A stretch of 64,000 bases of DNA, taken from positions 62,001 through 126,000 of the forward strand of contig JASTWF010000048.1 of assembly GCA_030390025.1 (NCBI GenBank), given 5' to 3'. A program made the position numbers and the translations under genes. The stretch is from Squalus acanthias (taxonomy: Eukaryota). The notes under the pieces were generated by a model. The model ran no database searches, had not been told where the DNA came from, and saw only the letters and a list, made by a program, of their open reading frames with translations. Below are positions 1-64,000 of the stretch, in pieces (positions within the stretch are counted from its first letter, which is position 1; each line of letters starts with the position of its first letter).

Positions 1-504
1 AGAGAGGTCACTCGATCAGTCCAGTCCGTGCCGGCTCTTTGAAAGAGAGATTCAATTAGTTCCAACATGAGACTCCTCCCTCCCAGCTTCCTCTCACCCC
101 GTCAACATATCCTTCTATTCCTTTCTCCCTCATGTGTTTATCTCGCTTCCCCTTAAATGCATTTGTGTTATTTCCCTCAACTACGCCTTGTGGTAGCGAG
201 TTCCACATTCTCACCACTCTCTGCGTAAAGAGGTTTCTCCTGAATTCCCTATTGGATTTATTAATGTCTTTCTGATACTTATCACCTCTAGTTTTGGCCT
301 CTCCTATCCAATTATTCCCACACCCCTGCTCATTCCCCGCAGACCTGTTTTTTTCCTCTTCAAGTTGATGTCCAATTCCCTTGTCAAAGTTACCAGTGAA
401 TCTGTCCCCAGCATCCTTTCAGTAAGTGCATTCCCGATCATAACATCTTGCGGCATAAAAAATCTGTTTCCTCATCTACCAGTTGGATTTAGAAGCAGAG
501 AAAC

Positions 505-1340
505 ATAGAAAAATAGGAGCAAGGGTAGGCCATTCGGCCCTTCGAGCCTGCTCCGCCATTCAATATGATCATGGCTGATCCTCTATCTCAATACCATATT
601 CCCGCTATCTCCCCACACCCCTTACTGCCTTTTGTGTCTAGAAATCTATCTATCTCCTTCTTAAATATATTCAGTGACTTGGCCTCAACAGCCTTCTGTG
701 GGAGAGAATTCCACATGTTCACCATCCTCTGTGTGAACAAATTTCTCCTCATCTCAGTCCTTAATGTTCTACCCCGTATCCTGAGACTGTGACCTCTCGT
801 TCTAGACAGCCCCAGCCAGGTGAAACATCCTCCCTGCATCCAGTCTGTTTAGCCCTGTCAGAATTTTATACGTTTCAGTGAGATCCCCTCTCATTCTTCT
901 AAACTCTAGTGACTACAGGCCGAGGCCCTCCTCATACGACAGACCAGCCATTCCAGGAATCTGTCTGGTGAACCTTCGCTGCACTCCCTCTATGGCAAGT
1001 ATATCCTTTCTTAGGTAAGGAGACCAAAACTGCACACGATACTCCAGGTGTGGTCTCACCAAGGCCCTGTCTAACTGTAGGAAGACATCCTTGCTCCTGT
1101 ACTCAAATCCTCATTTTTAAACACGATTTGACTTTCATAAATCCATGTTGACTTTGTCTAATCCCGTTGATATTTTCTAAGTGTCCTGTTATCACATCCT
1201 TTATAATAGACTCTAGCATTTTCCCTACGACTGATGTTAGGTTAACCGGTCTGTAGTTCCCTGTTTTCTCTCTCCCTCCTTTTTTAAATAGTGGGGTTAC
1301 ATTTGCCAACCTCCAATCTGCAGGAACTGTTCCATAATTT
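505..1340 (-). mobile_element. CR1-type LINE fragments (3' end and RT pieces)
   Basis: Minus ORFs 588..839 (RTRGHSLRIRG..FTQRMVNMWNSLPQKAVEA) and 1103..1360 (VPADWRLANVTPLFKKGGREKTGNYRPVNLTSVVGK) are typical CR1 ORF2 motifs. Confidence 0.9.
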
Positions 1341-1629
1341 ATCCTTGTCTGCTCTGTCAAAACCCCTCTGATATTTAAACACCTCTATTAACTCTCACCT
1401 TATCGTCTGCGTTTTATTATTATATGAAATTGAAAAACTTGCTCCGTTTCAAGCTTCTCACCGTATAGAAATACTCTGATATATTATTCTTAGGTCCCAA
1501 GTTGATGACGTCACACTTGCCCCAATGAATCCAACTGTCACTGTTTTTCTCACTCATTTAATCTCTCTCTGTGCACTTTGAAACTGACTGTTCCCGCCTG
1601 CTCTGCTCACTGCCAAGCAGAGAGAGATG

Positions 1630-2280
1630 GGTGGGACTGTCAACCAAGGAGAGAGAGTCAGGGCTGCGAATCAGAGAGCGCGTTGCAGGGCTGTCAATCA
1701 GAGACGGGAGCGGCGGAGCTTTCAATCAGAGAGGGCGTGGCAGAGTTGTCAATCATAGAGGGGAGCGGCGGAGATTTCAATCAGAGGGGGAAGGGGGGAG
1801 CTGTCAATCAGAGAGGGCGCGACAGGGTTATCAATCAGAGAGTGAGTGATGGAGTTGTCAATCAGAGGGGGTGACGAGTTTTCAGAGAGGGGATGGGTGG
1901 TGATGTCAATCAGAGACGGACGGGCGGTGCTGTCAATCAGAGAGGGGAGTGGTGGAGCTGTGAATGATTACATAGGATTACATAGGATATCTGGCACAGA
2001 AACAAGCCATTCGGCCCAACCAATCCATGTCGGCGTTTATGCTCCACACGAGCCTCCTCCCGTCTTTCCTCATCTAAATATATCAGCATAACCGTCTATT
2101 TCCTTTTCCCTCATATGCTTGTCTTGCTTCCTCTTAAATGCATCCATACGATTCGCTTCAACCACTCCCTGTGGAATCAGAGAGGGTAGGGGCGGTGCTA
2201 TCACTCGGAGAGGGGGGGGCAGTGCTGTCAATCAGAGAGGACGGGGCAGGTCTGTCAATCAGAGAGTGAGGGGCGGGGCA
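1630..2280. repeat. 27-bp minisatellite (GGGGCGGRGCTGTCAATCAGAGAGGGA) interrupted by a short minus-strand CR1 3' end at about 1965-2175
   Basis: TGTCAATCAGAGAG recurs at about 27-bp period; GATTACATAG-type CR1 tail at about 1966. Confidence 0.85.
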
Positions 2281-2427
2281 TTGTATATCCAGTGTTTTCT
2301 GATGAATGACAGAGATCGTGCGTTTTCCACGCGCCAGTCTGGCCTTGCAAACAACAGCCTCATAGCTCCTGTCGCTGGGAAGCTTATTGGCCGTGGGTTC
2401 CCGCTCTCAGATTCTCTGTCCCGGATG

Positions 2428-3799
2428 ATGCGGACTTGCCTCCTGTCCTGCACGTTGCCGCTGTTCCTATTGGCGGGTAATTAAAGCGAGAGGCGGTGTC
2501 TTTTCGGATGCCTTTGAGTCTGGTGCAGGAATGTATTAAAATCCTATAAAACAATTGTTCAAAAATTAGAGAAAGAAAGAAAGAAGGAAAAGGAGAAAGA
2601 AAGAAGGAAAGACAAAAGAAAGAAAAAAGAGAGAAAGTATGAAAGAAAGATAGAAAGAATGAAAGTTAATGAGAGAACAGCGTTGAGAAATAAATAGACT
2701 ATATCTGTTAAGTGACAAACAAAGAAGACAAATTTTGTTAAATACAGTCGGGATGGACATATAGAGAACAGGGTTATTCCTGTATTGTTTAAATCAGTGA
2801 GTGATTTTTCCACGTCAATCCCTGACAATTGCCCCTTTTACAAAGAGAGCTCCGCTAAAAGACCGGCCTCCCAAATAACTACAAGCGCCTCCGGGTTTAT
2901 AATATTATTCTGGTGTTGCCAAATCGACTAAAAGCAGGATGGCGCGTGATAGAGCCGATAGAATGTTTATGTTAAGGAACATAGGAACAGGAGGAGGTCA
3001 TTCAGGCCCTCGAGCCATTCAATTAGATCACGGCTGATCTGTATGTTAACTCCATCTCCCCTCCTTGATCGCGTCACCTTTAATACCATCACCTAACAAA
3101 ATCTTTCAATCTCAGTTTTGAAATTTTGAATTGACCCCCAACCTCAACAGCTTTTTGGGGAGAGAGTTCCAGATTTCCACTACCCCTTGTGTGAAGAATT
3201 GCTTCATGACATCACCACTGAAAGGCTTCGCTACATTTATAAGGTTGTGCTCCACTTGTCCTGGATTCTCCGCTAGACAAGGAAATAGTTTCTCTCTATC
3301 CGCACTATCCACTCCTTTAATTGGTTCAATTAGATTTCATGAAAAATACAGGAAATATATCGATTTAAATCAAAGGAAAGCGAGGGAGAGTAATTGGAAT
3401 AGCAGTCACGGAACAGATAATAATTAAAAAGGTTAATGGGTCTTATTTCTGGGGAAATAACTGTCTCTCTTTGCTACTTATTCCCGTTTTGCTTCAAGGA
3501 GTTGGCGAGTCTCAGAAGATGGTGCAGTCCCGGGAGTTTGTGTCGGTGAGAAAGGGCGAGTCTGTGACTATCCCGTGTACCCAACGCGGGACTGATTCTT
3601 ATATGTACTGGTACCGTCAGCCCCCGGGCCTGGGACTCCAGCACATTCTGCAGGCGGTGGAGGGAGATGACGCGACCAGGTCGGACGGGATCACGGAGCG
3701 ATTTTGGGGCCAAGAAAACTGCAGATAACTCCTTCGATCTGAAGATCTCGATGGTGCGGCCGAACGACACGGCGCGGTATTTCTGCGCCTGCAGTGATG
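2428..3799 (+). pseudogene. TRBV: TCR V family B, copy B1 (pseudogene)
   Basis: Leader 2428-2476 (MRTCLLSCTLPLFLLAG, GT at 2477; an extra ATG at 2425). V exon 3499-3799 is 301 nt versus 300 in paralogues because of an extra G at 3706-3709 (frameshift). Heptamer mutated to CTCAGAG. Confidence 0.9.
2975..3320 (-). mobile_element. CR1 3' fragment inside the B1 intron
   Basis: ORF 3112..3312 FFTQGVVEIWNSLP. Confidence 0.8.
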
Positions 3800-3838
3800 C
3801 TCAGAGACACACTCAGACTGAACCGTGCGACAAAAACC
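3800..3838 (+). other. Defective 23-RSS (B1)
   Basis: CTCAGAG-23-ACAAAAACC; CAC trinucleotide broken. Confidence 0.9.
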
Positions 3839-4039
3839 CGCCCGACTCTGACACCAACCCCCAACTTGTTCTAATCATATATAGATAGATAGAATGATAG
3901 AGTAACTGAACAGCGATAGTTCACACGTTGTTTCACTCCAGATACCTTCATGGAGAGATTATTACAATCATATAGCTTATTGGGAGTCCACGATCGGCTC
4001 ATTGGAAATCCAGGTGTGGTTATTTGGGAATCTGCAGCT

Positions 4040-4310
4040 GTTTAAAACGATGAAGGGTTTACACAGACTACATAAAGGTGAACTGTTTCCAATGGCTGTA
4101 GGGCCGATAAACAGAGGTCACAGTTGTAAAGTGATTTGCAAAAGAATCAGAGGCGACTTGATCCAAAAAACATTTTATGCAGAGGGTGGTTATGATTTGG
4201 AACGCACCGTGTGATAGGGTGGTGGACACAGATTCAATAGTAGCCTTCAAAAGTGAATTGGATAAATACTTGAAGGAGGAAAAAACTGCTGTGATATGGG
4301 GAAAGAGCGG
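4040..4310 (+). mobile_element. CR1 3' fragment
   Basis: QRVVMIWNAPCDRVVDTDSIVAFKSELDKYLK. Confidence 0.8.
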
Positions 4311-4485
4311 GGGAGTTGATTCTGATGGGTTCGCTCGAGGAAAGGGCGTATCCAACACTGCATCACTTCCTTACGCTCTTCCTTTTCCCCTCAATGGTTT
4401 GAAAAGAGCGGATTGGCTCCTCACCAGACACAACTCTCTTGTTCTCGCTCCTTTCAGTTATTTAGAGAAAAGCTTCAAGTAAAAG

Positions 4486-5069
4486 ATGTATCTGTTACTG
4501 GGTCTGATTATCTTGTTCCACCGTAAGGGACTTTTTCAAACATTAATTGTTGTTAATANNNNNNNNNNNNNNNNNNNNNNNNNNNNNNNNNNNNNNNNNN
4601 NNNNNNNNNNNNNNNNNNNNNNNNNNNNNNNNNNNNNNNNNNNNNNNNNNNNNNNNNNNNNNNNNNNNNNNNNNNNNNNNNNNNNNNNNNNNNNNNNNNN
4701 NNNNNNNNNNNNNNNCAAAATTGCCCGATTGTCTGAATTTACTGACCTCCTCCTCTCCCTGTCTCATTCCCAGATGTGTACACTCAGATTATCCGCCAGA
4801 CTCCCGCCGCTGTCTCCAGATTTCAGGGGGATGGGATGGAACTGAAGTGCACTCTCGAAAGCACCAGTACTCAGTTTATGTACTGGTACAGACAATACTC
4901 GGGGAAGGAGCCGCAGTTCATGTTTTACTCCACTGGTACCAATCACGTGAACCCAGAGGGGACGGTGGACGGTTTTACCGTCGAGCGATCGAATGACTAT
5001 GAGTTCAATCTGAAGTCCTTCAGCGTGCAGGCGAATCACTCGGCCGTGTATTGCTGCGCCTGGAGTCTT
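4486..5069 (+). CDS. TRBV: TCR V family A, copy A1 (TRBV30-like; YCC instead of YYC)
   Basis: Leader 4486-4522 MYLLLGLIILFH|GTAAG; V exon 4774-5069 open; intron partly N. Confidence 0.9.
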
Positions 5070-5108
5070 CACAGTGACTCAGAGAGATGGAGGAGCTCAA
5101 CAAAAAAC
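5070..5108 (+). other. 23-RSS (A1)
   Basis: CACAGTG-23-ACAAAAAAC. Confidence 0.95.
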
Positions 5109-5725
5109 CCAAAGGCGGCAGGAAACACCTCTTCAAGATAAAACGGCGCGGTGCTGTTGGGTTTATCTTGCTGAGCGAATGTGCGTCCTGTTGGATATAT
5201 TTTACAGAGCGCACGTATATTGGACAACAAGAAGAGACGGGCCAGAATAAAAGTGAGAGATTCGATTGAGGCACTGGAGAAGGTACAAAGAAAGATTAAC
5301 AAAGATGATACCAGAATTCAGAGTTACTGGATTTCAGGAAAGATTGAACAGGCGAGGACTGTTTTGTCTAGGAAAAAGAAGGCTGAGATGTGACCTAATA
5401 GTGGTCTTTAAAGATCAACAATGTGCTTTGTAGGGGAGGGGTAGAGAGGAAAGATAGAAAAAAGTTAGACGGAAAGCAGGAAAGGAAGGAAGAGAGTAAG
5501 TAATAAAGGAAGAGTGAAAGAAAGAAAAGCAGAACAAAAGAACGAAAGGAAGAAAGGAAGGAAGCTGAAAAGCGAAAAAGAGAAGGATAGAACGAAAGAG
5601 AGAGAAAAGAAAGAAAGATAGAAACGCAGAATGATAGAAAGAAAAATAAAACGAAATAAAGAAGAAGGAATGTCAGTAAAATACTATTTTTTATACACTG
5701 ACATTGTGTTTTCTTTTTCCACAGG

Positions 5726-5741
5726 GACAGTAGAGGGCGCT
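5726..5741 (+). promoter_or_regulatory. CTCF-like motif (first of about 18 co-oriented copies behind A units)
   Basis: GACAGTAGAGGGCGCT resembles the CTCF core CCASYAGRKGGCRS. Confidence 0.6.
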
Positions 5742-6084
5742 CTAGGACCAGGAAATAAACCCTTGCCCGAACGTCGTTCAATCGGAACACAGGAACAGAA
5801 GTAGGCTATTCAGCGCACCGAGCCTCTTACACAGGAACGGGAGAAGGCCATTCAGCCTCTCGAGCTTGTTACATAGGAACTCGAGGAGGCAATTCATCCA
5901 TTTAATCAGATCACTGCTGATTTGTACCTCGAATTCATTAACCCCCCTTTGCTGCATATCCCTTTATATCCTAACCCAACATACATCTATCTAACTGTAT
6001 AAACCAATAAAAAAATTCTCCAAAGTAACTCTTCAGCTGAAGAAGTGAAGTTTGCTAAAACGATGCTCGGGAAATTATTTCCTC

Positions 6085-6460
6085 TTCCATTTAGCTCTGT
6101 ATTCGTGGTCATTCACGTTCCAGCTCAGCGAGTGTTATCTCCGATGTGGGACGGGTTCACTGCAGTCTGAATACAGTGGGGCCGTTTGCAAGTTCCTCAG
6201 TCAAGGGCGAGTCTTTGAGTCCACCAGATCGTCATAGGCCCAACCATGCAATAGAACAGATGAACAGCCCGATGTGACCCTGATATTGTTGCACCGACTG
6301 CCTCCCGTTATCAAAAGGGCTTACTTTAGACCAGTGTTGTCCATGTGTTAGCCACCAGTCACATGTGGCTAATTGGGAATCAAGGTATGGCTAATTGGGA
6401 TTCTACTTGTGGCTTATCGGGAATCCAGACGTGGATAATTCCATTTCTGATTAGCAAACA
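6085..6460. repeat. Conserved upstream block of A-family units with a 22-bp TGGCTAATTGGGAATC tandem repeat
   Basis: Near-identical copies at about 10515, 12890, 18935, 20760, 26063, 30513, 34755, 36783 and 39110. Confidence 0.8.
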
Positions 6461-6708
6461 ATAAACGAGCGATAGACACCGTTGTTGGGAATGTTAACGG
6501 CAGAAGGTCCAGTCTGTCATTGGTAATTAGCAAGCACATCGATGCTGATTGTTTCGCTCGAGGAAGGGGGCGTGACCTTCTCTACATCACTTCCTCACTC
6601 TGCTCAAGGTTTCCTCAATGATTTTTAAAGAGCGGTTTGGCTCCCCACAAGACTCCACGCTGCTGTTCTCGCTGCTTTCATTATTAAGAGAAACGCTTCA
6701 AGAAAAAG

Positions 6709-7163
6709 ATGTATCTGTTACTGAGTCTTGTTATCTTGTTTCACCGTAAGATACTTTTGCAAACATTAATTATTGTTAATAACGTAATTTTACGTCTTTC
6801 TTTCTTTTTCTCCCATTGCCCCGGATGTCCCAATTTACTGACCTCCTCCTCTCCTTCTCTTACACGGATGTGAACTCGCAGAGTATCCGGCAGTTTCCCG
6901 CCGCTGTCTCTAGATTTCCCGGGGATGGAGTGGTACTGAAGTGCACTCTGGAAAGCACCAGTACTCAGACTATGTTCTGGTAGAGACAATACCCGGGGAA
7001 GGAGCCGCAGTCCATGTTTTACTCCTTGTTTACCAATCACCTGAATCCAGAGGGGGCGGTGGACGGTTTTACCGCCGAGCGACCGAATGGCAACGAGTTC
7101 AACCTGAAGTCCTCCAGCCTTCGGCTGAATCACTCGGCCGTGTATTACTGCGCCTGGAGTCTT
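6709..7163 (+). pseudogene. TRBV: TCR V family A, copy A2 (pseudogene)
   Basis: Leader 6709-6745; acceptor AG changed to GG (6866-6867); TAG at 6981-6983 directly after the conserved Trp. Confidence 0.92.
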
Positions 7164-7202
7164 CACAGTGACTCAGAGAGATGGAGGAGCCCAACAAAAA
7201 CC
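7164..7202 (+). other. 23-RSS (A2)
   Basis: CACAGTG-23-ACAAAAACC. Confidence 0.95.
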
Positions 7203-7699
7203 CCAAAGGCGGCAGGAATCACCTGTGGAAGATGAAACCGCGCGGTGTTGTTGTTATTATTTTACAGAGCGAACGTGTTTTTGACAACAAGAAGAGACGT
7301 GTTAGAATAAAAGTGAGAGATTACATATAGAGGCACTGGAGAAGGTGCAAAGAAAGCTTAGCAAGAATGATACGACTATTGAGAGGTTGTAAAGGTCTGG
7401 AAAGTATAATAGAAAGACTTTGGTTTTTCGGCACTTACACTGTGTTTTCTTTCAGCACAGGGACAGCAGAGTGCGGTCCATGACCATAAAACACATCTGA
7501 TGATAGAACATAGTTAAATAGGAACACAGAAGCAGGAGAGCGACTAAAAGCTCGAGTCTGTTGTACGGGAACAGGAGGAGACCATTCAGCACTCCTCGAG
7601 TCTGTTACACAGGAACAGGAGGAGACCATTCATCCCTCCTCGAGTCTGTTATACAGGAGCAGGAGGAGGTCATTCACCGCTCCACCCTGTTACGTAGGA

Positions 7700-8800
7700 A
7701 CATAGGAACAGGAGTAGGCCATTTAGCCACTTGAGCCTGTCCCGCTATTCATAGAGTTCATGACTGCACTGTTACCTAACTCCATGTACCCGCCTTTGCC
7801 CCATAACTCTTAATACGTTTGGGTAACAGAAATCTATCAAGCTCAGATTTAAAATGAACAATTTACCTCGAATCAACCGCTCTTTGTGGAAGAGAGTTTA
7901 ATCTTCTGCCACCCTTTGCATGTAGAAGTGTTTGCTGACTTCACGACTGAACGTTTTTGCCATGTCCCCTCGTCCAAGACTCCCCAAACAGCAGAAGTAG
8001 TTTCTCTCTATCTACCCTATCAGTTGCCTGTAATTTCTTGAAATCTTCGATCAAATCACCCCTTACCCTTCTAAAGTCCAGGGAATACAACCCCAGTTTG
8101 TGTAATCTCTCATCGTAAATTAACCCTTGATGTCCAGGTACAATTCCGGTAAATACTAAGTGTGGTGCCCAGAACTGAACACAGTGCTCCTGGTGTGGTC
8201 TAGCCAGCGCTTTGTAAAGCTGTATCATAACTTCTACTCCCTTGTATTCTCGTCATCTAGTTATAAAGCCCAGAATTGTATTAGCCTTTTTGATGATGAT
8301 CTGCACCTGTCCATGACATTGTAATGATCTATGTACATGGAGCACTGAGACTCTTTGGACCTCCATTGTTTCTACATTATGGCCATTTAGAACGTTCTCT
8401 GATCATTCCTGTTCCTGTCCAAAGTGGATGACGTCACACTTACGTACATTGAAATCAATTTGCCACCGTTTTGCCTTCTCACTTAATCTTTTAATATTTG
8501 TTTGTAAGTTAATGCTGTCTCTACTCTGTGTGCCATGCTGCCTTTGTGTGCCATCTTTGTGTCATTGGCAGATTTGGATATGTGGCTTTCTATCCCATCA
8601 TCTAAGTCGTTAATAATTACGGTAAATAGATGAGTCCCCGACACAAATCCCTGTGGGAAAGCTCTAGCCACAAGATACCAATTAGAATACCTGCCCATTA
8701 TCGCAACTCTCTGTCTCCTGACGCTCAGCCAATTCCATAATCAGGTCAATAATTTGCATTCAATTTCCTGTCCTTCAACTTCAGCCAACAATCTCTTATG
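7700..8800 (-). mobile_element. Degenerate CR1 LINE (RT to 3' end)
   Basis: ORFs 7941..8228 (LYKALARPHQEHCVQFWAP) and 8483..8698 (PQG..LF..IINDLD..ISKSANDT). Confidence 0.88.
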
Positions 8801-9123
8801 ATGAACAGGAAGGGGCCATTTAGCCCCACGAGCCTATTACACATGTCTATCTCCCCTTTGCAACTTTCTGATCCCATCAACTCAACTTACTGGCAATCAG
8901 AGAGTGAGGAGCGGAGCATTGTATATGCAGTGTTTTCTTCTAAATGATGATGAAAGTTGCGCTTTACACCCGCCAGTTCCGGGCCTTGCACACAACAGTC
9001 TCAGAGATCGGATCTCTGACCATGTACATTTATTCTAATTGGTTGGACTGGGGAAGGGGGCGTGTCCATCCCTGCATCACTTCCTTATGCTCTTCATGTT
9101 TTCCTCAGGAGCCGGCAAGGTGT

Positions 9124-9131
9124 TGACGTCA
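9124..9131. promoter_or_regulatory. CRE palindrome in the family C promoter
   Basis: TGACGTCA about 100 bp 5' of the leader ATG; also at 16758, 33543 and 46153. Confidence 0.7.
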
Positions 9132-9227
9132 GAGACGCAAGACCCGCCTCCAACAAGTAACCAATCGGTGCAATTATCTGAGAAGCGGTTCCCGACTGAT
9201 TTAGGAGCAGCGAATGAGCGGAGTGGG

Positions 9228-9513
9228 ATGGAAGTGTGGGACTGTGGGACCGCGTGTCTCTCACTCCTGCTCCACTGTCTGAGTCTGGAGATCAGCTCTG
9301 GTCAGCGCACGTTTACCTTTCAATGCAGTTTGTTTATAGAGAGAGAGAGAGAGTGAGAGACTGAGCGAGTCAGTGAGGGAGTGAGGGGGTCACAGACAGG
9401 CAGAAAGAGATAAATAATGGATGAGGGAACGAGTCGGTGAGAGAGAGACAGACACACAGAGTGAGAGGCATAGAAAGTGAGTGAGGGATTGTGAGAGAAA
9501 GAGTAAGTGATAG

Positions 9514-9548
<35 letters not shown>

Positions 9549-10094
9549 GAGACATAGACATAGAGTGAGCAATTGAGACAGAGAGAGAGACAGAACGTGT
9601 GAGTGAGGGAGTGAGAGAGACATAGATTGATAGAGAGGGAGAAACAGTTAGATAGATAGATAGATATACATATAGATAGATATATAGATAGACAGACCTA
9701 CAGAGAGATAGCTAGGAAGACAAATAGACAGACAGAGAGATATATAGATATAGAGCGAGCTGCTCAGTGATTCTGAGTTTCAAATCTCACACTCCACATT
9801 TCACAGGCAGCAGAGGCTGGTTTCTAGACCAGGAGCCGGGTTCACTGTCCGTGTCCGGGAGCGAACTGTTCCAGGTGAGTTGCGTGCTGAAGGAGCCGAG
9901 CTACAGCCACCTGTACTGGTACCGCCAGTATCCGGACTCAGAGCCCGAGGCCCTGATCTAATCCAGCACCAAGGGGGCAGTTACTCCATACACCAAGGAG
10001 CCGTTTACAGCCCAGAGACCCAGCGAGACGCACTTCCTTCTGAAAGCGGCCAACCTGTCACGTTTCGCCGTCTTTCACTGCGCCTGCAGTAAGG
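9228..10094 (+). pseudogene. TRBV: TCR V family C, copy C1 (pseudogene)
   Basis: Leader 9228-9300 MEVWDCGTACLSLLLHCLSLEISSG|GTCAG; V exon 9807-10094 (WFLDQEP..VSCVLK..LYWYRQ..FHCACSK) with TAA at 9959-9961. Confidence 0.88.
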
Positions 10095-10133
10095 CACAGC
10101 GCAGCAAAGAGCGACACGTTCCGCACAAAATGA
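10095..10133 (+). other. 23-RSS (C1), divergent nonamer
   Basis: CACAGCG-23-ACAAAATGA. Confidence 0.75.
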
Positions 10134-10139
10134 CTGCAC

Positions 10140-10515
10140 CAGAAAGAGAGAGCCAGAGAGAGCCAGACACAGAGAGAGAGAGAGACAGAGAGAGACAGAG
10201 TGAGCCCAGAGGGAGAGGGAGGAAGAGAGCGAGAAGGAGATAGTGAGAGACAGAGAGTGTCAGAGAGAGAGTGTGAGAGAGAGACGGAGCGAGAGAGACA
10301 GAGAGAGATAGAGAGAGAGATGGGGCGAGAGAGACAGAGAGAGAGATAGAGAGACGGAGCGAGATATACACACAAATAGACAGAAACACGGAGAGAGTGA
10401 CTGTGAGAGAGAGAGACTGTGAGAGAAAGCGAGAGAAATAGAGAGAGAGATAGTGAGATAGAGAGAGACGGACAGACAGAGAGAGAGAGAAAGAAATACA
10501 CACACACCACACACA
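10140..10515. repeat. GA-rich low-complexity tract (similar tracts at 9340-9750, 16970-18930, 33760-34165, 46330-46780, 56150-56730)
   Basis: (GA)n, (GACA)n and (GATA)n runs. Confidence 0.95.
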
Positions 10516-11105
10516 CCAAGCTCTATATATCCGTGGCCATTCACTTTCCAGCTCAGCGAGTGTTATCTCTGATGTGGAACGGGTTCACTGCAGTCTGAAT
10601 ACAGTGGGGCCGTTTGCAAGTTCCCCAGTCAAGGGCGAGTCTTTGAATCCTCCTGATTGTCATAGTCCCAACAATGAGCCCAACCATGCAATAGAACAGA
10701 TGAGCAGCCCGATGTGACCCGAATATTGTTGTACCGTTTGCCTCTTCTTATCTAAAGGATTTGCTTTAGACCAGTCTTGTCCATGTGTTAGTCACTACCC
10801 ACGTGTGGATAACTAGAAGTCCTGATATGGATAAGTTCAATTCTGATAAGTAAATAAACAATGACCGACAGACACCATTGTTGGGAATGTTAACGACATA
10901 AGGTCCAGTCAGTCATATATTAATAAGCAGCCACATCGATTCTGATTGGATCGATCGGGAAAGGGGGCGTGTCCAACTCTGCATCACTTCCTCACGCTCT
11001 TCCTGTTTCCTTCAATGATTTGAAAAGAGCGGGTTGGCTCCTCACAAAACACAACGCTCCCGTCATCGCTCCTTTCATTATTAAGAGTAACGCTTCAAGT
11101 AAAAG

Positions 11106-11623
11106 ATGTATCTGTTACTGGGTCTGATTATCTTGTTTCACAGTAAGTGACTTTTTCAAATATTAATTCTTGTCAATAACCTTTTTATACCTTTTTACTT
11201 TCTTTCTTTTTTCTCTTTCTTTCCTGCTTTCTTTCTCTCTTTCTTACTTTCATTCTTTCATTTTTTCATTCCACATTGCCCCGTATATCCCCGTTTACTG
11301 AATTCCTTCTCTCCCTCTCTTTCCCAGATGTGAACTCCCAGAGTATCCACCAGACTCCCGCCGCTGTCTCCAGATTTCCCGGGGATGAAGTGGAGCTGAA
11401 GTGCAAAGTGGTTGGCGACAGTAACCCTAATATTTACTGGTACAGAAAATACCCGGGGAAGGAGCCGCAGTTCATGTTTTACTCCATGGGTACCAATCAC
11501 GTGAATCCAGAGGGGACGGTGTATGGATTCACCGCCGAGCGACCGAATAACTACGAGTTCAACCTGAAGTCCTCCAGCCTGCGGGCGAATCACTCGGCCG
11601 TGTATTACTGCGCCTGGAGTCTT
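11106..11623 (+). CDS. TRBV: TCR V family A, copy A3
   Basis: Leader 11106-11142; V exon 11328-11623 QSIHQTPA..CKVVGDSNPNIYWYRK..YYCAWSL, open. Confidence 0.95.
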
Positions 11624-11662
11624 CACAGTCACTCAGAGAGATGGAGGAGCTCAACAAAAACC
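11624..11662 (+). other. 23-RSS (A3)
   Basis: CACAGTC-23-ACAAAAACC. Confidence 0.93.
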
Positions 11663-13513
11663 CCAAAGGCAGCAGGAAACACCTGTGGATGATGAAACCG
11701 CGCGGTGCTGTTGGGTTTATTTTGCAGAGCGAACGTGTTTCTTACAACAAGAAGAGACGGGTTAGAATACGAGTGAGTGATTAGATATAGAGGCACTGGA
11801 GAATGTGTAAATAAAGATTAACAAGAATAATGAGAGAATTGATTGTTTTAAAACATCAGGAAATAATGAACAGGCTCGGGCTGTTATGTCTCGAAAAGAG
11901 AAGTCTGAGGGGTGACCTGACAGAGATCTTTAAACATTATCAATGGGTTTAATAGGTTAGGCGTAGTGAAGAAAGATAGAAAGAAAGGAAGTTAGCAAGA
12001 ATAAGAGGAAGAAAGATAGGAAGAAACGGGTAATAAATAAAAGAAGAAGGAAATTAATAAATAATGAAATAACGAAATAATGAAAAAAGAAAGGAATGAA
12101 GCAGGGAAGAAAAAAGTGAAGGAAAGAAAGATGGTGAAACGAAAGAATGATAGAAAGACAGAACGATAGTCAAGAAAAATAGAGCGAAATATAGAAAGAC
12201 GAAAAGCAATTAAAAATCCTTTTTTATACACTGACATTGTGCTTTATTTATCCACAGGGACAGTAGAGGGCGCTGTAGACCATGAAACTCACCAGTGCCT
12301 GGAACATGATTCAATCGGGACACTGGAACAAGATGAGGTCATTCAGCCCCACGAGCCTCTTACACAGGAACAGGAGGAGGCCATTCAGCCCCACGAGCCT
12401 CTTACACAGGAACAGCAGGAGACCATTCAGCCCCACGAGCCTCTTACACAGGAACGGGAGGAGGCCATTCATCCACTTGCGTCTGCTCTGCCTTTCAATA
12501 TTTAATTCAACCTCATTATCCCGCCTTTGCAGCATATCCCTTGATATCTTAACCCAACATGAATCGATCAAACTCAGCCTTGCGAGCTCCAATTGTCCCC
12601 CAGCATCCGCAGCCTTTTGGGGGTGAGAGTTCCATATTTCAAAATGGAATTGGATAAATACTCGAAGGAGCAAAACTGCAGGGACATGGGGAAAGAGCGG
12701 GGGAGTGGGACTAACTGGATTGTTCTTCGAAAAAGCCAGCGCAGACTCGATGGGCCGAATGACATCCTTCTGTGCAAAGCAATTCGATAACTGAATGATT
12801 TTTTTCAAAATACATAAATTCTCAACAGCCGGATTTTATTTGCAGTACTGAGGGTCATTAAGAACACCTAGTAAATTATTTACTCTTCCATTTAGCTCTA
12901 TATCTGTGGCCATTCATGTTCCAGCTCAGAGACTGTTACCTCTGATGTGGAACAGGTTAACTGCAGTCTGAATACAGTGGGGCCGTTTGCAAGTTCCCAA
13001 GTCAAGGGCGAGTCTTTGAGTCCTCCTGATCGTCACAGGCCCAACCATGCAATAGAACAGATGAACAGCCCGATGTGACCCGGATATTGTTGCCCCGACT
13101 GCCTCTTGTTATCAAAAGGGTTTGCTTTAGACCAGTGTTGTTCATATGTTAGCCATTAGGCCATTCACATGTGGCTAACTTGGGATACAGCTGTTGATAA
13201 CTGGGAATCCAGATGAGGCTAATTGGGAATCCAAATGTGCATCAATGCATTTCTGATTCGTAAATAAAGAATGAGAAACAGACACCATGGTTGGGAATAT
13301 TAACGGCATCAGATCCAGTCAGCCATTGACAATTGGCAACCATATTGGTTCTGATTAGTTCGATTGGGTAAGGGGCGTGTCCAACCGTACATCACTTCCT
13401 CACGCTCTTCATATTTTCCTCAATGATTTGAAAAGGACGGGTTCGCTCCTCACAAGACACAACTCTCCTGTTCTCGCTCCTTTCATTATTAAGAGAAAAA
13501 CTTCCAGTAAAAG

Positions 13514-14074
13514 ATGTATCTGTTCCTGGGTCTAATGATCTTGTTTCACCGTAAGGGACATTTTCAAACTTTAATTCTTGTCANNNNNNNNNNNNNNNNN
13601 NNNNNNNNNNNNNNNNNNNNNNNNNNNNNNNNNNNNNNNNNNNNNNNNNNNNNNNNNNNNNNNNNNNNNNNNNNNNNNNNNNNNNNNNNNNNNNNNNNNN
13701 NNNNNNNNNNNNNNNNNNNNNNNNNNNNNNNNNNNNATCCCTGTTAACTGAATTCCTCCTCTCTTGTCTGTTTCCTAGATGTGAAGTCGCAGATTATCCG
13801 CCAGACTCCCGCTGCCGTCTCAAAATTGTCTGGGGAGGGAGTGGAACTGAAGTGCAAAGTGGAGGGTACCAGTACTGCCAACATCTACTGGTACAGACAA
13901 TACCCGGGTAAGGAGCCGCAGTTCATGTTTTATTCCACGGGTACCAATCACGTGAATCCAGCGGGGACGGTGGACGGTTTTACCGCCGAGCGATCGAATG
14001 ACTACGAGTTCAACCTGAAGTCCTCCAGCCTGCGGTTGAATCAGTCGGCCGTGTATTACTGCGCCTGGAGTCTT
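13514..14074 (+). CDS. TRBV: TCR V family A, copy A4
   Basis: Leader 13514-13550; V exon 13779-14074 open; intron partly N. Confidence 0.94.
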
Positions 14075-14113
14075 CACAGTGACTCAGAGAGATGGAGGAG
14101 CTCAACAAAAACC
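14075..14113 (+). other. 23-RSS (A4)
   Basis: CACAGTG-23-ACAAAAACC. Confidence 0.95.
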
Positions 14114-14424
14114 CATGAGTCGCAGGAAACACCTGTGGCAGATGAAATTGCGCAGTGCTGGGACCTGTTGTTTTATTTTTACAATGCTAACCTCTTTATG
14201 GCAATAACAAAAGACAGGTTAGTATAATAGAGAGATTAGATGTGACACTGGAGAAGGTACGAAGAAAGATTACCAAGGATGACACCAGAACTGAGAGGTT
14301 GTAACTATCTGGAAATAATAAAAATAAAAAGTATTGGGTTTTTATACACGAACAATGTGCTTTCTTTCTCCACAGGGACAGCAGAGGGCGCTCTAGGATC
14401 ACAAAAGACTCAGTTGTGTGAAAT

Positions 14425-14825
14425 AGGTGGAAGCCATTCAGCACCATGAGCCTTTTACACAGGAACAGGAGGAGGCCGCTCATTCCCTCAAGCGTGTTAC
14501 AGAGGAACAGGTGGAGTCCATTCAGCCCCTTGATCCTGTTACACAGGAAGAGGAGGAGACTATTCACCCCCTCGAGCCTGTTAGACAGAAACAGGAGGAG
14601 GCCATTCAGCTCAGCGAAACTGTAGCACGGGAACAGGAGGAGGCCATTCAGCTCAGCGATCCTGTAACACAGGAACAGGAGGAGTCCATTCAGTCCGTCG
14701 AGCCTGTTAGACAGGAACAGGAGGAGGACATTCAGCTCAGCGAACCTGTTACACAGGAACAGGAGGAGGTCATTCATCTTATCGAGCCTGTTACGCAGGA
14801 ATACGAGGAAGCTATTTTGCCCGTC
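14425..14825. repeat. 42-bp minisatellite, about 9 units
   Basis: Unit CAGGAACAGGAGGAGGCCATTCAGCCCCTCGAGCCTGTTACA. Confidence 0.92.
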
Positions 14826-15620
14826 CTGCTCCTGCTCCATCATCCAGTTACATCATAACTGATCATTATTTAACTCCTTTGCACCATATCCCTCGATACC
14901 CTTCCCAACACAAATCTACCAATCTCTGTCTTGAAGGCTGCAATTAATCCTTAACCTCAACAGCCTTTTGGAGGAGAGTGTTCCATATTTCCACTACTCA
15001 TTGTGTGAAGAAGTGTTTTCTGACACAATCCCTGAATGGCCTGGCATTAATTTTAAGGCTCTGTCACCTTGTTCTGGACTCCGCCCCACCCCCACCAGAG
15101 GGAATGGTTTCTCTCTATCTAACATATCAACTCATTTTAACGCTTTACAAACCTCAATCAGTTCACCGCTGAATCACCTATATTCAAGGCAATACAGCCA
15201 TGTTGATGCAATCTGTCCTTTTAATTTAACCCTCCAAGTGCCACAATCATTCTGGTCAACCTGCGTTGAAACCCATCCAAAGCTAATATATCCTTACACA
15301 TGTGCGGTTTCCAGAACTGAACGCAGCACTCCAGTAGAATTCTAACCAAAGCTCTGGGCAACTGAAGCATACATTCCTCGCCTCTGTATTCCAGCCCCCT
15401 TGAGATTAAAGGCCAACACTCCATCAGCCTTTTTGATTCCCTTTTGTACCTGTCTAACTAATTTCAGTGACTTGTGTTCCCGTAAACCTAAATCCCATTG
15501 CTCTTCCACAGCTCCAAGCTGCTCACCATTTAGAAAATATTGTGACCTATCTTTCTTTGGTCCAAAGTGGATGACCCCATACTTGCCCAAGTTGAATTCC
15601 ATCTGTCATTGATTTGCCTA
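14825..15620 (-). mobile_element. Degenerate CR1 LINE
   Basis: ORFs 15221..15424 and 15342..15602 (MEFNLGKYGVIHFG; LVRILLECCVQFW). Confidence 0.85.
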
Positions 15621-15865
15621 GCCATTGATTCAGTGCCTGTCCCTTTTCAACTCCTTGTTCCCGTCCGCTCTAATTTACTACCAATTAGAGAGGGAGGGGT
15701 GAGTCTGTCAATCAGCGGGAGGGGCTGAGAATTGAATATTTAGTGTTTCTTATGAATGATAGATATTGTTCCCTTTTACACCGGTCAGTCCCGGGCCTTG
15801 CACACAACTGTCTCAGAGCTCGGCCCTCTGAGCATGTACATTGATTCTAATTGTTTCTATTGGGA

Positions 15866-16690
15866 AAATGAATTTCAACAAAGATAAATGTGAGGTATTA
15901 CATTTCGGTGGGAAGCATAAGGACGTCACTTATTACTTGGAGGTTGCGAGTCCAGGTGGGGTAGAGGAGCAAAGGGATCTCGGAGTACAAATACACAAAT
16001 CACTGAAAGTAGCGACACAGGTTAACAAGGCCATAAAAAGCAAACCAAGCCCTAGGGTTTATTTATAAAGGGATAGAATTGAAAAGTAGTGAAGCTGTGC
16101 TGAACTTCTATCGAACCTTGGTTAGACCACACTTGGAGTACTGCGTACAGTTCTGGTCGCCATATTATAAAAATGATATAGAGGCACTGGAGAGGGTGCA
16201 GAAAAGATTTGCACGGATGATACCAGAGATGCGAGTGTATTCCTATCGGGATAGGATGAATAGGGTGGGTCTCTTTTCTCTTGAAAAGAGAAGGCTGAGA
16301 GGTGACCTAATAGAGGTCTTTAAATTATGAAATGTTTTGATAGAATGGATACATAGAGAGTGTTTCCACTTGTGGGGAAGAGCAAAACTAGAGGCCAGCA
16401 ATATAAGATAGTCACCAAGAAATCAAATCGGGTATTCAGGAGAAACTACTTTACCCAGAGAGTGGTGAGAATGTGGAACTCGCTACCACATGGAGTGGTT
16501 GAGGTGAATAGGACAGATGCATTTAAGGGGTGGCTAGATAAACATATGAGGGAAAATGGAATAGAGAGTTATGCTGATAGAGTTAGATGAGGAAAGACGG
16601 AGGAGGCTGGAGTGGAGCATAAATGCCGGTCTGGACTGGTTGGGCCGAATGGCCTATTTCTGTGCCGTATATCCAATGTAATCCTATGTA
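15866..16690 (+). mobile_element. 5'-truncated CR1 LINE inserted in a family C promoter
   Basis: MNFNKDKCEVLHFG, YRTLVRPHLEYCVQFWSP, FTQRVVRMWNSLP; ends in an ATCCTATGTA-type tail. Confidence 0.92.
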
Positions 16691-16858
16691 ATCCCTGCAT
16701 CAAATCCTTACGATCTTCAGGTTTTCCGCAATGATTTGAAAAGAGGCGGCAAGGCGATGACGTCAGACGCCACGCCTCCTCCAACAAGTAGCCTATCGGT
16801 GTATTTTTGTGAGAGGCGTTTCCCGACTGAGGCAGGAGCAGTGAAGGAGCGAAGGGGG

Positions 16859-18167
16859 ATGTAAGTGCGGGCTATGGGACCGCGTGTCTCCAACTCCTGC
16901 TCCACTCTCTGAGTCTGGAGATCAGCTCTGGTCAGCTCATCTTTACCTTTCAAAGCAGTTTGTTTTAATAGAGAGAGAGAGAGTGAGAGGGATATAGAGC
17001 GTGAGGGAGAAAGTGAGAGAGACAGAGAGTGAGCTAGACAGTCAGAGAGAGAGAGAGAAACAGTGAGAGTGTGATTAGTGAGTAGGTGAGAGAGAGACAG
17101 AGAGACAGAGACAAAGAGACAGAGCGACAGAGAGACATAAAGATTGATGAGGAATTGAAAAAGTGTGAAAGGGAGAGACAGATAGAGAGAGAGAGCCATA
17201 GAGAGTGAGTGAAGGAGTGAAAGTGACAGAGATAGAGCAGGTCAGTGTGTGAGACAGAGATTGTCAGAGCGGGCGAGGGAGAGAATGACAGAGAGGAACA
17301 GCGAGAGAGGGGGAGAGAGAAACTGACAGACAGAGATACGCAAACAAAGAGACAGAAATACNNNNNNNNNNNNNNNNNNNNNNNNNNNNNNNNNNNNNNN
17401 NNNNNNNNNNNNNNNNNNNNNNNNNNNNNNNNNNNNNNNNNNNNNNNNNNNNNNNNNNNNNNNNNNNNNNNNNNNNNNNNNNNNNNNNNNNNNNNNNNNN
17501 NNNNNNNNNNNNNNNNNNNNNNNNNNNNNNNNNNNNNNNNNNNNNNNNNNNNNNNNNNNNNNNNNNNNNNNNNNNNNNNNNNNNNNNNNNNNNNNNNNNN
17601 NNNNNNNNNNNNNNNNNNNNNNNNNNNNNNNNNNNNNNNNNNNNNNNNNNNNNNNNNNNNNNNNNNNNNNNNNNAAACACAGACAGAGAGGGAGAAATAT
17701 CGAATGAGAGAGAGAGGTACATAGATAGACAGACAGATAGACAGACAGATAGTTAGATAGATAGAAATTAGATAGAGAGTTAGATAGATAGATAGAGATA
17801 GATAGATACATAGATAGATAGACAGACAGCTANNNNNNNNNNNNNNNNNNNNNNNNNNNNNNNNNNNNNNNNNNNNNNNNNNNNNNNNNNNNNNNNNNNN
17901 NNNNNNNNNNNNNNNNNNNNNNNNNNNNNNNNNNNNNNNNNNNNNNNNNNNNNNNNNNNNNNNNNNNNNNNNNNNNNNNNNNNNNNNNNNNNNNNNNNNN
18001 NNNNNNNNNNNNNNNNNNNNNNNNNNNNNNNNNNNNNNNNNNNNNNNNNNNNNNNNNNNNNNNNNNNNNNNNNNNNNNNNNNNNNNNNNCGAGTTGCTCA
18101 TTGATTCTGAGATTGAAATCTCACTCTTCACATTTCACAGGCAGCAGAGGCTGATTTGTGGAACAGG
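16859..18167 (+). pseudogene. Family C relic C2
   Basis: Leader begins ATG-TAA (16859). Only the first about 27 nt of the V exon remain (18141 onward, with TGA) before GA repeats; region is gap-rich. Confidence 0.7.
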
Positions 18168-19477
18168 GCGAGGGAGAGAATGACAGAGAGGAACAGCGAG
18201 AGAGGGAGAGAGAGAAACTGACAGACAGAGATACGCAAACAGAGAGACAGAAATACGGAGAGAGGGAGAAACGNNNNNNNNNNNNNNNNNNNNNNNNNNN
18301 NNNNNNNNNNNNNNNNNNNNNNNNNNNNNNNNNNNNNNNNNNNNNNNNNNNNNNNNNNNNNNNNNNNNNNNNNNNNNNNNNNNNNNNNNNNNNNNNNNNN
18401 NNNNNNNNNNNNNNNNNNNNNNNNNNNNNNNNNNNNNNNNNNNNNNNNNAGAGAGAAACACAGACAGAGAGGGATAAATATCGAATGACAGATAGAGAAA
18501 GAGGTACATAGATAGACAGACAGATAGACAGACAGATAGTTAGATAGATAGAAATTAGAAAGAGAGTGAGATAGATAGAGACAGATAGATACATAGATAG
18601 ATAGACAGACAGATAGTTAGATAGACAGCTANNNNNNNNNNNNNNNNNNNNNNNNNNNNNNNNNNNNNNNNNNNNNNNNNNNNNNNNNNNNNNNNNNNNN
18701 NNNNNNNNNNNNNNNNNNNNNNNNNNNNNNNNNNNNNNNNNNNNNNNNNNNNNNNNNNNNNNNNNNNNNNNNNNNNNNNNNNNNNNNNNNNNNNNNNNNN
18801 NNNNGAGTGATAGAGGGAAAGAAAGAGGGAGAGAGTGAGGGAGAGAGATAGAGAGACAGAGAGAGTGACGGGGAACAGAGAAGGAGATAGATGAAGAGAC
18901 AGGGAGAGGGCGAGACACACACATACACACACAAAGCTCCATATCCGTGGCCATTCATGTTCCAGCTTATCCAATGGTACCTCTGATGTGGAACCGGTCA
19001 ACTGCAATCTGAATCTGGTTCCCCATTCAAAGGCGATTCTTTGAGTCGAGGTGATCGTCATAGGTCCAACCAGGAGCCCAATCGTGCGGTAGAAGTGATG
19101 AACAGCCCGTGTGACCCGGATATTGTTGCACTGTCTGCCTCTTGTTATTTAAAGCTTTGCTTTAGACCAGTGTTGTCCATGTGTTAGGCACTAGTCACAT
19201 GTGCAGAAAGGCATTTCTGATTAGGAAATAAACAATGAGCAATCGACACAAATGCTGGGAATGTGAACGGCATAATGTCCAGTCAGTCATTGCTAATTAG
19301 CAACCACGTCGGCTCTGACTGGTTCGATCGAGGAAGGGGGCGTGTCCAACCCTGCATCACTTCCTCACGCTCTTCATATTTTCCTTAATGAGTTGAAAAG
19401 TGCGGGTTGGCTCCTTACAGGACTCCCGCTCTTGTTCTCGCTCCTTTCATTATTAAGAGAAAAGTTTCCAGTAAAAG

Positions 19478-19993
19478 ATGTATCTGTTAATGGGTCTAAT
19501 GATCGTGTTTCAATGTAAGGGACATTTTCAAACTTTAATTATTGTCAATAACTTCTTTATACGTCTTTCGTTCTTTTTAATAAGCTTCCTTTACGTTTTG
19601 CTTCTTTCTTTCTTTCATTCTTTCTTTCCTTCTTACTTTCTCCATACCCTGAATATCACCGCTTACTGAATTCCTCCTCTCCCTGTCTCTTTCCCAGATG
19701 TGAACTCGCAGGGTATCCACCAGACTCCCGCCGCTGTCTCCAGATTTCCCGGGGATGAAGTGAAACTGAAGTGCAATGTGGAGGGGGACATTAGCAATCG
19801 CATGTCCTGGTACAGACTGTACCCGGGGAAGGGGCCGCAGTTGATGTTTTACTCCTTGACGACCTATGCCGTGGATCCAGGGCGAACGCTAGACGGTTTT
19901 ACCGCCGAGCGACCGAATGACTACAAGTTCAACCTGAAGTCCTCCAGCCTGCGGACGAATCACTCGGCCGTGTATTACTGCGCCTGGAGTTTG
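19478..19993 (+). CDS. TRBV: TCR V family A, copy A5
   Basis: Leader 19478-19514; V exon 19698-19993 open. Confidence 0.95.
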
Positions 19994-20032
19994 CACAGTG
20001 ACTCAGAGAGATGGAGGAGCTCAACAAAAACT
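19994..20032 (+). other. 23-RSS (A5)
   Basis: CACAGTG-23-ACAAAAACT. Confidence 0.95.
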
Positions 20033-21380
20033 CCAAAGACGGCAGGAAACACCTGTGGATGATAAAACAGAGCGAGTCCGCGTCCTGTTGGGTTTATTTT
20101 ACAGAGCGAACGCGTTTTTGACAACAATAAGAGACGAGTTAGAATAAAAGTGAGAGATTAGGTATAGAGGCTCTGGAGAAGGTACAAAGAATGATTAACA
20201 AGGATGACACCAGCATTGAGTGGTTCTAGCCATCAGGAAAAGCTGAACAGGCTCGGACTGCTTTGTCGAGAAAAGAGAAGGCTGAGGGGTGACCTTGCAG
20301 ACGTCTTTAAAGATTAGCAATGTGAATTATAGGGTAGGTGCAGAGAGGAAAGATAGAAAGAATCAAAGGAAGAAAGAAAGGAAGAAAGAGAAAAAAAATA
20401 AAGGAAGAGGGAAAGAAAGAAGGACAGAACAGAAGAACGGAAGAAAGAAAGGAAGGAAGTCGGAAGGAAAAAAGGTGAAGGATAGAACGAAAGATAGAGA
20501 AAAGAAAGAAAGATAGAAACGCATAAAGTTGAAAGAAAAATAGAGCGAAATATAGAAAGAGGGAAAATAAGTAAAATACTATTTCTTACAGACTGACATA
20601 TAGTTGTATTTTTCCACAGGGACAGTAGAGGGCGCTCCAGAACCAGGAAATAAACCAGCGCCGGGAACATCGCTCAATAGGAAAACAGGAACAGAAGGAG
20701 GCTATTCAGCGCACCGAGCCTCTGACACAGGAACGGGAGCATGCCATTCAGCCCCTCTTCCATTTAGCTCTATATCCGTGGCCATTCGCGTGCCTGCTAA
20801 GGGCGTGTTATCTCTGATGTGGGCCGGGTTCACTGCAGTCTGAATACAGTGGGGCCGTTTGCAAGTTCCCCAGTCAAGGGCGAGTCTTTGAGTCCTCCAG
20901 ATCGTCACAGGCCCAACCATGCAATAGAACAGATGAGCAGCCCGATGTGACCTGGATATTAATGCACCGACTGCCTCACGTTATATAAAGGGCTTACTGT
21001 AGATCAGTGTTGTCCATGTGTTAGCCTCTCGTCACATGTGGCTAATTGGGAATCAAGGTATGGCTAATTGGGAATCTACATGTGGGTAATCGGGAATCCA
21101 GACGTGGAAACTTTCATTTCTGATGTGCAAACAATAAATGAGCGATAGACACCGTTGTTGGGAATGTTAACGGCAGAAGGTCCCGTCTCTCATTGGTAAT
21201 TAGCATGCACATCGATTCTGATTGGTTCGATCAAGGAAGGGGCGTGTCTAACTCTGCATCACTTGCTCACTCTGCTCAGTGTTTCCTCAATAATTTTTAA
21301 AGAGCGGGTTGGCTCCTCACAAGAATCCACGCTCCTGTTCTCGCTGCTTTCATTATTAAGAGAAACGCATCAAGTAAAAG

Positions 21381-21857
21381 ATGTATCTGTTACTGGGTCT
21401 TATTTTCTTCTTTCACCGTAAGGGACTTTTTCAAACATTAATTCTTGCCAATAACCTATTTTAAGACTTTTTTTCTTTCTTTCCTCCTTCCCTTCTTCCT
21501 TTTTCTCCCATTGCCCCGGATGTCTCAATTTATTGACGTCATCTCTCCCTCTCTTTCCCAGATGTGAACTCGCAGAGTATCCGCCAGTTTCCCGCCGCTG
21601 TCTCCAGATTTCCCGGGGATGGAGTGGTACTGAAGTGCACTCTAGAAAGTACCAGTAACCATCGCATGTTCTGGTACAGACAATACCCGGGGAAGGAGCC
21701 GCAGTCCATGTTTTACTCCATGAGTACCAATCATGTGAATCCAGAGGGGACGGTGGACGGTTTTACCGCCGAGCGACCGAATGCCATCGAGTTTAACCTG
21801 AATTCCTCCAGCCTGCAAGCGAATCAGTCGGCTGTGTATTACTGCGCCTGGAGTCTG
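21381..21857 (+). CDS. TRBV: TCR V family A, copy A6
   Basis: Leader 21381-21417; V exon 21562-21857 open. Confidence 0.95.
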
Positions 21858-21896
21858 CACAGTGACTCATAGAGATGGAGGAGCTGAACAAAAACC
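21858..21896 (+). other. 23-RSS (A6)
   Basis: CACAGTG-23-ACAAAAACC. Confidence 0.95.
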
Positions 21897-22927
21897 CCGA
21901 AGGCGGAAGAAGACACCTGCTTAAGATAAAACCGCGCAGTGCTGTTGGGATTATTTTGCAGAGCGAACATGTTTTTGACAACAAGAAGAGACGGGTTAAA
22001 ATAAAAGTGAGAGATTAGATATAGAGGCACTGGAGAAGGTGTAAATAAAGAATATCAAGGACAATGCCAGAATTGAGAGGTTTAAACAATCAGGAAATGC
22101 TGAACAGTCTGGGACTCTTTTCTCCAGAAAAGAGAAGGTTGAGGACTGACCTGACAGAGGTCTTTAAATATTATCAATGGGGTTGATAGGTTAGACGTAG
22201 TGAAGAATGATAGAAAGAAAGGAAGATAGAAAGTATAAAAGAAAGAAAGATAGGATGGAAGTGGAAATAAATAAAGGTAGAAGGACAGAAAGAAAGAATT
22301 AATGAAAGAAGGAAATAAAGAATAAAGAAAGGAAGGAAGCAGGGAAGAAAAAAGAAAAGGAAAGAAAAATGGAGAAAAGAAATAACGACAGAAAGGCAGA
22401 ACGATAGTGATGAAAAATAGACCGAAATATTGAAAGAAGGAAAGTCATTAAAACTATTTTTTATACACTGACATTGTGCTTTCTTTCTCCACAGCGACAG
22501 TAGAGGGCGCTCTAGATCATGAAACACACCAGTGCCCGGAACATGGTTCAATCGGAACACAGGAACAGGAGGAGGCCTTTCAGTCTCACGAGCCTGTGTC
22601 ACAGGAACGGGAGGAGGCCATTCAACCGTTCTACCGATCATGGCTGATTTGTAACTCAGTTGTATTTGGGACTGTTCTGGACTCGCCCACCAGAGGAAAT
22701 AGTTTATCTGTATCGGATTATTTTAACATTTTAAACACCTCAGTCAGTTCACTCCTCAATCTCCAAATCTCAAGTGGATGCAAGCCAAGTTTATGCAACC
22801 TGTCCGCAGCAATTAGCCCTCTCAGCCCCGGTTTCATTCAGATAAATATGCGTTGCACCCCCTCCACATCCTTCCTGAGGTACGGTGCAGTTACTCCAGA
22901 TGGAGTCTGACCAGGGCTCGGTGCAAC

Positions 22928-23400
22928 TTATTTGTTTATTCGTTCACGGGATGTGGGCGTTTCTGGCAAGGCCGCCATTTTTGCCCATCCCTAATTGTGG
23001 TGGTGCCATGCCTTCTTGAATCGCTGCAGTCCGTGTGGTGAAAGGTATTCCCACAGTGCTGATTCTGTTGTCGTGGTTTGGTACAACTGAATGGCTTGCT
23101 AGGCCATTTCAGAGGGCAGTTAAGAGTGAACAACTTTGCTGTGGGTCTGGAGCCACATACAGGCCAGACTGGGTAAGGACAGCAGATTTCCTTCCCTGAA
23201 GAACATTAATGAACCAGTTGGGTTTTTAGAACGATCCGGTCACCATTACTGACAACAGCTTTTTATTCCAGATTTATCGAATTAACTGAATTAAAATTCC
23301 CCAGCTGCCGTGGTGGGATTTGAACTCACGTCTCCGGATTATTAACCCAAGGCTTTGGATAACTGGCCCAGGTACAGAACCACTATTCTACCGTACCCCA
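22928..23400 (-). mobile_element. tRNA-derived SINE nested in a minus-strand CR1 remnant (about 22640-23620)
   Basis: Minus-strand B-box-like GAGTTCAAATCCC at about 23316-23328 and A-rich tail at about 22930; CR1 sequence resumes on both sides. Confidence 0.65.
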
Positions 23401-24102
23401 TAAACTGAAACATCACTTCCACCCCTTTGTATTCCAGCCCACTTGAGATCTAAGACAGCATTCCATTAGCCTTATAAATTATTTTTGTACCTATTATTAG
23501 TGCTTTGTGAGCATGGATCCCTAAATTCCTTTGCTCCTCCACAGTTACTAATTTCTCATCATTTAAAAATACTCTGATTTAACTTTGTTAGGTCCAAAGT
23601 TGATGACCTCACACTTGCCCACTTAGCCCCTTGAGCCTGTTATCAAGGAACAGGAGGAGACCATTTAGCCCCTCCAGCCTGCTCCGCCATTCAGTTACAT
23701 TCTGGCTGATCATTATTTAAATCCCTCTGCCAATGTTTTGCCCACTCACTGAATCTGTCTATATCCCCATTGCAACTTCCTTTTCCCTCTGCTCCATTCA
23801 ATGCCAATCAGAGAGGGAGGGGTAGGGCTGTCAATCAGAGAGGGAGGGACGGGGCTGTCTATCAGGGAGGTAGGGGGCGTGGCTGTCAATCCACGGGGGA
23901 ATGGGCGGTGCTGTCAATTACAGAGGATGGGGATTTGTCTGTCAATTAGAGAGGGATGGTCGGCACTGTCCAAATCTGCATCACTTCCTTATGCTCGTTA
24001 TGTTTTCCAATATGATTTGAAAAGAGCGGGTTGGATCCTCACAAGACACAACTCTCCTCTTCTCGCTCTTTTCCTTATTAAGAGAAAAGCTTCAATTGAA
24101 TG

Positions 24103-24834
24103 ATGTATCTGTTACTGGGTCTGATGATCTTGCTTCACCGTAAGGGATAATTTCAAACAATAGGNNNNNNNNNNNNNNNNNNNNNNNNNNNNNNNNNNNN
24201 NNNNNNNNNNNNNNNNNNNNNNNNNNNNNNNNNNNNNNNNNNNNNNNNNNNNNNNNNNNNNNNNNNNNNNNNNNNNNNNNNNNNNNNNNNNNNNNNNNNN
24301 NNNNNNNNNNNNNNNNNNNNNNNNNNNNNNNNNNNNNNNNNNNNNNNNNNNNNNNNNNNNNNNNNNNNNNNNNNNNNNNNNNNNNNNNNNNNNNNNNNNN
24401 NNNNNNNNNNNNNNNNNNNNNNNNNNNNNNNNNNNNNNNNNNNNNNNNNNNNNNNNNNNNNNNNNNNNNNNNNNNNNNNNNNNNNNNNNNNNNNNNNNCC
24501 AATTTATTGACCTCCTTCTCTCCACCTCTCTTTCCCAGATGTGAACTCGCAAATTATCCAACAGACTCCCGCCGCTGTCTCCAAATCTGCTCGGGAGGGA
24601 GTGGATCTAAAGTGCACTGTGAAGGGCGTCAGTATCCCTTACATGTTCTGGTACAGACAATACCCGGGGAAGGAGCCGCAGTTGATGTTGTACTCCACAA
24701 CTGTACAAAGCGCGACTGCAGAGGGGAAGTTGGACGGTTTTACCGCCGAGCGACCGAATTGGAACGAGTTCAACCTTCAGTCCTCCAGACTGCAGGCGAA
24801 TCACTCGGCCGTGTATTACTGCGCCTGGAGTCTT
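24103..24834 (+). CDS. TRBV: TCR V family A, copy A7
   Basis: Leader 24103-24139; V exon 24539-24834 open; intron mostly N. Confidence 0.93.
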
Positions 24835-24873
24835 CACAGTGACTCAGAGAGATGGAGGAGCTCAACAAAAACC
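24835..24873 (+). other. 23-RSS (A7)
   Basis: CACAGTG-23-ACAAAAACC. Confidence 0.95.
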
Positions 24874-26319
24874 CCAAAGGCGACAGGAAACACATGTTTA
24901 AGATAAAACCGCGCGGTGCTGTTGGGTTGATTTTGCAGAGCGAACGTGTTTTTGACAACAAGAATATACGGGTTAGAATAAAATTGAGAGATTAGAAATA
25001 AAGGCACTGGAGCAGATGCAAAGAAAGATTAACATGGATGACACCAGAATTGAGAGGTTCTAGCTATCAGGAAATAATGAACAGACTCGGGCTGTTTTGT
25101 CTAGAAAAGAGAAGGTTGAGGGGTGATCTGACAGAGATCTTTAAATATTATCAATGGATTTGATAGGTTAGGCTTAGGGAAGAAAGATAGAAAGAAATGA
25201 AGATTGAAAGTAGAAGAGAAAGAAACATAGGAAGATAAAGGGAAATAAAGAAAGAAAGAAGGAAAGAAAGGAAGAAATAATGTAAGAACAAAATAAAGAA
25301 TAAATAAGGATGGAGGCAGGGAAGAAAAAAGAGAAGGAAAGAAAGATAGAGAAAAGAAAGAACGAAATATAGAAAGAAGGACGGTAATTAAAAGTACTTT
25401 TTTATACACTGATATTGTGCTTTCTTTCTCCACAGGGACAGTAGAGGGCGCTCTAGACCATGAAACACACCAGTGCCCGGAACATGTTTTAATCGGAACA
25501 CAGGAACAGGAGGAGACCATTCAGCCCCTCGAGCCTGTGACACAGGAACAGGAGGAGGCCATTCAGCCCCTGGAGCCTGTTACACAGGAACGGGAGGAGG
25601 CCATTCAGCCCCTCGAGTCTGTTACACAGGAAGGGGAGGAGGCCCTTCATCCACTTGCGTCTGCTCTGCCTTTTAATCTGTAATTCAACCTCATTAACCC
25701 GCCTTTGCTGCATATCCCTTGATCTGCTAACCCAAAATGAATCGATCCAACTCAGACTTGTGAGCTAAAATTGTCGCCCTGCATCGGTAGCCTTTTGGGG
25801 GCGGGAGTTCCATATTTCAAAAGGGAATTGGATAAGTACTCGAAGGATCAAAACTGCAGGGATATGGGGATTGAGCTGGGGGTGCGACTAACAGGATTGC
25901 TCATCGAAAGAGCCGATGCAAACTGCATGGGCCGAATGACCTCCTTCTGTGCTACACTATTCTATGATTCTATGAGTTTTTCAAAACAATTAATTGCTCA
26001 AAAGCCAGATTTTTGGGGAATAATTAGGGTCATTAAGGAAACCTAGCAAATTATTCCTTCTTCCATTTAGCTCTATATCCATGGCCATTCATGTTCCAGC
26101 TCAGCGAGTCCTATCTCTGATGTGGGACGTGTTCACTGCAGTCTGAATACAGTGGGGCCGTTTGCAAGTTCCCCAGTCAAGGACGAGTCTTTGAATCCTC
26201 CTGATCGTCATAGGCCCAACCATGCAATAGAGCAGATGAAAAGCCCGATGAGACCCGGATATTGTTGCACCGACTGCCTCACGTTATCAGAAGAGTTTAC
26301 TTTAGACCAGTGTTGTACA

Positions 26320-27343
26320 TGGGGAATAGATAGGCGTTTCTGCGGCCGCAAACGAGACTCCAGGAGGGTGAGTTGCCTCCCTGGTGCAAGGGTCAAGGAT
26401 GTCTCCGAGCGGCTGCAGGACATTTGGAAGGGGAGGGTGAACAACTAATTGTCGTGGTGCTTATAGGTACCAACGATATAGGTAAAAAAGGGGATGAGGT
26501 CCTAAAAGCTGAATATAGGGAGTTAGGTGGTAAATTAAAAAATAGGACCTCAAAGTTAGTAATCTCCGGATTGCTACTCGTGCCACGTGCTAGTCAGAGT
26601 AGAAATAGAAGGATATTTCAGATGAATACGTGGCTAGAGGAATGGTGCAAGGGGGAGGGATTCAAATTCCTGGGACATTGGAACCGGTTCTGGGGGAGGT
26701 GGGACCAGTACAAACCCGACGGTTTGCACCTCGGCAGTGCCAGGACCGATGTCCTAGGGGGAGTGTTTGCAAGTGCTCTGGGGGAGGCTTTAAACTAAAA
26801 TGGCAGGGGGTTGGGAACCTGAGCAGGGAGACAGAGGAAAGGGAAACAAGGATAAAAGCAAAAGATAGGAAGGAGAGAAACAAAAGTGGCAGTCAGAGAA
26901 ATCAACGGTTTAAATCAAACATGGCCACAGTAAATAATAATTCTAATAGGTCTAAAAGCGTTAAAACAAACTGAATGCTTTGTGTCTTAATGCGAGGAGC
27001 ATTCGGAATAAGGTGGATGAATAAGCTGCGCAAATAGAGGTAAACGAACATGATTTGATTGGGATTACGGAAACATGGCTCCAGGGTGGCCAAGGCTGGG
27101 AACTCAAGATCCAGGGGTATTCAATATTCAGGAAAGATAGGCAAAAAGGAAGGGGTGGTGGCGTAGCATTGGTGGTTAAAGAGAGGATTAACACAATTGT
27201 AAGGAAGGATATTAGCTCTGATGATGTGGAATCTGTATGGGTAGAACTGAGAAATACCAAGGGGCAGAAAACGTTAGTGGGACTGATATATAGACTTCCA
27301 AACAGTAATGCGGAGGTTGGGGATGGCATGAAAAGGGAAATTA
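26320..27343 (+). mobile_element. Internal CR1 fragment (ORF1 SGNH/esterase C-terminal part plus ORF2 endonuclease start)
   Basis: VSCLPGARVKDV, VVLIGTNDIG, YKPDGLHL (ORF1); IGITETWL..RKDRQKGRGGGVAL..ESVWVEL (APE endonuclease). Confidence 0.92.
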
Positions 27344-27344
27344 G

Positions 27345-27795
27345 TTACTGGGTCTGATTATCTGGTTTCACCGTAAGGGACTTTTTCAAACATTAATTCT
27401 TGTTAATAACCTAATTTTACGGTTTTCTTTCTTTCCTTTCTCCCATTTGCCCGATTGTCCCAGTTTACTGACCCCCTCCTCTCCCTGTTTCTTTCCCAGA
27501 TGTGAACTCGCAGAGTATCCGCCAGTTTCCCGCCACTGTCTCCGGATTTCCCGGGGATGGAGTGGTACTGAAGTGCACTCTGGAAAGCACCAGTATCCCT
27601 CAAATTTTCTGGTACAGACAGGATCCGGGGAAGGAGCCGCAGTTGATGTTTCACTCCCCAACTGCACATAGCGTGAATCCAGAGGGGACGGTGGACGGTT
27701 TTACCGCCGAGCGACCGAATGGCAACGAGTTCAACCTGAAATCCTCCAGCCTGCAGGCGAATCACTCGGCTGTGTATTACTGCGCCTGGAGTCTT
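27345..27795 (+). pseudogene. TRBV: TCR V family A, copy A8 (promoter and ATG replaced by CR1)
   Basis: Leader remnant 27345-27372 is preceded by an in-frame TAG; V exon 27500-27795 is open. Confidence 0.88.
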
Positions 27796-27834
27796 CACAG
27801 TGACTCAGAGAGATGGAGGAGCTCAACAAAAACC
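27796..27834 (+). other. 23-RSS (A8)
   Basis: CACAGTG-23-ACAAAAACC. Confidence 0.95.
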
Positions 27835-28221
27835 CCAAAGGCGGCAGGAAACACCTGTTTAAGATAAACCGCGGAGTGCTGATGCGTTTATTTTACAGAG
27901 CGAACGTGTTTTTGACAACAAGAAGAGACGGGTTAGAATATAAGTGAAATATTAGATATATAGGCACTGGAGAAGGAGGAAAGTAAGATAAGCAATATAA
28001 TGCAAGAATTGAGAGGTTTAGCCTATCAGGAAATGCTGAACAGTTTGGCACTCTTTTCTCTAGAAAAGCTAAGGTTGAGGGGTGACCTAACAGAGGTCTT
28101 GGAATATTATCAATGGTTTTGACAGGTTAGGAGTAGTGAAGAAATATAGAAATAAACGAAAATAGGAAGAATAAAATAAAGAAAGATCGGAAGAAAGAGG
28201 GAAAAAATAAATGAAGAACGA

Positions 28222-29720
28222 CACATATTTTCATATCCTCTCTGGCCACAGGGGAGGTGCCAGAGGACTGGAGAACAGCTAATGTAGTACCATTGTTCAA
28301 GAAGGGTAGTGGGAATAAACCAGGGAATTACAGGCCAATGAGCCTAACATCAGTGGTAGGGAAATTGTTGGAAAAAATTATGAGGGACTGAATTAGTCTC
28401 CACTTGGAGAGGCAAGGATTAATCAAGGATAGTCAGCATGGCTTTGTCAGGGGGAGATCATGTCTGACCAATTTGATTGAATTTTTCGAGGGGTGACTAG
28501 GTGTGTGGATGAGGGTAGTGCAGTTGATGTAGTCTACATGGACTTCAGTAAGTCTTTTGACAAAGTGCCGCATGGGAGACTGATCTAGAAGGTAAGAGCC
28601 CATGGGATCCAGGGCAATTTGGAACATTGCGTCCAAAATTGGCTTAGTGGCAGGAGGCAGAGGGTGATGGTCGAAGGTTGCTTTTGTGACTGGAAGCCCG
28701 TGTTCAGTGGTGTACCACAGGGATCGGTGCTGGGTCCTTTGCTGTTTGTAGTGTACATTAATGATTTAGATATGAATGTAGGAGGTAGGATCAGTAAGTT
28801 CGCAGATGACACGAAAATTGGTGGAGTGGTAAATAGCGAGTAGGGAAGCCTCAGGCTACAAGACGATATAGACGGGTTTGTCAGATGGGCAGAACAGTGG
28901 CAAATGGAATTTAACCTTGAAAAGTGTGAGGTAATGCATTTTCGGAGGACTAACAAGGCAAGGGAATACACAATGAATGGTAGGACCCTAGGAAGGACAG
29001 AGGATCAGAGGGACCTTGGTGTGCATGTACCTAGATCCCTGAAGGCAGCAGGACAGGTGGACAAGTTGTTTAAAAAGGCATATGGGATACTTGCCTTCAT
29101 TAACCGAGGCATAGAATATAAGAGCAGGGAGGTTGTGATGGAGCTGTACAAAGCGCTAGTTAGGCCACAGCTGGAATAGTGTGTGCAGTTCTGGTCGCCA
29201 CACCATAGGAAGGATGTGAATGCATTGGAGAGGGTACAGAGGAGATTCACCAGGATGTTACCTGGGCTGGAGCACTTCAGATATGAAGAGAGACTGGACA
29301 GGCTGGGGTTGTTTTCCTCAGAGCATGGAAGGCTGAGGGGGGACCTGATTGAGGTGTACAAAATTATGAGGGGCATAGATAGGTTAGATAGAAAGGAACT
29401 TTTCCCCTTAGTAGAGGGGTCAATAACCAGGGGGCATAGTTTCATGCTGATGGGTAGGAGGTTTAGAGGGGATTTGAGGATAAACTTTTTCACCCAGAGG
29501 GTAGTTGGAATCTGGAACTCACTGCCTGAAAGGGTGGTAGAGGCAGGAACCCTCACAACATTCAAAAAGCATTTAGATGAGCACTTGAAACGCCAAAGCA
29601 CACAAGGCTACGGACCAAGTGCAAGAAAATGGGATTAGAATAGATAGGGCTTGAAGGCTGGCGCGTACACGATAGGCCGAAGGGCCTCTTTCTGTGCTTT
29701 ATAACTCTATGACTGTATGA
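28222..29720 (+). mobile_element. 5'-truncated CR1 LINE (RT domain to 3' tail)
   Basis: SGVPQGSVLGPLLFVVYINDLD..KFADDTK; several stops; CTATGACTGTATGA tail. Confidence 0.95.
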
Positions 29721-31134
29721 CAGAAAGAAATAATGAAAGAACGAAATAAAGAAAAAAGAAAGGAATGAAGCAGGGAAGTTATAAATGAAGGAAAGAAATA
29801 TAAAGAAAAGAAAGAAAGCTCGACGGCAGAACGATAGTAAAGAATTATAGAACGAAATATAGAAAGAAGGAAAGTAATTAAAAGTACTTTTTTTATACAC
29901 TGACATTGTGCTTTATTTCGCCACAGGGAGAGTAGAGGGCGCTGTAGACAATGTAGACCAGTGCCCGGAACATGGTTCAATCGGAACACAGGAACAGCAG
30001 GAGGCCATTCAGCCCCAGGAGCCTCATACACAGGAACGGGAGGAGGCCATTCAGCCCCACGAGCCTGTTACACAGGAACAAGAGGAGGCCATTCTTCCAC
30101 TTGCGTCTGCTCTGTCTTTTAATCTGTAATTCAACCTCATTAACCCGCCTTTGCTGCATATCCCTTGATATCCTAACCCAACATGAATCGATCCAACTCA
30201 GCCTTGCGAGCTCCAAAGTGTCCCTCTGCATCCGTAGCCTTTTGGGGGCGAGAGTTCCATATTTCAAAAGGGAATTGGATAAATACTCTAAGGATCAAAA
30301 CTGCAGGGATATGGAGAAAGACCGTGGTATTGGGACAAACCGGATTGCTCTTCGAAAGAGCCGGCGCAGGCTCGATTGGCTGAATGACATCTTTCTGTGC
30401 TGCACTATTCTATGATTCGAAGAGTTTGTCAAAATACATAATTTCTCAACCGCTGGACTTTATTGGGAATAATGAGGGTCATTAAGGATACCTTGGAAAT
30501 TATTCCTTCTTCCATTTAGCTCTATATTCGTGGCCATTCATGTTCCAGCTCAGCGAGTGCTATCTCTGATGTGGGAACGGGTTCACTGTAGCCTGAATAC
30601 AGTGGGGACGTTTGCAAGTTCCCCAGTCAAGGGCGAGTCTTTGAGTCCTCCTCATCGTCACAGGCCCAACCATGCAATAGGACAGTTGAACAGCTCGATG
30701 TGACCCGGATATTGTTGACATGACTGCCTCACTTTATCAAAAGGGCTTACTTTAGACCAGTGTTGTTCATGTGTCAGCCACTAGTCACATGTGGCTAATT
30801 GGGAATCAAGGTATGGCTAATTGGGAATCTACATGTGGCTAATCGGGAATCCAGACGTGGATAATTTCATTTCTGATTAACAAACAAGAACCGAGCGATA
30901 GACACCGTTGTTGGGAATGTTAACGGCACAAGGTCCAGTCAGTCACTTGTAATTAGCAAGCACATCGATTCTGATTGGTTCGCTGGAGGAAGGGGCGTGT
31001 CCAACTCTGCATCACCTCCTCGCGGTGCTCAAGGTTTCCTCAATGATTTTTAAAGAGCGGGTTGGCTCCTCACAAGACTCCACGCTCCTGTTTTCGGTGC
31101 TTTCAATTATTAAGAGAAACGCTTCAAGTAAAAT

Positions 31135-31583
31135 ATGTGTCTGTTACTGGGTCTGATTATCTTGTTTCACCGTAAGAGACATTTGCAGACATTAATTCTT
31201 GTCAATAACCTACCTTTCTTTCTTTTTCTCCCATTGCCCGTCATGTCCCAATTTACTGACCTCCTCCTCTTCCTGTCTCTTTCCCAGATGTGAACTCCCA
31301 GAGTATCCGCCAGACTCCCGCCGCTGTCTCCAAATTTCCTAGGGAGGGAGTGGAACTGAACTGCAATGTGAAAAGCACTAGTACCCCTCAAATTTTCTGG
31401 TACAGCCAATACCCGGGGAAGGAACCGCAGTTGATGCTTTACTCATCAGCTACCAATCACGTGGATCCAGAGGGGACGGTGGACGGTTTTACCGCCGAGC
31501 GACAGAATGACGACCAGTTCAACCTGAAATCCTCCAGCCTGCGGCAGAATCACTCGGCCGTGTATTACTGCGCCTGGAGTCTG
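31135..31583 (+). CDS. TRBV: TCR V family A, copy A9
   Basis: Leader 31135-31171; V exon 31288-31583 open (WYSQ). Confidence 0.94.
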
Positions 31584-31622
31584 CACAGTGACTCAGAGAG
31601 ATGGAGGAGCTCAACAAAAACC
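31584..31622 (+). other. 23-RSS (A9)
   Basis: CACAGTG-23-ACAAAAACC. Confidence 0.95.
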
Positions 31623-32119
31623 CCAAAGGCGGCAGGAAACACCTGTGGATGATAACATTGTGCGGTGTTGTTGTATTTATTTTACAGAGCGAACGTGTTT
31701 TTGACAACAAGAAGAGACGGGTTTGAATAAAAGTGAGAGAATACATATATAGGCACTGGAGAAGGTGCAAAGAGAGATTAACAAGAATGACACCACTTTT
31801 GAGAGATTGTAACGGTCTGGAAAGTATAATAAAAATACTTTGGTTTTTCGGCACTTACACTGTGTTTTCTTCCAGCACAGGGACAGCAGAGGGCGCTCCA
31901 TGACCATAAAACACATCTGATGCTAGAACATAGTTAAATAGGAACACAGAAGCAGGAGAGCGACTAAAAGCTCGAGTCTGTTGTAGGGGAACAGGAGGAG
32001 GCCATTCAGCACTCCTCGAGTCTGTTACACAGGAACAGGAGGAAGCGATTCATCGCTCCTCGAGTCTATTACACAGGAACAGGAGGAGGTCATTCACCGC
32101 TCGACCCTGTCATGTAGGA

Positions 32120-33220
32120 ACAGAGGAACAGGAATAGGCCAATTTGCCTCTTTAGCCTGTTCCGCTATTCATAGAGTTCATGGCTGCACTGTTACCTAAC
32201 TCCATATACCCGCCTTTGCCCCATATCTCTTAATATCTCTGGTTAACTGAAATCTATCAAGCTCAGATTTAAAATGAGCAATTTACCTTTATCAAACGCT
32301 CTTTGTGGAAGAGAGTTTAATCTTCTGCCACCCTTTGCGTGTAGAAGTGTTTGCTAACTTCACGCCTGAATGGTTTCGCCAAGTCCCCTTGTCCAAGACT
32401 CCCCAAGCAGCAGAAGTAGTTTCTCGCTATCCACCCTAACAGTTCCCCGTAATATCTTTAAATCTTCGATCAAATCACCCCTTAACCTTCTAAAGTCCAG
32501 GGAATACAACCCCAGTTTGTGTAATCTCTCATCGTAAATTAACCCTTGCTGTCCAGGTATAATTCCGGTAAATACTAAGTGTGGTGCCCAGAACTGAACA
32601 CAGTGCTCCTGGTGTGGTCTAACTAGCGCTTTGTAAAGCTGTATCATAACTTCTACTCCCTTGTATTCTCGTCATCTAGTTATAAAGCCCAGAATTGCAT
32701 TAGCCTTTTTGATGATGATCTGCACCTGTCCATGACATTTTAATGATCTATGTACATGGAGCACTGAGTCTCTTTGGACCTCCATTGTTTCTAGCTTTTC
32801 ACCATTTAGAAAGTTCGCTGATCATTCCATTTCCAGTCCAAAATGGATGACCTCACACTTACGTACATTGAAATCAATTTGCCACAGTTTTTCCCATTCA
32901 TTTAATCTTTTAATATTTCTTTGTAAGTTAATGCTGTCTCTACTCTGTGTGCCATGCTGCCTTTGTGTGCCATCATTGTGTCATCGGAAGATTTGGATAT
33001 GTGGCTTTCTATCCCATGATCTAAGTCGTTAATAATTGCGGTAAATAGTTGAGTCCCCGACAAAAATCCCTGTGGGAAAGCTCTAGTCACAAGATACCAA
33101 TTAGAATACCTGCCCATTATCGCAACTCTCTGTCTCCTGACGCTCAGCCAATTCCATAATCAGGTCAATAATTTGCCTTCAATTTCCTGTCCTTCAACTT
33201 CAGCCAACAATCTCTTATGA
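32120..33220 (-). mobile_element. Degenerate CR1 LINE (duplicate of 7700-8800)
   Basis: ORFs 32360..32647 and 32902..33117 nearly identical to 7941..8228 and 8483..8698. Confidence 0.88.
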
Positions 33221-33646
33221 TGAACAGGAGGGGGCCATTTATCCCCACGAGCCTATTACTCATGTCTATGTCCCCTTTGCAACTTTCTGATCCCATCAAC
33301 TCAACTTACTGCCAAACAGAGAGTGAGGAGCGGAGCATTGTATATGCAGTGTTTTCTTCTGAATGATGATGAAAGTTGCGCTTAACACCCGCCAGTTCCG
33401 GGCCTTGCACACAACAGTCTCAGAGATCGGATATCTGACCATGTACATTGATTCTAATTGATTGGACTGCGGAAGGAGGCTTGTCCAACCCTGAATCACT
33501 TCCTTATGCTCTTCATGTTTTCCTCAAGAGTCGGCGAGGCGTTGACGTCAGAGACGCAAGACCCGCCTCCAACAATTAACCAATCGGTGCAATTCTCTGA
33601 GAAGCGGTTCCCGACTGATTTAGGAGCAGCGAATGAGCGGAGGGGG

Positions 33647-34466
33647 ATGGAAGTGTGGGACTGTGGGACCGCGTGTCTCTCACTCCTGCTCCACTGTCTG
33701 AGTCTGGAGATCAACTCTGGTCAGCGCACGTTTACCTTTCAATGCAGTTTGTTTTAATAGAGAGAGAGAGAGTGAGAGACTGAGCTAGTCAGTGAGGGAG
33801 TCAGAGAGACAGAGACACACAGACAGACAGAAAGAGATAAATAAAGGGTGAGGGAACGAGTCGGTGAGAGAGAGACAGACACACAGAGTGAGAGACATAG
33901 AATGTGAGTGAGGGATTTTGAGAGAAAGAGTAAGTGACAGAAACAGAGAGAGAGAGAGTGAGAGAAATAGAGATAGAGTGAGCAATTGAGACAGAGAGAG
34001 AGAGACAGAACGTGTGAGTGAGGGAATGAGAGAGACAGAGATTGATAGAGAGGGAGAAACAGTTAGATAGATAGATAGACATATAGATAGATATATAGAT
34101 AGGTAGAACTACAGAGAGATAGCTAGGGAAATAAATAGATAGACACAGATATATATAGATAGATAGGGCGAGTTGCTAATTGATTCTGAGGTTTGATTCT
34201 CACTCTCCACATTTCACTGGAAGCAGAGGCTGGTTTCTAGACCAGGAGCCGGGCTCACTGAACTTGTCCGCGAGCGAGCTGTTCCAGGTGAGTTGCGTGC
34301 TGAAGGAGTCGAGCTACAGCCACCTGTACTGGTACCGCCAGTATCCCGTCTCAAAGCCCGAGACCCTGATCTACTTCAGCACCAAGGGGGCAGTTACTCT
34401 GTACAGCAAGGAGCCGTTTACAGCCCAGAGACCCAGCGAGACGCACTTGCTTCTGAAAGCGGCCAA
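33647..34466 (+). pseudogene. Family C relic C3 (3'-truncated)
   Basis: Leader 33647-33719; acceptor AG changed to TG; V exon from 34220 ends at LLKAA and runs into a GA-rich tract; no second Cys or RSS. Confidence 0.85.
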
Positions 34467-35364
34467 AGAAAGAAAGAAAGTAAGGAAGCAGGAAAGAAAA
34501 AAGGAGAAGGATAGAACGAAAAATAGAGAAAAAGAAAGAAAGATAGAAACGCAGAAAGATAGAAAGAAAAATAGAACGAAATATAGAAAGAAGGAAAGTA
34601 AGTAAAATAATATTTTTTATACACTGACATTGTGTTGTATTTCTCCACAGGGACAGTAGAAGGCGGTCAATAGGAACACAGGAACAGCAGCAGTCTATAC
34701 AGCGCACCGAGCCTCTGACACAGTAACAGGAGAAGGCCATTCAGCCCCTCTTCCATTTAGCTCTAAATTCGTGTCCATTCACGTGCCAGCTCAGCGAGTG
34801 TTAACTCTGATGTGGGACGGGTTCACTGCAGTCTGAATACAGTGGGGCCGTTTGCAAGTTCCCCAGTCAAGGGCGAGTCTTTGAGTCCTCCTGATCGTCA
34901 CAGGCCCAACCATGCAATAGAACAGATGAACAGCCCGATGTGACCCGGATATTGTTGCAACGACTGCCTGAACTTATCAAAAGCGCTTACTGTAGACCAG
35001 TGTTGTCCAAGTGTTAGCCACTAGTCACATCTAGTTAATTGATAATCAAGGTATGACTAATTGGGAATCTACATGAGATTAATCGGGAATCCAATCGTGG
35101 ATAAATTCATTTCCGATTAGCAAACAATAAACGAGCGATAGACACCGTTTTTAGAAATGTTAACGGCATAAGGTCCAGTCAGTCATTGGTAATTAGCAAG
35201 CACATCGATTCTGAGTGGTTCGCTCGAGGAAGGGGCGTGTATCACTTCCTCACTCTGCTCAAGGTTTCCTCAATGATTTTTAAAGAGCGGGTTGGCACCC
35301 CACAAGACTCCACGCTCCTGTTCTCGCTCCTTTCAATTATTAAGCGAAACGCTTCAAGTAAAAG

Positions 35365-35822
35365 ATGTATCTGTTACTGAGTTTTATTATCTTGTTTCAC
35401 CGTAAGGGACTTTTTGAAACTTTAATTCTTGTTAATAACCTACTTTTCCGTCTTTCTTTCTCTCTTTCTTTCTTTCTCCATGCCCCACAATATCCCCGTT
35501 TACTGAATTCCTCGTCTCTTTCTCAGCCGTGAACTCGCAGAATATCCGCCAGACTCCCACCGCTGTCTCCAGAATTCCTGGGGATGAAGTGGAACTGAAG
35601 TGCGATGCGGAGGGGGACAGTAGCGATCGCATGTTCTGGTACAGGCAATACCTGGGGAAGGAGCCGCAGTTGATGTTTTACTCCTTGGGTATCAATGCCG
35701 TGAATCCAGAGGGGACGGTGGACGGTTTTACCGCTGAACGACCGAATGCCAACGAGTTCAACCTGAAGTCCTCCAGCCTGCAGGCGAATCTCTCGGCCGT
35801 CTATTACTGCGCCTGGAGTCTT
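35365..35822 (+). CDS. TRBV: TCR V family A, copy A10
   Basis: Leader 35365-35401; V exon 35527-35822 open. Confidence 0.94.
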
Positions 35823-35861
35823 CACAGTGACTCAGAGAGACGGAGGAGCTGAACAAAAACC
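35823..35861 (+). other. 23-RSS (A10)
   Basis: CACAGTG-23-ACAAAAACC. Confidence 0.95.
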
Positions 35862-37402
35862 CCAAAGGCGGCAGGAAACACCTGTTGATGATGGAACAGA
35901 GTGCTGCCGCGCCCTATTAGATTTATTTTACAGAGCGAACGTTTTTTTTTGACAACAATAAGAGACGGATTAGAATAAAAGTGAGAGATCAGATGTGGAG
36001 GCTCGGGAGAAGGTGCAAATAAAATTTAACAAAGACGACACCAGAATTGACAGGATCTATCTATCAGGAAATGCTAAGCAGGCTCGGGCTGTTTACCCTA
36101 GAAAAGAGAAAGCTGAGGTTTGACCTGGCTGAGCTCTTTTAGGATTAACAATGTGCTTTGTCGGCATACAGAAGAATGATAGAAAGAAAGGAAGGTAAGA
36201 AGAATAAAAGAAGAAATGTAAGAAAAAGAGAAAGAAAATAAAGGAAGAGGGAAAGAAAGAAGGACAGAACAAAAGAAAGAAAGAAAGAAAGGAAGAAAGC
36301 AGGAAAGTAAAAAGGAGAAGGATAGAATGAAAGATAGAGAAAAGAAAGAAAGAGAGAAACGCAGAAAGATAGAAATAAAAATAGAACGAAATATAGAAAG
36401 AAGGAAAGTAAGTAAAATACTATTTTTATACACTGACATTATGTTCTCTTTCTCCACAGGGACTGTAGAGGGCGGTCAATAGGAACACGTGAACAGAAGT
36501 AGGCCATTCAGCGAACCGAGCCTCTGACACAGGAACGGGAGAAGGCCGTTCAGACCTCGAGCTTGTTACATAGGAACACGAGGAAATCATTCATCCTTTT
36601 AATCAGATCATGGCTGATTTGTACCTCGACTTCTTTCACCTGCCTTTGCTGCATATCCCTTGATAACCTAACCCAACATTAATCTATCCGACTGTATAAT
36701 CCAATAATTAATTTCTCCACAGCAGAAATTCAGTTGAAGAAGTGAAGTGTGTTAATGACACCCAGGAACTTATCCCTTCTTCCAATTAGCTCTACATCCG
36801 TGGCCATTCAAGTTCCAGCTCAGCGAGTGTTGTCTCTGATGTGGAACGGGTTCACTGCAGTCTGAATACAGTGGGGACGTTTGCAAGTTCTCCAGTCAAG
36901 GGCGAGTCTTTGAGTCCTCCTGATCGTCACAGGCCCAACAATGCAATAGAACAGATGAACAGCCCGATGTGACCCGGATATTGTTGTACCGACTGCCTCA
37001 CGTTATCAAAAGGGCTTACTGTAGACCAGTGTTGTCCATGTGTTAGCCACTAGTCACATGTGGCTAATTAGGAATCAAGCTATGACTAATTGGGAATCTA
37101 CATGTGGCTAATCGGGAATCCAGACGTGGATAATTTATTTTCTGATTAGCAATAAATAAACGAGCCATAGACACCGTTGTTGGGAATGTTAACAGCAGAA
37201 GCTCCAGTCAGTCATTGCTAATTAGCAAGCACATCGATTCTGATTGGTTCGCTCGAGGAAGGGGCGTGTCTAACTCTGCATCACTCCCTCACGCTGCTCA
37301 GTGTTTCCTCAATGATTTTTAAAGAGCGGGTTGGCTCCTCACAAACTCCACGCTCCTGTTCTCGCTGCTTTCAATTATTAAGAGAAACGCTTCGAGAAAA
37401 AG

Positions 37403-37869
37403 ATGCATCTGTTACTGGGTCTGATTATCTTGTTTCACCGTAAGGGACTTTTTCAAACATTAATTCTTGCTAATTACCTACTTTTACGTTTTACTTTCTT
37501 TCTTTCTTTTTCTCCCATTGCCCCGGATGTCCCAATTTACTGACCTCCTCCTCTCTCCCTGTCTCTTTCCCAGATGTGAACTCGGACATTATCCGCCAGA
37601 CTCCCGCTGCTGTCTCCAGATTTCCCGGGGTTGGAGTGGTAATAAAGTGCACTCTGGAAAGCACCAGTACTAGGTATATGTACTGGTACACACAATACCC
37701 GGGGAAGGAGCCGCAGTCCATGTTTTATTCCACGTTTACCAATCACGTGAATCCAGAGGGGACGGTGGACGGTTTTATTGCCGAGCGACCGAATGACAAC
37801 GAGTTCAACCTGAAGTCCTCCAGCCTGCGGGCGAATCACTCGGCCGTATATTACTGCGCCTGGAGTCTG
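37403..37869 (+). CDS. TRBV: TCR V family A, copy A11
   Basis: Leader 37403-37439; V exon 37574-37869 open (WYTQ). Confidence 0.93.
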
Positions 37870-37908
37870 CACAGTGACTCAGAGAGATGGAGGAGCTCAA
37901 CAAAAACC
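37870..37908 (+). other. 23-RSS (A11)
   Basis: CACAGTG-23-ACAAAAACC. Confidence 0.95.
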
Positions 37909-39740
37909 CCAAAGGCGGCAGAAGACATCTGTTTAAGATAAAACCGCGCGGTGCTGTTGGGTTTATTTTACAGAGCGAACATGTTTTTGACAAGAAGAAG
38001 AGACGGGTTAGTATAAAAGTGAGAGATTAGATATAGAGGCACTGGAGACGGTGGAAAGAAAGTTTAGCAAGGATAATGCAAGAATTGAGAGATTTAAACT
38101 ATCAGGAAATGCTGAACAGGCTGGCACAACTTTTTTCTAGAAAAGAGACGGCTGAGGGGTGACCTGATAGGCGTTTGATACGTTAGGCGTATTGAAGAAA
38201 GATAGAAAGAAAGGAAGACTGAAAGAATAAAAGAAAGAATGATAGGAAGAAAGAGGAAAATAAATAAAGGAAGAAGGAAAGAAAGGAAGAAATAATGAAA
38301 GAACGAAATAAAGAAAAAATAAGGGAAGGAATTAGATAAGAAAAAAGAGAAGGAAAGAAAGATAGAGACAATAAAGAAAGGAAGATAGAAAGGCAGAACG
38401 AAAATAATGAAAAATAGAACGAAATATAGAAAGAAGGAAAGTCATAAAAAACCTTTATTCATACACTGACATTGTGCTTTCTTTCTCCACAGGGACAGTA
38501 GAGGGCGCTCTAGACCATGAAACACACCATGGATCAATCGCAACACAGGAACAGGAGGAGGCCATTTAGCCCCACGAGCCTGTTACACAGGAACAGGAGG
38601 AGGTCATTCAGCCCCTCGAGCCTGTTACACAGGAACAGGAGGAGGCCATTCAGGCCCACGAGCCTCTTACTCAGGAACGGGAGGAGGCCTTTCAATCACT
38701 TGCGTCTGCTCTGCCTTTTAATTTGTAATTTAACCTCATCAACCCGCCTTTGCGGCATATCCCTTGATATCCTAACGCAACTTGAATCGATCCAACTCAG
38801 CCTTGCGAGTTCCAATTGTCCCCCAGCATCCGCAGCCTTTTGGGGGCGAGAGTTACATATTTCAAAAGGGAATTGGTTAAATACTCGAAGGAGCTAAACT
38901 GCAGGGATATGGGGAAAGAGCGGGGGACTGGGGCTAACTGGATTGCTCTTCGAAAGAGCCAGCAGAGACTCGATTGGCCGAATGACCTCCTTCTGTGCTA
39001 CACTATCCTATGATTCTATGATTTTTTTCAAAATACATAATTTCTCAACAGCCGGAATTTATTTGCAGTAATGACGGTCATTAAGAACACCTAGGAAATT
39101 ATATCTCTTCCATTTAGCTCTATATCCGTGGACATTCATGCTCCAGCTCAGCGAGTGTTATCTCTGATGTGGAACGGGTTCACTGCAGTCTGAATACAGT
39201 GGGGCCGTTTGCAAGTTCCCCAGTCAAGGGCGAGTCTTTGAGTCCTCCTGATCGTCATAGGACCAATAATGAGCCAAACCTTGCGGTGGAACAGACCCAC
39301 AGCCCGATGTGATCCGAATATTGTTGCCCCGACTGCCTCTTGTTATCTAAAGGGTTTGCTTCAGGCAAGTGTTGTTCATATGTTAGCCATTATCAATGTG
39401 GTTAACTTGGGATACAGCTGTTGATAACTGGGAATCCAGATGAGGCTAATTGGGAATCCAGATGTGCATCAATGCATTTCTGATTCGTAAATAATCAATG
39501 AGTAACAGACACCGTGGTTGGGAATATTAACGGCATTATATCCAGTCAGCCATTGATAATTGGCAACCACATTGGTTCTGTTTAGTTCCATTGGGTAAGG
39601 GGCGTGTCCAACCCTACATCACTTCCTCACGATCTTCAAATTTTCCTCAATGATTTGAAAAGAGCGGCTTCGCTCCTCACAAGGCACAACTCTCCTGTTC
39701 TCGCTCCTTTCATTATTAAGAGAAAAACTTCCAGTCAAAG

Positions 39741-40404
39741 ATGTATCTGTTCCTGGGTCTAATGAACTTGTTTCACCGTAAGGGACATTTTCAAACTTTA
39801 ATTCTTGTCAATAACATATTNNNNNNNNNNNNNNNNNNNNNNNNNNNNNNNNNNNNNNNNNNNNNNNNNNNNNNNNNNNNNNNNNNNNNNNNNNNNNNNN
39901 NNNNNNNNNNNNNNNNNNNNNNNNNNNNNNNNNNNNNNNNNNNNNNNNNNNNNNNNNNNNNNNNNNNNNNNNNNNNNNNNNNNNNNNNNNNNNNNNNNNN
40001 NNNNNNNNNNNNNNNNNNNNNNNNNNNNNNNNNNNNNNNNNNNNNNNNNNNNNNNNNNTCCTGAATATCCCCGTTAACTGAATTCCTCCTCTCTTGTCTG
40101 TTTCCTAGACGTGAACTCGCAGAGTATCCGCCAGACTCCCGCTGCGGTCTCAAAATTGTCTGGGGAGGGAGTGGAACTGAAGTGCAAAGTGGAGGGCACC
40201 AGTACTGCCAACATGTTCTGGTACAGACAATACCCGGTGAAGGAGCCGCAGTTCATGTTTTACTCCAAGGGTATCAATCACGTGAATCCAGAGGGGACGG
40301 TGGACGGTTTTACCGCCGAGTGATCGAATGACGACGAGTTCAACCTGAAGTCCTCCAGCCTGCGGGCGAATCAGTCGGCCGTTTATTACTGCGCCTGGAG
40401 TCTT
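39741..40404 (+). pseudogene. TRBV: TCR V family A, copy A12 (pseudogene)
   Basis: Leader 39741-39777; V exon 40109-40404 with CGA changed to TGA at 40321-40323. Confidence 0.92.
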
Positions 40405-40443
40405 CACAGTGACTCAGAGAGATGGAGGAGCTCAACAAAAACA
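40405..40443 (+). other. 23-RSS (A12)
   Basis: CACAGTG-23-ACAAAAACA. Confidence 0.93.
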
Positions 40444-40749
40444 CATAAGTCGCAGGAAACACCTGTGGGAGATGAAATTGCGCAGTGCTGGGACCTGTTG
40501 TTTCATTTTTAAAGAGCGAACGTGTTTATGACAATAACAAGAGACAGGTTAGAATAATAAATAGATTAGATGCAGAGACACTTAAGCAGGTGAAAAATAA
40601 AGATTAACAAGGATGACACCAAAACTGAGAGATTGTAACATTCTGGAAATAATAAAAGTAAAAGGTATTGGGTTTCTATACAGTGACACTGTGCTTTATT
40701 TCTCCACAGGAACAGCAGAGGGACCATGAAACATTCAGTTACGTGAAAT

Positions 40750-41160
40750 AGGTGGAGGCCATTCAGCCCCTCGAGCCTGTTACACAGGAACAGGAGGAGG
40801 CCATTCAGCCCCACGAGCCTGTTACACAGGAACAGGAGGAGGCCTTTCAGCCCCTCGAGCCTGTTACACAGGAACAGGAGGAGGCAATTCAGCCCCTCGA
40901 GCCTTTTACACAGGAACAGGAGGAGGCCATTCCAACCCTCGAGCCTGTTGCACAGGAACAGGAGGAGGCCATTCAGCCCCTCGAGCCTGTTGTACAGGAA
41001 CAGGAGGAGACCATTCAGCCCCTCGAGACTGTTACACAGGAACAGGAGGAGACCTTTCAGCCCCTGGAGCCTGTTGCACAGGAACAGGAGGAGGCTATTC
41101 AGCCCGTCGAGCCTATTACATAGGAAGATCGGAACAGGAGTAGGGCATTCAGCCCCTCAT
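40750..41160. repeat. 42-bp minisatellite, about 9 units
   Basis: Same unit as 14425-14825, more homogeneous. Confidence 0.93.
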
Positions 41161-41979
41161 GGCTGACCTGTGAAGAAGTGACCTGATAGAATTCTTTAAA
41201 ATTATGAAGCGGTTTCAGAGTGTAGATGTAGTTATATTTATGACTCCAAGATTTGCTCTTCCATTTGTTTGGGAAACCAAAACTTGGGCCCATAATGTAA
41301 GCGACTCACTAATAAATCCAGTAGGGAATTCAGGAGAAATTTCTTTATTCATGGAGTGGGTACCACAGGGAGTGGTTGAGGCGAATAGCATAGATGCAGT
41401 TAAGGCGAAGCTGGATAGGTGCATGAGAGAGAAAGTAATAGAAGGTGATGCTGATAGAGTACAGCATCAACCCATACTGTGGTGAAGTGTTGAGCACATT
41501 CAGTTAGCAGAGGGCAAGGGTTTTAACAGGTCAAACCGGTTCTGACCACAACAAATAAAATTATCAAATTAAAATATGAAAGAAAGAAAGATGGAATGAC
41601 AGANNNNNNNNNNNNNNNNNNNNNNNNNNNNNNNNNNNNNNNNNNNNNNNNNNNNNNNNNNNNNNNNNNNNNNNNNNNNNNNNNNNNNNNNNNNNNNNNN
41701 NNNNNNNNNNNNNNNNNNNNNNNNNNNNNNNNNNNNNNNNNNNNNNNNNNNNNNNNNNNNNNNNNNNNNNNNNNNNNNNNNNNNNNNNNNNNNNTTATAC
41801 ACGTGCAATGTGCTTCATTTCTCCACAGGGACAATAGAGGGCGATCTAAGACCATGAAACCCACCAGTGCATGATTCAATCGGATCAGAAATGTAGATTC
41901 AGCCACCTCAAAACCCTCCACCGTTGAAGCAGATCATGGCTGATCTGTATCTTAGCTCAATTTACCCATGTTGATCAAA

Positions 41980-43680
41980 GAATTTAAGAAATAGTAACTG
42001 AAGTAGGCCATATGGCGCTTCCAGCCCGCTCCGACATTCAATAAGACCACGGCTGATCTTCTACCTTAACTCCATATCCCGCCCTATCCCCATATCCCTT
42101 GATTCACTTAGTATCCAAAAATCTGTTGCTCTCTGCCTTCATTATGCTGAACGACTGAGCATCCACAGCCCTCTGGGTTATTGAATTCCAAAGATTCAGA
42201 GCCCTTTCAAATTTCTCTTGATCTCCGTCGTAAATGTTCGACCCCTTATTCTGAGACTGTGACCCCTGGTTCTCATTCCCCAGCCATGTGCAACAGCCTC
42301 TCAACATCTACACTGTAAAATCTCCTAAGATTTTTCGTCTTTCAATTAGATCACCTCTCATTTTTCTAAATTCTCGGAAATATAGGCCTAGTCCACTCAA
42401 TCTCTCCTCATAGGGCAATCCCAGGAATCAATCTGGTGAGCCTTCGTTGCACTACCTCTGTTGCAAGTATATCCTTCCTTAGGTAAGGAGACGAAAACTG
42501 TACACAATACTCCAGGTGTGGTCTCACCAAGGCCCTATATAATTGGAGTAAGACGTCTTCATTCTTATACCCCAATCATTTTGTAATAAAGGCTAACATA
42601 CCATTTGCTTCCCTAATTGCTTGCTGTACCTGCATGTTAACTTTCAGTGATTCGTGTACAAGGACACAGACGTCGCTCTGAATACCAACATTTCGCAGTC
42701 TCCCACCATTTCAAAATTATTCTGCTTTTCTATTTCTCCTACCAAAGTGGTTAAATCCACATTATATTCCATCTTCCACGATTTTGCCCACTTATTAAAC
42801 CTGTCTATATCCCGTCGCAGCCACTTTGCGTCCGCCTCACAATTTACTTTGCCACCTAGCCTTGTATCGTCAGCAAACTTGAATACATTAAACTGGGTCT
42901 CCTCATCTAAGTTATTGATTTAGATTGTAAATAGCTGAGGCCCAAGTACCCCACTAGTTACAACCTGCCAGCCCGAAAATGACCCGTTTATGCCTGCTGT
43001 TGTTTCCATAATCCTTGATACCCTTACTTAACAAAAATCGGTCGATCTAAGTTTTGGAATCTCCAATTGACCTCTAGCCTCATCAGTAAACTGAGTGAGA
43101 GAATTCCAGATTTCCACTACCCTCTGTGTAATATGTGCTTCCAGATATGAAAGCTGAACGGCCTAGCTCTAATTTTAAGGTTATTTCCCTTTGTTCTCAA
43201 CAGAGGGAATAGTTTCTCTCAATCTACCCTCTCGAATTCTTTTAACATTCTGAAACACTTCAATAAGATCATCTCTTAATCTTCCATACTGAAGGGAATA
43301 AAGCAAAGTTTTTGCAACCTGTTCTCATAATTTAAGCTTTTTTGCTCTCTTATCATTCGGGTGAATATGCGGACACCCACTTCAAGGCAAATATATCCTT
43401 CCAGATATACATTGCCCAGAATTCCAGAGATGCACGAAGTTCTCCAGACAGAGTCTGACCAGAGTGTTACACAACTGAAAGATAACTTCCTCCCGCTTTG
43501 AGATAAAAGCCAGCCAACCATTAGGTTTGCACTTTTTTTAGCTGAGCGCCATTTGGACATAATTCCGATCTATCATTCTTAGGTGCACAGGGGATGATCT
43601 CACGGTTGCCCACATTAAACTCCATCTGTCAGTGTCACTGCTTTGCTCATTCACGTAATCTTTCTCTGCCACTTTGCAAC
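41980..43680 (-). mobile_element. Two adjacent degenerate CR1 fragments
   Basis: ORF 42104..42307 (ALNLWNSITQRAVDAQS); reverse complement of TATCGTCAGCAAACTT at about 42865 encodes KFADD. Confidence 0.8.
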
Positions 43681-43714
43681 TTCCAGCTCCCAGCTGCTCG
43701 ACTCACTGCCTCTC

Positions 43715-43850
43715 AGAGAGGGCGGGGCGGAGCTGTCAATCAGAGAGGGAGGGGCGGAGCTGTCAATCAGAGAGGGAGGGGCGGGGCTGTCAAATAGAGA
43801 GGGAGTGGCGGGGCTGTCAGTCATAGATGGAGGGGCGGGGCTGTCCAAAC
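43715..43850. repeat. 27-bp minisatellite (also about 15680, 23800, 49265, 51655, 58815, 61225 and 62800-63450)
   Basis: TGTCAA at 43734, 43761 and 43788 gives a 27-bp period. Confidence 0.85.
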
Positions 43851-43977
43851 CTGCACCACTTGCTTTTGCTCTTCATGTTTTGTTCAATGATTTCAGAAGA
43901 GCGGATTGGATCCTCACAACACACAACGATCCTGTTCTCGCTCCTTTACTTATTGACGGGACAGCTTAAAATAAAAG

Positions 43978-44014
43978 ATGTATCTGTTACTGGGTCTGAT
44001 GATCTTGTTTCACC
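43978..44014 (+). pseudogene. Orphan family A leader exon (own V exon missing)
   Basis: MYLLLGLMILFH|GTAAG with an A-type promoter; the intron runs into a LINE remnant at about 44145. Confidence 0.8.
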
Positions 44015-44061
44015 GTAAGGTACTTTGAAAAGAAACAATTATTGTTAATAAACTTCCTTTA

Positions 44062-44093
<32 letters not shown>

Positions 44094-44849
44094 TCTCTCT
44101 TTCTTTCTTCTTTCCTCCTTCCCTTCTTTATTTTTCTCCCCTTCCTAGAATCAGAATCTGAAAGCACTGAAGGAGGCCATTCGGCCCATCGGGTCTGATG
44201 CGGCTCTTTTGAAGACCTATCCAATTTGACCCCCCGGGCTTCGTCCTACCCCTCTTCAATACTCCCATTAGCATATCCAGCTATTCCTTTCTCTCTCATG
44301 CACATATCTAGTTTCCCCTTAAATGCAACTATGCTAATTGGCTCAACCACTCCACGTGGTAGCAAGTTCCACATTGTCACCACACTTTGGGCAAAGAGGT
44401 TTCTCCTGAATTCCCTATTGGATTGATTAGTGTATATCTCATAACGCCCCTAGTTTTGGTCCCTCTTATCTATTTAGTCCCACTCCCCTGCTCTGTCCCC
44501 ATAGCCCTGTTTTTTTTCCTTATCGAGTTTATATCCAATTCACTTTTGAAAGTTATTATTAAATCTGCTTCCACCGCCATTTCAGGCAATGCATTCCAGA
44601 TCAGGACAAATATTTTTAATAACATTTATGTCCCCTCATCTCCCCGCTTGTTCTACTGCCAATTATCTTAAATCTGTGCCCACTGGTTAAAGTCCGTCCT
44701 GCCAGTGTATATAGTTTCTCCCTGTCAACTCTGTCAAAACTATTTGTAATTTTGAACACCTCTATTCGTTCTCTCCTTAATCTTCTGTGCTGTACGATTC
44801 TATGACGTTGCTGAACTACCGAAGGAATGGGATGGAGCGTGGGTAACGC

Positions 44850-44862
44850 AGGAAGTGACGTA
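44850..44862 (+). promoter_or_regulatory. ETS-CRE composite in the family D promoter
   Basis: AGGAAGTGACGTA; paralogue AGGAAGTGACGCA at 54682-54694. Confidence 0.65.
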
Positions 44863-44981
44863 TCAATGACAATTACAACCGGATGCTTCGTATTTAATCA
44901 GATTGAACATACAAACTGGCTTTAAAAGTGGTATTGAGCTAAACCCGATCACACAGCGAGCCAGTGTCGAATAAATAAATC

Positions 44982-45903
44982 ATGTTTCATGGAGCTTGTT
45001 ATCTAACGTTGATGGTGGCACTGATCCCACGTAAGTCAAAGTAACAAGCTTATGCAGGGATCTTTGTAGAATAATGTATTATAATGTCAGCTCTTGTTCA
45101 GCTGGTAGAAACCTTGCCTCGGAATCAGAGGTTTTGGGATCGAGTCTTACTCCTGAGACTTGAGCACAAAATCTATGCTGGCACTCCCGAGACCAGCGCT
45201 GAGGGAGTGCTGCACTTTTGGAGGTGCCATCTTACAGATAAGGCGTAAAACTGAGCTGCCCTCTCAGGTGGAAGTAAATGATCACAGGGCACTATTGGAA
45301 GAACAGCAATGAAGTTGTCGCCGGTGTCCTGGGCCAACATTAATCCCACCACAATCAACAAAAAAACAGATGTACTGGTCATTTATTTCAAGGCAGTATT
45401 TGGGAGCTTGCTGTGCTCAAATTGGCTGTCTCCTTTCCTACATTACAACAATGACTACACTTTAATCTGTACTTCATTTGTTGTAAAGAGTTTTGTGAGT
45501 TTCTGAAATCGGGAATGCGCTTTATGAATGGAAGATCTTTTTCTCTGTAGTCCGCGCTCAAATAAATTATTGACAAAAATAAGAAACTAATCGATGTTAC
45601 TTTCGACAGAAATACTCACCTCGTACGTGGAGCAGTCGCCTTCTATCCTTTCGATTGGAACAGGAGAGTCCACCACGCTCAGATGCACGCTGAAGAATAC
45701 TGGCTATACCTTTATGTACTGGTACAGACAACAACCCGACCGGGCATTAGAAGCTCTTTTATATTCTGCTGGAGCAGGAGCTGTTACGAAACACACGACC
45801 GAGTCTTTTAAGGCAGAAAGAAGCAGCACTACGCTGTTTACTTTGGAACTGAGCGCCGCCTCTCCGTCTCACACCGCTGTCTATTACTGTGCTTGTAGTA
45901 TCG
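44982..45903 (+). CDS. TRBV: TCR V family D, copy D1
   Basis: Leader 44982-45030 MFHGACYLTLMVALIP|GTAAGT; V exon 45610-45903 SYVEQSPS..LRCTL..MYWYRQ..YYCACS, open. Confidence 0.93.
45086..45545 (+). mobile_element. tRNA-derived DeuSINE (SacSINE1-like) in the D1 intron
   Basis: tRNA-like head, central GCTGAGGGAGTGCTGCAC..CTCTCAGGTGGA..GTCCTGGGCCAACATT block and L2-like tail. Family assignment is from memory. Confidence 0.65.
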
Positions 45904-45942
45904 CACAGCGTTTGAGAAAGCGGCTCCCCAGCTACAAAAACC
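45904..45942 (+). other. 23-RSS (D1)
   Basis: CACAGCG-23-ACAAAAACC. Confidence 0.93.
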
Positions 45943-45977
45943 TGCAGCGGATGAATGGCAGTTCAGTGCTCATTTTT

Positions 45978-45995
45978 CGCCACCAGGTGGCAGCA
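45978..45995 (+). promoter_or_regulatory. CTCF motif about 35 bp 3' of the D1 RSS
   Basis: CGCCACCAGGTGGCAGCA; variant CACCACCAGGTGACAGCA at about 55794. Confidence 0.75.
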
Positions 45996-46218
45996 CTAGC
46001 TATTAGTTCAGTGCTTGATTTCTCCTTCACTCCTGCCACTCCTGTCCTCTGTACTTCGCTACCCAATGATCTCCCCGCCTCGCATCCCTTATTCCCTCCT
46101 CTCCCCTGCCCTTATTAAATGACTTGGGACAAGATATTGAGGCGGCGACCTCTGACGTCATCCTTCAAAAAGTAACCAATCCGTGCATTTGTGGAAGAAT
46201 CAGAAGGAATGGAGGGGG

Positions 46219-46291
46219 ATGGAACTGTGGGGCTGTTTGACCGCGTATCTCTCACTCCTGCTCCACTCTCTGAGTCTGGCGACCAGTTCTG
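46219..46291 (+). pseudogene. Orphan family C leader (C4)
   Basis: MELWGCLTAYLSLLLHSLSLATSSG|GTCAG, CRE at 46153; no C-family V exon follows. Confidence 0.75.
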
Positions 46292-46968
46292 GTCAGCACA
46301 CGGTTACGTTTCAATGCAGTTCGCTTTAATGTAGAGAGAAAGCGAGAGAGAGAGAGTTAATTCGTGAGGAAGATAAAGACACAAATACAATGAGAGAGAG
46401 AGACAGAGACTGTGAGAGAGGAAAGCGAGAGACAAAAAGAGAGAGAGAAAGCGAGTGAACGAGAGACAGAGAGAACCCGAAAGATGAAAGAGAGGAACGA
46501 GAGACAGGAAGAGAGAAAACGAGTGAAAGAGAAACACAGAGACAGAGAGAGGAAAGAGAGAGACAGAGTGACAGAGGGAGGAAAGACAGAGATCGAGAGA
46601 GAGAAAGCGAGTGAAAGAGAGACAGAGAGAAAGACAGCACAGAGAGAGAGAGAGAAATACAGAGACAAGAGGGAGACACAAAATACATAGACATAAAGCA
46701 AGAGAGACAGAAACATACAAAGCCAGACAGGGAGCCTTGCAGAGAGAGAGAGAGCCGGACGAACAGTGAGAGACAAGTGAAGACATTGGCAAACACGTCG
46801 ATTCCGTTTATTTGAACTGGAGAAAGGGGGTGTATCCGTCCTTCAATTGCTTCCTTATGCTCTTCATGTTTTTCTCAATGATTTGAAAAGAGCGCTTTGT
46901 CTCCTCGCAACACTCATAGTTCCTGCTCTCGCTCCTTCCATCATTAGAAGTAAATATTAAAATAAAAG

Positions 46969-47297
46969 ATCTATCTGTTACTGTGTCTGCTGAACGTGTT
47001 CCAACTGAAGAGAGATTTTCAAACAATAATTATTGCTAACAACCTCCATTTACTTTCTTTCTTTCTTTCTATCTCTCTTTCTTTCTTTCTCTCTTGCTCC
47101 CTTTCCCCATTGCCCGAATGCCCCTGTTTACTGACCTCCTCCTCTCCCCGTCTCTTTCCTGGATGTGAGCTCACAGACTAAACGCCAGAGTCCTGCCGCT
47201 GCCTCCAAATTACCTCGGGAGCGTGTGGACCTGAAATGCGCTGTGAAGTCTGTCAGTAACCATAACATGTTCTGGCACAGACAATGCCCGGGGAAGG
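46969..47297 (+). pseudogene. Truncated family A relic
   Basis: ATG changed to ATC, splice sites lost; V homology 47163-47297 stops at PGK. Confidence 0.8.
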
Positions 47298-47789
47298 CTG
47301 CTTTCTCTAGAAAAGAGAACACTGAGGGGTGAGCTGACAGCCAAAATTATGAAAGAGGTTCGATAGGATAGATGTAGGGAACATACTTCCACTTCCGGGG
47401 AAGACCAAAGCTCAGGGTCATAAATATAAGATAGTCACTAATAAGTCCAAATAGGGAATTCAGGAGAAAACTGTTTACCCAGAGAATGGCGAGAATGTTG
47501 AACTCGCGACCACAGGGAGTAGTTGAGTCGATTAGCATAGGTGCAGTTAAGGGAACGCTGGATAAGCATATGGGGGACAAAGGAATAGAAGGCCATGCTC
47601 ATCGGGCACAACATCAACACATCCTGTGCTGAAATGTTGATCACATTCAGTCATCCGAGGTCATTAGCTTTCGGTGTAGTTGGTTCTGAGCAAAACAAAT
47701 GAAAATAATCAATGCAAAAAGAAAGAAAGGAATGAAGAATCGAAAGAAGGAAATAAAGATATAAGTAAAGCAGGATAGAACGATATAAT

Positions 47790-47956
47790 AGCAAAATACT
47801 GCGGATGCTGGAAATCCGAAATAACAACAGAAAACGCTGGAAAAACTCAGCAGGCCACGCAACATCCGTGGAGAGAGAAAGAGAGTTAACTCTCTTTCTC
47901 TCTCCACGGATGTTGCCTGGCCTGCTGAGTTTTTCCAGCGTTTTCTGTTGTTATTT
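47790..47956. mobile_element. Palindromic insertion with a 14-bp target-site duplication
   Basis: Arms 47819-47887 and 47888-47956; TAGAACGATATAAT at 47776-47789 and 47957-47970. Confidence 0.85.
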
Positions 47957-48374
47957 TAGAACGATATAATGATAGAGAAAGAAAAAGAAAAGGATAGAGA
48001 AAGAAAGAACGAAAGAAAGAAAGGAAGAAAGAAAGAAGGAAAGAAAGAAAGACGGAATGAAAGAGAGAATGAAAGGTTTAGAGAATAAAGAAAGACAGAA
48101 AGAAAGAGAGACAAAGAGAGAAGGATNNNNNNNNNNNNNNNNNNNNNNNNNNNNNNNNNNNNNNNNNNNNNNNNNNNNNNNNNNNNNNNNNNNNNNNNNN
48201 NNNNNNNNNNNNNNNNNNNNNNNNNNNNNNNNNNNNNNNNNNNNNNNNNNNNNNNNNNNNNNNNNNNNNNNNNNNNNNNNNNTTTGTCGACTGACGCTGT
48301 GGTTCTCCACAATGACAGCAGAGGGCGCTCTAGGACTCTGAAAGACATCAGTGCCTGGAACATGGTTTAATAGG

Positions 48375-49250
48375 AACACAGGAACAGGAGGAGGACATTC
48401 AGCTCTTCAAGCCTGCTTCGCCATTCAATTAGATCATAGCTGGATCTTATCTTCAATCCATCGACCCGCTTTTGCTCCCTTTCTCTTGATCTGCTTACCC
48501 AAGAAAAAATCTATCAATCTCGATCAGTAAATCTCCAATTGGCCGCTGGCACGCACATCGTTTTCGGGCAGAGAGTTGAAGATTCTCAATGCCCTTTGTG
48601 TGAAGAAGTGCTTCCTGCCCTCACGCCTGAAACGCTGAGCTCTCACTGTAAAGTTATGCCTCATTGTTCTGGACTCCGCCACCAGTAGACATACTTTCAT
48701 TCTATCTACTCTATCAACTCCTTTTAACAGTAAAAGACTAAATCAGTTCACCGCTCAATCTTCTATACTCAAGGGCATACAAGCCCAGTCTATACAACCT
48801 GTCTTCATAATTTAACCCTCTAAGCATTCTGGTGAATCTGTCTTGCACTCCCTCCAAGGACAAAACGTCCTTCCTGAGGTGTGTTACCCAGAACTGAACC
48901 TATTTTGCCAGATGGAGTCTGACCGGGGCACTGCCCAACTGAAGCATAACTTCCTCCCTTTTGTATTCCAGCCTCTTTGACATAAAGGCCAACATTGCAT
49001 TAATCTCTTTGATTCCTTTTTGCACCTCTATCCTGGCTTTTAGTGATTTGTGTACCTGGCCAACTTAATTTATTTGCTCGACAGTTTCCAGCTTCTCATC
49101 AGTTAGAAAACATTCTGATGTTTCTTCCTCAGGCCCCCAGTGGATGAGCTCATACTTGCCCACGTCCCACGGTAAACTCTACCTGCCGCTGTTTTTTCTC
49201 ATTCACGTAAGTTGTTTAGGTCAACTTTGCAACTTCCTGCTCCCGTTTGC
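48375..49250 (-). mobile_element. Degenerate CR1 LINE (duplicate at about 57905-58790)
   Basis: Same remnant encodes NVGKYEVIHWG..LDRALVRLHL in the paralogue ORF 58446..58751. Confidence 0.8.
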
Positions 49251-49548
49251 TCTACTTACTGCCAAACAGAGAGGGAGGGGCTGGACTGTCAATCAGTGTC
49301 GGGGGCGGAACTGTGTTTCACGGAGTGATGGCGGGTCTGTCAATCAGCGTGGGAGGGGCGTGGCTGTCAACCAGCCTGGGAGTGGAGGAGCGGTGTTGTC
49401 AGTCAGAGAGGGGCGGGGGGCCTGAATCACTTCCTTATGCTCGTCATGGTTTACTGAATGACTTGAAAAGAGCGTGTTGGGTCCTCACAAGACTCAACGC
49501 TCTTGTTTTCGCTGGTTTGATTTCTAAAAGTAAATCTTGAAGTTAAAG

Positions 49549-50052
49549 ATGTATCTGTTACTGAGTTTCATAATTGTATTTCAATGTAATGATTTTTTCA
49601 CACAATAATCTTTGTTAATTTCCATTCTTTACTATTTCTTTCTTTCCTTCGTTGTTACCTTCATTCTCTCTTTCTCTCGTTCTTTACTTCTTTCTTTCCC
49701 CACAACCCAGAATGCCCCTGGTTACTTATCTCCTCCTCTCCCTGTCTCTTTCTCAGACGCGAACTCGCAGACTATCCGCCAGATTCCCGCCGTTGTCTCC
49801 AACTTTGCTGGGGAGGGACTCGAAATAAAGTGCAACGTCGACGGTGCCAGTAGCAGTTACATGTACTGGTACAGAAAGGACCCGGGGAAGGGGCCGCAGT
49901 CCATGTTTATCTCCGCGGGTACCAATGTTGTGAATCCAGAGGGGATGGTGGACGGTTTCACCGCCGAGCGACCGAAAGACAAAGAGTTCAAACTGAAGTC
50001 CTCCAGCCTGCGGGCGAATCACTCGGCCGTGTATTACTGCGCCTGGAGTCTT
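49549..50052 (+). CDS. TRBV: TCR V family A, copy A13
   Basis: Leader 49549-49585 (donor GTAATG); V exon 49757-50052 open. Confidence 0.92.
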
Positions 50053-50091
50053 CACAGTGACTCAGAGAGATGGAGGAGCTGAACAAAAACT
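50053..50091 (+). other. 23-RSS (A13)
   Basis: CACAGTG-23-ACAAAAACT. Confidence 0.95.
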
Positions 50092-50298
50092 CCCAAAGGC
50101 GGCAGGAAACACCTGTTCGAGATAAAACTGCTCTGCGCTGAGTCCTGTGAGGTTTAATTTACGCAGAGCGAACATGTTTTTGACAAGCTCAAGTAGCGGG
50201 TTCCAATAAAAGTGAGAAAAAGAGAAAAAAGACACTGAGAAAATTGTAATGAAAGATTACGTTACATGGACTGAAGAGCGATAGAACGAAAGGAAGAT

Positions 50299-50341
<43 letters not shown>

Positions 50342-50779
50342 AAGAAAGAATGATACAAAGATGGAAACAAGGCAGAAACGAAAATATGATAGAAAAAAAG
50401 AAAGACAGACAGAATGTAAGAAAGTTGAAAGAAAGAAGAAAGACAGAAAGGAAGGAAGGAAGAAAGAAGAAAAACAAAACATTTAAGAAACAAAGAAAGA
50501 ATGATCGAAAGAAGCAAAGGATGTAAATAGACTGTCGGGATTTTACACACTGACAGTGTGTTGTCTTTCTCCACGGAGACTGAAGATGGCGCTCTAGTAA
50601 CATGAACTGCACGGTTGCTTGTAATACGGTTTCATGTGGAATAGAAGAGAGGTCATTTAGTCCCGCTCATGCTGTTTCATAGGAACAGGACAAGTCCTTT
50701 AGCCCCTTTAGGACCGTGTACACAGGCACAGGAGTAGACCCATTCAGCCACACGAGCCTGTTACACAGGAACAGGAGGA

Positions 50780-51640
50780 GGCCATTCAGCCCCTCGAGAC
50801 TGCAATGCCAGCCAATGAGATCATGGTTGATGTGTATCTTCATTCTATCTAACCGCATTTGCTCCATGAACCTCGATACACTTACCCAACAAATATCTAT
50901 CAATCACAGTCTTGAAAGCTCCAATTGACCCTTAGCCTTAAAAGATTCTGGGAGGAGAGCTTTCCACATTTCCACTACCATTCTGTGAAGAGGTGATTTT
51001 TGACACAATGCCTGAACGACGTAACTCTAAGTTTAAGGTTGTTCCACTTATTTCTGGACTCCCCCACCGGAGGAAATAGTTTGTCTCCATCTACCCTATT
51101 AACTTATTTTAACATTTACAAAACGCAATCAGTTCAGCACTGAATGTTCTATACTCAAAGTAATATAGGCCAGGTTTTGCAATCCTTCCTCATAATTTAA
51201 TCCTCTTAGTCCCGGGTATCAGCCTGGTGAATCTGCGCTGCATCCCATTAGAGCATAATATGTCCTTCCTGAGGTGCGGTACCCAGAATTGAACTCAGTA
51301 TTCTAGTTTGGATCTGACCAAGTCTCTATACGACAGAAGAATAAATTCCGGCCCTTTATATTCCAGACCCCTTGAGATAAAGGACAACATCCCTTCAGCC
51401 TTTTTGATTCCTTTTTTCCCTTTCTACCGGAATTTAGTGATTTGTTTACCTTGGCAGTTAAATCCCCTTGCTCCTCTGAAATTCCTAGCTTAACACCATT
51501 TAGAAAATACTCTGATCTATCTTTCTTAGATCCCGAGTGGATGACCTCGCACTTGCCCACTTCTTCCACTGTTCCTTCTTCCACTATTTTGCCCGCTCAC
51601 TTAATCTCCATGTCCCCATTCCAACTCCCGGTTCCCAGCT
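50780..51640 (-). mobile_element. Degenerate CR1 LINE (duplicate at about 60380-61200)
   Basis: ORF 51303..51584 VGKCEVIHSG. Confidence 0.8.
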
Positions 51641-51962
51641 GATCTACTTACTGCCAATCAGAGACAGATGGGCCGGGCTGTTCATTGGAGACAGTGGGGA
51701 GGGGCCTTCAATCAGAGAAATATGACGGGGGAATTAAATATAGAGGGCGGACGGGGCTATCAATCATCGAGTGAGGGGCGGGGCTGCCAGTCATGGAGGG
51801 AGGGGCGGGGCATTGTATGTTCAATGTTTTCTTATGAATGATAGAGAACGTTGCCGTTTACACGCGCCAGTTCGGACCTTGCACACAAAAGTTTCATTGC
51901 TCCAGTCTCTGGACAGCTTGTTGGTCGAGGAGCTCCCGATCTCAAACCCTCTGTCTCGGACA

Positions 51963-53069
51963 ATGCGGACTTGCCTCCTGTCCTGTACGTTGCCGCTGTT
52001 CCTATTGGCGGGTAAGTAAAGCGAGAGCTCGGTGTCAGATGGAGGGCTTCAGCTTTTGAAGCAGGAATGTATTCATGAGCTTGCAAAACAAGTTGTAATT
52101 TTCAACATAAAGAGAAATAATGAATGGATGGATCAGATAATAAGATGGACAGAAAGATAGAAAGAAAGAAAAAGAAAGACAGAAAGAAAATAGCTAAAAC
52201 GAAAGAAAGAACAAAGGAAAGGAAGAGAACAGGGTTGTTGGAGCAAGTAGAATGTATCTGTTTAGTAACACTTAAAGGTGAGAAATTGTGTGAAATAATG
52301 GCAGGATGGACATTTCGTTAACAGGGATTCTTCTATAATAGTTGAACCAGTGAGTGACATTTCCAAGCCAATCCATATTACAAGGAGAGCTCCACTAAAC
52401 CTATTGGCTCCTGTCTAATTACAAGTGCCTGCGGCTGTTGACTATTAATCTTGTTTTGCCAAATCGACTAAAACCAGAATGTCGCGCGGTGGAGCCGGTA
52501 GAATGTGTCTGTTAATGAGCATAGGAATAGGGGGGTGATAGGGTAGACAGAGGAAATCATTTCTCCCTATCTAGCCTATACAATCTTTTGGTCAGCTCAA
52601 TTAGGTTCATGTGAAAATAGAGGAAATACATCGACTGAAATGAAAAGCAAGTGTGTGAGGGGAAGGGGAGAATCTGTCTCAGTACAGTCAATAATTAAAC
52701 ATGTTATTGTGTCTTATTTCTGGGGAAATAACTGTCTCTCTTTGCTGTTCAGTCCTATTTGCCTTCCAGGTGTTGGCGGGTCTCAGAAGATAGTACAGTC
52801 CCGGGTGTATGTGTCGGTGAGAGAGGGCGAGTCTGTGACTATCCCGTGTACCCAACGCGGCAGTGATGCTTATATGTACTGGTACCGTCAGGTCCCGGGC
52901 CTAGGACTCCAGGACCTCTTGTCTGCGGTAAATGAAGGTGACCCGAACAGGTCGGAAGGGATCACGGAGAGATTTTGGGCCAAGAAAACTGCAGATAACT
53001 CCTTCGAACTGAAGATATCGATGGTGCGGCCGAACGACACGGCGCTGTATTTCTGCGCCTGCGGTGATG
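51963..53069 (+). CDS. TRBV: TCR V family B, copy B2
   Basis: Leader 51963-52011; V exon 52770-53069 SQKIVQSR..IPCTQ..MYWYRQ..YFCACGD, open. Confidence 0.94.
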
Positions 53070-53108
53070 CACAGTAACACATTCAGATTGAACCGTGCTA
53101 CAAAAACC
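53070..53108 (+). other. 23-RSS (B2)
   Basis: CACAGTA-23-ACAAAAACC. Confidence 0.93.
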
Positions 53109-54813
53109 CGCCCGTCTCAGACACCAACCCCCAACTAGTTCTAATGATAGATAGACCNNNNNNNNNNNNNNNNNNNNNNNNNNNNNNNNNNNNNNNNNNN
53201 NNNNNNNNNNNNNNNNNNNNNNNNNNNNNNNNNNNNNNNNNNNNNNNNNNNNNNNNNNNNNNNNNNNNNNNNNNNNNNNNNNNNNNNNNNNNNNNNNNNN
53301 NNNNNNNNNNNNNNNNNNNNNNNNNNNNNNNNNNNNNNNNNNNNNNNNNNNNNNNNNNNNNNNNNNNNNNNNNNNNNNNNNNNNNNNNNNNNNNNNNNNN
53401 NNNNNNNNNNNNNNNNNNNNNNNNNNNNNNNNNNNNNNNNNNNNNNNNNNNNNNNNNNNNNNNNNNNNNNNNNNNNNNNNNNNNNNNNNNTCTAACTAAC
53501 TTGAATAGGTTACAAATTGCTTTTAATTAATTAAAATTTGATGTATCAACTTACTGAATGTCTTTCTTTTAAGATATTATCGTCATTTAACAACCAGATT
53601 GCGTGCTGCAGACAGAACAACACCAGCTTCTCCAGTCTCTGCTCGAAGGAGAATACCCCATACAATTAGGAAATAGTTAATGTTAGAACCCTTGCATTTC
53701 TCACCGATGGTTCACACTCTGCGAAGGCGAGATGCATCTTCAGATATGTTTGTTTCCGGGACACCTGCCGCATGACGGCGGTTTCAGAATCTGTTGAGAA
53801 CCGTTTACCCGCTTCTCTATCAGACTCTAGGGGCGTTTTGATGTGTTTTTCATAGAATCTGCGAATTCAGCTCAGCAAAGAATTAAACCCTTGATTTCTC
53901 GCTCAGCACATCGGAACTGAAAAATGCACTGCCTGAAACAGGAGAGCATTTTTCCCAGCAACGTTCCGTTTTTCCAAGAATCATAGAATCCTACAGCACT
54001 GAAGGAGGCCATTCGGCCCGTCTGGTCTGATGCGGCTCTTTGAAAGACCTATCCAATTTGAACCCCACCGGCTTCGTCATACCCCTCTTCAATACACCCA
54101 TTAGCACATCCTTCAATTCCTTTCTCTCTCATGTACTTATCTAGCTTCCCCTTAAATGCAACGATGCTATTTGACCCAAACACCCCATGTGGTAGCAAGT
54201 TTCAGATCCTCATCACACTTTGGGTAAAGAGGTTACTCCTGAATTCCCTCTTGCATGAATTAGTGTATATCTTATAAGGACCCTAAGTTTTGATCCCGAT
54301 TATCAATTTAGTCCCACTCCCCTGCTGTTTCCCCATAGTCCTGTTTCTTCCATATCAAGTTTATATCCAATTCCCTTGAAGATGTTATTATTGAATCTGC
54401 TTCCATCGCCATTTCAGGCAATGCATTCCAGATCATGACAACTCTCTGCAATAAAATGTACGTCTCCTCATCTCCCCGCTGATCGTTTTGCCTATTATCT
54501 TAAATCTGTGCCCTCTGGTTAACGACCCTCCTGCCAGTGGATTTAGATTCTCCCTATCAACTCTATCGAAACCATTGGTAATATTTAACACCTCTATTTG
54601 TCCGTTCCTTAACGTTCTGTGCTGCACGGTTCTATGAAGTTACAAAACTAGCGAAGGAATGGGATGGGGCGTGGCTTGCACAGGAAGTGACGCAAGAGTG
54701 ACAATTACAACCGGATGCTTCGTATTTAATCAGATCCAATCGACAAACTGCCTTTAAACGTGGTATTTAACTGCACTAGTTCGCACAGTGTGCCATTGTC
54801 GAATGAATATATC

Positions 54814-55736
54814 ATGTTTCATGAAGCTCATTATCTAACGTTGATGGTGGCACTGATCCCACGTAAGTCAAAGTAACAAACTTATGCAGAGTTCTTTGTA
54901 GAATAATGTATTATAATGCCAGCTGTTGTTCAGCTGGTTCAAATCTTGCCTTTGAATCAGAGGATTTGGGTTGGAGTCTTACTCCTGAGACTTGAGCACA
55001 AAATCTATGCTGGCAATCACGAGACCAGCACTGAGGGAGTGCTGCACTATCGGAGATGCCGTTTTTCAGATAAGGTGTTAAACTGAGCTGCCCTCTCAGG
55101 TGGACGTACATGATCCCATTGCACTATTGGAAGAAGAGCAGCGAAGTTGTCGCCGGTGACCTGGGCCAACATTAATCCCACAACATACACCAAAAAAACA
55201 GATTTACTGGTCATTTATTTCAAAGCAGTATGTGGGAGCTTGCTGTGCTCAAATTGGCTTTCTCGTTTCCTTCATTACAACAATGACTGCACTTTAATCA
55301 GTACTTCATTGATTGTAAAGAGCTTTGTGACTTTCTGAGGTCGTGAGTGGCGCTTTATGAATTGAAGATATTTTTCTCTGTAGTCCGTGCTCAAATAAAT
55401 TATTGGCAAAAATAAGAAACTAATCGATGTTGCATTCGACAGGAATACTCGCCTCGTACGTGGAGCAGTCGCCTTCTGTCCTATCGATTGGAGCAGGAGA
55501 GTCGACCACGCTCACATGCACGCTGACTAATACTGGCTATAACGAAATGTACTGGTACAGACGAAAACCCGACCAGGCATTAGAAGCTCTTTTCTATTCT
55601 GTTGGAGCAGGAGCTGTTACGAAATACACGACCGAGACTTTTAAGGCCGAAAGAAGCAGCAATACGCTGTTTACTTTGGAACTGAGCGCCGCCTCTCCGT
55701 CTCACACCGCTGTCTATTACTGTGCTTGTAGTACCG
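54814..55736 (+). CDS. TRBV: TCR V family D, copy D2
   Basis: Leader 54814-54862; V exon 55443-55736 open; same intronic SINE at about 54918-55378. Confidence 0.93.
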
Positions 55737-55775
55737 CACAGCGTTTGAGAAAGCGGCTCCCCCGCTACAAAAACC
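55737..55775 (+). other. 23-RSS (D2)
   Basis: CACAGCG-23-ACAAAAACC. Confidence 0.93.
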
Positions 55776-56042
55776 TTTTCACTGCTCATTTTCCACCACC
55801 AGGTGACAGCACTAGATATTAGTTCAGTGTTTGATTTCTACTTCATTCCTTCCCCGCCTCTCCTCTCTCCAACTCCTTCGTCTCCCGGCCCTCGCATCCC
55901 CTATTCCCTCCTCTGCCCTCCCCGCATTAAATGACTGGGGACAAGATGGTGAGGCGTGTAGTCTGACATCATACGTCATCCACGCCCCGCAACAAGTAAC
56001 CAATCCGTGCGCTTGTGATTGAATCAGGAGGAGTGGAGGGGG

Positions 56043-56115
56043 ATGGAAGTGCGGGGCTGTGGGACCGCGTATCTCTCACTCCTGCTCCACTGTCTGAAAC
56101 TGGAGATTTGCTTTG
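56043..56115 (+). pseudogene. Orphan family C leader (C5), donor lost
   Basis: Paralogue of 46219-46291; GTCAG changed to ATCAG. Confidence 0.7.
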
Positions 56116-56917
56116 ATCAGCGCACGTTTACATTTGAATGCAGTTTGATTTAATAGAGAGAGAACGCGAGAGAGAGAGAGAGAGAGAGTTAGTGAGTGAG
56201 GGAGTGAGAGAGACAGAGACAAAAAGAGAGAGAGACAGCGACAGAGACAGAGAGGAAAGAGAGAGACAAAGAGGGAGAGAAAGCGAGTGAAAGAGAGGCG
56301 AAAGAGAGACAGAGAGTGATACATAGCGAGTGAAAGGGAGACACAGAGACAGAGAGGGGAAAGAGAGAGAGATAGAGAGAGAGAGAAAGCGAGTGCAAGT
56401 GAAACGCAGAGACAGAGAGAGGAAAGAGAGAGACAGAAAGTGGACAGAGAGAGACACAGAGAGAGAAAGCGAGTGAAAGAGAGACAGAGAGAAAGAGAGG
56501 CAGGGAGCGAGAGACAGGAGAGAGAGTGAGACAGAGAGAGAGACAGAGAGACAAGAGGGAGACACACACATACACAGACATAGAGAGAGAAACACATGTG
56601 CAGAGAGACATAAAGCGAGAGAGACAGAAACATACACAGCCAGAAAGTGAGAGAGGCAGAGAGAGAGCCGGATGAACAGCGAGAGAGAAAGAGAGAGAGA
56701 GAGATTAAGAGACAGAGAGAGAAAGGGGGAGACATTAGCAAACACGTCGATTCCGATTGTTTGAACTGGAGAAAGAGGGTGTATCCGTCCTTCTATTGGT
56801 TCCTTATGCTCTTCATATTTTTCTCAAAGATTTGAAAAGATCGCTTTGCCTCCTCGCAACACTCAATGCTCCTGCTCTCGCTCCTTCCCTCATTAGAATT
56901 AAACATGAAAATAAAAT

Positions 56918-57249
56918 ATCTATCTGTTACTGGGTCCGCTGAACTTGTTCCACCTGAAGAGAAATTTTCAAACAGTAATTATTGTTAACAACCTCAATTT
57001 ACTTTCTTTCTTCCTTTTTTCTATCTCTCTTTCTGTCTTTCGCTCTTGCTCCCATTCCCCATTGCCCGAATGACCCTGTCTACTGACCTCCTCCTCTCCC
57101 CGTCTCTTTCCTGGATGTGAGATCGCAGATTATCCGCCAGACTCCCGCCGCAGTCTCCAAATTACCCCGGGAGCGTGTGGAACTGAAATGCTATGTGAAA
57201 TCTGTCAGTAACCATAACATGTTCTGGCACAGGCAATACCCGGGGAAGG
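56918..57249 (+). pseudogene. Truncated family A relic
   Basis: Same lesions and breakpoint as 46969-47297. Confidence 0.8.
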
Positions 57250-59088
57250 CTGCTTTCTCTAGAAACGAGAAGACTGAGGCGTGAGCTGATAGCGAAAATT
57301 ATGAAAGGTGTTCGATAGGATAAATGTAGGGAAGATATTTCCACTTGTGAGGAAGACCATGCTCGTGGTCATAAATATAAGATAGTCACTAATACGTCCA
57401 AATAGGGAACTCAGGAGAAAACACTTTACCCAGAGAATGGCGAGAATGTTGAACTCGCTACCACAGGGAGTAGTTGAGACGAATAATATAGTTGCAGTTA
57501 AGGGGTAGCTAGATAAGCACATGGGGGGTGAAAGGAATAGAAGATCATGCTGATCGAGCGCAACATCAACCTGTCCTGTCTGAAGTGTTGAGGACATTCA
57601 GTCATCCGAGGTCAATGGCTTTAAATGGTAGGTGAAGTTCCCTCTGAGCAAAACAAATGAAAATAATCAATGCAAAAAGAAAGAAAAGAAGGTATGAAAA
57701 AAGAAAGAAAGAGGGAAATAAAGATTAAAGTAAAGAAGGAAAGAACGATATAATGGGAAGGGAAAAAACGATAGAGAAAGAAAGACAGAAAGAAAGAAAG
57801 TAAACACACGGGTGGGTTTTGGTCGACTGACGCTCTGTTTCTCCAAAAGGACAGCAGAGGGCGCTCTAGAGCCATGAAAGACATCAGTGCCTGGAACAAG
57901 GTTTAATAGGAACACAGGAACAGGAGGAGGCCATTCAGCTCTTCAAGCCTGCCGCGCCATTTGATTTGGTCATAGCTGGAACTTATCTTAAATCCATCGA
58001 GCCGCTTTTGCTCCCTATCTCTTGATCTACTTACCCAAGAAAAAATCTGTGAATCTCGGTCTAGAAATCTTCAATTGACAGCCAGCACGCGCATCGTTTT
58101 CGGGCAGAGAGTTGAAGATTATTTCTGCCCTTTGTGTGAAGAAGTGCTTCCTGCCCTAACGCCAGAAAGGCTTAGCTCTCACTGTAAAGTTATGCCCCGT
58201 TTTTCTAGACTCCGCCACCAGTGGACATACTTTCATTCTATCTTCCCTATCAACTCCTTTTAACATTAAAAGACTGAATCAGTTCACCCCTCAATCCTCT
58301 ATACTCAAGGGTGTACAAGCCTAATCTGTACAACCTGTCTTCATAATTTAACCCTCTAAGCCCTGGTATCATTCTGGTGAAACATGCCTTGTCCTCCCTC
58401 CAAGGACAAAACATCCTTCCTGAGGTGCGGTCCCCAGAACTGAACCTAGTTTGCCAGATGGAGTCTGACCAGGGCTCTGTCCAACTGAAGCACAAATTCC
58501 TCCCTTTTGTATTCCAGCCTCCTTGACATAAAGGCCAACATTCCATGAAGCAGTTTGATTCTTTTTTGCCCCTGTCTCCTGGCTTTTAGTGATTTGTGTA
58601 CCTGGCCAACAAAATGTCTTTGCTCCTCGACAGTTTCCAGCTTCTCATTAGTTAGAAAATACTCTGATGTTTCTTCCTCAGGCCCCCAGTGGATGACCTC
58701 ATACTTGCCCACGTTCCACGTTAAACTCAACCTGCCGCAGTTTCTTCTCATCCACGTAAGTTGTTTTGGTCAACCTTGCAACTTCCTGCTCCCGTCTGCT
58801 CTGCCTACTGCCAAACAGAGAGGGAGGGGCTGGACTGTCAATTAGAGTGGGAGGGGCGGGACGATGTTTCAGAGAGTGAGGGGGCGGGTCTGTCAATCAG
58901 CGTGGGAAGGGGTGGGGCTGTGAATCAGCCTGGGAGTGGAGGAGCGGTGCTGTCAATCAGAGAGGGAGGGGCCTGCATCACTTCTTTCCGCTCGTCAATG
59001 ATTTGAAAAGGGCGGGTTGGATCCTCACAAGATTCAACGCTCTTGTTTTTGCTGATTTCATTTTTAAAATAACATTTTGAAGTAAAAG

Positions 59089-59590
59089 ATGTATCTGTTA
59101 CTGAGTCTCATGATCGTATTTCAATGTAAATGATTTTTTCAGACAATAATCTTTGTTAATAACCTTTCTTTAATCTTTCTTTCTTTCCTTCATTGTTTCC
59201 TTCATTCTCTCTTTCTCTCGCTCTTTACTTCTTTCTTCCTCCACAAACCAGAAGGCTCCTGTTTACTGACCTCCTCTCCCCGTCTCTTTCCCAGACGTGA
59301 ACTCAGAGACGGTCCGCCAGACTCCCGCCGCTCTCTCCAATATTCCTGGGGAGGGAGTGGAACTAAAGTGCGACGTGGTGGGTGCCAATAGCGGTACCAT
59401 GTCCTGGTACAGACAGGACCCGGGGAAGGGGCCGCAGTTGATGTTTTACTCCATGAGTAACAATCACGTGGATCCAGAGGGGACGATGGACGGTTTTACC
59501 GCCGAGCGACCGAATGGCAACGAGTTCAACCTGAAGTCCTCCAGCCTGCAGTCGAATCACTCGGCCGTGTATTACTGCGCCTGGAGTCTT
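59089..59590 (+). CDS. TRBV: TCR V family A, copy A14
   Basis: Leader 59089-59125 (donor GTAAAT); V exon 59295-59590 open. Confidence 0.92.
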
Positions 59591-59629
59591 CACAGTGACT
59601 CAGAGAGATGGAGGAGCTCAACAAAAACC
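59591..59629 (+). other. 23-RSS (A14)
   Basis: CACAGTG-23-ACAAAAACC. Confidence 0.95.
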
Positions 59630-61559
59630 CCAAAGGCAGCTGGAAACATCTGGTGATGATGAAACAGCGCGGTGCCTCGTCCTGTTGGTTTTATCTTGCA
59701 GAGCGAACGTGTTCTTGGCAAGAATAACAGACGGACTGGAATAAAGCGAGAAAGTAGATTAAAAAGGACACTGGAGAAGCTGCAATGAAAGATAAGTTAA
59801 ACATAGTGAAGAACGATAGAACAAAAGGAAGATAGAAATAAAGAAGGAAAGAAAGAGAGGGAGAACGAAAAAAGAAAGAAAGACAGAACGAAAGAATGAT
59901 ATAAAGAAAAAAAAATTCTGGAAAGAAGGAAAAAAGGAACAAGGATACCCAGAAAGAAAGGAAGAAAGATACACAGAAAGAAAGGAAGAAAGAAAGATAG
60001 AAAAAAGGAAATAAAGTAAAAAGACTGTGAAGCTTTTACACACTGACACTGTGTTTTCTTTCTCCACAGAGACTGAAGAGGGCGCTCTAGGACCATCAAA
60101 CACACGGTTGCTTGTAATATGGTTTAATATGGAATAGAAGGAGGTCATTCAGTCCCCTTGAGCCTGATACATAGGAACAGGTCAAGATCAATAAGCATCC
60201 TCGAGACCGTATACGCAGGTACAGGAGAAGGCCCATTAAGCCACACGAGCCTCTTACACAATAACAGGAGGAGCCCATTCAGCCCCTCTCGTCTGTTACA
60301 TAGTAACAAGAGGAGGACATTCAGCCCCTCGAGTCTGTTACATAGGAACAAGAGGAGGACATTCATGCTGTCGAGTCTGCTCTGCAAGCCAATTAGATCA
60401 TGGGTCATGTGTATCTTTCTTCTGTCTAACCGCAATTTCTGCATGTACCTTGATAACCTTACCCTACAAATATCGATCAATAACAGTCTTAAAAGCTCCA
60501 ATTGACCCTCACCTTCAACAGACTCTTGGAGGAGAGAGTTACACATTTCCACTACCATTGTGTGAAGAGGTAGTTTTTCACACAAGGCCTGAAGGACCTA
60601 ACTCTAACTTTAAGGTTACTCCCCCCTGTTCTGGACTCCCCCACCAGAGGAAATAGTTTCTCTCTATCTACCCTATCAACTTATTTTAACATTTACAAAA
60701 CTCAATCAGTTCAGCACTGAATCTTCTATACTCAAGGTAATATAGGTCAAGTTTTGCAATCATTTCTCATAATTTAACCCTCTCAGTCCCGGGTATCAGT
60801 CTGGTGAATCTGCGCTGCATCCCCTCCAAGTCTAATATATCCTTCCTGAGGTGCGGTTACCAGAATTGAACTCAGTTCTCCAGATGGGGTCTGACCAATT
60901 CTCTATAGGACAGAAGAATAACTTCCTGCCGTTTGTATTCCAGACCCCTTGAGATAAAGGACAACATCCCTTTAGCCTTTTTGATTTATTTTCCCCCAAT
61001 CTACCAGCATTTAGTGAATTTTTTTACCTGGTCACTTAAATCCCTTTGTTTCTCCGCAAATCCCAGTTTAAAACCATTTAGAAAATACTCTGATCTATAT
61101 TTCTTAGGTCCCAAGTGGATGGCCTAGCACTTCCCCACGTTAAATTACTTCTTGCACTGTTTTGCCCGCTCACTTAATCTCTGAATCCCTTTTGCAAATC
61201 CCGGTTCCCATCTGTTCTACTTACTGCCAATCAGAGAGGGAGGGGCCGGGCTGTTCATTGGAGTCGGTGGGGAGGGGCTGTCAATCAGAGAGGTATGATG
61301 GGGCCGTCAAACAGAGAGGGCGGACGGGGCTGTCAATCATCGAGTGAGGGTTGATTCCGTCAGTGATAAAGGGGCGTGGCGGGATTGACAATCATAGAGA
61401 GAGTGGCGGGGCATTGTCCCTTCAGTCTTTTTTGAAATAGAGACCGTTGCCGTTTACACGCGCCAGTTCAGGCCTTGCACACAGCAGTCTTAGTGCTCCA
61501 GTCTCTGGGCAGCTTTTTGGGTCGAGGGGCTCCCGGTCTGAGACCCTCTGTCCCGGAAC

Positions 61560-62671
61560 ATGCGGACTTGCCTCCTGTGCTGTCCGTTGCTGCTGTTCCT
61601 ATTGGCGGGTAAGTAGCGCGAGAGCTCGGTGTCACATAGAGGGCTTTAGCTTTTGGAGTAGTAATGTATTAAAGAGCCTACAAAACAAGTTTTAATCAAA
61701 AAGAGAAAGAAAGAAAGAATGAGATAAAAAGAAAGATAGAAAGATAGAAGGATGAGATAAATGGAAAGAAAGACAGAAAGAAAGAAGAAAGACAGAAAGA
61801 AAAAAACGAAAGAAAGAAAGAAGGAAAGGAAGAGAACAAGGTTGTTGTAGCAAGTAGACTATATCTGTTTAGTGACACATAAAGGAGATAAATTGTGTTA
61901 AATAAGGGCGGGATGGATATATAGTTAACAGGGTTAGTTCTTTAATAGTTGAACCAGTGAGTGACATTTCCACGCCAATCCATATTACAAGGAGAGCTCC
62001 ACGAAAGCTACTGGCTCCTGTCTAAGTACAAGTGTCTGCCGATTTAGAATATTAATCTGGGTTTGCCAACTCGACTAAAACCAGAATGTCGCGCGGTAGA
62101 GAGAGTAGACTGTTCTGTTAAGGAGCATAGGAACAGGGGGTGATAGGGTAGATAGAGGAAATCATTTCTCCCTATCTAGTCTATCTAATCATTTGATCAC
62201 AATTACATTTAATTGAAAATACAGAAAATACTTCGTTTGAAACGAAAAGGAAGAGTGTGAGAGAAAGGGGATTATCAATCACGGAACAGCTAATAATTAA
62301 ACAGGTTAATGTGTCTTATTTCTGGGGAAATAACTGTCTCTCTTTGCTGTTCTTTCCCGTTTTGATTCGAGGTGTTGGCGGATCTCAGAAGATAGTGCAG
62401 TCCCGGGAGTATGTGTCGGTGAGAGAGGGCGAGTCTGTGACTATCCCGTGTACCCAACGCGGGACTGATTCTAACATGTACTGGTACCGTCAGCTGCCGG
62501 GCCAGGGTCTCCAGAACCTTCTGCAAGCGGTGTATGAAGATGATCCGAGCAGTTCGGACGGGATCACGGAGCGATTTTGGGCCAAAAAAACTGCAGATAA
62601 CTCCTTCGATCTGAAGATCTCGATGGTGCGGCCGAACGACACGGCGCGGTATTTCTGCGCCTGCAGTGATG
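61560..62671 (+). CDS. TRBV: TCR V family B, copy B3
   Basis: Leader 61560-61608; weak GAG acceptor; V exon 62372-62671 open, YFCACSD. Confidence 0.9.
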
Positions 62672-62710
62672 CACAGAGATACACTCAGACTGAACCGTGC
62701 TACAAAAACC
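62672..62710 (+). other. 23-RSS (B3)
   Basis: CACAGAG-23-ACAAAAACC. Confidence 0.92.
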
Positions 62711-63600
62711 CGCCCGTCTCAGACACTACCGCCTTACCAGTTCTAATGATAGATAGACCGGGATAGAGTGAAGAAGAGGGATAGAGAGAGGGTGAGAGAG
62801 ATGGGTGGGACTGTCAATCGAGGAGAGAGAGTCAGGGCTGCGAATCAGAGTGCGCGTTGCAGGGCTCTCAATCAGAGACGGGAGCGGCGGGGCTTTCAAT
62901 CAGAGAGGGCTTGACGGAGCTGTCATTCATAGAGGGCGCGGCGGGATGTCAATTAGAGAGTGAAGGGTGGAGCTGTCAATCACAGAGCGGAGGGGCGGAG
63001 CTTTCTATCAGAGAGGGAGTGATGGAGCTGTTAGTGAGAGGGGGTGATGAGTTGTCAGAGAGGGGAGGGGTGGTGATGTCAATCAGAGAGTGGACGGGCG
63101 GTGCTGTCAATCAGAGAGGGGAGTGGTGGAGCTGTGAATCATTACATAGGATTACATAGGATATATGGCACAGAAAAAGACCATTTGGCCCAACCAGTCC
63201 ATGTCGGCGTTAATGTTCCTCACGAGCCTCCTCCCGTCTTTCCTCATCTAAATATATCAGAATAACCCTCAATTTCCTTTCCCTCATATGCTTGACTTGC
63301 TTCCCCTTAAATGCATCCATGCGATTCGCTTCAACCACTCCCTGTGGAATCAGAGAGGGGAGGGGCGGTGCTGTCACTCGGAGAGGGCGGGGCATGTCTG
63401 TCAATCAGGGAGGGCGCGGCAGGGCTGTCAATCAGAGAGTGAGGGGCGGGGCATTGTATATCCAGTGTTTCCTTCTGAATGATGGAGATCGTGCGTTTTC
63501 CACGCGCCAGTCTGGCCTTGCAAACAACATTCTCATAGCTCCTGTCGCTGGGAAGCTTATTGGCCGTGGGTTCCCGCTCTCAGACCCTCTCTCCCCGACC

Positions 63601-63649
63601 ATGCAGACTTGCCTCCTGTCCTGCACGTTGCCTCTGTTCCTATTGGCGG
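63601..63649 (+). pseudogene. Family B leader B4 with dead donor; V exon beyond the window
   Basis: MQTCLLSCTLPLFLLAG followed by GAAATT instead of GTAATT. Confidence 0.75.
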
Positions 63650-64000
63650 GAAATTAAAGCGATAGGCCGGTGTCCTATAGGAGGCCTTTGGGTCTGGTGC
63701 AGGAATGTATTAAAATCCTATATAACAATTGTTCAAAAATTAGAGAAAGAAAGAAAGAAGGAAAAGGAGAAAGAAAGAAGGAAAGACAAAAGAAAGAAAA
63801 AAGAGAGAAAGTAAGAAAGAAAGATAGGAAGCAAGAAAGTTAATGAGAGAACAGCGTTGAGAAATAAATTGACTGTATCTGTTCAGTGAAAAATAAAGAA
63901 GACAAATTGTGTTAAATACAGTCGGGATGGACATATAGAGAACAGGGTTATTCCTGTATTGTTTAAACCAGTGTGTGATTTTTCCACGTCAATCCCTGAC

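Follow-up and report, generated by a model that had tools for sequence, protein, structure and literature searches.

The closest described counterparts of the elements considered here are the RSS-associated CTCF-binding elements (CBEs) of the proximal, clan II-III VH genes of mouse and human, each a single site 3' of the V RSS with the polarity of V transcription (PMC6746451; PMC4914699; PMC7930373). These CBEs are family-specific, more conserved than their flanks and as conserved as the RSS, and lie at a fixed spacing of 17-19 bp from the nonamer (in human also 48 bp); in mouse VH they are reported to be kept at functional genes and to be typically missing at pseudogenes. In the V region of mouse Tcrb, 18 bound sites are found among 33 V genes in 666 kb; they face one way, towards D-J-C, several of them lying at promoters and just 2 close to an RSS (PMC5859386; PMC10772921). 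The data for this locus speak for anchored loops with synapsis by diffusion rather than for RAG scanning on its own (PMC10772921). In skate, CTCF motifs and inward-facing sites at TAD borders, together with cohesin genes, indicate that an orientation code is present in a cartilaginous fish; this result is genome-wide and from fin tissue, and the relevant passages of that report are silent on antigen-receptor loci (PMC10115646). In the literature examined, the conservation of V-linked CTCF sites has been followed only across mammals, and a limited literature search found no earlier report of such sites in a locus of the present kind. The question at stake is whether control of V(D)J recombination by CTCF and cohesin is a mammalian addition suited to megabase loci or has long been part of adaptive immunity.

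The window analysed, 64,000 nucleotides of contig JASTWF010000048.1 from Squalus acanthias, holds V-set exons with leaders and 23-RSSs, the arrangement expected of a TCR V array; the recombination signals recognised in it are exclusively V-type 23-RSSs on the + strand, and no D, J or C segment was recognised within the window. The protein matches of the V segments, 4 of 4 in Chiloscyllium at 59-63% identity, support the cartilaginous-fish origin proposed in an earlier note on this DNA. Among the 60 matches listed for family C, 10 show a single stretch at 1e-12, and every one of these is a TCR: 6 are named beta, 3 are single-chain alpha-beta and 1 is labelled alpha. The solved structures matched by a family-A V are multi-domain antibody constructs, which do not tell the chain type; the CAWS of family A presumably resembles human TRBV30. 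The array is probably that of the TCR beta chain. CTCF-like sites accompany 13 of its 15 open V genes; no site lies within 1 kb of the open V B62672.

Like the VH CBEs, the shark sites lie singly 3' of the V RSS with the polarity of V transcription, are family-specific and, in family A, more conserved than their flanks, and the family-A units show the same retention at functional genes and loss at pseudogenes. The likeness is incomplete, as the VH CBEs belong to an antibody locus and the shark sites to a TCR locus; also, the A sites carry A at the first core position, and their motif falls far short of the RSS in conservation (p-distance 0.13 versus 0.04). The nonamer-to-site spacing is 257-615 bp in family A and 18 and 35 bp in family C, the 18-bp case (55793) being that of the VH class. 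Since the A spacing is unlike the 17-19 bp rule, the A sites should not be filed in the Igh RSS-associated class, although they may work alike. The sites of mouse Tcrb share with those of the shark a one-way orientation and probably the chain type, but the shark array, with 20 motifs in 61.5 kb linked to V 3' flanks, does not fit the promoter-side layout.

The family-A and family-C sites

The duplicated V unit of family A carries the element in its 3' flank, as exemplified at 38492..38510. Upstream of this element on the + strand are a leader exon (37403..37439), an Ig V-set V exon ending in CAWSL (37574..37869), a 23-bp-spacer RSS (37870..37908), a LINE remnant (38030..38170) resembling longer LINE-like inserts in the window, a GA-rich tract (38195..38441) and, directly 5' of the motif, 34 bp with branch-point-like, pyrimidine-rich and CAG/heptamer-like features (38458..38491); a 42-bp tandem repeat (38543..38694) follows.

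Eleven elements, all on the + strand, lie behind open V genes: 5724..5742 (RSS 5070; 17.8 bits), 12257..12275 (RSS 11624; 18.4 bits), 14375..14393 (RSS 14075; 18.5 bits; GA tract deleted), 20619..20637 (RSS 19994; 17.8 bits), 22494..22512 (RSS 21858; 16.3 bits), 25435..25453 (RSS 24835; 17.8 bits), 31880..31898 (RSS 31584; 18.5 bits; GA tract deleted), 36459..36477 (RSS 35823; 14.2 bits; a 38-bp deletion starting directly 3' of the motif), 38492..38510 (RSS 37870; 17.8 bits), and the divergent pair 50576..50594 (RSS 50053; 10.8 bits; splice-like AG lost) and 60069..60087 (RSS 59591; 11.6 bits). Three further + strand elements follow RSS-bearing pseudogenes. That at 7460..7478 is weakened (11.0 bits) and its V (RSS 7164) has an FR2 stop and has lost the acceptor AG; that at 29926..29944 has lost the core C (8.4 bits), and a LINE has cost its V (RSS 27796) both the promoter and the start codon, with a second LINE between RSS and site; that at 40709..40722 is broken by a 9-bp deletion (5.6 bits) behind a V (RSS 40405) with an FR3 stop.

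The earlier note had placed 18 such sites on one strand and behind almost every A unit. All 18 are present on the + strand: 10, at the coordinates that the note gives for them, are exact copies of a 16-mer (0 expected; 0 of 100 shuffles reach that count), 17 have at most three mismatches to it, a level reached nowhere else (0.63 expected), and in the 18th, at 40711, the deletion runs through the 3' end of the motif. The sites are paralogous copies of one ancestral element, so their co-orientation alone is trivial and provides no evidence, and these chance figures reflect duplication, not independent origins. The position behind an RSS holds for all 14 family-A V segments that retain one, but not for four of the 18 sites (34652, 41830, 48314 and 57850), which have no RSS of their own. 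These orphans, also on the + strand, are found at 34650..34668 (13.7 bits), where a truncated family-D V is joined to an A flank; at 41828..41846 (11.7 bits), directly 3' of an assembly gap with no upstream V seen; and at 48312..48330 (17.0 bits; splice-like AG lost) and 57848..57866 (18.4 bits), both behind RSS-less A remnants. In 6 of the 14 units the GA tract or most of the LINE remnant has been lost and the element persists, as was also claimed. The distance from heptamer to element is 296-654 bp in 13 of these units, and the nonamer-to-motif spacing is variable; in the 14th, the two distances are 2130 and 2091 bp, because a LINE has inserted between. The RSS-to-site distances cluster at about 260, 460 and 595 bp, which might suggest nucleosome steps, but they represent only three deletion classes. 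BLAST of the element against the window matched solely the 18 A-type positions, which rules out a dispersed repeat within the window, and a known RNA is ruled out by an Rfam scan of the whole window, which gave 0 matches.

As for the match to CTCF, p-values were obtained with an approximate CTCF matrix, and a published consensus (PMC6746451) was scored separately. The matrix scores, which the earlier note would have taken as a refutation had they been weak, are strong: 12 of 18 A sites score at p<1e-5 and 17 of 18 at p<1e-4 (19 of 20 when the C sites are included), and at p<1e-6 there are 11 sites on the + strand and 0 on the - strand (0.12 expected). Twelve matches to the published consensus with at most one mismatch, all on +, compare with 0.58 expected; 10 of the 18 A sites have one mismatch. 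In all A copies the first C of the consensus, which belongs to the triplet read by CTCF zinc finger 7, is replaced by A, and by inspection the upstream motif is absent from every A copy. A REST/RE1 identity (approximate consensus) was rejected by inspection, as the left half occurs in just 2 of 18 copies and at the wrong spacing.

A second CTCF-like site, non-homologous to the A element and absent from the earlier list, lies on the + strand behind both family-C RSSs. The site at 45977..45995 (23.7 bits) is 35 bp past the nonamer of an open V (RSS 45904), has 0 mismatches to the published consensus and is accompanied by an upstream-motif-like nonamer at 45962-45970; that at 55793..55811 (18.4 bits) is 18 bp past the nonamer of another open V (RSS 55737) and has one mismatch. 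Their polarity is that of the A elements, but as there are only two independent origins, this agreement has a 1 in 4 chance.

Slow change behind open genes and decay behind pseudogenes

In the 14 RSS-bearing A units, 14 parsimony changes are found in the motif, where base-matched flank columns predict 30 (P=0.0007), and in the 11 open units there are 9 compared with 25.9 expected from adjacent DNA (P=1e-5). The excess conservation in the open units is robust to use of the V-exon tree, the first 90 flank columns or immediate flanks and to omission of the divergent pair (P 0.0001-0.014). The refuting condition of the earlier note, conservation no higher than that of adjacent DNA, is not borne out: whichever tree and flank set is used, the motif is more conserved than the 3' flank, with P values from 1e-5 to 0.014. 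It should be noted that the tree tests leave out the four orphan sites, which have no RSS flank, and that the score tests include them. The eight distinct motif changes in open units are mild with respect to the matrix, with a mean cost of 0.99 bits versus 3.27 in simulation (P=0.0095), but the effect is not significant when pseudogenes are included (P=0.13 for 14 units, P=0.07 for 18). The motif CpG is retained in 13 of 13 copies, and in the post-RSS flank CpGs are lost in 29 of 98 cases.

Motif scores behind the three pseudogenes (11.0, 8.4 and 5.6 bits) compare with 10.8-18.5 behind the 11 open units (exact P=0.0055, for a split chosen after the data were seen), and three of the four weakest motifs belong to the three RSS-bearing pseudogenes; these contribute 5 motif changes, where about 4 are predicted by the flank rate. 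There are counterexamples on both sides, RSS-less remnants with strong sites (17.0 and 18.4) and two open units with weak ones (10.8 and 11.6).

It is quite improbable that a CTCF-like word was present by chance in the ancestral A unit and that tandem duplication copied it passively while gene conversion homogenised the copies. Such an origin would agree with the 18 copies representing one event confined to A-type flanks, and with a motif divergence that in the 14-unit set (0.132) is close to that of the four-fold sites of V (0.127) and is not significantly lower than that of a distal upstream module (5 versus 10.5 changes, P=0.065, in a comparison covering 9 of the 14 units, 7 of them open). 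However, the motif in open units changes at less than half the rate of the DNA immediately flanking it on both sides (9 versus 24 changes, P=0.0003), its substitutions are mild, it decays behind pseudogenes, and family C has its own unrelated consensus site in an equivalent place.

Two further readings were weighed. The element might be a 3' splice acceptor and terminal-exon start for germline V transcripts, with the GT inside the RSS heptamer as donor: 16 of 18 copies have a branch-point-like word upstream, in 15 of 18 the CAG is preceded by a pyrimidine tract (0.69-0.92), and two Chiloscyllium gene models fuse CAWSLH to the next V exon with a heptamer-donor-like junction, which may be a prediction only. 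We regard this as very improbable, as the 34 bp upstream are not significantly conserved (P=0.11-0.13), unlike the motif, the AG is lost in 2 of 18 copies, one of them an open unit, and all 14 units have poly(A)-like hexamers between RSS and element, but only 2 of 14 have them within 300 bp after the element; the family-C sites are also left unexplained. The putative exon has no shared frame past about 7 codons, which rules out a coding exon after the acceptor-like AG. Hardly any credence can be given to a cryptic or relic 23-RSS, or a D-like relic, with a spacer that resembles a CTCF motif by chance, even though a heptamer with at most one mismatch overlaps the first three bases of the motif in 15 of 18 copies, its CAC is unchanged in 14 of 14 RSS-bearing units and the copy at 14371 is picked up as a 23-RSS, with a total of 3 mismatches. 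In 13 of 18 copies the nonamer shows at least four mismatches, a match no better than that met at 16% of random positions, and the A elements lack the consensus nonamer at 22-24 bp from the heptamer that marks a functional 23-RSS. Furthermore, a 38-bp deletion in an open unit takes the nonamer and spares the motif, the conserved part is the would-be spacer, and by inspection an upstream inverted heptamer-like word is only 7 bp from a nonamer-like word. This 7-bp spacer and the poor nonamers rule out a D segment.

Possible role in V choice

The A and C elements are likely to be functional CTCF sites, which CTCF would be expected to occupy in thymocytes. Taken together, they would be V-linked CTCF-binding elements of a cartilaginous-fish TCR array, probably beta, that stall or anchor cohesin, and this is the reading that we favour, with some reserve. 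At least two V families would have gained a CTCF site independently 3' of the RSS, with tandem duplication then spreading the sites. As they share the direction of V transcription, the sites point to the expected D-J-C end; each may stall or anchor cohesin loop extrusion near its own V, and the stalled cohesin could prolong contact of that V with the RAG-loaded D-J centre and so raise or even out V use. By analogy with mouse Tcrb, synapsis may rely on diffusion within loops anchored by CTCF in addition to linear RAG scanning. Rearrangement of a V excises the site that lies 3' of its RSS, so that selection linked to that V must act at or before this step.

A less likely, though still appreciable, alternative is that these are real CTCF sites with a local job and no long-range looping, such as insulation of the tightly packed V promoters, blocking of read-through or repeat-derived silencing, or nucleosome positioning around the RSS. 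All of the conservation evidence fits this equally well; one site per approximately 3 kb is far denser than in mouse Tcrb (18 in 666 kb), each A site is set among LINE remnants and simple repeats, and the orphans at 48312 and 57848 are conserved despite the missing RSS (core p-distance 0.07 versus 0.18-0.19 in the flank). A local role is more difficult to reconcile with the finding that over all 20 sites the score tracks the V upstream (P=0.018) and not the next V (P=0.89) and shows no association with the downstream promoter. Also, the next leader, 0.7-3.3 kb past an A element, may be of any family and the element moves with the upstream A flank whichever family comes next, several A leaders have no site in front of them, and both independent elements face the same way. 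Access of V segments through loop extrusion is the function that we consider the more plausible for the sites. A point against it is that the A-family RSSs are near consensus, as strong RSSs are reported in a preprint to free recombination from positioned loops (PMC13692300).

The interpretation offered in the earlier note, that V-adjacent CTCF architecture already exists in a cartilaginous-fish locus, is partly supported, and the present comparison would place an Igh-like layout in a probable TCR-beta locus. The array is compact, has roughly one site for each V and offers strong, weak, broken and missing sites of natural origin as well as two independent origins. It thereby makes the question of the age of this control testable, as the germline usage of each V in thymus DNA can be compared with the strength of its site without editing the animal. 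A bolder and rather doubtful proposal is that a CTCF site just 3' of the V RSS, facing D-J-C, is an ancestral rule of jawed vertebrates that predates the split of sharks and bony vertebrates and is common to TCR and antibody loci, with selection re-creating the site in separate V families, such as the two with unrelated elements here, one of them at the 18-bp spacing of mammalian VH genes, and letting it decay when the V dies. If this is true, the control of V choice by loop extrusion would date back about as far as RAG recombination in translocon loci, and the sparse promoter-side sites of mouse Tcrb would represent a derived state.

The V array

The window is filled by a tandem array of leader and V segments, all on the plus strand and with recombination signal sequences (RSSs) containing 23-bp spacers, in which four V families (A, B, C, and D) are represented. 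Family A, whose members end in CAWSL, has 14 RSS-bearing segments, 11 of them with intact reading frames (open) and 3 pseudogenes, as well as two RSS-less remnants and one orphan leader; at 43973, an A-type promoter and leader are followed by no V exon. There are two open and one frameshifted members of family B and two open members of family C. No open copy of family D was seen in the window, one copy lying within gaps; its five leaders (9248, 16878, 33667, 46239, and 56063) are associated with a stop, a truncation, a missing V, or gaps. Each family tested (A, B, and C) was assigned to the Ig V-set, and all four protein matches were Chiloscyllium models with 59–63% identity, so that an origin in a cartilaginous fish, as supposed in the earlier note, is likely. 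With a family-C query, the 10 single-domain matches among the 60 matches listed were all T-cell receptors, six named beta; a family-A query was uninformative on chain type. No D, J, or C segments were recognized in the window, and the array is, as judged from sequence, a probable TCR beta array.

A block with the order C V, D leader, truncated A, site, A V, site, B V is present twice (∼44000–53200 and 53900–62800), the copies being ∼89% identical in one tested stretch. LINE pieces at 26320–27345 and 28220–29720, with endonuclease and reverse-transcriptase matches, flank the V segment whose RSS is at 27796, and the first piece replaces its promoter and start codon. The V promoters (e.g. 37240–37290, 44840–44865, and 9125–9175) share what we take to be CCAAT-like, GC-box, CRE-like, and Ets-like words, and a 27-bp tandem repeat with CAAT and GC-box words precedes some A and B promoters. 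Across 14 units, the 23-bp spacer of the A-family RSS (e.g. 37870–37908) hardly varies (p-distance of the whole RSS, 0.037), and similar RSS sequence is read through in a Chiloscyllium model, which suggests either cross-species constraint on the spacer or strong homogenization. In the Chiloscyllium gene models P0002 and P0004, the next V exon follows immediately on CAWSLH, as though the GT of the heptamer were a splice donor; these tandem-V products may be a prediction only.

CTCF-like elements behind V segments

All 14 RSS-bearing A segments have a CTCF-like element in the 3′ flank, at 296–654 bp from the heptamer in 13 units and at 2130 bp in the remaining unit, which carries a LINE insert; four further A sites lack their own RSS. 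The distance of 0.3–0.7 kb from an RSS given for most sites in the earlier note applies to 13 of the 14 units. The ten exact copies of a 16-mer that it listed were recovered, all on the plus strand, as were 17 of its 18 sites with up to three mismatches, the exception being the site at 40711, which is cut by a 9-bp deletion. The element is bordered by a LINE remnant and GA tract on one side and a 42-bp repeat on the other, and no copy was found at any other place in the window. All 18 copies go back to a single ancestral element, and their number and common strand are therefore no evidence of function.

In a first scan with a 19-column CTCF matrix, 12 of the 18 A sites reached p<1e-5 and 17 reached p<1e-4, as opposed to the weak matrix scores named as an adverse outcome in the earlier note. 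In the whole window, this matrix gave 11 plus and no minus matches at p<1e-6 (0.12 expected), 14 plus and one minus at 1e-5, the lone minus match mirroring a near-palindromic plus site, and 23 plus and 5 minus at 1e-4 (12.3 expected). Weak plus-strand matches (7.5–11.2 bits with this matrix) at 15089, 22684, 58212, and 60638 lie inside a common reverse LINE-like segment and are probably repeat-borne. The window was rescanned with the consensus printed in PMC6746451, giving 12 matches with at most one mismatch, all plus (0.58 expected), and 22 at two mismatches, 17 plus and 5 minus (8.2 expected). The first core C, which sits in the triplet contacted by CTCF finger 7 (PMC12885311), is absent from every A copy, and by eye the upstream motif is absent from these copies as well.

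A second CTCF-like element, unrelated to the A element, is present behind both family-C RSSs (45904 and 55737). The plus-strand site at 45977–45995 has no mismatches and the highest score in the window (23.7 bits), 35 bp past the nonamer, and that at 55793–55811, also plus, has one mismatch and scores 18.4 bits, 18 bp past the nonamer, the spacing differing through a 17-bp indel; RSS-linked sites of mouse VH genes lie 17–19 bp from the nonamer (PMC6746451). By eye, the 45977 site matches the published upstream motif at 6 of 9 positions with a 6-base linker, within the reported range of 2–7 (PMC12885311). Overall, a plus-strand site lies within 0.7 kb of 13 of the 15 open V genes. Of the two open family-B genes, B53070 has a 333-base gap (53158–53490) where a site would lie, and B62672 has no gap and no site behind it (best score, 3.1 bits). 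Behind the RSS region of family D at 10094, no CTCF-like site was found.

Conservation and V status

On a tree built from the 3′ flanks with the motif left out, the A motif has undergone 14 changes in 14 units, where base-matched flank columns would predict 30 (P=0.0007); the 34 bp directly 5′ of it has undergone 39, with 48 predicted (P=0.11). Among 175 overlapping 19-column windows of the flank, the lowest count was 15 changes, still above that of the motif, and in the 11 open units there are 9 motif changes versus 25.9 expected (P=1e-5), contrary to the possibility raised in the earlier note that conservation is no higher than in adjacent DNA. The result holds on the V-exon tree, with the best-aligned 90 columns, with immediate flanks, and without a divergent pair (P 0.0001–0.014). 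The CpG of the motif survives in 13 of 13 copies; 29 of 98 CpG copies in the post-RSS flank are lost. The RSS is far more conserved than the motif (p-distance 0.037 versus 0.132), and four-fold sites of V are similar to it in the 14-unit set (0.127) but exceed it in subsets (0.13 versus 0.067 in 9 open units). A well-conserved distal module ∼260–560 bp 5′ of many A leaders (e.g. 36780–37030, 20760–21010, and 30510–30760) has a p-distance of 0.14, below that of the 3′ flanks, and is not significantly more variable than the motif (P=0.065, 7 units); it is possibly an enhancer-like element or a recently spread segment.

Two other signals overlap the 5′ end of the A motif. One is a stretch resembling a splice acceptor, but that the element serves as one is very unlikely, since the acceptor features have no significant conservation, the AG is missing from 2 of 18 copies, the would-be exons after it have no common frame, and poly(A)-like hexamers precede the element instead of following it. 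The other is a heptamer-like word; its nonamer-like partner is a poor match and has been lost from an open unit by deletion, so that a cryptic RSS is very improbable. Both readings leave family C unexplained.

The eight distinct substitutions in open units cost an average of 0.99 bits versus 3.27 in simulations from the flank spectrum (P=0.0095), the difference not being significant when pseudogenes are added (P=0.13; all 18 copies, 0.07). The three A pseudogenes hold both of the most damaging substitutions and the sole deletion, and their scores are the lowest, second lowest, and fourth lowest of the 14 (exact P=0.0055; with the four orphan sites added, P=0.035), in a split chosen after the data were seen and resting on these three pseudogenes. 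For two of them, the sister on the flank tree is an open unit whose site is intact. The pseudogene branches add five motif changes, compared with ∼4 predicted from the flank rate, as would be expected on release from selection. Among all 20 sites, score tracks the V upstream of the site (17.0 versus 12.3, P=0.018) and has no association with the next V (P=0.89). The two RSS-less remnants retain strong sites in which the core has diverged less than its flanks, and these either weaken the link with V or show that a site serves its neighbors too.

Relationship to V-linked CTCF sites

In mouse, proximal VH genes rely on a 3′ CTCF-binding element (CBE), which pseudogenes lack, and a VH whose dead CBE has been repaired becomes the most used (PMC7930373); RSS-linked CBEs are cut out upon recombination (PMC4914699), and at both Igh and Tcrb every V-region site points toward D-J-C (PMC5859386). 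In Tcrb, a V-proximal CBE anchors and terminates extrusion, and an RSS that has been inverted is still able to rearrange, so that scanning is not the sole mode (PMC10772921). CBEs can also hinder scanning toward distal genes (10.1101/2020.01.01.891473), strong RSSs can release a locus from positioned loops (PMC13692300), and a CTCF orientation code is present in skate (PMC10115646). Our search brought up no paper describing V-linked CTCF sites in a cartilaginous fish, which is weak evidence as most subscription journals lay outside it; in the sections seen, PMC6746451 follows conservation through mouse, human, chimpanzee, and rabbit only, and PMC7696796 has no shark text.

The A sites have neither the fixed nonamer spacing of the mouse Igh class nor the promoter-side layout of mouse Tcrb and are therefore placed in neither class, but they appear to act like V-linked CBEs. 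It is reasonably likely that CTCF would bind the sites, that these would face D-J-C, and that cohesin stalled or anchored there would raise or level V access; a local insulator or nucleosome role is unlikely, and that the sites are passengers is improbable. The CTCF-like V-linked sites are real and probably functional, and because the A RSSs are near consensus, the A sites may tune V use instead of enabling it.
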